Assembly: GCA_053919585.1 (NCBI GenBank)
Contig: CM132792.1
Reading direction: 5' to 3' (one strand)
From: Euprymna scolopes
Lineage: Eukaryota
Length of the DNA: 64,000 nucleotides
Position numbers and translations under genes: made by a program. Each line of letters starts with the position of its first letter. The stretch's first letter is position 1. The notes beneath the pieces are model-generated. The model saw nothing but the letters and a program-made list of their open reading frames with translations, was not told the DNA's origin and searched no databases. Shown here in pieces: positions 1 through 64,000 of the stretch.

Positions 1-570
1 AAAGTTACTAATTGAAAAGATTTAGCGATCATTTAGTTGAATATTTCATATAATATCTGTATTCTTGAGTATTTGGTGTCTAAAGCAAAATATAAGAGAC
101 AGATTAGCAAATATCAACGATCGAATGCAGGTGGATTTTCGTCAGAAATCAAAAATGGCTGTCACTGTATACTCGGGGGGGGGACTTGCGAGGTCTAGAA
201 ATATATGTGCTAATGCTTATTTTTGCATGAAACTTGGCAGTTATGGAGAAAAATAAATATTCTACCACTTCTATAAGTTATAAAAATACAACTTACTCAC
301 CTTTATAAATTGTAGTGTTAGAAAAATGAGCGTAAACTTCACTCAATTTTTTCTCCCGTTTATCGTGGGCGTATTCAGAAATTTAAAAAACCAGCATGGA
401 GAGGAAAACATGTGTAAAACGTCATCATAAGCTGCACAGCCTGAAAAGCCCTCAAAAACCGATTACGTACTTCACAAAAATACAATGACAAACAACTACG
501 AGCGCAGAGTTTGCTCGACTCACTGAACAGAAACAATCGAACTAGAATATAGGTCACTGTAGCGTACCTA

Positions 571-870
571 ATACCACTCTGATAAAATCTGAGAAAGTCA
601 ATTTTGACCGTTTCAGATATGACCTGTTGGTTAGGCTTGCTGTTTGGGTTTTGTGCATTTTGCAACGGAATCTTCTCGTTCCCCGGTATTTAATGACTGT
701 CATCTCTCGCTGACATACAATGCAGTTCATTTTTTAAGCAACTATCTTCCTTTCCTTAAGGAACTAATATGTGGATTCAAAATCCTTGATCCATTCGGTT
801 AGCTCTGTAAACATTTTGGAAAATAAAGTTGTCTTGTGTTGTAATCGAAGTAAATGAACAGGAACCCTTC
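571..870 (-). pseudogene. Merlin (IS1016/ISXO2-like) transposase N-terminal remnant, copy A
   Basis: The minus strand reads FTELTEWIKDFESTY*FLKERKIVA*KMNCIVCQREM...RFRCKMHKTQTASLTNRSYLKRSKLTFSDFI. The DNA closely matches ~21260-21510, which continues into an unmistakable Merlin DDE core. Confidence 0.7.
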
Positions 871-1096
871 TTTTATATTACGTGTTGATACAGGTGAGTA
901 TTAAATAAAACCATGTTAGTAACTTGTTAGTGAAGCATTCATGAACAGAGGCGAGACGCACATGGTAACGTAACAAAGAATTTATTAACACTGAATAGAT
1001 AGCAGTTTACCACTAATACAAGTAGTGGGAGGTTGCAGTCAAGAGTGACGGTGGCAGTCACTAAGTCAAAGGGAGATAACTCGTGCTTATGTAACA
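871..1096 (-). repeat. Gypsy 3' LTR
   Basis: Direct repeat of 6337-6562, adjacent to a polypurine tract on the minus strand. Confidence 0.95.
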
Positions 1097-1298
1097 TCTC
1101 CGTTTTTTTTTTTCTTCTTCTTTTGTTTTAACTGAAAAATAAAAGTATTTTTATTTTTAGAGTTTTCTCATTTAGTCTCTGTATCGGACTGGACATTTAA
1201 TTGATCTCCCTTTCTGTGTGGAGTTTGGTATTATTTTGTTTTCCGAGCTTATCTTTAATACAACTTGTTTTTGACTATTTTCTTGGTTAAATATGTTT

Positions 1299-4200
1299 TC
1301 ATAGTCGTGTTTGATTTTGAACTTTTGATTTTTTTTTTGTTTTTAAAATATGACGTCTGTTGCGCCATACATATTTTCCTTGTTCTGTTTTTATTAGATA
1401 TGAATGAGGCTCTTTTAATTTTTTCACAATCTTACCTTTTAGGTTCCATTTTTCTTGTGAAAGAATACGGACAGTATCGTCTTTCTTTAGTTCTGATAGT
1501 TCTTTGGACTTTTTATTTATTTCATGCTTTTTCATTGTTTTGTTATGCATGATATTTGGAAGATTTGTCCTTAGCGTTCTTTTCATCAACTGTTGGGCTG
1601 GTGACGGGGTTTTATCTTTTAATGGTGAAGTCCGCTAACATTGCTAGGTATGGGTCTTGTCTACTTTCAAACGATTTCTTTAATGTTCTTTTAATTGTTT
1701 GAATGTTTCTTTCTACTAATCCATTCGATTGTGGATAGTTTGGACTTGTCGTGATATACCTGAAATCCTAATCTTTAGCAAATTGTCTAAATTCTGATGA
1801 TCGGTACTCGGGTCCATTGTCACTAATCACTATTTGTGGAATGCCAAATTTTGCGAAGGTGTTTTTTATTTTATTGATTACCGTACTTGATTTGCAGTCA
1901 TCAAGTTTGTGGATATCAAAATATCTAGTCGTGTAGTCTATTATCACTACATATGCTTTTATAAGTAAAATACGTCTGCCGCAACTTTGGTCCACGGTGT
2001 TACGGGTATTTCATGGTGTATTAGTGATTCTGACGGTTGTCGGTTTCTGTGATCTAGACAATGTGTGCATGTGCTAACCATTTCTTTTATTTGATTGTTT
2101 ATGTTAGGCCAATATACGACCTCTTTTGCTCTTGCAATGCACTTTTCTATGCCCAAATGTCCAGTGTGGATTTTTTGTAGGGCTTCCTTCCTTATGGAGG
2201 TTGGGACCGCTATTCGTGTACCTTTCAATACTAGTCCTTTCACAACCGATATGTCATCGCGGACTGGCATATATGGTGCTATTGTGGGTGGCACGTCCAT
2301 TTTTTCTGGCCAAGTTGATGTCGCATATTTCATGAGCATTTTTAGTGTTGGGTCTTTCCCAGTCTCCTCATGGTATATGTTGAGTTTTTGGTCGCTCATT
2401 GGATATTGTTTTATAATGGTATCAATATATTTGTCCATTTCTGTATCCGATATTTCTTGTTCGCTGTCTGTTATATATGCATGTGATAATGCATCAGCAA
2501 TTACGGATTCTCGCCCTGGAATGTATATTACTTCAAATTCGTATTTCTGAAGCGCGAGTAAGAATCTTTGTATTCTCGGAGGGCTCTTTGTAATGGATTT
2601 TTTAAAAATTTGCCTTAATGGTTTGATATCATTTTCTATGAGAAATTTTCTTCCATAGATAAATTGGTGGAATTTGTTGCAGGCGAACACTATGCTGAGT
2701 GTTTCCAATTCTAGCGGGCAGTAATTTTGTTCTGCTGGGGTTGTCGATCGTGACGCGTATGACACGGGTAACCATTTTTCATCATGTTTCTGTTGTAACA
2801 CCGCACTCAATCCATGTTTGCTGGCATCGATGGTGATTTTAATTTCTATGCTGGGATCATAAAATTTTAAAACTGGTAGGCTAGTTATTATCTGTTTTAG
2901 TTTTTCTATAGCCTCTATTTGAGGTTTGTCAAACGACCACAGTGTATCGTTGTGTAGCAGTACTCTCAACGGTGTAGTTACCTCTGAGTACTCTGCTATG
3001 AACTTGCACAGGTAGTTGGTCATTCCCAAAAATCGTTGGATTTCTTTTTTATTTTCGGGTAGAGGCATGTGTGTTATTGCCTTTATTTTAGAAGGGTCTG
3101 GTTTTATTCCTTCATCAGTGATCAAATGACCTAAATATGTTAATTGCTTTGTTGCAAATTCACATTTATTTTTGTTTAGTTTTAATCCAGCTTTGCGTAG
3201 TTGACTGAATACCTTGTCTAATGTTTTTATATGGTCCTCTAATGTTTCTGACCATATTATTGTCATCCTGTGAGTTCTTCGTTCCAGGTATGCCTTCTAT
3301 TATTTTTGCAACTTGTGCTTGAAAAATTTCAGAGGCACTATGTATGCCATATGGCAGGCGCGTGAACGAATAACGACCAAATGGCGAATTAAATGTTAAT
3401 AGTTAAGAGCTTTCTTCATCAACGGGTATTTGCCAATATCCCTTTGAAGCGTCTAATTTCGTGAAATATTTTGGATTTTCCATTTCTGCAAATATTTCTT
3501 CGGCGGGGGGTAATTTGTAGTGTTCTCTTTTTATGGCCTTGTTTAGGTCTCTAGGGTCCAAACATAGTCTTAATTTTCCGTTCGGTTTCTCCACTATTAC
3601 CAGAGAATTTACCCAATCTGTCGGTTCTTCAACGGGTTTTATTATTCCCATTTTTGTCATTTTTTTTAACTCCTTTTATAATTTTGGTTTCATCCCAAAC
3701 GGTATGTTCCTTGGAGGATTTATGATGGGTTTTATGTCCGGATTTATAGTTATATGATGTGTGACTGGTAATTTTCCAATGTCACCAAAGCAATCTTTAT
3801 ATTTTTCTTTTAATGCTTCTATGTCCGTCTTGTTTATTTCATAAGTTCTTTTTATCAGTCCTAGCTTTTCCGCTGTTTCTGCGCCGATTACTGCGTTTGC
3901 ATTTGTGTTTGCCACAATGAAATGCGAACTTACTTTTATATTTTTATTTTGTAATTGTATAACACAGCTCCCTATCGTGGGAATTTGCGTACAGTTGTAG
4001 GCGGTTAATTTTATAGACGTTTTATTTAATTTTGGCTTTGGTTTAATATTTTTATATATTTTTGATGGTAATACGTTTACTTCAGCACCTGTATCGATTT
4101 TGAAGTTGATGAGTGTTTCGTTGCCTCAAATCTTTACTTTCCATTTGTCAGTTTGTAGTGCGTCTACATTTTTTTTCAATATGGCGTCCATGTTGAACTG
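1299..4200 (-). pseudogene. pol: Gypsy pol (protease, RT, RNase H, integrase), disrupted
   Basis: Protease INFKIDTGAE (~4081-4110). RT LRLCLDPRDLN, KLDASKGYWQ and SQDD. RNase H DASKHGL and ELE. Integrase HHCC (HTGHLGIEKC...CTHC) and SDNGPEY. Split over ORFs 3676-3915, 3403-3660, 1959-3266, 1768-1995 and 1299-1589. Confidence 0.92.
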
Positions 4201-4351
4201 ATTTTGCTCCACGTGGTCTGAATTGTGTCCGACATTATATAGTTTCTTCTTTTTCGTTCGACACACTCGAGCGAAGTGTCCTTTTTTGCCGCAATTTGTG
4301 CAATTTTTATTATATGCTGGACAGTTTCCTTTTTGATGTGACCCAGCGCAG

Positions 4352-5573
4352 TGTTATGTTATGAAGCGTATGGTGACAAGCAAAAAGAATAGACAACACA
4401 GGATTAAGATTTGAACGAACTCAACAATTTATTTTCTAATAAATAACACAGAATAATAACGAGCTGTCCTTGGGGTGAAGATGGCAGATTGTTGTTAGTT
4501 GTTGTTATTGTGGTTATAAGGCACGACGAAACCTTCGTTTGTAATAGTAGTAGCAGCAGTGCTGGTCTGGTTATAATCGTGTGTCAATAGCGATAGTTGT
4601 TGTTGTTAGAAGGCGCGACGAAGCCTTCGTTGGTAATGGTAGTAGCAGCAGTGCTGGTTATAATCGTGTGTCAATAGCGATAGTTGTTGTTGATAGAAGG
4701 CGCGACGTAGCCTTCGTTGGTAATGGTAGTAGCAGCAGTGCTGGTTATAATCGTGTGTCAATAGCGATAGTTGTTGTTGTTAGAAGGCGCGACGAAGCCT
4801 TCGTTGGTAATGGTAGTAGCAGCAGTGCTGGTTATAATCGTGTGTCAATAGCGATAGTTGTTGTTGTTAGAAGGCGCGACGTAGCCTTCGTTGGTAATGG
4901 TAGTAGCAGCAGTGCTGGTTATAATCGTGTGTCAATAGCGATAGTTGTTGTTGTTAGAAGGCGCGACGAAGCCTTCGTTGGTAATGGTAGTAGCAGCAGT
5001 GCTGGTTATAATCGTGTGTCAATAGCGATAGTTGTTGTTGTTAGAAGGCGCGACGAAGCCTTCGTTGGTAATGGTAGTGCTGGTTATAATCGTGTGTCAA
5101 TAGCGATAGTTGTTGTTGTTAGAAGGCGCGCCGAAGCCTTCGTTGTAGTAGTAGTAGCATTGGTCGCGACAGCCGTAGCGTTGTGGTGATGGCGAGGCTG
5201 GTGGTCCTTCTGCTGTCTTTTCCTTGGCTTCGCTAAATATAGCAAGCACGCGGACGTAGTTGTAGACAAACGATTAGTGATGAAGAAATTGCCTCCATGT
5301 CGAGAAAACTGTGTTTCTTTTGGGTTGTTGTTTTCGCTACGGTGTGTAAGGCATCTAAGCGTTTTGCCCGTAATTTTGTGGAGGTAACCATGATCATGTG
5401 CCTCGACTTTGGTGCCATGGTAGCGATCGTAGCGTGAATCCCTACGTAGTCAGTTTCTCCCCAAAGCGGTCAGGAATCATGAAACTTGAGTGGTGGTCGT
5501 CACGGTGACACGTGGCAGACAGTATGACGGCGTCCCCAAGTCAAAACGAGATCTAAATCATAACATCATAACA
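4352..5573 (-). mobile_element. Solo LTR (1222 bp) inserted in the Gypsy gag zinc knuckle
   Basis: TGTTATG...CATAACA termini and a perfect 4-bp TSD GCAG (4348-4351, 5574-5577). Orientation is inferred from a minus-strand AATAAA near the left end and from the related PBS-flanked LTR at 29560. Confidence 0.88.
4512..5150. repeat. 87-bp tandem array (about 7 copies) inside the solo LTR
   Basis: The unit ggttataatcgtgtgtcaatagcgatag...gcagcagtgct starts at 4569, 4656, 4743, 4830, 4917, 5004 (shortened) and 5082 (partial). Copies are near-identical. Confidence 0.95.
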
Positions 5574-6244
5574 GCAGTATGTGCATGTCTCAATCCATTG
5601 TTGTGTTTTCGCGGGCTTTCTGTCTTCTCGTTTGAGCATGACTTTGGACGACATCTTGTTTTTCTTTGGGTTTCGGATTGTTGAGATACTTTCTGTCTTG
5701 CATGCAGCCATTATCTTAGAGTGTCTCTTCGTTTCTTCAGCACTCAGGCCTGCTTGTATTGCCTTTTGTAGATCCAGTGAAGGTTCTCTAAGCATTCTTT
5801 CTCTTAACATGCCGTTATGGACGCCATAAATTAGAATGTCTTTTATTAGTCTTTCAGTGAGATCGCCGAATTCACATTTGTTCGCCTTTTGCCATAATTC
5901 TGTGACGTACTCATCAAATCTCTGTGTTTCTTTTTGTTTGCATGTGAAAAATTGATATGTGAGAAACGTCAGGTTTTTTCTTGGTTGGCAGTGCGCGTCA
6001 AATTTTTCTATAACTTTTTTTTTTAGTTTAGCTTCTCTTCGTCATTTTCAAAGTTAAACGTATAATATATTTTCCTTCCCTCATTTCCTATACAAGTCAG
6101 CAATATTGAAGTTTTCACCTTCTCCGGTTTCTTGTTCGACTCTGTAGCTTGCAGGAACAATTGAAATTGGTTTTTTCCACGTTTCCCATTCCTGTCCGAG
6201 ATTATCCGAAGAGAAGTTAAATTCTTTTGGATGTGGTAAAAATT

Positions 6245-6275
<31 letters not shown>

Positions 6276-6336
6276 CTGTGAAAATATTAATATACGGATG
6301 TGAATGTTGACAGTTCAATGTTTTATTCTGACATCA

Positions 6337-6562
6337 TTTTATATTATGTGTTGATACAGGTGAGTATTAAATAAAACCATGTTAGTAACTTGTTAGTGAA
6401 GCATTCATGAACAGAGGCGAGATGCACATGGTAATGTAACAAAGAATTTATTAACACTGAATAGATAGCAGTTTACCACTAATACAAGTAGTGGGAGGTT
6501 GCAGTCAAGAGTGACGGTGGCAGTCACTAAGTCAAAGGGATATAACTCGTGCTTATGTAACA
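6337..6562 (-). repeat. Gypsy 5' LTR
   Basis: Direct repeat of 871-1096. On the minus strand it is followed by tgatgtcagaa, resembling the common tRNA-Leu PBS TGGTGTCAGAA. Confidence 0.95.
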
Positions 6563-7271
6563 GAAACTAATATGCGGATTCAAAATCCTTGGTCTATTCG
6601 GTTAGCTCTGTAAACATTTTGGAAAATAAAGTTGCCTTGTGTTGTAATCGAAGTAAATGAACAGGAACCAATTCCTTCCGGGCATGCGTAACCCTTCCTG
6701 CAAGCCGGAATATTTGTTCCATTATTGTTGTAATAAAAAATAAAAGTTTCATTCACCACACAAAACTAAAAACACATAGTAATGATAAATGATTTATTTT
6801 ATTCATTAAATGAAAAAAGTTAAAAATTTTAAAAAATAGTTGTTTATATGCGCATGTAAAAATGTTTGTACAAGTGGGAAATTATTTTAATATTCATTTT
6901 AAGAAAATGCTATTAAAAAAGAAAAAAGTCAGTAAAAGTGAGACATAAACAGTAAAACGTAGTCATTTAAAAAAGAAAATGCTATTTAAAAAAAAAGAAA
7001 AAGTCGATAAAAGTGAATGAATGGTGCGAAAATAACATTGATTAAACGTAAGTAAATTTATTATTCTATCACCATTTTGTGGTACAAGTGCACTTATTGA
7101 TCCGTGCTGAAATAACGTTATTTAAAAAGCCATTCTTAACATGGGGAGGGTGCAAATTCGCCTAAAAAAGTAAAATCTCATTTTACGGAATTAGCTAAGA
7201 GTGTTAATTTACAATAACACCTATGGCACCATTGGCACTTCTGCATGTCAGTAACATGAAGCGAATGCGTG

Positions 7272-8705
7272 TGTTGCGGTTGGTGGTTGACGGTCTGGGA
7301 GGACAATCGACCCTACCAGCAAACTAAAGGATAGACACGGGCAATGAACAAAACGACACAAAGGCAAAGAAGAGATGACAGACACAAAGGGTTCAGTTTA
7401 AAGACGTGAACACGCCTTTTATTGAAAATCAAAGAGATAATGTAAAAAAATAAAAATAAAGATAAGAATATGTCGGCTGACTGGCGTAGATGACGTACCA
7501 GAATGGGAATAGCAAAAGGGAACTGGTGCAGCAGGTCAAAAGCGGACCAGCGAAAGGTAGGTACTGGCGACTGGGGTAGGTTGCAGACAGGGAGTCCTGG
7601 AGACCGCAGAAGGAAACGGTGAACTGTAAGCACTGGAGGCTGCAGTGGGAAAAAGGTTAGGTTCGTGGAAGGTTTGAATGTTTGTTGGAAAAACTTTAAA
7701 GGCCCTGAAAACACAGTGGTGTTCTGAAAGTCTGGAACCTAGAGACTGCTGAAAGGCCGCAGGAGAAAAGTCGGGAACCTGGAGAAGGCCGCAGGATGAA
7801 AGGCTGGAACCTGGAGACTGCTGGAGGCCGCAGGAACCTGGAGAAGGCCGCAGGATGAAAGGCTGGAACCTAGAGAAGCTGGAGGCCGCAGGATGAAAAA
7901 TCAGGAACCTGGAGAAGGCCGCAGGATGAAAGTCAGGAACCTGGAGAAACTGGAGAAGGCCGCAGGAAGAAAGGCTGGAACCTGGAGAAGCTGGAGGCCG
8001 CAGGATGAAAGTCAGGAACCTGGAGAAGGCCGCAGGGAGAAAGGCTGGAACCTGGAGAAGCTGGAGGCCGCAGGATGAAAGTCAAGAACCTGGAGAAACT
8101 GGAGGCCACAGGATGAAAGTCAGGAACCCAGAGAAGGCAAACAGTTTTTTTGTTGTTTGTGGAAAAACTTAGGTGGCCCTGAAAAGGGCCGTTTGAACTG
8201 CTGCCGTTGTTCTTGTTGCTGTTGCTTGCTGTGGCTGCTGCTGCTGCTGCAAGGGAAGGGACCTCTGCCAAAGGTGCCATCAACTGAGTCGAGGTTCGGG
8301 AGTTCCCTACTCCCAGGCGGGTCAAAAAAAAACTGGCAAAAATGTGCCGTATACGTGACAACAGAGACGCATGACTGTCGCCGGCGCTGTCAAACACAAG
8401 TGTAACTTAAGAAAAATGTAGCAGGCCTACGATGTGATGAGAGTTCTTTTGGCTGGTGACTGAACCTAATAGTAAGAGTTTCGTATGAGAGGTTTTGTTA
8501 ATTATTTAAAGTAACTGATAAAAATTTAAGTAGAACGCCATTTCTGTAGGGTTTTGAGAAGCTACGAATTTGCAAGGGTTGTCTGGGCATGCGCAGACGT
8601 TAGTTTTCTCGCTGTCCCTTCAGTGAAGGAAAGAAGAAAGGAAAACGACAGAGACGAATTCTCGTCAGCAACAGTGAAGGCGGTGGATTTTTCCACACCG
8701 CGACA
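7272..8705 (-). mobile_element. Solo LTR (1434 bp) with internal minisatellite
   Basis: TGTTGCGG...CCGCGACA termini and a perfect 4-bp TSD CGTG (7268-7271, 8706-8709). A minus-strand AATAAA lies near 7417-7423. Confidence 0.82.
7730..8138. repeat. GA-rich minisatellite of ~27-36 bp units (ggaacctggagaaggccgcaggatgaaa variants)
   Basis: More than ten degenerate tandem copies are directly visible. Confidence 0.9.
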
Positions 8706-9643
8706 CGTGTAATTTAGTTTCAAGAACCGCCGACAGATGTCGTTTGTCAGCCAAAGAACCGGGGTCGATAACTATTGTTGTAATGAAAAAAAAAAGTTTC
8801 ATTCAACACACAAAACTAAAAACACATAGAAATGAAAAAAGTTGAGAAATTATTTTAATATTTATTTTAAGAAAATGCTATTAAAAAAGAAAAAAAGTCG
8901 ATAAAAGTGAGACATAAACAGTAAAACGTAGTCATTTAAAAAAGAAAATGCTATTTAAAAAAGAAAAGAAAAAGTCGATAAAAGTGATACATAAACAGTA
9001 AAACAGTTAAAAAAAAAAAAAAAAAAAAAGTCGATAAAAGTGATTAAAAGTGAGATATTAATAAATTTGTAGTAATGTCTTTTATTTCAATATTCATAAA
9101 CAGTAAAACAAAGTTGATAAAAATTCATGATCGTTTAGTTACTATGGCAACTAAAACATGTCCTTTGTTCATGCGTGGGGAGAAGTCAGTGTTTTTTTTT
9201 TTTTTTTTTTTTTAGGGTGTTCGGCAGGGAACTCTAATCGCGACCAGTACCAAACTTATAAAAATTATTTGTTTATATTGTTAGAAAACATGTGGCTAAA
9301 TGATGGGAACTTAAAAGCGGCTAGGGTTCGAATTATCACAACAGACAAAAAAAAAACTGAACCGTTGCAGCCGCCAGTCAACAAAGCAACAAACAGGAAG
9401 AAAAAATAATAAATAACGTTAGTTCTCTTACCTGCTCTTCAAAGTTGCGACGTTGCTGTTTTAGTGTCACGGCTCGTTGTGCCTGGTAACATTTATATCA
9501 ATATTAAACGAGACCTTTCATAGGCCCAAGGAAACAAGTAAAGTGTTCTCCCATACAAATAAATTTGTGGAAATAACCTCTCGGTGGGAAAAAAAAAAAA
9601 AATATAAAAAGAATAAAACGAATCCCGGCCGAGATTCACTCTT

Positions 9644-10047
9644 TGTTAATTAGAGAAAAAATAGTGTCTTTGGCCTTCCCAAAATTTGAATTTCGACGTT
9701 AGTCACATAAAAAGAAAATTTTAACATATTAGGTTGGCCAAAGGGTAGCAGGTAATAGATAGGGAATCAAAAAAATAAGAGACACATTGTTACTTCTCGC
9801 CTTCCCAAAATTAAATTCCGACATTAGTCACATCAAAAGAAAATGTTAACATATTAGGTTGGCCAGAGGAAAACAGAAAATAGAGGGTCGTAACATAATT
9901 TGTAAATTGTGTCCATGAGCCAGGATTACCGACCTGTTCCACCGTCTACCGGTTCCAACTGATCTATATATATACACAATCTTTACTCCTCCTGTCATTT
10001 ACATGTGCTAATTACCCCTTCTACAAAGAAAATAGATAATCCTAACA
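9644..10047 (-). repeat. BEL 3' LTR (404 bp, with an internal ~70-bp direct repeat)
   Basis: Matches 15925-16264 plus 20914-20983 and is followed on the plus strand by a poly-C tract (the PPT on the minus strand). Confidence 0.9.
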
Positions 10048-10099
10048 CCCCCCCCCCCCCCCGAATTGAGGTAAGGAAAATTCTTTCACTCTCCCATTC

Positions 10100-10131
<32 letters not shown>

Positions 10132-10185
10132 ATACATAAAATAAACCCCTTCTTTTTTTTTTTTTTAACTGACCATTGTAATAAG

Positions 10186-10640
10186 CTAAATGTCAGACAC
10201 CCCTCCTGGGTCTGCACAAGAAGAACAGTACCACTGATCCTCCTCTGCCGGAGCTTCATCTATGCCAGCACATTGCCAATGGATCCATTGATCACAACAT
10301 ATCATTGGTCTGTAATCTTCCGGTTCCTGACACTCAGGGCAGATCCATATTAACTCCTGATAGAGCATCGCCTGACACGCCGAACAATACCATCGACTCT
10401 CCTCTGGAGGTTCCCCCACTATAACAACACACTGCCAATGGAACCATTGATCACAATGATCACAACAGATCATTGGTCGCTGATCCTCCGGTTCCTGGCA
10501 ACCAGGGCAGATGCATATCAATTCCTGATTCGCACGTACAAAATCCACTGGGACAGAGGAGCCCGTCTCATCTCTCGACGTATCAGGAGCATAAGCTCTA
10601 TGACTGTGCGTTATAGCCAACTCCAATGGATACAATAATT
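10186..10640 (-). CDS. Tandem PHD fingers (TAF3-like) at the integrase C-terminus
   Basis: In frame with LYPLEL: CPGCQEPEDQRPMICCDHCDQWFHWQC...WYCSAC (C4HC3), then a second copy WICPEC...PMICCD---QWIHWQC...WYCSSC. Confidence 0.9.
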
Positions 10641-13600
10641 TTATGGGTGTTGATTCTGTGTTGATCCATCACCCCTTTTCAATATGACAGTACGGACAAA
10701 ACCATCATCCCCAGGAATGAGTTCCATTACCCTACCTAAAGTCCAGAAAGGTCTGGTTTTAATGGGGGATTTTATTAACACAACATCTATCTTTATCTGA
10801 TTATTATAGGACTCATTGTGTAAGTCTTTCGCCGATTCTCTAAGGCTAAGCAGGTATTCATTAAACCATAACTCTTTGTATTTGGAAATGAGTTGTTCCC
10901 TCTCCTCCATAGCCTCAAGAACATCAGCCCTGAGGGGGGTTCCGAATCAAAGAGATCCTCCTCTTCCTTTCTATACAGTATATTAACTGCAGAAAAGGGC
11001 CTCAGGAAATGATTGGGTGTAATGATCTCCAACCCGTCGTCTGATGAGCAGCGATAAGTCAAAGGACGATTGTTAACAGCCCTCTGAATATCTGAAACAA
11101 AAGTTAACAACTGAAAATAACTCACCTGAGAGCGACCAACCATTTTAAACAAGCAAGTCTTTACTGTGCGAATAAGCCGCTCCCAGGTACTCCCAAACCA
11201 AGCAGCATATACCGGAATTGTCAGATGTTTGACCGAATAAGTGAGGAAGATACTATTGTATTCTTCCGAGCCATAGGCCTGCTGAATAATTCTGCCGCCA
11301 GTTGTAAAAGTCTTAGCATTGTTGGAATACAAATGAGAAGGTACTCCGACATTGTAAATCTTATGAATGCTAAGAAAAAAGAATACACCGTCATATCGTC
11401 CACCACTTCAAGGTGTATGCCTCTAGTGGTATAGACAGGTGAATAAAAGCAAATAAACTTTGCGGATATTTCCTCCCTCCTCCACCCAGATGTGTCCTGT
11501 GAAGTCCACACCAGTGTGAAGGAAGGGTCTGATCAAGTTGACCCGACATTGGGGCAAATTAGTCATGCGGGGGTATGCAAACGACATTGCATTGTAACGC
11601 ACACACAGCTTTCAAGACTTTAAAGTAGATTTTACTGCCTGTCTTGCCCTAGGAATCCAAAATCCCGATAGGCGTAGTTGGCTATGCTCAAATGTTTGCA
11701 TTTTCTGTGAGCATCTATAATTATCATTTGGGTAAAAGTGTGAGATTTACCCAGGAGAACTGGGTAAATCACTTCATACTCGAAGGTAATGCACTTGCGA
11801 ATCCTACCCCTGGTCCTAATAACACCTTCTTCATCCAAAAAAAGGCTGAGAGAACTCACTAAATCTGGGGCTTGACCAGATGGATTAAGCAAGTATTCCT
11901 TGACTTGCGGAAACGCTTGCCCTTGCATCCCTTTTATTAGGTGCTGCCAAGCCAATTTTTGTGGGTCATCCCTTGAGTGCTTCAAACTTCCTATAAACTT
12001 GAACACCCCTGTTACTACTCCAAGAAGTTTATTCAGAGTTTCATACTTCTCAAAGGGAATTACAGGTCCTTCTGCCTGTATCAGGGCACCGCAAAATGTA
12101 GGCTCCCTCACAATCTCTTTATTTTCCTCCCTCAAACAATTTAAGGAGGCGAAAGGCCATTCTATAGGTGTTCGGGTCAGCCATGTAGGACCATGCACCC
12201 AATTCAATATGTGTTTTTTGAATGTCTTTACTGACACTCTCCTTGAGAGCAGATCCGCAGAGTTCTGCTCCGAGGGCACATAGCGGAAAGAAATGTCTAT
12301 TCCAAACTGCTGGCTCAAATTCTGACGCATTTCAGCAATGTCTCTGACTCTGTTTCTTGCAAAACCATTCTTTGTTTTTACATCCTGAGAGAGGACCCAA
12401 GACAGCACTATCTGAGCATCAACTGGCACACCAACCTCTCTAAAGGTGATTTCCTTCAGAGAAAGTAAAATTGTTTTTAATGCCTTTAGCGCCAAATACA
12501 CTGCCAACAACTCAAGTGTGGCCAGGGACTTTGCCCATAACGGTGCTACCCTGGCTTTAGCAAAAACCAAATTGGACTTATCATCTTGTAAGCCGTAAGC
12601 TACAAATCCGTATGCTTCTTTGGAAGTATCACAAAATAAAGCCAGGTTTGCTGTAGAGCCCTCGCGCAGGGACTTTCTTGGAAAGGTGAAAGAACTGAGT
12701 TGAGATAAATCTTTTGAGAGTGACTGCCAACTCTTCTGTTGGGTAGAAGTAACAGTTTCATCCCAGCCCAGCCTAGCCTTCCATAATTCACTAATAAATA
12801 GGCGGCCCCTTATTGTAACGGGTACACATAAAGATAAAGGATGAAAATAGGCTGCCACCGCCGCCAATATTCTTCTTTTGGTATTGGCCCCGGAATCACT
12901 ATCTGTCTTGGCCAAGGACAAAGAATCACTCTTTGTATCATAATTATAGCCCAATACCTTCTCATATTGGGAGTAGTGTTGAGGCATACGCCCATCCTTC
13001 TCAATCTTATGTCTTAATTCTTCGCAGTTAGAACTGCAGGAACGTAAATCAAAGTATCCCTCTTCCAACCTCTTCACAACATTAGTGTATAGCTGCGCAA
13101 GATTCTCAGGAACATTCCCTGTTTTAATTAGGTTATCCACATAAAAATTTTCTCCAATAGTTTTGGAGCATTCATCATGTGGATAACGGTCAGCATGATG
13201 CTTCAAAAGGAAATTTAATATAAACGGAGAGGCATTATAGCCAAATATTAAGGTGGTATATCTAAAGCATACCAAGGTTTTTCCTATTTTAAGAAAAAAA
13301 CAAAATCGATTTTTATCCTCCTCAGTGAGGAGTTTAATTTGCAAAAATGCCTTGCGGATGTCACCAAGCAAGACATACTCATTAGAGCGGAAGTATAGCA
13401 ACAACTGCAGGAGATTTCCCATCAAGTTCACCCCGGGGTAGGCAACCTCATTAATCGAGATTCCACCCTTGGGTTTCGATGAACAATTAAACACAGGCCG
13501 CACTTTTGTAGTGCTTTGCTCTTCAGTTTTATATACAGGCCTGTGTGGTATCCATACATATTTTTCATACTCTTCCCGAGTAACCACAATTCTCTCCACA

Positions 13601-13701
13601 ATGCCCTCCCTTTCTTGTTCCAGGAAAACATCCAAATACTCCCTATATTTGTTTTCTTTTTCCAGTTTATTGAACACACGGTTCAAAACTGCTAACGCCA
13701 C
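10641..13701 (-). pseudogene. pol: BEL pol: RT, RNase H, integrase (frameshifted)
   Basis: 689-aa ORF (PHRPV, DIRKAFLQI, YVDN, NSADLLSR) followed by integrase fragments (RGIHLEVV, WERLIRTVK, NNRPLT, WTLGRV). Confidence 0.92.
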
Positions 13702-15870
13702 CGAATAATTTGATGGAACTTTGCCAATCTTGTCCTCCCACCAAGGAAGCTTGACATAATAACACTGGTTCTCTATGACCAGAGTTTTGGAACTCCTTTA
13801 CCTTCTTACGTTCAAAATCTGAAAAAGTTTCCTCCTCAGTGAGCCCCATAAGTTCCAAACTAAACAAACTGTCCAACCCTCTTTCCACTGAGGTGTTCTC
13901 AAAAGTATCCTTATAAGGATCTACATAATTATATTGAGGTGCCAGCACAAAGTTCACCGCTGTAGTGGAAACAGTACTCATGCTGGCAAGGACCTTTTCA
14001 TAATCAACGGGTGGTGAACGCTCCTCTCCGATTGACAATATCTGGGATTCTTTCAAGAAGTTAAGCGAATTCCCCCAAGGCACTATACCCTTTGGGGTCT
14101 CCCAGGCAACACCATTCTGGCACCTTATCAGGCTTAAAGGGTGCAAAAACTGCAGCAGATCTACCCCCACTAGACCTCGAATAGGAAAAAGACGTTCCTT
14201 TCTATCAAATCCAGCAGCTAATTGGAAATGGGCCTCTCTTAAATTCTTATATATTAAATCCATTCCATCTATTTGGGTCTTTAAATTAAAGGAGGAGTCA
14301 ATGAGGACAGGCAAAGGTCTTCTGGTGCCAGGCACCATTTCCACCTGCAATAATACCTCACTTAAATTCTTTTTCTCCTCTCCCACGAATGTTTGTATTG
14401 TATATTGGCGGTCATAACATGACTCTAAAGAAATATCTAATCCCTTTAGAATGCTTCTGGAAAAATATGAACGTTGACTTCCAGAATCAAGTATACATTT
14501 ACAAACATACCGTTTCTTGTTGCGATGTAGAACCACTTTATAGATGGGAAGGATAGATCTCTGTTGAGTGTCACAAGTCTGGAAACTGGTATTTACTTTA
14601 GTTTTCTCCGAAGAGGCTCTATCTTTAGGGTATATTACAGTATAGTGCCGTTTCGAGCTACAATTAGCACAACCATATGGGAAGCCCTTTTTGTTACGGG
14701 GACATTTATCATATGAATGATTTTCCGCAGCACAGGCAATACAAAGGCGCAATTCTTTGCACCTTGATAGTCTCTCTTCATACGTAGCAAATTTTTTGCA
14801 TAATTTCCCGTCGTGTCCGCCTGAAGAACAAAACTTACAAGTTGACATTGATAGTGGGGTGTCACCCCTAGAGGAAAAGTTCTCTAAAGCTCTTTTTGGT
14901 GAGTAAGAGCCTGGAACAAATCGATCAGATCGAAACCTGCCATTGCCAGAAGGGGGAGGATACTCCTCCAATCTCACCAGATCCTTGATTAAATTCTTAG
15001 ACAAGGAAACGATGTCATCAATTCCGGGATAACTATTTCCAGTTTTTCTCATTAATTCTCTCTTTAAAGAAACCGGTAGCCGGCCAAACACAATATGACT
15101 TATTAATACATAACCCGGTTCCAAAAAGTCCAACTGGTAGCTATTTTTCAGCTCCAGCAAAGTACGCCTGACTTGGTTAAGATAAACTTTAACTTGAGAA
15201 AACTGGCTATCCACTTTTGGCCTGACTGCCAATAACTGCTGAAACATCTGATCCAAAATATTTGGTATATCCAAATATTCTCCCTCCAACAGCTGAAAAG
15301 CCACAGGAAAATTAGCTTCTGTGGTGGAAAGGTGCTTCACCAAATGTAGAGCTTGACCTTTTAGGCAACTCTTCAACAAGCAAAACTTTGTCAACTCAGA
15401 GCGAAAGCCCTCAGCACAATTCCAGAAACCAGCCAAGAAATTTTTGAAGGCGAATCGATCATCAGATGGTTCTCCATCAAAGGTAGGAGCTTCCATATTA
15501 GCTCTAAATTCTGGGGCTATTTCACCCCCCAAACTCTCTTCTCGCCTATCTGTTCGACTCCCCTCAATCTTCTCCCTTAACTCGTTTAATTTCTGGAAAG
15601 TGTTCTTCCTAAATCGGAAGGCATTATCCAATGAGTCATCATTAGTTTTAAGCTCCACACTTGGAGGACTGTCCAAGCATACAGCTGTCACCTCGTCTTC
15701 AAAGTCGCCAAGGCGTTCCAGCCATCCCATTATCATTTCCCGGTGTTCTTGAAAAACTGCCATTGGCAAAGTAGCTTGATCATGTAATCCCCATAGTTAT
15801 GTACTAATTTTATTTCTTAGCACAGCTTGCTGCTGTCGGCAGCTGTCTAACTCTAAGGAATCAATAAAAA
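13667..15870 (-). pseudogene. gag: BEL gag-protease
   Basis: 700-aa ORF with the BEL gag region (PTFDG...LKGQAL), CKFC...H...C, CIAC...H...C, CANC...H and the aspartic protease LDSGSQRS. Confidence 0.9.
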
Positions 15871-16264
15871 GTATAAAAAAAAATTAAAAAAAAAAAAAAA
15901 ACGAATCCCGGTCGAGATTCACTCTGTTAATTAGGGAAAAAATAGTGTCTTTGGCCTTCCCAAAATTTGAATTTCGACGTTAGTCACATCAAAAGAAAAT
16001 TTTAACATATTAGGTTGGCCAAAGGGTAGCAGGTAATAGATAGGGAATCGAAAAAATAAGAGACACATTGTTACTTCTCGCCTTCCCAAAATTAAATTCC
16101 GACGTTAGTTACATCAAAAGAAAATGTTAACATATTAGGTTGGCCAGAGGAAAACAGAAAATAGAGGGTCGTAACATAATTTGTAAATTGTGTTCATGAG
16201 CCAGGATTACCGACCTGTTCCATCGTCTACTGGTTCCAACTGATCTATATATATATATATACAC

Positions 16265-19200
16265 CAGGGGTCGGCAACCTTTTGTTTAGCGTGTGCCGAC
16301 TTAGGGTTTCAAATTATTCAGCGTGCCAACATTTATTATTTATAACGATCAAGGTCAATATACCTGTTCTCTATATTTATTTCATAAAATATATAATAAT
16401 GTCAAAGTTTATAAATAATGTGAAAAAACTGTTTCTGAAAAGTTTTTATTATTAATGGGACCCTTGTCCTTGCATGGTCTTTGCCAATTCCTCAATGTCG
16501 GGAACATACTTTGTAACTTTGAGCTTAACACAGTTTTCTGAATGTTCAGGTGTTAGACGACTTCGACGTGGAGACAACACTGCTTTCATGTGAGAGAAAA
16601 TTTGCTCACAAGAATAAGTTGAACCAAAAGCTGAGAGAAGAGCAAAAGCAATTTTCTTCAAACAGATGAATGAGCTTGGGAGGGAGATCCAACAGTTCAG
16701 AATAGCACCAGACTTTTCAAAATTTTCATCTTCCAGAGACTTTCTTAGTTCAGCAAATTTTAATGTCCATATTTCTGAAGACCTAAATTCAATCTGTTGC
16801 ATTTCAAAATCATCAATGTCCATCCAGCTAAAAAGTTCCAGTTGGGCATTTGTCAAATCAAGCATGTCGGGCTTAATCAGATATGAAAATAAGGATCCAT
16901 GAATGTAGAAGTCCTGGCTTCGTTTTTCGAATTCTGCTTTGAGTGCTTTCACGTACTCCTGAAGCTCATCTGTGTTCACTTCGAATTGATTTGCATGATT
17001 TTTCACATTTGGAAAGTACTTAAATGCTTTGATGTTGATGTCACGGGTAAAAATGTCAAGTTTCATTGTAAACGCTTTCCAATAGCTGAAAAGATCAAGG
17101 ACTGTTTGTCCCTGTCCTTGTAATTTCAAATTAAGCTCATTCAAATGTGTGTTTATGTCGGTCATAAACATCAACTTCAACAACCAGCTTTCATCATTCA
17201 GCTGAGGGAATCGTTTCTGTTTTTCATCAAGAAACATCTTAATAGCCTCAAGACAACAAACAAATCTAGCTAAAACTTTGCCTCGACTAAGCCAGCGAAC
17301 ATTGTTGTATAACAGAAGATCTCCATATTCACACTCAACTTCTTGTAGAAGCGATTTGAATTGCCTGTGAACCAATGAAGAGCGAGAAATAAGAAAGTTG
17401 ATTATCTCAACAACAGTTTTCATCACAGAGACCAAATCCAAAGACGAGGTCTTTGCACATAAGCCCTCCTGATGTATAATACAATGAAAACTTAACAGTT
17501 TGCGTCCAACATGATTTTCCAGAAGTTTTACAAATCCTTTCTTCTTGCCAACCATTGCAGCAGCACCATCGGTTGTTACGCAGAATAATTTGTTCAAGTT
17601 AATGTCTTGTTTAGAAAAATAACCAGTAAATGCACACAAAATATCTTCTGCTTTGGTTGTATCATGAAGGGGTAATAAACAACACAACTCCTCATAAATG
17701 TGATTATTCTCGAGATATCTTGCAACCACTGCTAGGCGAGACGCATCGTTTACATCGGTGCTTTCATCAAGAGCGACACTAAATACAAGGGATTGCTTTA
17801 ATCCAGTTGTTTGCTTAGTTGTCACATTTTCAGCCAAGTCAGATATGCGCCTCTCAACTGATCTTGCAGAGACTGGTATTTCTCTAATTCGAGAGAGTAT
17901 AATGTCCTTATTTTTTAAATCACGAAACAAAACTTCAGCACCACTCAAAAAAGCTTCTTTGATGTATTCACCATCTGTAAAAGGTTTACCATTTAAAGCC
18001 ACACACTGGGCTATTTTGTAACTACATTCAGTAGCTTTACTCTTCATTCCAACAGCTTGGCTCAAAATAACAGTTTGTTTTTTGAAACCAGAAATAGCTT
18101 TTTTGATGGCTTCACCTTTTTCTTCTGAAGTTTTAAACTTAGATTGATGTTTGGTTTGAAAGTGCCTTTGTACACTAGATGTGCGACACACAACACTTTC
18201 GCAACAGAAAGCACAAACAGCACGATCCTTTTGTTCCACAAATCCATATTCTATTGTCCAATTGTCTTGAAATGGGCGATGATCAAGTTTTCTTTTCTTT
18301 TCAGTCATATCTAACAGCAGGGGTATTCTGAAAATATAAATAGGCCTAATTACGTAAACATCAATTATGATATATATAAAATACCAAACAAATTATTCTT
18401 GCCTTTGCTGTGGGAGAACCAGGATACATTTTAATAAAAATTGTGGAGAAAAATTATGTACAGGGTGTCCCAGAAAAAGTCTAAAGGTTTTGATTAGCTC
18501 GAGCTAGGATCCTATTCGTGCGTGGCATTCACAATTTAAAAAAAATATTTCATCCACGTATTCCTCCAATCATACCATTTTGTTTAGTATGAAGATGATC
18601 GAAATTGCTCATCTCTTCTAATCCCAGTTACGAGCTTGAAAATTAAAAGTACAATTTCAAGAATTTGAAAGGCAATTATACCTTATCTTGTATTCATATT
18701 CTGACCACTGAACAATTCTGTAACTCTAGCACCCTTCCTAAATTTAACACCCCTCAATTTCAAACAGCAAATAAAATGTTTAAAACTAATAATTTTCAAA
18801 ATTTTTTTAGCTCATTGTGTTTAGGAAAGATTTTTCTTAAAGAAAAGTAAAACTTTTTAAAATAAAATCTCATATAATTAATTTTATCGTAAAAAATATC
18901 ACAAAAAAGTCAAAGCTTCCTTACTGCGCGTGAGCGTTTTCACGTAATAGTTTCAATTTCAATTTGTAAATTTGTAAATTCTTGAAAATTTTCTATGATT
19001 TTAAAAATCGATAATTTTTTTTCTATTCATCAAATCCTTTTCATTTTTTCAGATTTTATGTAAAATTCTACGCTCTTTCGAATGGAAATAAAATTATTTT
19101 CTGAAAAATTCATTTTCATACTTCTTTTATTTATTTTTACCCCCCCTCTGTCTAAAAGTATGAAAGTATGAATTTCTATTAAAAATTCGTCTCGGAACAC

Positions 19201-20905
19201 TCTAATTTATATCTTTATTTAAAGATCATAAAAAAATGAATAAAATAATGTGTTGTTTTTTTTTAAACCTTTATCCCTTCATTTTGAAAATAAACGCTAA
19301 AGTTTAAAATATGTACATTCTTTTATTTTTTAAAAAAGATTTATGAGCTGTGTAATTTTTTTATTTTTATCATGCTAAAAAAATTAAAGTTTCTTTAGTC
19401 TTTCCCTTAAAATTAAATTTGCTCTTTCGAAGATCTGCTAAAATAGCTATTTTATCTGTATCGGAACACTTAGTAAATGTTACGAAAAAAAAAAAACCAT
19501 GTAAAAATATTTAAAAACAAAAAAAAAATATAAACTGAAAGTTATCCCTTCTATTTATAATCATTATTTAAAGCTTAAAGTACTCACAACAAACATTCTC
19601 CTTTTTTCAAATAGAGTCCACGTGTTTTTAATCTCTCTTAGAGCTGATGACAGATTTATGACAAGCTTAGTGAAAGAAAGGGTAAGTGGTAAGTTAGAGA
19701 GTTACAGTATAGGGAGATAACAAAAATGGAAGTTTGTTTTGTTTTGGTAAGCTTTAACCCCAAAATGACCCATTGCCAGTCATCGTCTCTTCACAAGGGA
19801 TGGTAAATAGTGTCATTTAGTGTGAAAAAAGGAGGGGTTTTACATATTGTTCCAGAACATTATAATCATTTCTCACTCTTTCTCTCTCTTTCTGCTAAAC
19901 GAACGACAGACAGACAGCCAGACAGATATTGAAAAAAAAATGACTACCAAAAAATAATTTGTTTCCTAATAAGGTTTATCATATTTTGAATATGGTAGCA
20001 TATACTTAGTTTCATTACAAAACTTAAATAATAATAAAAAGCTAAAAACAAAAGTTTTATAATTACAAATAAAAATTTATATACTTTTCTTAACTTTTTT
20101 TCCGGCATTGTTTTTTTATTTGTATAAATATTAAAATAAATTTAAACAAAAACAAATAAACTCCATGTTACACGTGTTGTTATTATCACTGGTAAGTGTT
20201 TTATTTTAATTAAGATAATCATAGTCAAAAGATTTTTTGGTTTACATATACACTTTTTATAATTTCAAGTTAAATTTTATATACACTTCAAGGCATCCGT
20301 AGATTTCAAATGTCAGCGCTGCTGCTGATGTAAACAAAACTTCCGGCGATTCGTTGAAATTTTGGGCGGATTTTATCAACCTATCTCTGAAAATATTGCT
20401 TTAATTTCCAAATTTATGAATTCTTGATTATTTTTATTGTTGATTTTTGTAGAGGAATCATTCATTTACTTAATGGTCATTTATTTTCGTCTGATAAGTT
20501 ACTTTTTATATATTTATTAGATTTTTTTATTATGATTTTTGACTAAATTTTACATTTGCAACTCTCTCACGCTACGTTGTATTTCATCTGGGTCGGTGAG
20601 ACTGAGTCACCAGACTCAATTCAAAACGCATTTCAAAATTATAGTATCTGACAGAACATACTTTGAACGAGCATGGAGCATCTAACGCCTACGGTTCGCA
20701 CGGACAAAAATAAAACGCGTTTTCTTGTTGTGGGCATGCACTTAGGTGGCAAGAGTACGCAAGAGATCGCAGATATCCTCATAATTCCAAGGAGAACTGT
20801 TTCCTTTTGGCTGTATGAAGTTTAAAAGATTTGGAGGCTCGGCGTGCCATTAGAATTGCTTGGCGTGCCACCTGTGGCACGCGTGCCGTAGGTTGCCGAC
20901 CCCTG
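16265..20905 (-). mobile_element. hAT DNA transposon (Buster/SPIN-GTF2IRD2-like), autonomous-looking
   Basis: Perfect 16-bp TIRs CAGGGGTCGGCAACCT and a perfect 8-bp TSD ATATACAC (16257-16264, 20906-20913), inside the BEL 5' LTR. Confidence 0.97.
16452..18308 (-). CDS. hAT transposase, intact 618 aa
   Basis: BED-like CxxC...H...H, ALDESTD, TTDGAAAM, HCIIHQE, VRWLSRG, STYSCEQIFS. Confidence 0.95.
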   Translation of the reverse strand: MTEKKRKLDHRPFQDNWTIEYGFVEQKDRAVCAFCCESVVCRTSSVQRHFQTKHQSKFKTSEEKGEAIKKAISGFKKQTVILSQAVGMKSKATECSYKIAQCVALNGKPFTDGEYIKEAFLSGAEVLFRDLKNKDIILSRIREIPVSARSVERRISDLAENVTTKQTTGLKQSLVFSVALDESTDVNDASRLAVVARYLENNHIYEELCCLLPLHDTTKAEDILCAFTGYFSKQDINLNKLFCVTTDGAAAMVGKKKGFVKLLENHVGRKLLSFHCIIHQEGLCAKTSSLDLVSVMKTVVEIINFLISRSSLVHRQFKSLLQEVECEYGDLLLYNNVRWLSRGKVLARFVCCLEAIKMFLDEKQKRFPQLNDESWLLKLMFMTDINTHLNELNLKLQGQGQTVLDLFSYWKAFTMKLDIFTRDINIKAFKYFPNVKNHANQFEVNTDELQEYVKALKAEFEKRSQDFYIHGSLFSYLIKPDMLDLTNAQLELFSWMDIDDFEMQQIEFRSSEIWTLKFAELRKSLEDENFEKSGAILNCWISLPSSFICLKKIAFALLSAFGSTYSCEQIFSHMKAVLSPRRSRLTPEHSENCVKLKVTKYVPDIEELAKTMQGQGSH

Positions 20906-21019
20906 ATATACACAATCTCTACTCCTCCTGTCATTTACATGTGCTAATTACCCCTTCTACAAAGAAAATAGATAATCCTAACACCCCCCCAGAATTGAGA
21001 TAAGGAAAATTCTTTCACT

Positions 21020-22030
21020 ATCCCAGCCGCCAAAAACCCACCGTTGTTGTGGAAGTCTCCCTCTGTTATATTTTCTCTTGCTCATTAACGACTCCTCTAT
21101 CTCTACTATATGTCCTGGTCCACCAATTTGGTATGGGTTTAACATCAAATGATGACTAGCAATGTCTCTTAAATATTGATATCATTGAATAATAGTACTC
21201 TTGTGTAATTTGCACACATCAGTTGCTACAAACACAGGTAACTGTCTAGACCATGAATATACCACTGATAAAATCTGAGAAAGTCAATTTTGACTGTTTC
21301 AAATATGGCCCGTTGGTTAGGCATGCTGTTTGGGTTTTGTGCGTTTTGCAGCGGAATCTTTTTGTTCCCTGGTATTTAATGACTGTCATCTCTCGCTGAC
21401 ATACAATGCAGTTCATTTTTGAAGCAAGTATCTTCCGTTCCTTAAGGAACTGATATGCGGATTCAAAATCCTATGTCCATTCAGTTAGTTCTGTAAACAT
21501 TTTGGAAAATAGCTGGAATATTTGTTTCATAATTGTTGTAATGAAAAAAGTTTCATTCAACACACAAAACTAAAAACACAGTAATGATAAATGATTTATT
21601 TTATTCATTGAAATTGTCTTAAATTTTAAATGAAAAAAGTTAACAATTTAAAAAAATGCTATTAAAAAAAAGATAGAAAAATAGAAAAAGTCGATAAAAG
21701 TGAATGAATGGTGCGAAACATTGATTAAATAAACCAACGTAAGTAAATTTATTATTCTATCACCATTTCTATCGCAGTAAAACGTTGCCATTAAAAAAGA
21801 AAATGCTATTAAAAAAAAAGTCGATAAAATTATTACTAATAAATGTGTAGTAATTTCATTTATTTCAATATTCATAAACAGTAAAACTTATAAAAAAAAA
21901 GTCGATAAAAATTCATGATCGTTTAGTAACTATGGCAACTAAAACATGTTCTTTGCGCATGCGTAGGGAGAGGGAGAACTCAGTTTTTTTTAATGGTGTT
22001 CGGCATGTAACTAAAACCGCTACCAGTACC
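21020..22030 (-). mobile_element. Merlin transposon 5' half (copy B) with transposase remnant
   Basis: The minus strand gives YQYLRDIASHHLMLNPYQIGGPGHIVEIEESLMSKRKYNRGRLPQQRWVFGGWD, the Merlin/IS1595 core. Terminus GGTACTGG at 22030. Confidence 0.88.
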
Positions 22031-22559
22031 ATATTTTCAATAAAACACAAATTTGTATCGAATAAATCGTTAGGGTTTGTTTTTTCTAAACATTCTTATT
22101 GTTTTTACACGGACAGGGATTTTTATTTCGTTTCATTTCAGTTGTGGGTTCTTAACTTAACCTTGTCCTAGGTACGTGAAAGAAACATTCAAAGTTAACA
22201 TATCTCAAAATGGAACAGCTCAGCAGAAAGAGTATGCAGAGACCATTCTAATGATACTTGAACCACCTCTGTAGGACAAATAATAAGAAAGTTACAACAA
22301 TTCTAAAGCTGAAATTTGAGACTAATTTTGGACAATAGAATCAATGGATTTCCTTAACAAAGTTGTGACCGATATCAAGATTTTTCCCAGTTATTTTGTC
22401 ATAACTTTCTTATTTCTTGTCCGATTTCAAAAAAACAAATATCGCTGGAGAGCTTATTGAATGGAGAACAAGAAAAATATATTTTGAAAGTTTATTAATC
22501 AATTATTTACAAGATTAAGAGGTGAAGGGGGATGCTGGGGCGGAAGATACAGTCAATTT

Positions 22560-23930
22560 CTAAGGGAATATTACATACCCGCATATGAAGTCTGCTGCTA
22601 ATGCTGATTTTTTTATGTCAAAATCCTCGGCATCTTCCTTGTAGCTTTCTCCCTCACCCCAGTATCCATTTACATAAACTCCCCCATTCCTCTTTAGGAA
22701 TTTCTCCACTTTCCCGTTATAGACGGTCTTCTCCAAAGTTTCTGCATCAAACCAGATATGACATATTTTGAGTCCAGCAATTCTCCCACTTAGGATGTCC
22801 TTCGTCCTCTCTCTAGCTTTCTCGTCCATCTCAGGAAATTCAGTGCTTAGATCTAGGACTGGTTTCCTAAGTTTTGTCTCGATTTTGCTTCTTTGAAATG
22901 TCACTTTCTTCTGCCGCTTTGTGACCAACCGTTTACTTATTTCTCTCTTCGTCTCCTCAGACTTCTTTCTTTTTGCCAGGCGGGTTTTCCGACCCATTGA
23001 TATAGCAAGAGAAATCAGTCTGTCCCTCTTTTCTAGTGGAAGACTGTCAAGGTAGTCCACAACACCGTTTTTCTGTGCTCGGATTCTACAGGAGATGTAA
23101 CAGAGTGTTGCATTGTGGGCATGGTCTTTCAAAGCACTGAACATTCCCATCACCTGTTCTGCATCAATATTGTTTAGCCTGGCTGATTCTGTCTCTTTCG
23201 TCAGGGTCTCGGTTATGTCCAGACTGAAGTACCTGTTGTACTGCTTCTCCAGCACCGTCACAGCCGTAGTGAGGCAAACTGTCATCATCTTCTTGAAGTA
23301 CTTTGCTTTGTTGATCTGCGGAAAGTCAATTTTGGATTTCATTTTGCTGAGTTTCTTTCATAGCGGAGTGTGATAACGAAAGATAATCCAGCCTCTTCTT
23401 CAGGCGACGTGGGGTGAGGTTGTGTTTTATCCGAAGAGATGAGCGGACCGTAGGAGTTTTCTTGTCAGGGGTAGCAGGTGCTGGCTCTTCAGTGGAAACG
23501 TCTAAAGGCCTACTGACTGGTTCTTCAGTTGAAACTTCATTGTTGAGATGGAGGTGCTCTTGACCTGAAATAGAAATAGGAATCTTCAATGACTTTGACT
23601 GGACCTTGACATATTTCATTTATAAAGTTAATAAATCGAGAGACTTTTAAAAACACTACTTACAGATACTGCTTGATGAAACAGGTGTGGATGACACTGC
23701 CTCCATGGGCTGGGGCTTCACTAAAGTATAGGCTTCACTGCACAGGTTTGAATACTTGTTCATGCCTTTATCGGAACTGACATCTTTTATTTTCTTGGCT
23801 CTATTCAATAGGGACTGGATTTGAGCATATGTAATCGAATTTTTCAATACATCGGTAATTCTTTTTTGGCACGTCAGGACGCCAGCTCGCCAAAAAGTAT
23901 GCTACGCACAAAATTTCATTTCGTCAGTTG
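22560..23930 (-). pseudogene. Spliced, internally deleted gene of an unclassified DNA transposon (transposase-like C-terminus)
   Basis: The 260-aa ORF has SARLNNIDAEQVMGMF...NAT (NxxxE-type motif). The upstream ORFs are joined by a phase-consistent GT-AG intron at 23565-23663. Flanks look like DNA-transposon subterminal sequence. Confidence 0.5.
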
Positions 23931-24261
23931 TTTTTACAACTTTCTATAGAAAAAAAAAAACAACTTATTTTTACATTTATATCTCACGAATAAACATAAA
24001 ATTATATTTTAAAAACCGTGTTTATTATTTTTAAAATCAAACAATGGAGTTGAAGTCAATGTTTTCGATTGTAAAACTAACCTATGTTTTTGATAAATTT
24101 CTGTGTGGCATACTCAGGAATTATTTTTTCTAAAGAATAAAATTGAATAAAGTTTATTTTTACAGGAATGTTTAGACATTTACCTAGCAAATAAGCATAA
24201 AAATATATAGGAAAAACCGCGTTTAATATTTAAAAAAAAAATCAAAATTATACACCAGGTA

Positions 24262-24435
24262 TGAAGTTGGGTTTGGGTAAGGAGTGCTACGACTTTGTAC
24301 CCTTCTCTCACTGGCCTACTCTCGTCCCCTGACCTGAACCTGCTGGACTATTTGGTGTGGTCATATGTTGAGAACATCATCAACATAACCTCCCACAGTA
24401 CCAAGGCCAGCCTGATCGCAGACATCCGCTGAGCT
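24262..24435 (+). pseudogene. Tc1/mariner (maT-like) transposase C-terminal fragment
   Basis: Translates, with a frameshift, to ...FVPFSHWP/SSPDLNLLDYLVWSYVEN...KASLIADIR (SPDLNPLDY motif). Confidence 0.75.
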
Positions 24436-24443
24436 CTTGCCAG

Positions 24444-25289
24444 TACTTTCTACCTAACTGGATATGTTTTTAGTGTTTTTATTTAATGTTACATGTTTAT
24501 TCAGCTCGAAAAACATAATGTTTACCGATGTATTGGAAAATTAAAAATGGCGGCCGGCTCTCTCTTTGACACGGTAAGTTTGGGAAAAGGAGTTAAAAAT
24601 AAAAAAATATGCAAAGTACTGTTAAAAACCCACCGAATATATGTCAGCCTATGTCAAATAAGTGTTATTATTTATGTCCAGATCATTCTCTGCACTAATA
24701 CCAAAACTTCTTAAAAATGTAAACTTAAAAAAATATTTACTGTTTTGACCACTTTATATGTTATCTCCCACCCCCTAAAAAAAAACTAAAAAGTATTTGT
24801 GCGCAATAAATATCTAAATTAAATGTAATGTTTACAAATACTTTCATTACGAGGACGGAATTTCTAAAAAATGTAAACATAAAAAAATGTAAACGCAAAA
24901 TGTCCGCAGAGACACGTGCCGAAAACGAGGCAAGCTCCTTTCCCCTAAAATATGCGCGAACTATAATTTGAAAACGAGGCTTCTCTCTGCGAAGAAGAAG
25001 GGGGGGGAGTAGTAATTTAGGCCATTTTGAATTCTTACGACTCGTAAAAAGTTAATATTTGGTATGAAATAAACAGCGTCTAAAACTACTTAAAAACACT
25101 AATAAATGATTTAGGTAGGTTGCAAAGTAGCTTTTATAGCTACTGTTAATATTTCTTTGTTGTATATTTTAATTTTTGATCACTTTTTCGAATCTATGTG
25201 TACAGTAATACAAACCCGTTTTTCGAGCTGAATAAACATGTTACATTAAATATAAACATTAAAAACATATCCAGTTAGGTAGAAAAGTA
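24444..25289. repeat. Inverted repeat pair (~70-bp arms)
   Basis: 24444-24513 is the imperfect reverse complement of 25220-25289. A third related copy lies at ~26270-26345. Confidence 0.75.
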
Positions 25290-25374
25290 ACTTATCTTGC
25301 CTTTGATAACATTTATTTGTTCTATATTTGTTTTGTGACAACTTTTTCGAATCTGTGTACAGTAAAACAAACCC

Positions 25375-26137
25375 ATTTGTTTTTTATAGGTAATTGAGGT
25401 CGCTGACAACGAATCTGATAGTCAAACTTGGGGCAAATTTATCGTTTGCATGGTATTAACCCCTGAACTCATGAACTACTTTCCACCATTTTGCAGCTTC
25501 CGTTTATGCTTCGCGCATGCGCTGTAGCATAAACGACGGCTTCACCAAGCAAACTGCCTTCTCACATAGCGTATCAATCAAAAAATTACGGACTGACATT
25601 TTTTAATGACTTACAATTGAAGAATAGTACAATAAATTGGGGGACCTTTTTTTTTTTTTTATGCGGTTTACAAAAACATAAGCCCCAAACATTTTTATGT
25701 CTTTCGTTTTTTTTTTTTTTTGTGGGAGGAGGATTCAATTATAGAACTTTATGTGGCTTAATGGGTGCTTCTGCAGTTTTAGTTAACCGTTTTTCTGTAA
25801 GTAATGCACCGACATTTACCAATTAGAACACCATTTAACATTTTTCGAAGATTTTACTGTTTACATTGGGGGTGCAGGAAAAAAAAAAAAAAATTAAATT
25901 TCATCTAATTTCAAATTTTCCGCGGAAGATTTGTATGCTATGTGAGAAGGAAGTTTGCTTGTTGAAGCCGTCATTTATGCTACAGCGCGCGCATGTGTGT
26001 AGCGTAAATGGAAGCTGCTAAATGGTGGAAAGTAGTTTGTGGGTTCAGGGGTTAATACCATGCAAATGGTAAATTTGCCCCAAGTTTGACTATCAGATTC
26101 GTTGTCAGCGACCTCAATTACCTGTAAAAAAACAAAT
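25375..26137. mobile_element. Foldback/MITE with ~200-bp inverted arms
   Basis: 25375-25573 is the reverse complement of 25934-26137 (ggtaattgaggtcgctgacaacgaatctgatagtcaaacttggggcaaattt...). The spacer matches 31024-31150 and 31234-31338. Confidence 0.85.
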
Positions 26138-26685
26138 TAGAGTGGTCGGTGTTCTGTTGTAGCGTATCTGGATATTTACCATATTTTTTTATTTTTAAGT
26201 CATTAATCTGAACTATTTAAGTGTCAATTCGCGGCCATTTTTATTGTTCTCACCCAATGCTCGACAGTCTTTTTCGAACTGAATAAACATTTTAAAGTGA
26301 GTAAAACCACAAAAATCTTTTCCAAATAGGTAGAAGAGTAACTTATCTTGCCTTTTCATGACATTTATTTGTTATATATTTCAATTTTTTATCGCTTTTT
26401 TGTATCTCTGTGTATTGTAAAACAAACCTAGCAATCTACAATATAGAAAAAAAAAATGCCGAATAATTTCTAACACCACAATTGACCAATATTTATGAGG
26501 GATCTGCGTGTGAAACACATTTGCGCCATCCACAACTACTTGAAAGAGAGGATGATGCACTGTCGGAGTAGATGAAAGTCTGTTTTCATAAAAAAAACAA
26601 AACAAAAAAACAAACAGGAAAAAACAAAACATAACACTGAACATATACGTGCCAACTGAGGTTTGGCAACGAGATGGCCATCAAA

Positions 26686-26724
<39 letters not shown>

Positions 26725-27433
26725 GACCGTTCCTAGCAAGAAATGTTGCAGCGCGCTTTTATTTTTGCGACCAAGACATATAATTATCTCTAATTGTTGC
26801 TGGCGTATCTATAATTGCTTAGGAGCAGAGGGATTCTGTCATTGCATGTAAGTATAATTTTATTGATCCCATTAAAGGTGCCGTGACATACCACTTGGAA
26901 AAGATGTGGCAGGAAGAAGCGAAAAACGCGATACCGTTCTGATTAAGACCAGTGTTGTGCCAACCAACTGAGATTTTCAAAACCCGCTAGATTGGGGACA
27001 TAAAATCTCTAGATTTTTTTACTTTTCGTAACAGAGATTTTGAAAACCCGCTACTAGATTAACAAGAAAAGTCTCCAAAGAAAAAAGGAACATTAGATTT
27101 TAAGTTTGTACCTTATATATAAATTTAGTCGTTATGCAGAGCATGCTTTTTAGACATGAATTTAAAGTTAACTTCAATTTTTACGGTATCTTTTGTTTAT
27201 TAAATTGTTAGGTAAAAGTTCAGAATAGTTAACAAAAAGCCCATCCTCCCACGTTAAGAATAGGTTTCTAAATAATGAATAATAATGCTATTTCAGTGGA
27301 ATCAGTATTCTGCATAAGTACCATACATTTACGAATATAAAAATATTGGTACTAGTGCACTTAAAGCAATGTCAGAAATCATCAGTAAAAATTCATGGTA
27401 AACACTGGAATATTTAGACTTACTGTCTTTCGA

Positions 27434-27751
27434 AGCTTATAACTTCTTGAAAAATGTAATTCAAATCCTAACTTCTTTTTTTAATTAAAGGAGCAAAGAC
27501 CAAATTTTAAAAAAAATAACAGGTTTAATAGCAAATTATGCAATTTTTGTTTTTTTTTAAATTGGTTTTCCTTAAAAAAAAAAAACGAAATTTTACTTCT
27601 TTCGATTATAAAAAAATGTATATAAATTCCAAAAAATTACTTACCTATAAAAACTAGTATTCGATGAGTAGTTCAATTGTTCATTGTTAAGAATTTATCC
27701 ATATTTATACTTATATTCCATGTCCTTTTTAAATAAAATACTTTTTTAAAC
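27434..27751 (+). repeat. Dispersed AT-rich repeat, second copy at ~33052-33382
   Basis: Both copies begin agcttataact(t/a)cttgaaaaatgtaattcaaa and align over ~320 bp. Confidence 0.8.
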
Positions 27752-29536
27752 AAGGATTAAAAACAAACGCAAACTTTTTAACTGTTCATATAAAGGGAGA
27801 CAAGTCTGATTTTATTTGCCTTTATATTCTGGCACATTGAAGGGGCATAATTTATGTCTTTTTAATGCGTGCTGTAAACAAAATTTAGTATTTCGGTCCT
27901 CCGTACTTAAAAACCGAATATATTCACTTATAAGTTTTTATTGTTAAACAAAAAAACCAGTTGACCGATTTAAAAAATTTTTTTTTTTTATTCTCTTAAT
28001 GAAATACATGAGTTTTTGATTGATATATTTTAATACTTTATTGACTGAATGTTTATATCTAAAAAAAGAAAACATTGAATGAAATAGAAAAAATTGTAAG
28101 CATCCCATATTTACTTAACATTCTAAACATAACAAGCTTCCACTTGAAAAAAAAATTCAATGTGGTTTTAAAAAAAAAAAAGAAAGGTTTTACACTGGAC
28201 TTTACAGGTAAATTTAAAAAAAACTATCCTTTTTTTTTGTTTTAAATTAGAATATTTTATTTATTGATCTTTTATCTTCAATTTGTGATATATTAAACTT
28301 TGGTACATAAATTATTAAAATTTTAATAGACATTTCAAAATGGGGAGGGTGAATTTAAAAAAAAAACGTTTGTCGAAAATATTATATTTGGTTTATTGGA
28401 AAGAACATAAAATTTCATATTGACCCTGAAAATATCTTAAAAATTGAAAAATATTTAACTCGTAAAATTCAATGATTTTATTATGTAAAAAAAAATGGCT
28501 GCATGAAGGCGCGCCGGCACTTTGTAAACACTTTTTTAATAAATAAAAAAATATTTCTATTATTTTTTAAACAATTTTAATAGTTCATTTTGGAAGTATA
28601 TTCCATAAAGAAAATAAACAACCCACTTTAAAAAGAGAAATTACGAGTTTTTTATATTTTATTTGCAGTTTTGTGTTAGGGGTGTCAAAAATTACCTCAA
28701 AATTCTGATACACCTAGTGCACTTATTGATCCATGCTGAAATAATAACATTATTATTTAAAAAGCCATTCTTAACATGGGGAGGGTGTTGTGTACCAATC
28801 CTATACTATATATACAATTGAATAAAAAAATACACGTCTCTCCCTCTCTTTTTCTCTCTCTCTCTCTCAGACATATACATTCAATAAATTGTTTCTGTTC
28901 CTTGTCGAATAATAAATTGTTGTAAATTTTAATTTACAGAGTTTAGATAAAAAGTTACTTGACAATAACAAAAAAATGAAAATATCGAAAAAAAAAAGGT
29001 TATATTATACGCATCTGTTTTGAGCTGAAGATCTCCGGAAAAAAAAAAAATTTCACTTAATTTGATCGAGAATTTTTTTTTTTTTTTTTTTTACACCGCG
29101 GAAAAACACGTTTTTATGAGAACGCGTTGAAGGCAGAGTTCTTGGATTCTTTAAAACTTTTCTTTGGAGTTTAGAAACGCGACGGGGAGATAACTCCAGT
29201 TAAAGCTCCGACACTCCCTCCCTATCTTTAATACTCGTTTTTCTTCCTAAAAATCGAACCTTTTGCTCGGTATCATAACATTAAATTAAAAAAAAAAAAC
29301 TACTTGATGAAATAAAGTAAAATTTTTTTTTTTCTTTTCTTTCGGAGAACTTCATTCTATAGCGGATACGTACAATTTAAACTTTTTCCCAATATTTTCA
29401 TTTTTTTAATGTCTTGATTAAACTGTACAAGTACCAAAAAAATTCAATTTTTTCTTTCTTGTATGCCTTCCAACAGTCTGACGACCGTGGTGCCCGGCAG
29501 AATATATGGTGCTAATATACTGTTTTATTAACTGCA

Positions 29537-29990
29537 TCCCGGTTTCGTACACTCACCAATGTTATATTATGAATAAGCGTATAGTGGCGAGAAGGAATAA
29601 GACAAACAATATAGATATAAAATTTAAATGATTGATTTCTCATCGTTTATTTATAAAAATTAAACTTAGCGAGAAAGTAAAAAGTAAACAAAGTGTTCAA
29701 AGTTCGTAAGGATGATGCACGCGAGAGTGGATTTTTAACGTCGGGAAGGGATCCGACGGAGCCGATAATTATCCCATGCTGTAGATTTGCTGTGAGTCTG
29801 AGCGACTGACCTTTGTTGCAATGGCTAGAGTTTTTATAGTGGCGGCGCGGACGTAGTTGAAGACAAACAGAAGTTTGGTCATTGGCCTCAGCTTTGCTTT
29901 TTAAATGTGTTTGTTTTATGTGGTTTGACGCATTGTAGGGAATCGTCTGTTTGGTGTATGTATGCATGTGTTATATCGATTTAAAGCTGG
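29537..29990 (-). mobile_element. Truncated LTR with PBS, related to the solo LTR at 4352-5573
   Basis: Starts tgttatattatgaataagcgtatagtggcgag at 29560, similar to 4352, and shares cgcggacgtagttg(a/t)agacaaac. A TGGTGAGTGTACGAAACCGGG PBS-like tract abuts it on the minus strand. The right boundary is uncertain. Confidence 0.6.
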
Positions 29991-30254
29991 GAAAGTTGAG
30001 GATGTAACCTAGTCAATGTTGTATTGTTGCAATGTTTCGTGTATTACTTATTTGCGTTAATATGCTGCCTGAGTTGTGTTTATTGCGATGCTTATGTTTT
30101 ATATTTTGTTTTTTTTTTCTTTTGCTGTGCAGCCTTATCTGGCGGTTTTCTTGGTTGAAATGATGTGCAGCCTATTCTATTGCTGTGTGTATATGAAAAA
30201 ATGTGCTTTGAAGTTGTCGTGTGTATGTTTTCTGCGATTGAATACTGCCGCGTC

Positions 30255-30680
30255 TATTCCACCGTATGGCCTGGGTCCCCTACCTCCGGGGATTTCTGAG
30301 AAAATATTCTTCACAGATGTCTCTCAGGAAATTTTTCCAATCGGCGATGGTGTGTGATGACCTTAAACCGCATTCGCGTTGGAGGTCTTTTTTCGTGGCT
30401 CGCTGGTAGGCCCACAGGTAAATGATTTTGATAATTGTTGCTATTGTAAGCCTGAACTTGGCGAAAATGTGCCAGTGAATCATACGTTCGGCAATTGCTA
30501 GCCTGACACCTCCAGGCATAGCCATTGCTGACTTTTGCTCTTCTCATAAGCTGACAGCTGTCTGCATGACAAACACGTTTTCGACCTTGCCAGTAATTTT
30601 TTTTGTTGGCAAAAATCCAGTACAATTGCTGGGCTTTTGAGTTGGTCCTATAAAGATGTGAAATTCATATTTTTTTACAC
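30255..30680 (-). pseudogene. Merlin transposase N-terminal remnant (copy C)
   Basis: YAWRCQASNC...IIYLWA...SHTIADWKNFLRDICEEYFLRNP followed by a GPGHTVE-like sequence. Confidence 0.85.
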
Positions 30681-31568
30681 TTTTTTTTTTTTTCCTGCCC
30701 TGAATTTAATAATTTGTGCGTCTTTCCGTAAATGTAGGAATTGGTGTTTTTTTACTTTTTCTTTTTTCTTTTCTTCCTCTTCTAAATTGTCGTCTGCTGC
30801 TTTGAATTTGCAACGTGCGCCGCGTTGAAAAACATCACGCCTCATTTTTAGTGGCTCAGCTTTATGTTACGGTGACACTCGGCTTACTCTGGCTGTTGAC
30901 GTCAGTGTTCCGGTGACAGCCGAGCAGTCGCTGAGTTACGTCCAGATCACTCTCTGCACTAGTACCAAATTGTTTAAAACAAAATTTTTAAAAGTATACT
31001 GTAGGGCAGGGGGGGGGGTATAAAACTTGTGTGGCTTAACAGGTGCTTCTGCAGTTTAATTAACCATTTTCCCATAAGTAACACACCAACATTTACCGAT
31101 TAGAATACATTTTAATATTTTTAGGAGATTTTACTGTTTTCTGTTTACATTGGGAGAGGAGATGGGTGTTGTGTTGGTGCACACGCCCCAACACCACCCT
31201 CGCCTCCTCCCCCAATGTAAACAGAAAAAGGTATTTCTGCAATTTAATTAACCGTTTTTCCGTAAGTAACGCGCCAACATTTATCCATTAGAACACCATT
31301 TAACATTTTTAGGAGATTTTACTGTTTACATGGGGGGAGGAGGCGCCTTTTTTTTTTTTTATGAACTGTTTTATTCTTTTTATCAAACAAAAATAGAACT
31401 TTTATAATGATATATAAATAAAACTTCTAAAAAATAAATTTAAAAAAAAAGTTCATTCTATGCAGTTTTGGTCACCGTAGCTAAAAATATGTCGGACGTC
31501 ACTTCCGCTAAATGGCTTTGTAAACAAAAGAAGACGAAACTTCAACTTAACCAAATAGTCCTTCAGGG

Positions 31569-32995
31569 CAGGCATGTCAAATTCAGCCCCCTACTACTAC
31601 TGGACTCAGCTTGTGCTGGCATGAGGGCCGCACCCTACGATATTAATCAAAGTCGTTAAATAAAAATCATTGCTGAATATGTTTCTTTTACCGTTAATTT
31701 AGAAACATGCAATAGTTTGGTCATATTCAAGAATGCAAGTTAAAAGTACTTGTAGCTTAACAAAAGAATATAACAAAGGAAATTAGCATGATATATAAAT
31801 CTGTTCTTTATTTCGATATAACGGAAATTTAAAAAGCAACATACATAGCAACAAATGCAATGCACATAAATTATAATAATTAAAAATGAACATTTATTAT
31901 CAAGTACTCAAACATGTTTTGTGTTTTGTCCTGAGGTTTCACACCTTGTTCTTGACAAACTTTGGTATGTCTGGCTGAAGTTTCTGTGTATTTCCGAGCT
32001 TTACTTGAGAAGATAAGTATTTGTCAGTTAACCTAGTTCTTTAAGAAGTCTTTATTAATTTCATGAAAGAAAATAATTGTTCGCACAAATGGGTGGAACC
32101 AAATATTGCCACGATCCGTGTGACAAACTTTCTGAAATTTATAAACCTTTTCGGAAGGTATGAAAAGAAATCAAGTATTCCCACTTCAAAATACTTAGCT
32201 CTGAGTAAAGAATCTGACTGCATTTCTAACAGTTCCATTTGTACGCTTTCGTTTGCCTTAGTAACATCAAAAGTAAACGGCACTGTGAATAATGCAAACT
32301 CTTGCTAAAAATATGAGAAATCACAAAATCTTTTTTGAAACACCTTTGACAATGATTCCAGGTGACTGTCATACTTGGCAAAACTTAGTGTTGACTTAGT
32401 ACTATTGTTTTAGCGCTTTGCACATAGGAAAATGAATTAAATTTTCATTTGAGACTTGTGACTCCCATAATCTCAACTTTGTAATGAAGCATTTGACGTC
32501 ATCATACAACTGAGTGATGAGGCTTGTTTTTACCTTGTAATTTCAAATTGAGATCGTTTAATTGTGCTGTAATGTCCATGGCAAAAGCCAGATCCTGGAG
32601 CCAACTTTCATCTTTCATTTCATGAGTATTTCCACCTTTCATCTCCAAAAAAAGTGATTATTTCTTGTCTTAACAAATAAAATCTTTTCAACACTTTGTG
32701 ACATGACAACCAGCGTACATCTGTGTAGAATGGAACATTGGTGAACTGATTATCCATATCTTCTAACTGATTGAATTGACGGTGGTTAAGAGAACGACCT
32801 GATATAGTTCAGTCTTTATTACTAAACTAAGCACATGATCCAATTTAAAAAATTTTAAACACAAATTTTGTTGATGAATAATACAGTGGAAATGTGTGAA
32901 TGACAAATCCGGATGTAAATTCTTTATTTTTGCTTGTAACTTGGCAGCAACACCATTATGTCTGCCAACCATATTCGCTGCACTAGCAGTATCAG
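31569..32995 (-). mobile_element. Degenerate hAT (Charlie/GTF2IRD2-like), 3' part
   Basis: CAGGCATGTCAAA terminus; HFHCIIHQQNLC, DVRWLS and FGSTHLCEQLFS with multiple frameshifts. Confidence 0.85.
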
Positions 32996-33502
32996 AAACC
33001 GATCTTAAGAATGCGTGAAAAAAAAATTGAATAATTCGACGTATCTTTACCAGCTTATAACTACTTGAAAAATGTAATTCAAACCCTATTTTTTTTTTTT
33101 TTCAATTAAAGTAGTAAAGACCAAATTTTAAAAAAATAACAGGTTTAATAGCAAATTATGCAATATTTGTTTTTTAAATCGGTTTTCTTTAAAAAAAGAT
33201 TTGAAGAAAATCAATGAAATTTTACTTCGATTATAAAAATTCGATATAAATTCTAAAAAAAAAAAAATCACTTACCTATAAAAATACTATTGAATGTGTA
33301 GTTCAATTCTTCATTGTTCAGAATTTATCCATATTTATATTTTAAATTCCATTTATTTTTTAAATAAAAGAATTTTTTAAACGATTATTTGAAAACAATC
33401 TTCAAGCGACGCTTACAGGGTAGGTCAGTTCAAGGCTATCCGTGTGTTAAAAAAACTGAAGTTTTGGGCAGGGTATACACTGTGCATCCAAATCATTTTT
33501 AA

Positions 33503-34740
33503 TGCTTCTGTTTGAGACCTGCTTCTACATTATGTTAGAGGTCCACAGAACTTTAATGACCTAAAAACTATCAGTGGTCAAATTATGAACACATTCAGAG
33601 ATGCATGTGCTGCACAGAGACTGCTTGATGATGATAACCACTGGGATGCTACATTATAGGAAGCATCTACATCTGTCTCGGCACATAATTTGAGACATTT
33701 GTTTGCTTTCATGTTAACTACCTGTGTAGTGTCTTATCCAACATGACTTTGGCATACAAACAAAGAAGCATTTAGTGGAGATTTCCTTCTTGGGGAACGC
33801 AAGCAACATCCTTAGGCTGATATAACTTTTACAGACAAAATCTTCAATACTGCTCTGGTTCATGAATGGTAAAACACTGACAGATTTGGGTCTTACCTCA
33901 CCTGATAGATCTAATACACATCCTATTGTTACTGCTTGGACACGTGAAATTACCTATCAACCACATGAGCAAGCATCAATTGTTTGGGACGGTATTGCAA
34001 AACTAAATAGTAAGCAAATTCATGTTTTTCGAACTGTAGTTAATACTATTGAAGATCAGCAAGGTGGCCTTATATTCCTTGATGCACCAGGAGGAACAGG
34101 AAAGACATTTGTTAATAAGTTAATTCTTGCAAAAGTTAGGTCAGAAGGAAAAATAGCTGTAGCTGTGGCATCATCGGATATTGCAGCAACCCTTCTTCCT
34201 GGTGGTAGAACAGCTCGCTCCACATTCAAATTGCCATTATCATTAATAAAAGATTCTATTCCAATTTGCCATATAGAATGAGGATCAGATTCAGCTAAAA
34301 TTTTACAGAATTGTTCCTTGATCATATGGGATGATAAAGCATTTGAAGCTCTAGATAAAAAATTGCGTGATCTCAAGTCACGTGATGTTGTCATGGGTGG
34401 CATCACACTTTTATTATCTGGTGACTTCCGACAAATGCTTCCTATTGTTCCACGTGGAAGTCTTGCTTGCATTAAATTGTCATATTTGTGGGAGTACGTC
34501 AAGACTGTAACCTTATCTACAAACATGCATGTCCATCTTAATAATGACCCATTGGTTGATAAATTTGTTTCCATACGTCTACAAATTGGAAATGGCAAAA
34601 TTCCAACAGACAAACATGGTAAAATTATTACTCCAAGTATTGGATCAATTGTTTCCTCGCTTAGTAACAAAGTTTACCCAAATATAGCTGCAAACTATAA
34701 TCCTCAGTGACTAACAGAAAGAGCAATTCTAGCTTCAAAA
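33503..34740 (+). pseudogene. Helitron RepHel / PIF1-like helicase fragment
   Basis: LLHYVRGPQNFNDLKT, TFRDAC...LLDDD, Walker A FLDAPGGTGKTF, LLPGGRTA, GDFRQMLP, ERAILA; contains stops and frameshifts. Confidence 0.9.
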
Positions 34741-34794
34741 AATGAAAAAAAGTGAAAAGCTGGTTTTCCTGAAGAAGGGGAAAAATGTCTTTCT

Positions 34795-35343
34795 TGTAAA
34801 ATCCATATTTTTTGTCCAGTTGTCTTGAAATGGGCGATGATCAAGTTTTCTTTTCTTTTCGGCCATAACAAACACCAGGGCTATTCTGAAAATATAAATA
34901 GGCTTAATTACACAAACGTCAATTAACCAAATTATCCTCACCCTTGCTGTGGAAAACCATGATACATTTTAATAAAATTTGTGTACAAAAATTATGTACA
35001 GGGTGTCCCAGAAGTAGTCTAAAGGTTTTGATTAGCTTCCATTCGTGCCGCTTAACAATGAATGAATCGACAATCATCTGCAACTCGTATGACTACGTCA
35101 TCGAAGCCTGTGTGACGCCAGTACTCCTTTCTCACGGTTTCATTGGCTCCGACAGCGCATGTAGAATCAATTTTTCTTCTCCCCTTTGCTCTCGCCCATA
35201 GAATTGAATTTTGTTTAAGTTATTCTCATAATAGGCGATCCAATTCTATATTCTCGGCTATATCAGAGCTTGGGAGCTGGGGGCTCGGCGTGCCATTGAA
35301 AATTGCTTGGTGTGGCATGCGTGCCATAAGTTGCCGACCCCTG
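34795..35343 (-). mobile_element. 5' end fragment of the hAT family at 16265-20905
   Basis: MAEKKRKLDHRPFQDNWT start and TIR agttgccgacccctg at 35329-35343. Confidence 0.9.
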
Positions 35344-36774
35344 TTCTACATGATATCAATACAACATGCAGCTTCAGTGGTTTACAAAATAACTGTGAAT
35401 GCTTCTATAATCAGATAATAAAATAATAAACGTGATGAAAAGTTTTAAGTTATCCTTTAAAATTTTCATTGAAAATGTTGAATGTTTTTCATATTGAAAA
35501 AAAAAAGTCATGAGTACATATCCTCTCATTTATATTTGATTTGATCAACAATGATTCACATAATTTCTCAAATTTACTCCTTTTTCATATAACACAAATG
35601 GACTGAAATCACATAAAACTCCTCATGTGCAGTGTACTCTTGTATGACTCTGAAAGGAAGCTATTTTCAGGAAAACTTAGAAAAAGTGCCTTAGTCTGGT
35701 CTTAATTTCTCAGGAAAGTGATTCAAACTGTTACAATAGAAAATATTCATTTATATTAGCATTCAACTAGAATGTTTATTCTTGTACTGTAACAATGATA
35801 ATAATAAGAAAGTAAGAAAAACAAATCGTATATGTGACTTCTGTAAGATACATCATTCCTGAAACTCGTCTAACTCGTTAGAGCTAAAAATCAAACCTTT
35901 TATTTGTGAGCACCAAAACAATGAAACGGATGGAATAATTTTTAAGAGCTCTCAGTATCTCCAGAGGACAGTAATTTTGTATGATACAAAACAAATTCAA
36001 CTTTTGTTCAAGTAAAGGAACTTTAACATTTCCAAGAACGCCATAAAGCATTGTGAGTTTCTAAAAATGTTTAATTAATAATTCACATAGAATCAATGAT
36101 TATTTCTTCTTCTTATGCGCTTTCTAGATCCAGGTTTTCTGGCCATGGAACATAATCTTTCAGGCAATTCCAAGTTTGTATCACTTGAAATATTTTTCCA
36201 AGCTTACTTTTCAATAGTTTTTGGAATATGTTTTTTTTTGTTTTTTTTTTTTTTGTTTTTTTCCAGAAAAAAAAAGCCATCCATTTATGATAGAAAATTG
36301 ACTTTACTAGTTTCCAGTTCCATATAATGCCTTTCTGAGATCCATAAATTGAATATCAATAAGTTCTTTTAAACTTTTTATCAATTCTTCAGGTCTGACA
36401 ACTTTCCAGTTTAGATAATTTTTTATGCAATGATTTAATGATTCTGCATTGTTATTTGACCAATTTCTGAAATTATCTTTCCACTTTGGTTTGCAAACAT
36501 AATTGTGAATGTTTTTCTGGTAATTTATTCATATATGCTGTTAATTTTTTATCAAGTAACATTTTGTTTAGATCCATTAATGATACTTGATATTCGTATT
36601 CATTCATGGATTCAGATACGCTATCTTTTTCCCCCAAAAATGTTCATAAAATAATCTTTTTCAACTTTTGATGTATTGTGGTCATTAAGAAAGCGGCTCA
36701 AATTCTCTTTCATGTGTCTGATGCAAAGATACCTATTGGAATTGGGAGATACAGAATCTAAAGCTTTAACAATA

Positions 36775-36931
36775 TGTCACACTTACGTCACCTGCACGTC
36801 GTCTAGTGGTGGAACGCTCCCTGATCGTTGGTCTTCGGGTCTTTTTGATGAGAATGTCAGTGGCCAGTACCTAAAAGAGACTCGTCGAGCGTTTCTGCAA
36901 TCATGCCAAACAAATTAAAAAAGACAAGTCG

Positions 36932-36974
<43 letters not shown>

Positions 36975-37430
36975 ATTCAAAATCCCTTGTTATTCATAAA
37001 AGGTTACAATCGTCGTTTCGTATTTCACTATTAAGTTAGGGACTGGCCGTTTGTTAACTGCAAAGTTCTTTCGTTTTCGATAAAAACTAAACGGCTACGT
37101 GGCAGGGTCAATCGATGAGGCGATCGGCTTTTTTGCTCGTTCGAGCCCAGGGGAGCAGATGTCTCTCTGTGTCTGTCAGTCTTTGTGTGTCTTGCGCTCA
37201 AAACTCGCTGCTTATATTGTGGGGGGGCGGGAGCTATATCTTCTGTTTCTCTCATTCGGCCCTTTAGCCAATCAGGATGCCGGAACCGCTGTCACTTAAA
37301 TCTTCACCAGAGGGCCTATGCTCAAAAAAGGGGCTGTTTCTTCTTCTGTTGGCAATCGAGTAGAATATCTCAGCCGGCAGCGTGTGCCTAATGGAATTTG
37401 ACGGGCCATTAAAACCAGAATGGTCTCGTT
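36775..37430. mobile_element. GC-richer LTR-like insert interrupting the MULE transposase
   Basis: Begins TGTCAC exactly at a break in the transposase frame and contains a CCAAT box and a GC box. No CA end or TSD was found. Confidence 0.4.
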
Positions 37431-37433
37431 CAA

Positions 37434-37434
37434 T

Positions 37435-37475
<41 letters not shown>

Positions 37476-38284
37476 GAATTAGTCCATAAAATATCTGATC
37501 TTTTGAATCAATTCTGGTCACTTTTTAGTTTTTATAATTTAACATTGTCAGAAAATATGGACCAACATTAAAAGTTCTATGAATGGCAATTATTGCATTT
37601 TCATGATCAGTTATGCAAGAAATGAGATCAGTAATTTGTTCATCAGCATACATTATAATCGCAGGTAAATCATTATCAATTTGTATACTTAAAAGTTTTC
37701 AGGATTTTCTTTTTGTTTCATATTGGTAATAACATGAAAATTTTGTATACTAGGAATTTCCATATATATTTTTTGTTGGAAGATCAATATTTTTTTAATT
37801 GTCTGAAAATCTTCTGGGTGTGTCCTAACAAACTGACTTGTCAGTAGCTGCAGTCTTTTATATTTCAAATGTTGATTTTTTTTTTTTTTTTAACAGAATT
37901 AGTCCATAAAATATCTGATCTTTTGAATCAATTCTGGTCACTTTTTAGTTTTTATAATTTAACATTGTCAGAAAATATGGACCAACATTAAAAGTTCTAT
38001 GAATGGCAATTATTGCATTTTCATGATCAGTTATACAAGAAATGAGATCAGTAATTTGTTCATCAGTATCCATTATAATCGCAGGTAAATCATTATCAAT
38101 TTGTATACTTAAAAATTTTCAGGATTTTCTTTTTGTTTCATATTGGTAATAACATGAAAATTTTGTATACTAGGAATTTCCATATATATTTTTTGTTGGA
38201 AGATTAATATTTTTTTAATTGTCTGAAAATCTTCTGGGTGTGTCCTAACAAACTGACTGGTCAGTAGCTACAGTCTTTTATATT
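37434..38284. repeat. Tandem duplication (~420 bp x2) within the MULE transposase
   Basis: 37434-37864 and 37872-38284 are nearly identical apart from poly-T length and a few SNPs. Confidence 0.95.
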
Positions 38285-40210
38285 GATAAAACATCAGTTC
38301 GTTGACATTTTTATTTTCACTGTTGATTATAACAGTGATTCATTGTTTAAAATCTGGTGAATGTTTATAATTAATATCATATCTTACTATTGTTGCGATG
38401 TTGACTTCTTTTGGCTGTGGCTGAAACTCAATAAGATATCTTTCACCTTTGGACACCTTCCGATAATAAAACATTTCCCCTCTTTTAAATATCATTTTCA
38501 AATGTGTCCTCGGATAATAATCACAACGATATGTTTTGGTCTTAAAATTCTCCACAATCATCATAAATTCTTAAACCATTGTGGTGATGCATATTTTCTG
38601 ATTTTAAAATAAACCTGACAATTATTTTTCATTCCCATAGGAAATTTATAAAGAATTATTTTACTTGAAGCAAATGTCATAAACTTGGTAAACCTTGATA
38701 CTCCTGCAGTCTTCAGTAAACAGGTCTGCTGTTCAAATGATAATGTATTATTTAAACAGTGTGGTAAATTATCGCACAAATTTTCATTGTTGTTTGTTTA
38801 TTTATCTCCCCCCCCCCGGTACTTTGCGGGATACTATTTAAAGTATTTGAGTTTGAAACATCTGAAGGAATATACGTTGTGGCTTTTTGTGAACTTTAGT
38901 CCAAATCAGAAATGCTATCTAAAGATGATAAATCAGTATTTTGATGAAATTTTTTCATTTGTTGCATCAGCAGAACTAATACTTGGCGATTGTTCAAGTG
39001 TAATAAGTGAATTGTTTGGATTATTGTTGGAATAAATTAAAGGTACAAAGTGATTAGGAGACCAAATCCCTCCTTTTGTAATATGAAGAACCCTAACCAC
39101 ATAATATAAATTGAAATGTTAGCATTAATTGCCTCTGGCCTGAATATATGGTTTGATATTAAAAAAATTAATTTCGCATAAACCGTTCAATGGGGTATAT
39201 ACAACATTTGTCTATTTAAAACTAAATAAAGAGCAGCAATAGTTATGTTGTCAGAAAACCTATAGTTTTGTGAACAAACAATCAAAGATTCTTCATACGT
39301 GCGACGAATCAAAAGATCAGGAGTTAATAGCTTCATAACTCTTTCTTTATCCAAACACAATAAAATTGTGGCTCAAACTCGTAATTCACAGGCATATCTT
39401 TCATCAATAGCAATCGGAATAGCATTGAATAAACAATTACCATCTGGAGAAGATTTAACAGCTACAAATTTATCCATTTTAAACTGTTTCAGAATTTCCA
39501 TTGATTGCTGATCAATAATAAAGGCCACAGTTTCTAATTTTGGATACAGTTCAAAAGAAGAATAAAACTCTTTCAAAAGCTTTTGATGTTGATGTAAGTC
39601 TAGATATTCCATTCAAACCTGAGGTTTCCAAGCGAGCTAAGGAATCATTAAATAAAGACTTACTATTTTCCAGACACTTGCGACCGAAAAAGGAGGAGTC
39701 AGATTTCTCCAAAAGTTCTATTTCATTCGATGTGAAACCAAGACATGAATGGTGATTCCAATTTTCACATTTTTTACAAATAATATATTCATCTATATTA
39801 TTGCTGTAACACAGAACAAATATGCCATTTCTTTTGAATGAAATGTTTTATAATGTCTCTCTCATATATATATATATATGTGTGTGGGTGTATAAATATG
39901 TGTGTGTGTGTGGGTGTGTATAAATATATATATTTATATATAAAAGTGTAATTGTCTGTGTGTAGATTTCTCTACCAAACTGCTATGTCAATTTTCGGCC
40001 CAGATTCGAGATTTGAGAAAACTTTTTTTAAAATCATTTTCGGCCAGAAATTTGGCTGCCTAGAGGTCAAAGTTGAAAGATTTGACCTTTAAAAACTCTA
40101 ACAAACTCCTCTGCTAATTTTGGGTCTAAACACTTGAAATTTTAAGTGTAGGTTACTTGAACATGGGTCAAACTTTTTAATTTGATTTGAGCCTAAAACA
40201 AATGTTAATG

Positions 40211-43200
40211 CAGGGGTTCTCAGGCTTGCTTGACCCATGCACCCCTTTTACCATTTGTCAAAGGTTCATTCATCCCCTCATTTCCAAAAAATATTTTTCA
40301 AAAATGCATTCTAAATATTATGCAAATATTACAAAAAAACTTTTATATTTCCTAATTTGTATATATACATTCACAACATTATATATGGCTTATGTTTATA
40401 ATTGAGTTTTATAAATTAAATGCAAATTGGAAATATTGATTGATATACAAAATAGAAATAAAAGCAGAATTTATTTTTTATTTATAATGAATTACTTAAA
40501 AAAACAAAAATGAAACTAATGCAATTTAAAAAGATGAGTAAAATAACAAGAAATTAAAATCTGCAATCAATTTAATTCAGAAGATTACGATTCATCAAAT
40601 GACAAAAACTGATCGTTTTGCTTTGGCCAATTCTGAAATATTCGGAGGAGTGCTTGACACGGCACAATGCAGGTTGTTATCCACCTCTAATCTACTGCGT
40701 TGCTTTGTTTTAATCGCAACAAAGTTGAAAAGCCTGACTCACATAGATATGTCGATACAAACGGACACAATGCACGGATAGCTATTTCCGACACTTTTGA
40801 GTAGGATCCGCACATCAGAGGCCAAAATTCTGTTATTGATTTTTCATCAAACATATCTCTTGCTTCCGAATCAGTTTTTAGCTCAAGGAATTCATCTTGG
40901 CAATCATCTGGAACTCTTTCAACTGGTAATTTGAATGGATTTCTTACTAAATCGAACTCATCAGGAAAGTATCTGCTGAATTCATTTTTCAGTGCTGTCA
41001 AATACTGCAAAATTTCATTTTTTTTCAAATTGTGGAAGCATCTTATCTACACCACAAATATCAAGAATGGATGTCAGTTTCTCAAACATAGCTACAATTT
41101 TTGTATTGACTTTTCTCTTCCAATTTTCAAGCTTGCTCATAAAAGCTCCCAAGGCATCTACGAATTTTATAATATTTGTATTCCTTCCTTGCATCTGAAG
41201 ATTCAGTTTATTCAGTTGCTCGAATATATCAACCAAATAAGCAAGACACATAATCCATTCTTCATTGTTTAGCCAGGCAAGAAATTCAGTCTTACTTTGA
41301 ACCTCGAAAAACAATTTGAGCTCGTCCCTAAGCTGAAATATTCGCTTAGTTACATTTCCTCTTGACAGCCAACGGACGTTTGTGCGAAAAAGAAGTGAAT
41401 GATGAGTATCATCCATATCATAACATAACTGCTTGAAAAGTCGGGAGTTTAGAGATCCTCCTTTGACAAAATTCACAATTTGAATTATTTGATCCAAAAC
41501 CTTCTCAAACGGAGCTGGAAGTGTTTTTGAGGCTTTGAGTGCCTGACGATGGATCATACAATGAATGTCTTTCGCTTTTGGAGCTCGCCTTTTCACACAT
41601 ACTTGGAATCCTGATTTTGTCCCTAACATAGCTGGTGCTCCATCTGTACAGCACCCACACATATTATCCCACAAAAGATTTGAGTCGAAAAAAAGTGAAA
41701 CCTTTTCTAAAATATCTGAGGCCTTGGTCGTTAGTTCAAGAGGAGAACAAAAAAGAAACTCCTCTTTAAATAAACCTGCATGAACATACCTTGCAAACAC
41801 CATCAACTGAGAACATGATGCCACATCGGTTGATTCATCAAGTTGAATTGAAAATAATCCAAATGCTGAAGACTTGATCTCTTGCACAACTTGATCCTTG
41901 ATGTCATTGAGAGCAAGGCTTAATCAAATTTTCCCCAATTGTATGTGTTTTTTTTCTGCTTTGCTATTTCAAGAGTTACAAAATAAGAAGCTTCAGTAAC
42001 TTTGTGTTTATTTTCTTTAAAATCTATTGATACCAGCCTCATCTTTTTTACAGCATCCCCATGACGTTCAAAAAAGTTTTTGTTCTCGTCTTTATGTTGA
42101 GGATGAACATTTTGTAAATGTTGCTTCATCTTTGCTGGTTTCATAGAATCGTTTGTCCAAGCTTTATTACAAATAACACATTGAAGCCGTTCTTCTCCAT
42201 TGATGACGATAGATGTGAATCCATACTCAATAGATGAATGATCATACTTTCTTTTTTTTTTTATACTCATGATGGGCTTCAAATTCTGTAATTAAGACAT
42301 GGAAAATTCGAAATCATAAAATATAAAATTTATAAATGGAACTTTTTACAGACAATTTTATAGATTTAATTTTTCTATAATCAGCATCATGGGTGACATG
42401 AAGTATACAATGACAAAGATGCATAAACAAGAATGTGCAATATGCTTAATTACAGGAGAATATTCTCCGTTTTAGTACATAAAAACTAGACTAGCTAGCG
42501 AAGCGCAGTCACAAAAACTGACATAATCAGAATAGGTAACAAAGAGAAAACAACTGGAATTATAATGTGAATAAAAACATAACAGAGACACATACGGACA
42601 GTAGAAGAAACAAAATTATTGTAGGGTACCTACGTACTTTGAGATAAAATTCAGCAAAAGATAAGAGGTTAATGTAGTTTGCTTGAAGCATTGTTTAGTA
42701 TGTACATAAATGTGATTCGTAGAAGGCAATACAATGCAGTAGTAAAACAGACACTAACTGAAGCAAATGAAGAAAATATTTAATACAATCTGAATACAGT
42801 ATATACATATATTTAAATATTTCATACATGCATTATATTCAAGGTTGTATTGAGATTATTTGTGTCAGATGGTCTGTTGGAAAATCTGAATTTATAATAT
42901 TTCGAGAATAGATATCTCTTTGTCAGATATGTGTTCGACTTTGTTCAAACGTGCATAGCAAACAGGCCACCTATACCGCAGAAATGGCAACTTGAAATAT
43001 ATTATTTAATATTTGCTATTATTATTACAATAATATTTTAATTAATTTTATGGGACTATCAAAATTCGGCATTATTTAATTACTTACTGTAATATTTGTA
43101 TAATTATGATTAAAATATTTTATTATTTTATATTTATTTATTTCATTTAAAAAAAATTTTTTTTTCTGCATTAGGCCGACCGTTGAAATTTGAATTTCTG

Positions 43201-43698
43201 TTAAATTAAATTAAGATTTGACTATCAAGGGAGATAACTTGTTGACCTAGCAAAGGGAGATTACTGTATTGGTTAAATAATTTTCTTTTTTTTTTTTGTA
43301 GTTAATTATTTAAATTTAAAGATTGTCAGTTCCTTAGTTTATTATTTCTGATATTTTGATATCACCTTAATTAGTATGATCTAACTTGTTAGTAATAATT
43401 ATTATTTAGTGCATATTTAGAATGGTTCAAATAATTTGATCTTTAAACTTTGTATAATCTTATTTGTAGTGATAATTATTAATTAATGTCTATTGGAGTT
43501 GGTTGAAACCATTAATCATTATTTATTAAATATAAGTTTATGATATTCTGTTTTGAATTATTATTATTTATTTCAATGTGGCTGTGGCTACTATGGATTT
43601 ACAATATTCGGCCTAGAGGATCTCCAGTAGATCTTTTCTCCAAAGTCATAATTCACCCCCTTAAATCCTGAAAAAGTCACCCCTAATGAGAACCCCTG
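40211..43698 (-). mobile_element. hAT (TcBuster/ZBED5-ZBED8-like), frameshifted
   Basis: 12-bp TIRs CAGGGGTTCTCA. Transposase pieces 41920-42282, 41015-41887 and 40687-41028 (QLDESTD, TDGAPAM, VRWLSRG, STYLCESGFS). Confidence 0.92.
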
Positions 43699-43990
43699 AG
43701 TTAGAGTATCCTTGAATTATGAACTCATCTAGGGAGGTGGTCGGCCCTATTCCAGTTTCGCTTAGAAAGAATATGTCCAGTTTCGTCTCCTATAATTGGG
43801 TTTCAACCTCTGGAAGGTTGGAACGTAAACTACTGATGTTGAAGGAGACATGGTAGTAGGGGTCTACGTAGGAGGAGGATGGGGTTCTAGCTTAAATGTA
43901 AATATATAGTAGAGATTTAGAAGGCTGTCACAATGCGAGGAATGAAATATAGTCGTTGTTGGTGAGAGAAGACGAGAACAAGTGGCGATT
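43699..43990 (-). mobile_element. CR1/L2-type LINE endonuclease N-terminal fragment
   Basis: Homologous to 49690-49880 (HVSF.NI..LRSNLPEVETQL...FLSETGIG). Confidence 0.7.
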
Positions 43991-44929
43991 TACAAATCAA
44001 TAAGTACATACATATATTTTATATATATGCATATATTTATTCAGTTGTATTGGTAAAATGTCTTACTTGTTATGTCTGCGATAAATTCCATTATTAATTT
44101 CGGAAAAATTCCCTTTTCAAATGGTAGGCGTAACAGATCGATTCAAAGCATGCTAGATGATGGAGCGGAAGTTGGGTAGCTATGTGGGGCCTCGGAGCAA
44201 ATGTGAGTAGGGGATTTATGTATGGTATGATTAGGCAACATGTTTATAATTTTATTTATTTCTATTTGTCTTTTTTTTTTTTTTTTTTATAACTTGTTGC
44301 TTTAGCGTGATCTTTTTCAATTTTGTATGTTCTCTATTTTGTTGTCTTTATCATTATTACTATTATTTATTTTTTTTTTTTTTCTGCTGATGTGTGTGGT
44401 GTCTAGGTTTATCTGGGTCACGTAAGTCGCTAGTGGGCTGTGTCTGGTCAGCTATTGAAGGATAGAGTAGGGGTGGGATGTGAGAAAGGAGGGGAGGTGG
44501 GTGCGGGGTGATGCGCTCTCAGTCGGCAGCTGGGTGTTTAGGTTAGTGTTGCCAGGAGTAGGAAGATAGGTGAGGAGGGGGGGAATTGGGATGACATTCC
44601 TTGGGAGTTAATTTATTTCCATGAGATTATAAGTGGTAGATTTTTTTTTTTTTTTTTACTTTCTTTTTAATTGGTTTGTGTTACTTCAGCTAGCTATATT
44701 TTAATTTTTTGTTTTGTTTTAAATATATACTGCTGTTTTTATTTATGAAATTTCTTTTATTATATTATAATTATTATTATTTATTTATTTTTATATATAA
44801 TTTATATGGGATGGGCTTGTAGTAATGTCCTATCTGGATTGTGAGTTGGGCTGTGAGCGGTGTGTAGTGGTCTATCTGTTCTAATGGGTTATGGTTGTAA
44901 TGGTAAGTCTTAGGTGGGAGCCGTATGTA

Positions 44930-46597
44930 AAGTTATATAATGAATGAAGATCCGAGCTCAAGTCTGTTGTTGAGTTATGGCCGTAATTTGGATATTAGTA
45001 ATGATTCTTTTATGCGAAGATTCCCAATACTGCGTTCTGTGGTTAAAATATCAAATTTAATAGATGTATTAGTGTTTCTGCAGGTGTTGGTGTTTGCGGA
45101 ATGATGATGCTTGTTTTTGTGTATGTTCCTTGACTCTTATGTGTAGGAGTCTCGTGGTGCTGCCCACGTAGAATTTTCCACAGGCGGAGCATTCTAGTCT
45201 GTATACTACGTGTGTCCGGTGGCAGATTGTTGCGGGGTATACGGGGCAATTTGCTAATGTGCATGGTTGTGGGTCCTCGCTGTGCCTGCATTTAGAGAGT
45301 TTCTGTCTAAGGGATGGCCCAGAGTGGGCTAGTTGCATATTGAGACCCACTCTTCTGATAGCCCTGCGGATAGCCGTTGTGATCTTGTTGCTGAGATGGG
45401 GCATTTAAGGAAGCAAGTATTGGTGGGGAAGCTTCTTATACGTCTTCTTGTGTTCCAAAGGTGTTTAATGACAGTGCTGGGGTATCAGTTTGTCTCTAGG
45501 ACCTGGTGGAACCGTTTTGTGCATTCTGTCTTGTCTTTTGGCTTGCTGCATTTGCTTTGGATGCGGGTGATCTCATTCCTAGCATATCCGATGATGACCT
45601 TAGTAGGGAGGGCAGACTTGTATTATAATATTATTATATTATAATATACTTTGCCTAGCTGGTTTTCGGTAGAATTTAGTAATGACGGCCCCTTCATCTG
45701 ATATTTTTAGGTTGAAGTCTAGGAGTGATAGGGATCCGTCATCGCTGGGGTGTTCGATGGTGAATTCTATGTGTGGGTCGGAATCGGAGAAAATAGCGTA
45801 GATGTTCTCAGCGTCGGTGAGTGATGATGTAAGGATCAGGACATCATCGACATATCTCAAGAGGAATATGACGGAGTTGCGCGTGTTGAGGGCTCGGCAT
45901 TCGAGTCTGTCCATGTATGAGATGGCCAGTATTCCTGAGAGGCTGGAACCCATGGGCAGTCCTGTAATTTGTCTGTATGTTTGGCGTTGGTAGGTGAAGT
46001 ATGTGTTGTCTACTATTATAAGTAGGAGTTTGTGGATGTCTGAGGGAGTGAGGCCAAAGCAGTGTAAGTTGCAGGAGGAGATGTGGTCGGAGTTTAGATC
46101 TACTGCTGGGTGTGCAGGTACTGTAGTGTAGAGGGCAACTACATCGAGGCTGAAGGCGTATTTACCTCGTTTTAGTTGTTGTGGTTGGAGGGTGTTTAGA
46201 TGGTGGAGTACTTCATCGGAACTGCTGACGTGTCCGGGGAAGGAGGAGAGTAATGGTTTAAGTAGTCGAGAGAGTAGCCAAGAGATCTTATATAAGGAAC
46301 CTTCAATGTTTGCAACTATTGGTCTAATTTGTGGAGTTGCTGATTTTTTGTGTGTTTTGATGAGATGGTTAAAAGTGGGGAGTCTGCTGTTTTTAGTAGT
46401 GAAGTTCTGCTTGTATTTGTTGGGGAGTTTTCTACTTCTACATATGTTGGCCCATGTGGTGTTGATGTTTTCGATTTGCGTGGATGTAATGTCAGTAGCT
46501 GGGGTGTATAAGGTGTCGTTGCTTAGGTGTGTGAGTGCAAGGTGGTCATATATGTCTCGAGCTATGACACAGAACTCGTTAAATAAATATGTATATA
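44930..46597 (-). mobile_element. Penelope-like retroelement (RT + GIY-YIG), 5'-truncated and degenerate
   Basis: RT LIKTHK, IRPIV, LDVVALYTTVP, GLPMGSSLS, RYVDD, LSLLDF. GIY-YIG VVYRLECSACGKFYVGST...RVKEH. Confidence 0.92.
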
Positions 46598-47795
46598 CAA
46601 GAGGTGTATGAAAAGTTTTAAGCATCAGAAAAACTAAAAAGAATGAGAGTTTTGATAATTTATTTTTCAACATAGTCCCCCTCATTGGCTGAACACTTGC
46701 TCCAACGGTGCTGAAGCACTTTTATCCCGGTGTAGAAGAATGCCTTTGTTTGGGACTCAATAAATTCCTCAACTGCAGTTATAACGTCATCATCACTTGC
46801 AAAATCAAGGTTTTTTTCATTTAGGGGAACAGCTGAAAGTCAGAGGGGGCCAAGTCTAGCTAATAAGGTGGATGAGGAACAAGTTCGAATCCACAATCAT
46901 GAATCGTTGCCATGGCAACCAGTGAAGTATGGGCTGGTGCATTATTGTGGTGGAAGAGGATTCCTCTTGTGAGCATTCCTGGCCTTTTTTCTTTGATTGC
47001 TTCCCGTAGGCGCTTCAGTTGTCCAGAATAATGTTGTCTGGTCACTGTGTGGCCCTTCTCAAGGTATTCGATCAATATGACACCCTGAGAATCCCAGAAA
47101 ACCGAGGCCATGACCTTGCCAGTTGAAGGAATGACCTTGGCCTTTTTGGGAGTCGGAGATGACGTGCGCTTCCACTGCTTTGATTGTTCTTTGGTTTCGG
47201 GTTGGTAGTGATGAACCCAGCTTTCATCCATAGTGATGAATCCAGCAAGAAAATTGTCTTCATCAGCTTCAAACAGTTCAAGATTGTTCTTGGACACAGT
47301 GCACCTGGTGCGTTTCTGTTCAGCTGTCAAGACGAGGGACCCACCTTGCAGAATCCCGGTTCTTTGGTCAAAATTTTGTCTGCTCGCTCAATCGATATCC
47401 CAAGTCTTTCTGCTATCTGACGGTTTGATATTCTACGATCTTCCATGACCATCTACAAAGCAAGGTCATCTTCAATGCTGTCTCTGCCACACTTGAATTC
47501 TCTGATCCAACGTGTCACTGTCACATATGATGGGGCACTCTCTGCTAATGTTCTCACCATGTGTCCATGAATTTATGAGGCAGTCATGCCTTTCAAATAC
47601 TTGACTGCTTTCTCCATTTTTCACTAAATTCTTGACTCGCGCTTTTTCAAAAATCTGAAAAAAATAAGAAACATGATAGAATTTTAAAAAATGACAAGAA
47701 TACATACAAACGTCAGTACATACAAAAACGTCATGGGTTTGACCATGCATCAACGCTTCTTCTACACGATGCTTAAAACTTTTCATACACCCCTC

Positions 47796-47796
<1 letters not shown>
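46598..47796 (-). mobile_element. mariner (DD34D) element, internally deleted
   Basis: 29-bp TIRs c(g/a)ag(g/a)ggtgtatgaaaagttttaagcatc in TA-repeat context; ITMDESWV, KVMASVFWD, HHNNAPAH, HPPY*LDLAPSDF. Confidence 0.93.

Positions 47797-47798
<2 letters not shown>

Positions 47799-47851
<53 letters not shown>
47799..47851. repeat. (TA)n microsatellite
   Basis: Directly visible. Confidence 0.95.
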
Positions 47852-47857
<6 letters not shown>

Positions 47858-48095
47858 AAAATTCCAATTAAATTTACCAAAATGATCCAAGATGGTAAAA
47901 CTAATGTATATTATAAATATTAAAGAATTAATATTTATAAGGTAATCTCAACCAGATGTAAAAGCTCGATAAAACCAAATAGGAGATAGAGCTTATAATA
48001 AGAGCAAATAGTTAATAAAACATGTTAAAAAACACTTTGAAGAAGAGTTAAAAACATATTTAATTTGAAAAGGAAACACTAAATAAGTGGATAGT

Positions 48096-48142
48096 CCTTA
48101 ATCCGCGGAGTTTCGAAGAAATACTTTCCTTCTCATCAGAGG
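48096..48142 (-). ncRNA. Minimal type-I hammerhead ribozyme motif (Penelope pLTR-type)
   Basis: Minus strand: CCU-CUGAUGA-GAAGGAA(AGUA)UUUCUUC-GAAA-CUCCGCGGAU-UA-AGG. Core boxes are intact, stem II is 7 bp and helix III is near-palindromic. Confidence 0.75.
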
Positions 48143-48289
48143 GTAGTGTAATGGTTTTGGGTCTAACCCAGGGGTTTGACATGTGTTGGGATCTCTGATG
48201 GGAATCCCGTGTGTTGATAGCCCGGGGTTAGGAATTTTAAAGTGAAATTCTCCTTCCGAACGCACGTAGTAAAATAAAATAAAATAAAA

Positions 48290-48557
48290 ATGTGCAGCAT
48301 GCCGGTTGTGACAACATCACAACTAAGTGACACTTGCCAAGGTTCGAACCAGCATTATCTTCATGAAACACCTTAATGACATTCACGATTAATAATTAGG
48401 ATAAGGCAATAAGAACGACCATGACACAATCGAATATGAACATACTAAAAATACATCTATTTATTTACATACAGGTGAATGCAAATGGGGGTGCAGACAA
48501 CATGATGGGGCAAGATGGGCGGGACATTGTCTCTTTCCCCCTCCTTTTCTTTTTTTT

Positions 48558-48590
<33 letters not shown>

Positions 48591-49260
48591 AATGAAAAGA
48601 AAAATTTAGTCGCAGTTATCATTTAGAATCAGACAGTCACGTATCTCTTCTTTTATTGCACATGGTAAAAAGTAAATTTATACATAACATGAACGATATT
48701 TTAGCATAGACATGATAGTGGGTTGGGCGGATGAAGTAAATGAAAATTGATAAATACTTAGCTTCTTGATAATTGTTCGGTCCCGACGAGCATCGTTAAC
48801 ACAAATGTCTTTTCTTCTTTGTCACCGTTCTCTTTTTTCTTCTTTTAACATTATTCCTGACGAGTGATTTTTAGCATAAGATTTTCCATTGGAGGGATAT
48901 TCATCTCCAAGAATAACATTCGGACAAGGTATATCAAAGCTTTGAGTTGGTTTCCCTTTTCGGTCCGATGACGATCCGCCGATCCAAGTTGAATTGAATA
49001 TATTTCACCTATGTGTCTTTCTACGCTGGTGTTAACCCCATTTCCTTGGAGGCACTCATTTTTAACCAGTGTTCGTAGCCCAACTAAATTTCCCGCTTAA
49101 GTCTTTTTTATTTCCACGTGTTCCCTTCTGAGATGTGTGGGTTGAGGTTTCTGTCTGGTTTACATCCGTTGTGTTTTCCCTCTTGTCTCTGTGATTTCCT
49201 TTGCGTAGGTGAATGGAGGGAGGTTGGGGATGGGGTGTCTGCTTGACTAATACATGCATT
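48290..49260 (-). mobile_element. Gypsy-like 3' end remnant (integrase tail, PPT, LTR)
   Basis: A pyrimidine tract tctttccccctcc (PPT on the minus strand) adjoins an LTR-like segment. The adjacent minus strand has basic, integrase-tail-like remnants with frameshifts. Confidence 0.45.
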
Positions 49261-49447
49261 TATCATGGCATGAAAGGAAGAAGAGGGGGGGGGTATTGTT
49301 TTTCCTTATAACAGTAGGAATTAGCAAAATCCGATCCCGTCAAAGATCTTACTTGATAACAAAAAGTGAAGCAGAGAGAATAGGGTGAAGAAAAAGGTGA
49401 TTTCACGTGAATGGATAGTCTGGTGAAAGGTAAAGTATCCAATGACG

Positions 49448-49566
49448 GTAAAATCCAAAAATGTAAATCCAAGAAAGTTAGTTAAATTTCAATTCGCATA
49501 AGTAAAATCCAAAAATGTAAATCCAAGAAAGTTAGTTAAATTTCAATTCGCATAAGTAAAATCCAA
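49448..49566. repeat. ~54-bp tandem duplication
   Basis: gtaaaatccaaaaatgtaaatccaagaaagttagttaaatttcaattcgcataa occurs twice, plus a partial third copy. Confidence 0.9.
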
Positions 49567-49679
49567 GGAAATCGCGTAATTGGAAGATGGTCCAAAATAA
49601 TCCAAAAGGCCAAATCCGTTGAATAATTCACAAATAGGTACGAGGAAAGAATTCCAGTAATATTATTAAAAGAAAAATA

Positions 49680-50470
49680 AGATTTGGAAGTTAAATTAGA
49701 GTATCCTTTAATTACGAACTCTTCTAGGGAAATAGTCTGTCCAATGCCAGTTTCGCTTAGAAATATGTCTGGTTTAGTTTCCTGTAATTGGGTTTCAACC
49801 TCTGGAAGGTTAGAACGTAGACCCCGGATGTTCGAGAAGGAGACATGGTAGTGGGGGTCTATGTTAGCAGTTGGAGATCTAGGTTTAATCATGTATTTTT
49901 TATTGAAACTTTTCATGATGGAGTTTTGGGATTTGTGGACTAGGTTGACAGACTTGCTTGAAGCAGGGCAGAGAGGGAAAGAGAGAAATAGAAATGGAGA
50001 AATATTTTTATTTATTTATTTATTTTTGTAGCACATGAAAAGATAAAGCCGTAACAATTACCCACTAATATGACATCGAGAGGCCCCACGAGAAGCTACT
50101 GCATGGTCCAGAATCCATTCAACAAATGGCAATACAGCAGTCCCAGTACTTTGCACATGATGATAGGACAGCCTCCTTAGTGGTTAATCCAATGTTCAGG
50201 TCCCTGACTGTCAGGCGGGTAACATCAGCCCAGATAAAACATTTACCTCAGCACCCTTACTAGTGACATGGCTACAAGGATAGACATAGAAACTGAAAAT
50301 TTCCGACTTCCCTGGCGGCTGTTCACGCAAAATACTGCCAACCTAGAATACAGCTTTATCTTCTCCCTTTGTCAGAAAAATCTCATTAAATATGAGAACT
50401 GAGTGATAAAAAGAGAAGCGAGAGTAACAGGAGCTGCCGATAACGCAGCCACAATGCATTGTCTACTCTC
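49680..50470 (-). mobile_element. CR1/L2-type LINE 5' end (5'UTR and AP-endonuclease start)
   Basis: HVSFSNIRGLRSNLPEVETQLQETKPDIFLSETG...IKGY matches EEP/APE motif I/II. Confidence 0.75.
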
Positions 50471-51218
50471 TATTTAAAAAAATAAAGATAAGTATTGTAC
50501 TTAATAAAAGTCCATTTGGCGTGTTTAAGGGAAAGTATGGTGAAAGATTCCCCTCTCACTAACTGAATATGAATATAATTGCCTAATCTGTTTAGGCTAT
50601 CAACTTGGAACATATAAGCAACGTTTATGGACAAAAAAAATCTATTATAAAAAAAATAAAACAATATATATTCCAAATGAACTTGCCAGATAGAATCATG
50701 AAAAAGGTAATAATTCCAATCTTTTTACCCATCATTAAAAGAGCTTCGTAGTTGCTTTACATAGTTTGCAACGCTTTATTTTTGTTTTTTTCATATTCCG
50801 ACATTTCTTTTCATTCGTCGTGAAAAATTGTTTGATGCCTTCAGAAATGTTGTTGGTGTGAATTTAGAAATTATCTTTTTAAACAATTCATATCCGTAAA
50901 ACTCAAACATAAATCACAAAATAATGCAAAGAAAAATTAAATTATTTTAAATATAAATTGTACAAATTATAAAAAAATTAAAAAAATTTTCAAAGATAAC
51001 CTATTCAAGTTAGCAATGTTTAAAAAACAATTATAGAAAAAAAAATAATGATCTCCACAAGAACAGATATTCCCAGAAATTGGCGAAACAGTATACAAAA
51101 ATGAAAGAAATTAATTTTTTTAATTTGTTTCGTTTTCGTAAAATGTAAATAACTATTCTGTTTTTAATTTATGTTTGACAAAATCTCAAAAATAAACTAT
51201 CGATGTTTTTAATCTGTA

Positions 51219-51908
51219 AAACAATTATTTTTTTTAAATACAATAACAAATCTGTATAAAATAAAAATAGAATGAGTTTAATAAGTAATCGCTGTCGCGT
51301 CGGCATTCACCTGTAGGGACACCCCAGGAAACTAACGGTTAACTAATCCATTTTAATTTTCTCTAAAACTTTAATTACAATATTAAACTGTTAGGTAATT
51401 GAAACTGTCCCTGAAAATTGAAGAAAACTATTTGTTTATTTTTACGATAGTTTAATTTTTTATAGTAGATCCCAACCCCCACCTCCAAAAAAAACAACAA
51501 CAACAAACAAGCAGTGTTCATCAAGTTGCTTCATTCTGCAAATTTCTCGGGCAGAAATATTGCGTTCAAATGTATACATACATAGCAAGTAATCTATACG
51601 TACATAGATTGCTAGCAACTTGATGAACACTTTTTTTTTTTTTTTTTAGGTGGGGGATCTACTACTAAAAATTCAACTAGCATGAAAATAAACAAATAGT
51701 TTTTAATTTTAAGATTATCTAACATTTTAATATTGTGATTAAAGTTTTTAAAAAACCAATACAAGGGATTATCTACCTGTTAGTCGCCTACAGGTGAATG
51801 CTGACGTGACAGCCAATGGCTTATTGTTTTGAGCATAAAAATTACAAAAAAAAAAAAAAAACTGGTTCTCTTTATGCAGATTTATAGTATTTAAAAAATA
51901 ATTGTTTT
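51219..51908. mobile_element. Long imperfect palindrome / foldback MITE
   Basis: Paired arms: aacaattatttttt/aaaaaataattgtt, gctgtc...cattcacctgtagg/cctacaggtgaatg...gacagc and gtgttcatcaagttgc/gcaacttgatgaacac, centred near 51570. Confidence 0.8.
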
Positions 51909-52210
51909 TCAAAACAAAGATTATATATATATATTTTTTTTAATAGCAAACTATAATTTCGACTGACAAACACCGGAAGTGGCTTTAAACGAAGTTGCTT
52001 CATAATCATCATCAGCAGCAGCAATTAGGTTGACATAAAGTAGACGTACATTTTTAGTACGACCCATTTCTTGGCCCTTCAGCATTTAGCTTCGAAGGAA
52101 GGATATTTTTTACAGTTCCTAATCAAATGGTTTGTAGCGTTGCACAGCTTGCATAATAAAATTGCCTTCACCTCACATGGAAAAGACGTCATATTGGACT
52201 TTGTATAGGT

Positions 52211-55063
52211 CAGTGGTTCTCAACCTTTTTCACTCCATTCCCCCCTTCATGAATTCTCAACATTCGTGTGGCTCCCCTTCATTTTTCTCCCAAATCCCAC
52301 CCTGCCAAAAAAGGCGCAGAAAAAAAAGAATAAATAAAATGTTGATGAAGAGAACACCCTTGCTTTATTACAAAGTTTACAGTCATAATTATCTTATATT
52401 GATAGATTTCTGTGATATGCTTAACTTACATCACTAGACTACAAAAGACTAGCAGACAATAGCAAATTTGATTTGGATGGGAGAAAGTTCAATTAACCTC
52501 TGCATACTTTATCACACATCAGTGGGAAGGCTGATATTGTTTCTTTTCAGTCAGTTGACGAATCCGAGGTTGTGTCACTGACAATGCACATCTCATGTCG
52601 GGGTCCACATCCAATCGGTTGCGGCTCTTATTCTTGATTTGTAGAAGGGTGGAGAAACCAGACTCACATAAATAGGTAGTTGAAAAAGGCAAGAGTAGTC
52701 GAAGTGCAATCTCACTGACTTGGATATGACTGATGCATCGAACACCAGAATACATTCAGAGATTTTTCTTCATAGAGATCTTTGGCAGCAGAATCATGTT
52801 TGAGATCAAGGAACTCGTCCTGAACATCACTGGGAATGGTAGTAATATCAAGAGTGCCAGAGAATGGATTCCTTACCAACTTCCCTTCTTCCTCCTCGAA
52901 TTCTGGGAAGTACATATTAAGTTCACTTTCCAAGGATCTCAGATGCTGGGTGATTTCAGTTTTAAGTAATGGGTCAAGCAGACTATCTTCTTCATTCTCG
53001 TCAAGGACAGCTGAAAGGTTTTCAAACATGGCAACATTCCCGGCACCGACTTTCCTTTGCCAATTCTGGAGCTTGGCAAGAAATCCACGAAGACAGTCCA
53101 TCAGGTGAAACACATTTCTTTCCTTGCCCTGTAGTTTCAGATTCAACCTATTTAGCTGCTCAAATATATCTGCTAAATATGCAAGACGTGGCTCCCACAA
53201 AACCTCATTGAAGTGACTCAACAGATCATCTTTCCCTTGCATTTCCAGGAACAATTTTAGCTCCCCCCGAAGTTCAAACACTCGATTCACAACATTGCCC
53301 TTGGAAAGCCAGCGCACTTTGGAGTAAAAGAGGAGAGCTTCATGCTCCGAATCCATGTCTCTACAGAGGTTCTGGAAAAGGCGAGAGTTCAGAGCTCCAG
53401 CTTTTACAAAGTTGACGCATTTGACCACTGCCTCCAGGATCTTGCAAAATTCATCAGGGAGGGTTTTCGACGCCAGTGCAAAACGATGGATCATACAATG
53501 AACCCCCTTGGCATTCGGAGCTACTTCCTTGACACGCTTCTGGAACCCTGATTTTGATCCCAGCATCGCTGGAGCCCCGTCTGTACAGACCCCACAACAA
53601 TTTTCCCATGGGATCCTGTTAGCTTTGAAGAAAGAAGATAGCTTTTCCATCACATCTTCAGCTGTTGTGGTGGTCTCAAGCTGTGTACATAACAGATATT
53701 CTTCCTTGATATCACACAAGAAAATATACCTAACAAACACGAGTAGCTGTGCACACGAACTCACATCCGTTGACTCATCCAGTTGTATTGCAAACATACC
53801 AGCTGGAGACGATTTGATCTCCTGTATCACTTTTTCCTTTATGTCATCTGACATTTCATTAATTCTCCGCTTCACTGTGTCGTTTGACAAGGAAATTTGT
53901 TGAATTTTACGTTCATTTGCATCTCCAAGAACACGCTTGACCATCTTTAAAGTACATGGCTTAATTAAGGTTTCACCAATTGTGTGGGGCTTCTTTTGCT
54001 TCGCTATTTCAAGGGCAACCTCGTATGATGCCTCAACTACACTTGAGGTCTGTTGTTGGAAAGCACCAGTTGCATCCAGTTTCTGTTTTCCGAAACTACT
54101 TTCATGGCGCCTGAAGAAATCGGGGTCTTTTTCAGCATACTGTGGATGGATGGTCTGCAAATGATGCTTCAACTTACTAGGCCTCATAGAATCGTTCCCC
54201 AACACTTTGAAGCACAGTACACACTGAGGTTTCTCGATGCCATCGGCGAGAATTGATGTAAATCCGTAGCTAATGTACTCTTCACTGTACTTCCGCTTCT
54301 TAGTAACACTAGTAGCCATCGCAAATCTAGGGAAAATAAAGAAGACAGACCATCAGAACAAACATTAAGTGATAAGACAAAAGAATGATAATGAAGGACA
54401 GATAAATAGGACAAGTGATAAAATGACAAACACACAAATATCCACATACATAATACATCCATGGACTCACACATTAAGCACACACACAGTCATACACAAA
54501 CATACACAGAGAGAGTAAAGATGATAAACATTCACACTCAACCTAGCAAGCTGAAATGTACTTTCTACAGCAAGAACACACCTCCTTTGACAAGCACTGC
54601 CCCAATTGAAATTATGAGAAGAATAGCGAGTCACATCAATATTAGCACTAAAAAAAAAAAGCAGGAATACCTGAGTAGGGAATGAGCATGAATACAATGA
54701 TACCAAAAAATAAGAAAATAATAAAGGAAGTGCACAAATATTTCACACACGAAAACAGCGACCGCATTTATAATTGTCGAACAAAATAAGTAAAACAGTA
54801 TACAGTATGGTTCAGAATCAATTATACCCACATGTTTACGTGCTGATATCCAAGGCCACACTGAGATAATTCGATCACCTCTCTCCCACATACATACACA
54901 CATACATACATACACACGTACACACACATTCGTAACAATATTATGTAGGTAACAAAATTTTATTGTCAACTTAATCAATTAAAAAAGAAAATTCCACCAT
55001 GGCCCCCCTAAATTATTGCCATGGCCCCCTTGGGGGCCATGGCCCCCAGGTTGAGAGTCTATG
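52211..55063 (-). mobile_element. hAT (Buster/ZBED8-like) element, complete
   Basis: Perfect 8-bp TSD GTATAGGT (52203-52210, 55064-55071). Imperfect TIRs CAGTGGTTCTCAACCT / CATAGACTCTCAACCT. Confidence 0.95.
52519..54319 (-). pseudogene. Buster-type hAT transposase with a single frameshift near 52715
   Basis: 535-aa ORF (PQCVLC, QLDESTD, TDGAPAM, VRWLSKG) plus a C-terminal STTYLCESGFS...YQPSH in another frame. Confidence 0.93.
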
Positions 55064-55257
55064 GTATAGGTGAAGAAGGTGCCAATCTTGGCGCACAATT
55101 TTCCCGCCGAAAGTCAAGCTGGCCGGTCATCAAATATTCCGTAATGCCGAACACAATGAGACATTATAGTTTTTTAGAGAAGGGAATCGTTCGCCACTTC
55201 TACTCATTAATTCGCTCCTTATAATATTAGGAAATTTTGCAAATAATACATGGGCTA

Positions 55258-55925
55258 TCAATGCCCCTGAGGTTCTACCCTCAATAAAAAAAAGTCAGTC
55301 TCGAAAGACTTATCAAATTTCGTCAGATCTTGTTTAACCTTTTCGAGAAATGTCCTTAAATTTTTTAGATTCAGTACATGAGACGGACTAGGAATAATCT
55401 CTTTGAGAACTTGATTTCTAATTAAATCTGGATTTAAATATTTCTCCCTTAAAAGTTCCAGGGCTACATCATACTTGTCCAATGTTACATCTAGACTGGA
55501 GACCACTTTGAAAGCTTCTCCTTCTAGTTTAGATTTAAGTACTAACAATTTGTCAGCCTTGTTCAAATTATCTGTACAAAATTTGAATTTATTCAAAAAA
55601 GTTCTGAAAGAAAACTTATCGTCCATAGACATACCGGAAAACCTTGGACAGTCCAGTTGCATCTTTACGGGCATAACTGTCATAGGTTGAATATCTCGTG
55701 GTGTATCAATTTTCAATTTCAACGATAACAATTTTTCTTCAATTTCTGAAGAAAACTGAATTCTCACAGATGCGATTTCTCTTCATCCTGAGTCTTGGTT
55801 AGTACTAAGTCTATCAAATCATCCAGATCCTTCAACCAACTTCTAATTACCGGCTCGCGGGACCTTAAAATATCTTGTGAAGGGTTGTTATTATCTAACC
55901 ACTTCACAGCACTATTTATGCAAAG
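55258..55925 (-). pseudogene. gag: BEL gag fragment
   Basis: LDCPRFSGMSMDDKFSFRTFL...LKSKLEGEA is homologous to the gag at 13667-15769. Confidence 0.8.
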
Positions 55926-55928
55926 TTT

Positions 55929-58292
55929 TTAGTCATTAATTCCGTTATGACCATGATTCGGCGAAAATAGAGGGATAGGACAGAATTTAATCAAACAAGA
56001 GCCAAACTTCCGTTGATAATCGTGGCTCAACATCAACCTCTTAAACAACCGCCCACCTCCTATGAACGTATTAGCATTGTTACAGTAAATGGCTATTGGA
56101 ATGCCATGGAGGTTTGTAAAATGTACCAAAGCCTGCAAAAAGGCCAACACGCTCATGTCTGGTACCACCTCAACATGTACAGCCCTGATACTGAGACAGG
56201 TGAAGATGAGTAGATACATTTTCACCACGTTAGCGCACCTTCCTTAACCCAAAGGTGGCCCGTGAAATCTACTCCCGTGTGTTTGAAGTGAACCTCCAGT
56301 TTAATACGTGAAGCAGGCAAGTTGGCCACATTGGGGGGCATGTGGGGGGAGGCAATACCTGTCTGGCATTTTACTTATGGCACAGTGTACATGAAGCCAG
56401 GACTGTTTACACAGCTTGACTGCCCTTGGGCACCCAGTAACCACCCCGTCTTAACTCTGCCAGAGTGGATGCAATCCCCAAGTGTTGACACGTTGTATGC
56501 GCATCCATTATTATAAGCAGAGTTAATGGGTGATATTTTACTAACAGAACAGGGTGCTTAACTTCCATGCCGAAGTGGAGAGACTTAGAAATTTTGCCAC
56601 CTGACCTGATAAGACCCTCACCATCAACAAACAGATCAAGGAGACACACCAAACCTGGAACTGTCTTACCTGAGGAATCCAACAGGAATGCTAGATCCTC
56701 AGCATATGCCTGGCACTGCATCATTTTCATCAGCAAAATGGCTGCAAGCCTTTCCACGTCAACTTCTGACGCAACTGATGGTTGAAGGAAGTCACCCTCT
56801 ATAGCTTGGTGAAGGAAGAAAATTTTTCAAGGGGAAGAACTGTAGGTAATTCTTTTCCCTGTAGGATGGCAGCATTCCAAGAAGAACAGGCCACCACTTG
56901 GCTGTGCTGGTTGAGGCATGGCAACTGCTGTGCAGCCCATGGACTGATCCCGCTCTACTTAACCAATCTGAACCAGAACACCAGAAATGAAGGCAAGCCT
57001 TGAACCTTTCAAGTTTAACCCCCTAGTGATCAAATCAGCAGGATTCTTAGCCGTTGGGACATAGCGAAATGAGGGCGAGAAACCGAGTGTGGCTTCCAAC
57101 CCAGCACTCCTCTTTTAGATGTCCTTCAGTCTATTGCAGACAAAGGTTTCTGCTTACAGTTGTTCCACAAATTAGCCAAGAGAGGACCACCTTCGAATCT
57201 GTGGCCATATGAATCGCAGAAGGAGAGAATCCTCCAAAATTCCTCAACAAAGTAGGTAGGCACCTGAGAGCCAAAAACAGTCATAAGTTCTAAGGTGGGT
57301 AGAGTTTTCTTTTCCAAGGGAGCCACCCCAACTTTTGCAAACACTAGACCAGATAAGATGGGATTGGCAATTTTGCGATGCATATGCTGCAAAGCCATAT
57401 GCCTCTGGAGATACAGAAAAAGTTTGCCAGCTTCATTCTTGCTGAGTGCTCTTCTGGGGAAGGAAACAGTCTCCAGCTCGGAGAGATCAAGAGAAAGCTT
57501 CCTCCATAAGTATTCCGGTGGGACTGTTACATCCCATCCAAATCCCTACTTCCAAAGTTCACTCAACAAAATTCGGCCCGTAACAAAACAGGTAGGCACG
57601 ATGATAATGGGTCATAGTGTAGCTGTCTCACTGAGGATCCGTCTCTTCATAAAGGCACTAGAGTCGCACTCAACAGCAGCTACATGAAGAGTGTCTGAGA
57701 GAGGACGGCATGTATATCTGAGCACCTCTCATTTATTGCCATGCTCCTTTATTTTGTTTTGAATCTTCACATGGTCAGAATTACAGGACTGCAGTTCGAA
57801 TCCTCCCTGACACAATTGTTCCTGGGTGAGTGTATAATCGGCACAGTTCATTAGGATCCTAATGCAATATACCAGATTATCCACGTAGAACCGATTCTCC
57901 ATCATTGATCTACAATTATCCATGGGAAACTGAGCCGCATTGTATCTAAGGACATAATTCAATATAAACGGACTAGAAGCATACCCAAAAATAATTGTGT
58001 TATATCTAAAGCAGCATAGGCAACCTCCCTCCTTTAGAAAAAAAAACAGAACTTATTCCTGTCAGATTCGAGCTTCAGCTGGATCATTAAGAAGGCCTTC
58101 TTGATATTGATATCTGCTAACACGACATGCTTATTAGCGCATAAGATGAGTAATAAATTTAATAGGTCATTAGTGAGATTTATTCCCTGGTAGGTAGCCT
58201 CGTTAAGGAAAGGAGAGTTACTAATTTTGAGATTGCAGTTGAACACTGGCCGAATCTTAGTGGTAGAGGTAGAGTCCGATTTCAGGACAGGC
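55929..58292 (-). pseudogene. pol: BEL/Pao pol (RT-RNase H-integrase), degenerate
   Basis: TTKIRPVFNC, FYVDN, LPTLEL, IRAVHVEVV; many frameshifts. Confidence 0.9.
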
Positions 58293-58420
58293 CATGGCCT
58301 ACTTATATACATGGCCTTTCAACCTACATTTTTCACCGGTCTCGCAACAGGCCTATTTCAAAGTGAAAGTAAATTATGTCTATATCATCTGAAAAATGTT
58401 AGAACTGTAAATACGTAAAT

Positions 58421-58463
<43 letters not shown>

Positions 58464-61400
58464 CAGAAAATTATTATTAAAATAAAATATTTTAGGCAAA
58501 CAAATAAATTTTAATTAAAAAAAATTATACAGTAATACAAAAACATATATAAAAATGAAGTTACCTTTCTTTTTTAAATTAATTTTCTTTAGACCTTTGC
58601 CTTTTTTTAAAGCATTCCACAGTATTTTTCCGCACTTCATTGGATGAAATTTTTTGTTTATTGTTGTAAAATATATTTACAACAATTCTTATTGCAAAAA
58701 CAAGTCCCTTTTCAGCGTGTTTTTTACATGAAAAACTATATTTTGGAGAATATATTGCCAAAACGTGTTCTGCAGACACTCTTGTTGTGGATTCATGATT
58801 TTTTACTATAAATTGATCTGCATATTCAAGGATAGCAAAACAAGCATAAACAAACTCTGCCATTTGGTTTGATGGAACAGTAAGACCTCGAGAAAGTAAG
58901 TCATGGTATTTCTTATGTGTAGCTTCATCACTATCTTTGCCTACCATAACCTGGGAACAAATTTCACATTGAAAATGATTCATTAATTTTTTTGCGATGT
59001 ATCCAGAAATAGTAAATGCTACTTCTTTGCTTTCTGGGGACAAAGATACATTATTCATTTCTGATTCATGCAGGGCCAAAATGTTTATTAGTTCGTCTGT
59101 CTCTTGAACTGACTTGAAGTCTTCCTCCCAAAAGTTGTTTATTTTTAGAAGTATGCGACAGGTCAATATTCTCTCAGTACTCATTACTTCTCGAAAACCC
59201 ACCAAAAATCTACCACCACTCATCTGTCGATATTGAGAAAATCTATTTTCAAGTGGGTCAGTTTGAAACCTACGGGTGAAAATAAACTTGTACCCTTCAT
59301 CTAAAAGTTCTTGCATAAGCATAGCCTGTCCTCTCAAAGTTATAATAAAAGCTTTAGAAGTTTGCTTTGTCAGGCAAAAATCAGAAATTTGTGTCCAAGA
59401 CTCAATCCAATCAGATAATCTTTTGTAGAAATCAAGTTTTCCAGCATTTAAAATTACTGCATTGTTCAAAAAATTGGGTGTCAGCATTTGTTTTGAATTT
59501 GCTATTGCCCACCAACATGATATCAATTTAAGGAAGTTTGACATGTCAGGACGATCAGGAAAATAACTCTGACAAGCTGCAATAGTTGTCTCGTGAAAAA
59601 TGGAAATTGCTAAATTAACATTTTCTTTATTATCACTAGGGTGCAAGGCTTTGAATGTTAGCTTTGGAGCCTTGCGTAATTTAGCATTTAGGGCAGTATC
59701 TTTGTTATATACTTCATATAAATCAGACCAATCTATATATCCCTCCTTAGAGGAAACAGAAATATTTGAGATATCAAATGTAAATGCAGGAAATACAAAT
59801 TTCTTTTTATTTAATAAACTATTACGAATATTTTTTAGCAAATGAACAGAATCAAAAAACAGAAATATTTTATGGGGAGTATTAGGAAGAGTTATATAAT
59901 GCATTTTGTCCCCCTCAAATTTATGTAGTAAAATGTTAAAAGCATTTACATTGGTTGAATGAGTATCTGCAACAACAGCCCTAATAAAAAATCCAGAAGT
60001 TATCAGTTGTAAAATACATTTTAGGATTTCCTGAGAAAGCCACTCACCGTTTATTGTTACTTCGGGACAAGCTTTAACAACTGATGGTACTGTTTCTTTT
60101 AAGCCAGTAATCATAAATACCATTACTCCTTTATAAAGTTCATCATTTTCGTTTGAACCTATATAATCTCCACCGTGAAATTGTGTTCCTTTTTGAAGAT
60201 ACATTTCATCCACTAATAAAACACATTCCTTCGAAAGATGACCGGTCTCCAGTAGTTTTTTGGCAGCTGTAATGGATCCCACACCACCTGCTTGAATTTT
60301 TTCTAATAAAGAAAAAGATGGTAATGGAAATTTCTCCAGAAGTAATTTATAGGCTTGCCTTGATGTATATCGAATTAGTAAGGCATAACGTATTACGTCT
60401 GCAGAAAATGGAGGACCGCCTTTTGGTTTATAATATTGTCTTTTTTGTAACTCGTTTAATAGGGAAAACGAGTTTTCTTCAACTACATTTTTCATATATG
60501 TTGGGAAATTTTCTAACATGCTAAATTTAGTCAGTTTAGCACTGGTTCCTTGTGTAAACCATTGTGGTAATGGTACAGGGTTTCCATTATATTGAAGCTG
60601 GACATGAAGATTTCGATCAATGCGGATACACTCTTTGATAGATGGAAAATGAGTTTTGGGATCAAATACAATTCTATAAATTAAAATATAATCTTGGTGT
60701 TTTTTAAATTGAAAACCAGACGGGCAGCATTTTTCAGTCAACTGTGTAAAGTCCGTTATCGTGTCGGCTGAAAGAAAATCTTTTAGTTCATCCTTTTCAA
60801 TTCGACGTTGCTTGGGGGGTTTTCTAAAACTTGTTTGAGTTGGCAAAAGTGACGTTTTTATTATTTTTTTTGAATGAATTGTGGGTATGGGTTGTAAATT
60901 CCAATTCAACTTGTTTTTTTTTTTGTTTTTTTTTCGTTTCAAAATGTATTTTTCCTCAAAATGTTTAATACAGAGAACTGAATTTTTCGTAGGGAACCAA
61001 TCATTTCGATTAACAAATTTAATCCATTTTTCAATGAGATCTAATTTTCCGAAAGGAAAAGAAAATGTGGAAACCTTTTCAATATTTGTAGAATATCCAC
61101 TGGAACAGCCAAATGCTACACATTTGTTAACCATTTTTTAAACAAAATTTTCACAAATAATTTTAAATTAAAATATAATTAATATGTTGCGTTAGCAGAT
61201 AATAAGGAACTATGGAATTCTAAGAAAAACACTTAGGAGCTTAAAAAATCAAGAAAGGTAACTCTTGACTACTAATCCCTTATGGTATTATTATAATTTT
61301 CTTTTACTGTAAACATGAATTTTTGTGTTGAAAACAAGTTTATAAATAAAAATAAGTCCTAATAAATTATCAGGAAATTTATAAATTATTTATTGAAGTT

Positions 61401-61555
61401 CAAAAAACATAATTCTTAAAGTTACGCCCCTTTTAATTTTTTTCAATTACCTAAGGGGTCATTTTGTTTATGTTAAACCACTTTCACTTTGTGGGCCTGT
61501 TTTGAGACCGGTGAAAAAGGTAGGTTATGGGGCCCATGTATATAAGTAGGCCATG
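58293..61555 (-). mobile_element. P element (THAP transposase) with ~60-bp TIRs
   Basis: Perfect 22-bp TIR CATGGCCTACTTATATACATGG extending imperfectly to ~60 bp and enclosing an 851-aa ORF. Confidence 0.93.
58579..61134 (-). CDS. P-element transposase, uninterrupted 851 aa
   Basis: THAP C2CH (CVAFGC...W...LCIKHF...PIPTI), LLVDEM, VVAD, FDSVHLLKNIRN, QTDPLENRFSQYRQ. Confidence 0.93.
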   Translation of the reverse strand: MVNKCVAFGCSSGYSTNIEKVSTFSFPFGKLDLIEKWIKFVNRNDWFPTKNSVLCIKHFEEKYILKRKKNKKKNKLNWNLQPIPTIHSKKIIKTSLLPTQTSFRKPPKQRRIEKDELKDFLSADTITDFTQLTEKCCPSGFQFKKHQDYILIYRIVFDPKTHFPSIKECIRIDRNLHVQLQYNGNPVPLPQWFTQGTSAKLTKFSMLENFPTYMKNVVEENSFSLLNELQKRQYYKPKGGPPFSADVIRYALLIRYTSRQAYKLLLEKFPLPSFSLLEKIQAGGVGSITAAKKLLETGHLSKECVLLVDEMYLQKGTQFHGGDYIGSNENDELYKGVMVFMITGLKETVPSVVKACPEVTINGEWLSQEILKCILQLITSGFFIRAVVADTHSTNVNAFNILLHKFEGDKMHYITLPNTPHKIFLFFDSVHLLKNIRNSLLNKKKFVFPAFTFDISNISVSSKEGYIDWSDLYEVYNKDTALNAKLRKAPKLTFKALHPSDNKENVNLAISIFHETTIAACQSYFPDRPDMSNFLKLISCWWAIANSKQMLTPNFLNNAVILNAGKLDFYKRLSDWIESWTQISDFCLTKQTSKAFIITLRGQAMLMQELLDEGYKFIFTRRFQTDPLENRFSQYRQMSGGRFLVGFREVMSTERILTCRILLKINNFWEEDFKSVQETDELINILALHESEMNNVSLSPESKEVAFTISGYIAKKLMNHFQCEICSQVMVGKDSDEATHKKYHDLLSRGLTVPSNQMAEFVYACFAILEYADQFIVKNHESTTRVSAEHVLAIYSPKYSFSCKKHAEKGLVFAIRIVVNIFYNNKQKISSNEVRKNTVECFKKRQRSKEN

Positions 61556-62415
61556 ATGTACCCTAGGAATTTTTTAAAAGAGGAAACACTTTATGGCTAG
61601 AAATACCGACAAGAGTTCCAATGTTGGGAGGGATTTTCCCTCGATAGGTGCCATTTTTGTTCTGACAAACACTAAGGATGAGTTTTCATCCTGTATAGTA
61701 TAGTGAAAAACCATATGCACTTTTAAATGTATCACAAAAGAAAAATAACTTTGTATCCATTCCTTCATCCAAAACTGTCCTAGGAAAAGATACGGAATCT
61801 AATGCTGATAGATCGTTCGCCAGCGTTCTCAATACTGATCTCATGCTTTGTGGAACCCCATCATCTCAACTTAATTTTTGTCTCCACAATTGCCTCATCA
61901 ACAGACAACTTCACAAGGTTACGGGCAAATAAAGAGACAAAGGATCAAATATTTTAGAGATCTCGGATAATATCTTCCTCTTACTGGAGGCTTCCATAAT
62001 GCATCAGTTTAGGAGGGGGGGAGATTTTTATGGAATCCTGAACTGAGTCATACAAATATTCCAACAGTCTTTCCCAACCAGAGTCAAATCTGTTTCCATT
62101 TTCTTTTGGAGCTTTACAGAGTTAAAATTGCAAGACTACAAATCAAAATTCCTTTTATGTAGACGCTCTCTTACAGATGTATATAAAAAAGATAGGGCTT
62201 CTGCATTATTCCCAGTTTCTACTTGCCTACATAGAAATTGGACTTCAGTGCTTGCAAATGTTCATTCCAAGGGAATTTTGTGCATAAAACTTGTGTACAT
62301 GATTTAAAATAAAAGGATTTAAAGTGAATCCAAATATAATGGTTTTGTACCAGTAACAATGCAAGGTTTTACCTTTCTTCAGGAAAAAAACCGATTACAA
62401 TCTTTTTCATTGATA
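61556..62415 (-). pseudogene. pol: BEL/Pao RT-RNase H fragment
   Basis: KSLPTLELLSVFLAIKC and FDPLSLFA-like segments; heavily frameshifted. Confidence 0.75.
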
Positions 62416-62419
62416 GTCC

Positions 62420-64000
62420 ATTTATTTCGGGTTTGCAAAAGGGGTAAGTATTGGCCCTTCCACCGGTGCCAGAATGTCTGCGCCAAGTGTTGAACATTCC
62501 TCCATTGTCACCGAGAAGCGTCCTTTATGTCAAAGCTGCCTAGAGGTGCAGGAACGGGTCCAGTCTTTTGGGTTAGGAGTATCGAAGGAGTCAAGGGGGC
62601 TGGATGCTGTGGGTCTGAGGAAACTTGAATGAGAGGTCTGTTGTTGATAATTGCGGCCACTTCGGCTAAGAAGGTGGTGAGCACTTCATGTGTCAGTCTG
62701 GTGCTTCCATGTTAGAGCAGCATGGAATCGAGGATTCTCTTGGCAATCCCTACCATTCTTTCCCACACTCCACCCTTGTGAGGTGCATGTGGAGGGTTGA
62801 AGAGCCAGGAACAACCATGATCAGCGAGGTGTCTATTTACCGTGCTGGTATTCAGGTTGAATTCGATATCCAATTCTTTCCTAGCTCCGATGAAATTGGA
62901 ACCTTGATCAGAACGGATGATCTTCACAGGACCCCGAATGGAAAAAAAAACGTCTGAGGGTATTTATCAAGCAAGAGGTATCCAGTGACTTCAAGTTTCA
63001 ATATGAACTGCTCTTGTTGACATGCACGTGAAGATCGCAGCCCACCTTTTGCTGTTGGCTAAGCCTCCCCTAGTTCGTCGAGACGTGATGAGCCAAGGCC
63101 CAAACACATCAAGTCCCACATTGGTAAAGGGGGTTTCAAAGGACAGGCGGTCCCTAGGTAGATCAGCCATCTTTTGAATTTGAGTAGGTTCGCAAAGCTT
63201 TCTACAAACTACACGGCAGTGTATAATCCTGCTTATGGGCTTCTTTCCGCCGACAATCCAGAAGCCGGCGGAACAGACTGCACCTTCTGTGAAGTGACGA
63301 CCTTGGTGGTGTATAAGCTGGTAGTGGTGCTTAATAAGCAAGACTGCTACATAGTGCTTTCCTGGAAAGATGAGGGGATGTATGTCGCTGTGATCCAGTG
63401 TGGCTTTACGGCTGCGGCCACCAACCCTGAGGAGACCTTCATTATCGATGAAGGGATCTAATTTGCGGAGTTGGCTGTTCTTGGGGAGCTCCTTGTTTTC
63501 AGGCAGGCAGGAGAATTCCAAGGCATAGATGTCTCTTTGGGCCGACTGGATGATTATATTAAACAGTTGCGCCAGTGCTTCTACTGGAAGTGGTCTTTTG
63601 CAGTAGTGCTAACCGTTACAGTCATCTGTGGTGTCGCTTATGTGGAACGACTGGGATATGTGGATCAAACGAGCGACTGCTTGTTTTACTGTTTTTCAAG
63701 TGGAGATCTTGTGAAGCGGTGGCCCTCGAGCCATACTGAAGAACAATGGGAGGCGAAAGCCGCTACCTTCGGCCGGATTTTAGTCACTTTCAGGATCCAC
63801 TAAGCAATGGGGTTTAGGTTCAGAACGGTTGAAGGTGGGCTTGGAAATGAATAGTGGTCCTTTAAGCCAAGCTGTGGTTGAAAGTTGGGTTGAAGGAATT
63901 GATCTAGTTCCGCTGTCGGCTGGGTTTCTATCTGTGGGCACATAGTGCCATTGTTCAGGCCGAGATGACTGACGGATGCGGCGCACTCAATTGCTGACAT
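62420..64000 (-). pseudogene. pol: BEL/Pao (different lineage) RNase H-integrase, running off the window end
   Basis: WHYVPTDRNPAD, LRVGGR, HHQGRH, GLDVFGPW, RAVHIE, IRSDQGSNF, GGVWER; GC-richer than neighbours. Confidence 0.9.

What the first reader, a model, noticed from the sequence alone, without database searches (positions are those of the whole stretch)
571..64000. Extreme one-strand bias of TE fragments: candidate uni-strand (flamenco-like) piRNA cluster
Seen: by my count 21 of 23 orientable coding TE segments point to the minus strand. They span Gypsy, BEL, hAT, Merlin, MULE, LINE, Penelope, mariner and P. Only the maT fragment (24262) and the Helitron helicase (33503) are on plus. 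Treating insertions as independent gives a two-sided binomial P of about 7e-5, though some segments are not independent. No host exon is visible. Established: uni-strand piRNA clusters such as Drosophila flamenco are gene-free tracts of nested TE fragments antisense to one long transcript. Inference: a plus-strand transcript through this locus would give antisense piRNAs against LTR, non-LTR and DNA transposons alike, a broader target range than flamenco's mostly gypsy content.
Basis: partly seen in the sequence, partly recalled or inferred. Interest (0 to 1): 0.88.

Follow-up and report, generated by a model that had tools for sequence, protein, structure and literature searches.

The report
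One-strand transposon array, piRNA-cluster candidate
In a 5.9-Gb mollusc genome, at least 184 kb of nested transposons of every class (plus a parvovirus-like fragment) nearly all point the same way, which is the architecture of a uni-strand piRNA cluster. No small-RNA or strand-resolved transcript evidence could be obtained, so the function is still inferred.

Summary
In the window I count 21 independent minus-strand insertions against 2 plus-strand ones, or 26.7 kb against 1.66 kb of TE-coding homology. A single 64-kb window at P=7e-5 is not significant among about 92,000 such windows. However, the bias continues through the whole 100 kb fetched to the right and at least 20 kb to the left. 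Over at least 184 kb there are about 50 or more minus insertions against 6-7 plus (P about 4e-9). DNA transposons (at least 26:2) are as biased as retroelements (15:2). The 80 kb further left is balanced overall.

The largest exception is a plus-strand LINE from a family with copies 99-100% identical, so it is very recent. A parvovirus NS1-like fragment is co-oriented with the transposons.

The architecture fits a plus-strand transcription unit under orientation selection, most likely a uni-strand piRNA cluster (about 0.5). A giant intron of a plus-strand gene is not excluded (about 0.28). No small-RNA runs were listed. Two polyA RNA-seq runs and one single-cell run gave no locus-specific reads. 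Contigs from another RNA library cover unique parts, strand unknown.

First readers of this scan flagged the adjacent window and at least 8 other windows of this genome for the same pattern. Those notes are unchecked.

The parts
1..64000 (.). Central part of a co-oriented TE domain. The domain runs from between about -60 kb and -20 kb (window coordinates) to beyond +164 kb, on G000:C10 (window = 44702001-44766000).
572..823 (-). Merlin (IS1595-like DDE) transposase fragment, next to the insertion site of the Gypsy below
   Evidence: tblastn 58% to the Merlin ORF at -7680..-6778. That ORF matches Pfam DDE_Tnp_IS1595.
871..6562 (-). Full-length Gypsy LTR retrotransposon. LTRs at 871-1096 and 6337-6562 are 98.2% identical. 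Contains an internal ~87-bp tandem repeat at 4504-5159.
   Evidence: Pfam RT/RNaseH/integrase/protease; LTR pair; genomic copies at 95-97%
7272..8706 (-). Unclassified multicopy repeat with ORFs of 141-181 aa on the minus strand. Marginal Histone3 stem-loop hit at 8150-8195.
   Evidence: copies at 83-90% elsewhere; no Pfam hit; Rfam
9594..16255 (-). Full-length BEL/Pao LTR retrotransposon. LTRs at 9594-9974 and 15875-16255 are 95.8% identical. ORFs: gag, Peptidase_A17/RT, DUF5641 and a C-terminal PHD.
   Evidence: Pfam; LTR pair
16260..20905 (-). Intact hAT element with a 646-aa transposase ORF. A second copy, 99.83% identical and in the same orientation, lies at 116094-120737. About 30 further genomic copies are near 100% identical.
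   Evidence: Pfam; self-BLAST; genome search
20993..21524 (-). Merlin transposase fragment
   Evidence: tblastn 57-60%
22563..23357 (-). 265-aa ORF of an unclassified multicopy element
   Evidence: 96% copies elsewhere; 51% aa to the ORF at -2731..-2069; no Pfam hit
24265..24429 (+). Exception: short Tc1/mariner-type (maT-like) transposase C-terminal fragment
   Evidence: translation shows the SPDLN..DY..W motif. Recognised from knowledge of the family, with no HMM hit.
30259..30465 (-). Merlin transposase fragment
   Evidence: tblastn
31951..32990 (-). hAT transposase fragment
   Evidence: tblastn 27-48% to hAT ORFs
33401..34745 (+). Exception: Helitron PIF1-helicase fragment, a 1.35-kb repeat unit with 39 scored copies elsewhere at about 89-91%
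   Evidence: Pfam PIF1; genome search
35420..39850 (-). Old degenerate element, mostly unique in the genome. The PHD finger at 39554-39847 is verified.
   Evidence: Pfam; uniqueness
40690..42291 (-). hAT element (dimerisation domain, core, zinc finger)
   Evidence: Pfam; tblastn
43700..43888 (-). LINE fragment
   Evidence: tblastn 77% to the LINE ORF2
45072..46721 (-). Penelope-like element (RT plus GIY-YIG endonuclease)
   Evidence: Pfam
46863..47387 (-). mariner transposase fragment
   Evidence: Pfam Transposase_1, E=1.8e-24
49539..50015 (-). LINE fragment
   Evidence: tblastn 79% to the LINE ORF2
52715..54352 (-). hAT-family transposase ORF (546 aa)
   Evidence: tblastn 29-58% to hAT ORFs; 66% DNA identity to 41310-41907
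55169..55782 (-). BEL/Pao gag fragment (DUF1759)
   Evidence: Pfam
56374..62388 (-). BEL/Pao pol (56374-58291 and 61631-62388), interrupted by the P element below
   Evidence: Pfam; tblastn
58293..61555 (-). P element with ~78-bp terminal inverted repeats and an intact 852-aa THAP transposase ORF. About 5 other full-length genomic copies at 95-97%.
   Evidence: Pfam; inverted repeat; genome search
62994..64000 (-). BEL/Pao element that continues to about 67457 beyond the window
   Evidence: tblastn

Best explanation
The window is the middle of a domain of at least 184 kb in which transposons of all classes have accumulated almost exclusively with their sense strand on the minus strand. A parvovirus-like fragment is oriented the same way.

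The most likely cause (inferred) is that the domain is one long plus-strand Pol II transcription unit whose product needs TE sequence in antisense, that is, a uni-strand piRNA cluster. Under this reading, insertions that give antisense RNA are kept or favoured. Sense insertions bring their own polyadenylation and splice signals and give useless sense piRNAs, so they are purged. Active families keep landing in the domain, and the domain acts as a heritable record against them.

Shown here: the orientation bias, its extent, its spread across classes, the youth of the largest exception, and the absence of host-gene domains in the ORFs tested.

Inferred: the plus-strand transcript, its processing into piRNAs, and selection as the cause of the bias.
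For: 1. About 50 or more minus against 6-7 plus independent insertions over at least 184 kb, or 75.4 kb against 6.6 kb of coding homology. P is about 4e-9, which survives correction for about 32,000 domains of this size in the genome.
2. The bias is equal in DNA transposons and retroelements. DNA transposons: Merlin (at least 9 independent copies), hAT 7, P, mariner, Tc1 3, Helitron 2, Transib, PHD element, together at least 26 against 2. Retroelements: 15 against 2. A single insertion mechanism cannot explain that.
3. The 80 kb further left is balanced overall, 10.3 against 10.4 kb, so this is a local domain.
4. The largest wrong-way element is a LINE whose family has at least 39 other copies at 99-100% identity. 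It is too recent for selection to have acted.
5. Currently active or low-copy families have copies here. Two copies of a hAT family (189 first-look candidates in the genome search, about 30 scored at full length, all near-identical) lie 100 kb apart in the same orientation. One of about 6 full-length P elements is also here.
6. A Parvo_NS1 / Rep40-like helicase fragment lies at 139642-140163 on minus, inside a ~5.2-kb head-to-tail repeat. From general knowledge of mosquito genomes, endogenous viral fragments are typical cargo of piRNA clusters.
7. In Drosophila, sliding-window TE strand bias was used to find flam-like clusters, and the candidates with small-RNA data made piRNAs from one strand (PMC10643416). 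Unidirectional piRNA-producing loci exist in a mollusc (PMC6342924).
8. Contigs of a 281-Mb oligo-dT RNA library match unique parts of the domain exactly, at depth 2-12. That is far above the 0.05x that pure genomic DNA could give in a library of that size.
Against: No small-RNA data were available, so there is no evidence of piRNAs at all.

Three raw RNA runs (two polyA, one single-cell, 1.5-1.8 Gb sampled from each, tissues unknown) gave only 23, 10 and 9 reads on 6 kb of mostly unique domain sequence. Nearly all were partial matches that come from paralogous copies. No abundant polyadenylated transcript is therefore present in those samples.

The strand of the RNA contigs is unknown.

No promoter or first exon was identified. 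The left edge is only placed between about -60 and -20 kb, and the right edge was not reached.

The plus strand still carries 254 AATAAA hexamers.

A long intron of a plus-strand gene predicts the same orientation selection.
Confidence: 0.5

Rival explanations
1. The domain is a giant intron, or a set of introns, of a plus-strand host gene or long non-coding RNA. Purifying selection removes sense-oriented insertions because they bring polyadenylation and splice signals. No piRNA function is involved.
For: Antisense bias of LTR elements and LINEs in introns is well documented in mammals and is attributed to such selection (PMC3088655; PMC3517506 and PMC1794541 by their abstracts).

Introns of more than 100 kb are plausible in a 5.9-Gb genome.

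The composition skew (T over A by 6.2%, G over C by 2.9% on plus) has the sign reported for transcribed sense strands in mammals (from memory). It is confounded here by TE orientation itself.

Against: The bias here is about 90% and is as strong for DNA transposons, including 200-500-bp Merlin fragments, as for retroelements. The mammalian intron bias is described as moderate and as particular to LTR elements and LINEs.

No exon or host-gene domain was seen anywhere in the 264 kb.

No intronic read signal appeared in three RNA runs.

Only about 1-2% of the annotated windows of this genome were flagged for this pattern (unchecked notes). If ordinary introns caused it, far more windows should show it.
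Confidence: 0.28
2. The co-orientation has no transcript behind it. It arises from insertion mechanics (target-primed reverse transcription into A-rich strands, local hopping, nested-insertion preferences), from unknown chromatin or replication polarity, or from chance.
For: In intergenic human DNA, nested L1 and Alu insertions are about 2-2.6-fold biased towards the orientation of the host element, for mechanistic reasons (PMC2836564).

The minus strand of the domain is A-rich, which could reinforce such a bias for LINEs.

The two near-identical hAT copies 100 kb apart could reflect local hopping.
Against: Most insertions here are LTR elements and cut-and-paste or rolling-circle DNA transposons. 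Their integration chemistries are unrelated and no orientation preference is known for them.

A 2-fold mechanistic bias cannot give about 8:1.

Chance is excluded at P about 4e-9, against about 32,000 domains of this size in the genome.

No large segmental duplication explains the copies. The longest internal repeat in the domain is the 4.6-kb hAT.
Confidence: 0.1
3. The locus is the right arm of a bidirectional, divergently transcribed cluster. A left arm, transcribed on the minus strand, carries plus-oriented TEs around -80 to -60 kb.
For: The bin from -80 to -60 kb holds 7.5 kb of plus-strand against 0.7 kb of minus-strand TE coding sequence, about 6 elements against 1. From -60 kb rightwards minus dominates.
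Against: Only about 7 elements support the left arm, and a run of that length is expected by chance. Two of the six are the same young Gypsy family (99.5% identical to a minus copy at -37 kb). The only two elements detected between -100 and -80 kb are again on minus.
Confidence: 0.07

Closest known systems
Drosophila flamenco and flam-like uni-strand piRNA clusters (van Lopik et al. 2023, PMC10643416)
   Same: Both are TE tracts of hundreds of kb with no host gene seen, made of nested insertions almost all antisense to one inferred direction of transcription. Both are detectable from strand-specific TE coverage alone, and both include recent insertions of active families.
   Different: In flam-like clusters the bias and enrichment are carried by Gypsy-type endogenous retroviruses, and other LTR elements show none. 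Here Gypsy elements are only about 5 of about 57 insertions, and DNA transposons, BEL, Penelope and LINE share the bias. No piRNAs, promoter, somatic expression or synteny have been shown here.
Unidirectional piRNA-producing loci in molluscs (Pinctada fucata, PMC6342924; Lymnaea and Crassostrea, PMC6128900)
   Same: Same phylum. One-strand piRNA mapping patterns and TE-derived, antisense-enriched piRNAs in gonad and soma have been reported.
   Different: Those loci were defined from small RNAs. The passages I read do not describe an all-class TE orientation bias over more than 100 kb. No open paper in the library combines piRNA with squid or cuttlefish genomes.
Antisense orientation bias of TEs in mammalian introns (PMC3088655, PMC1794541, PMC3517506)
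   Same: Orientation selection relative to a long Pol II transcript. Sense insertions are removed because of their termination and splice signals.
   Different: The mammalian bias is described for LTR elements and LINEs and is moderate. DNA transposons were left out of that analysis for small numbers. Here the bias is about 90%, includes DNA transposons, and no flanking exons are known.
EVE-bearing piRNA clusters of Aedes mosquitoes (from memory; PMC7522710 appeared in the search list but was not read)
   Same: Viral fragments sit among transposons in a co-oriented array.
   Different: Only one parvovirus NS1-like fragment was identified here, outside the window at 139.6-140.2 kb. No piRNAs from it have been shown.

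Membership tests
uni-strand piRNA cluster (general) | TE-dense tract of tens to hundreds of kb without host genes | tested here: met
   44% of 184 kb is TE-coding homology, against 26% in the left flank. None of the ORFs scanned with Pfam carries a host-gene domain. The sampled segments are multicopy.
uni-strand piRNA cluster (general) | Strong co-orientation of TE insertions, antisense to the cluster transcript | tested here: met
   The co-orientation is met: about 50 or more against 6-7 insertions, 92% of coding base pairs on one strand. The direction of the transcript is only inferred.
uni-strand piRNA cluster (general) | 24-32-nt, 1U-biased small RNAs mapping to one strand | not testable with these tools
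   No small-RNA run was listed for the organism. Older runs are held only as contigs, which I would not expect to retain reads this short.
uni-strand piRNA cluster (general) | One long precursor transcript from a promoter at one end | tested here: inconclusive
   No locus-specific reads in three raw RNA runs of unknown tissue. Exact low-depth contigs in a fourth RNA library, strand unknown. No promoter located.
flamenco-like cluster in the strict sense (van Lopik et al. 2023) | Enrichment and strand bias carried specifically by Gypsy-type env-bearing elements | tested here: not met
   About 5 Gypsy elements among about 57 insertions. The bias is shared by all classes. env was not looked for.
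flamenco-like cluster in the strict sense (van Lopik et al. 2023) | Expression in somatic gonadal support cells; conserved synteny | not testable with these tools
   No tissue-resolved data and no related genomes are available for this assembly.
intronic antisense TE bias | The tract lies between exons of one gene on the opposite strand to the TEs | not testable with these tools
   No annotation. No joints were seen in the reads.
intronic antisense TE bias | Bias mainly in LTR elements and LINEs, and moderate in size (mammalian pattern) | tested here: not met
   DNA transposons are at least 26:2 and retroelements 15:2. The mammalian pattern is taken from PMC3088655.

The most novel reading that the evidence does not exclude
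This locus is one of a family of very large uni-strand piRNA clusters covering all TE classes and viral fragments, in what is probably a decapodiform cephalopod. First readers flagged about 1-2% of this genome's windows for the same pattern. Orientation selection would act as strongly on cut-and-paste DNA transposons and viral fragments as on retroelements. That would mean the animal's main transposon and virus defence relies on antisense primary piRNAs from a few giant one-strand transcription units, a far broader target range than flamenco's.
Probability: 0.3. Interest if true: 0.72.

Novelty: new member of a known kind. Interest (0 to 1): 0.55.

Why it matters
If small RNAs confirm it, this would be a sequence-defined uni-strand piRNA cluster in a giant mollusc genome, probably a cephalopod. 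The open literature I searched has no paper combining piRNA with squid or cuttlefish genomes.

The equal bias of DNA transposons, retroelements and a viral fragment would show that orientation selection in such clusters is not tied to retroviral Gypsy elements, as it is in Drosophila. It would also give a simple genome-only criterion, strand-specific TE coverage, for mapping the clusters of large and poorly studied genomes.

If the domain turns out to be an intron, the finding still matters in a smaller way. Orientation selection inside a gene would then be near-absolute and would extend to DNA transposons, well beyond what is described for mammals.

Tried and rejected
1. Extending the domain to the right and sampling random background windows. 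The right edge and an empirical genome-wide null are therefore missing. A locus returned by a search adds only 1.5 kb of flank.

2. Small-RNA or long-read RNA runs. None was listed. A filter on SINGLE returned only single-cell runs.

3. The one read-laying run, on the mostly unique stretch 35001-41000 (chosen). The raw reads were paralog cross-mapping: the loose-end sequences resemble the local sequence but differ from it, and they are absent from the 264 kb. This gave no verdict on strand.

4. A CpG-island or GC scan for a promoter near the left edge. The high CpG observed/expected regions are simply the young GC-rich Gypsy elements.

5. A search of the -26 to -20 kb interval for unique, promoter-like DNA. 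The listed hits are all to a ~590-bp palindromic MITE (38,910 first-look candidates for the whole interval). Nothing diagnostic was found.

6. Rfam over 144 kb. The only hit was a marginal histone stem-loop.

7. Pfam on the ORF pieces of the claimed MULE. Only a PHD finger was found.

8. Segmental duplication as the source of co-oriented copies was rejected. No internal repeat is longer than 4.6 kb inside the domain.

9. Chance was rejected once the extent was known.

10. PolyA-signal depletion on the plus strand follows the base composition (observed ratio 0.71, expected 0.61), so it adds nothing beyond orientation.

11. A search of solved structures with the two ORFs next to the NS1 fragment found nothing.
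Full report
**Where the window lies**

The window is G000:C10:44702001-44766000 of a 5.9-Gb assembly in 925 contigs. Public runs that hold its words are labelled as a mollusc or invertebrate. The genome size and the 46 or more chromosome-sized contigs suggest a decapodiform cephalopod. That is my inference, and the species was not determined.

**Checking the observation**

Stop-to-stop ORFs of 250 aa or more in the window are all on the minus strand. Pfam assigns them as follows:
- Gypsy pol, 1962-4125
- BEL/Pao gag-pol with DUF5641 and a PHD tail, 10189-15796
- hAT, 16455-18392 and 40690-42291
- Penelope (RT plus GIY-YIG), 45072-46721
- mariner, 46863-47387
- BEL fragments, 55169-57545
- a P element with an intact 852-aa THAP transposase, 58582-61137

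On the plus strand only the Helitron PIF1 helicase at 33826-34707 has a domain.

Self-BLAST gives the element boundaries:
- Gypsy LTRs at 871-1096 and 6337-6562, 98.2% identical
- BEL LTRs at 9594-9974 and 15875-16255, 95.8% identical
- P-element terminal inverted repeats at 58293-58370 and 61480-61555

A local tblastn used all 84 non-shadow ORFs of 150 aa or more from 264 kb as queries. It adds degenerate Merlin, hAT, LINE and BEL fragments, all on minus. For the claimed MULE at 35420-39850 only a PHD finger is verified.

**Is it more than chance?**

For the window alone, 21 of 23 gives P=6.6e-5. A 5.9-Gb genome holds about 92,000 windows of this size, so about 6 such windows are expected by chance. 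The window alone proves nothing.

I therefore fetched 100 kb on each side. Almost every long ORF in the whole right flank, up to +164 kb, is on minus, as are those in the nearest 20 kb of the left flank. Pfam identifies them as follows:
- Merlin (two)
- Gypsy (several)
- Helitron (two)
- Transib, with a RAG1-core match
- Tc1/IS630 (three)
- Penelope
- BEL (three)
- hAT (two)

Coding-homology coverage is 75.4 kb minus against 6.6 kb plus between -20.5 kb and +164 kb. It is 10.4 against 10.3 kb between -100 and -20.5 kb. In 20-kb bins, minus dominates from about -60 kb rightwards, and the bin from -80 to -60 kb is plus-rich. The left edge therefore lies between about -60 and -20 kb.

Counting insertions conservatively gives about 50 or more minus and 6-7 plus, with P about 4e-9. 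Against roughly 32,000 domains of 184 kb in the genome, that leaves about 1e-4 expected by chance.

No segmental duplication inflates the count. The longest internal repeat in the domain is a 4.6-kb hAT. Fragments of one family overlap in the part of the protein they cover, so they are separate copies: at least 9 Merlin copies, all on minus.

Further measures agree, though the first two follow from TE orientation itself:
- The plus strand is T-rich in the domain (6.2% skew) and nearly symmetric in the left flank.
- AATAAA is 254 on plus against 356 on minus, and T runs outnumber A runs 73 to 44.
- Same-family repeat pairs more than 3 kb apart are 43 direct against 7 inverted in the domain, and 6 against 10 in the left flank. 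Some of these pairs are LTRs of one element.

**Anatomy**

- The domain is a stack of nested elements of very different ages. Young ones include the Gypsy at 871-6562, which has genomic copies at 95-97%.
- The hAT at 16260-20905 has a twin at 116094-120737 (99.83% identical, same orientation) and about 30 near-identical copies elsewhere.
- The P element has about five other full-length copies at 95-97%.
- Old elements include the degenerate PHD-bearing element at 35.4-39.9 kb, which is essentially unique in the genome.
- Nesting is visible. The P element sits inside a BEL pol. The Gypsy at 871-6562 sits beside a Merlin fragment and within a repeat family. At the left, a plus-strand LINE sits inside a minus-strand Gypsy (LTRs at -20246..-19794 and -12862..-12411, 98.9% identical).
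- That LINE is the largest exception to the bias. It belongs to a family with at least 39 other copies at 99-100% identity over 3.2 kb, so it is a very recent arrival.
- The other exceptions are small or old. They are the 55-aa maT fragment, a 1.35-kb Helitron fragment with copies at about 90%, a Gypsy gag piece at 99166-99702 next to an inverted copy of itself, and two unclassified ORFs at 80.7 and 113.6-114.8 kb.
- Outside the window, at 139642-140163 on minus, an ORF matches Parvo_NS1 (E=4e-17) and the AAV Rep40/Rep68 helicase (E=1e-8). It lies in a ~5.2-kb head-to-tail repeat at 134825-141646. This looks like an integrated densovirus-like sequence, co-oriented with the transposons. I only describe it.

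**Transcription test**

No small-RNA or long-read RNA run was listed. I used the single read-laying run on 35001-41000, which is mostly unique in the genome, at 97% likeness. Two polyA RNA-seq runs and one single-cell run were held as raw reads, with 1.5-1.8 Gb sampled from each and tissues unknown. They gave 23, 10 and 9 reads, nearly all matching only in part. Their overhanging sequences resemble the local sequence but differ from it, and they occur nowhere in the 264 kb, so they come from paralogous copies.

There is thus no abundant polyadenylated transcript of this stretch in those samples. This neither supports nor refutes a precursor that is tissue-restricted or poorly polyadenylated.

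Contigs from a fourth library (oligo-dT RNA-seq, 281 Mb) match the unique parts 35001-35450 and 38401-39800 exactly, at depth 2-12. A library of that size made wholly of genomic DNA would cover a 5.9-Gb genome only 0.05 times, so these contigs most likely come from RNA. Their strand cannot be read from contigs.

**Mechanism**

So many unrelated integration chemistries share one orientation that the cause is most likely selection relative to something directional that spans the domain. The simplest such thing is a long plus-strand transcript. Two versions of this idea remain.

The first is a uni-strand piRNA cluster, in which antisense insertions are useful and sense insertions are harmful. In its favour:
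- the strength of the bias (about 90%)
- its equal strength in DNA transposons, at least 26:2
- the presence of a viral fragment
- repeated hits by active or low-copy families
- the precedent that strand-biased TE coverage was used to find flam-like clusters in Drosophila (PMC10643416)
- the existence of unidirectional piRNA loci in a mollusc (PMC6342924)

The second is a giant intron under purifying selection only. Intronic antisense bias is documented for LTR elements and LINEs in mammals (PMC3088655). However, it is described as moderate, and no exon was seen in 264 kb.

A purely mechanistic co-orientation is known for L1 and Alu nesting, at about 2-fold (PMC2836564). It cannot account for LTR elements and DNA transposons at about 8:1.

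I put the piRNA-cluster reading at about 0.5, the intron or host-transcript reading at about 0.28, and other causes at the remainder.

**Comparison with known systems**

The locus works like flamenco in architecture. It fails one defining feature of flam-like clusters in the strict sense: the bias is not specific to Gypsy elements. It is better filed as a candidate uni-strand piRNA cluster of the general kind.

The defining molecular features, one-strand piRNAs and a single precursor, could not be tested.

No open paper in the library combines piRNA with squid or cuttlefish genomes, so a confirmed cluster would be new for the group but not a new kind of system.

**Context from the scan**

First readers flagged the adjacent overlapping window and at least eight windows on other contigs of this genome for the same pattern, among 702 windows with notes. 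These are unchecked AI notes. I verified only the adjacent one, through my own analysis of the right flank. If they hold, such domains are a recurring class covering roughly 1-2% of the genome. That fits a set of piRNA clusters better than a general property of introns.

**Verdict**

The kind of system is known, and interest is moderate to high because the prediction is sharp and cheap to test.

Noticed in passing
L018:5642-6163 (window coordinates 139642-140163, minus strand); repeat structure at 134825-141646: ORF fragment matching Parvovirus NS1 (Pfam E=4e-17) and the AAV Rep40/68 helicase (PDB E=1e-8). It lies inside a ~5.2-kb head-to-tail direct repeat with arms 97.8-99.2% identical. This looks like an integrated densovirus-like sequence, co-oriented with the transposons. 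The neighbouring ORFs at 136582-138519 have relatives at 85.0-85.9 and 93.4-94.8 kb and match no known family.
   Followed up: partly
window 8150-8195 (minus strand): Rfam Histone3 3' stem-loop hit just above threshold (35.1 against 34 bits). It lies inside an unclassified multicopy repeat with a tandem sub-repeat at 7725-8138. Possibly a repeat that uses a histone-like 3' end, or a chance hit.
   Followed up: no
window 10189-10668 (minus strand): The full-length BEL/Pao element ends in an ORF with two PHD-finger matches, downstream of the DUF5641 integrase tail.
   Followed up: partly
L009:2151-5351 (window coordinates -17850..-14650, plus strand): A 3.2-kb LINE with an intact 1032-aa endonuclease-RT ORF. 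Its family has at least 39 other copies at 99-100% identity across many chromosomes, so it appears to be active now.
   Followed up: partly
window 16260-20905 and L016:2094-6737 (116094-120737): Two copies of an intact 4.6-kb hAT element, 99.83% identical, 100 kb apart and in the same orientation. About 30 further genomic copies are near 100% identical. Either local hopping or repeated capture by the domain.
   Followed up: partly
window 58293-61555 (minus strand): Complete P element: ~78-bp terminal inverted repeats and an intact 852-aa THAP/TNP-like transposase. It is nested in a BEL pol gene and belongs to a low-copy family (about 5 other full-length copies at 95-97%).
   Followed up: partly
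L008:8142-8730 (window coordinates about -21860..-21270); also -12180..-11604, -68758..-68161 and -99201..-98647: A ~590-bp element that matches itself in both orientations (palindromic MITE). The genome search of the 6.1-kb interval holding it gave 38,910 first-look candidates, and all listed hits (94-95% identity) fall on this element. Copies flank the Gypsy at the left side of the domain.
   Followed up: no
L004:2221-7714 and L007:2540-8020 (window coordinates -67779..-62286 plus strand, -37460..-31980 minus strand): Two copies of a Gypsy element with an intact 1425-aa gag-pol ORF, 99.5% identical over 5.5 kb, in opposite orientations 30 kb apart. A further partial copy lies at -62568..-60401.
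   Followed up: no
window coordinates -80000..-60000 (L003-L004): A local run of plus-oriented TEs (about 6 against 1), just left of where minus orientation starts to dominate. It could be the other arm of a divergent cluster, or chance.
   Followed up: partly
window 40001-40200: A (TA)n microsatellite attracts a word depth of about 20,900 from one RNA library's contigs. This is a mapping artefact to ignore in any expression analysis of the locus.
   Followed up: no
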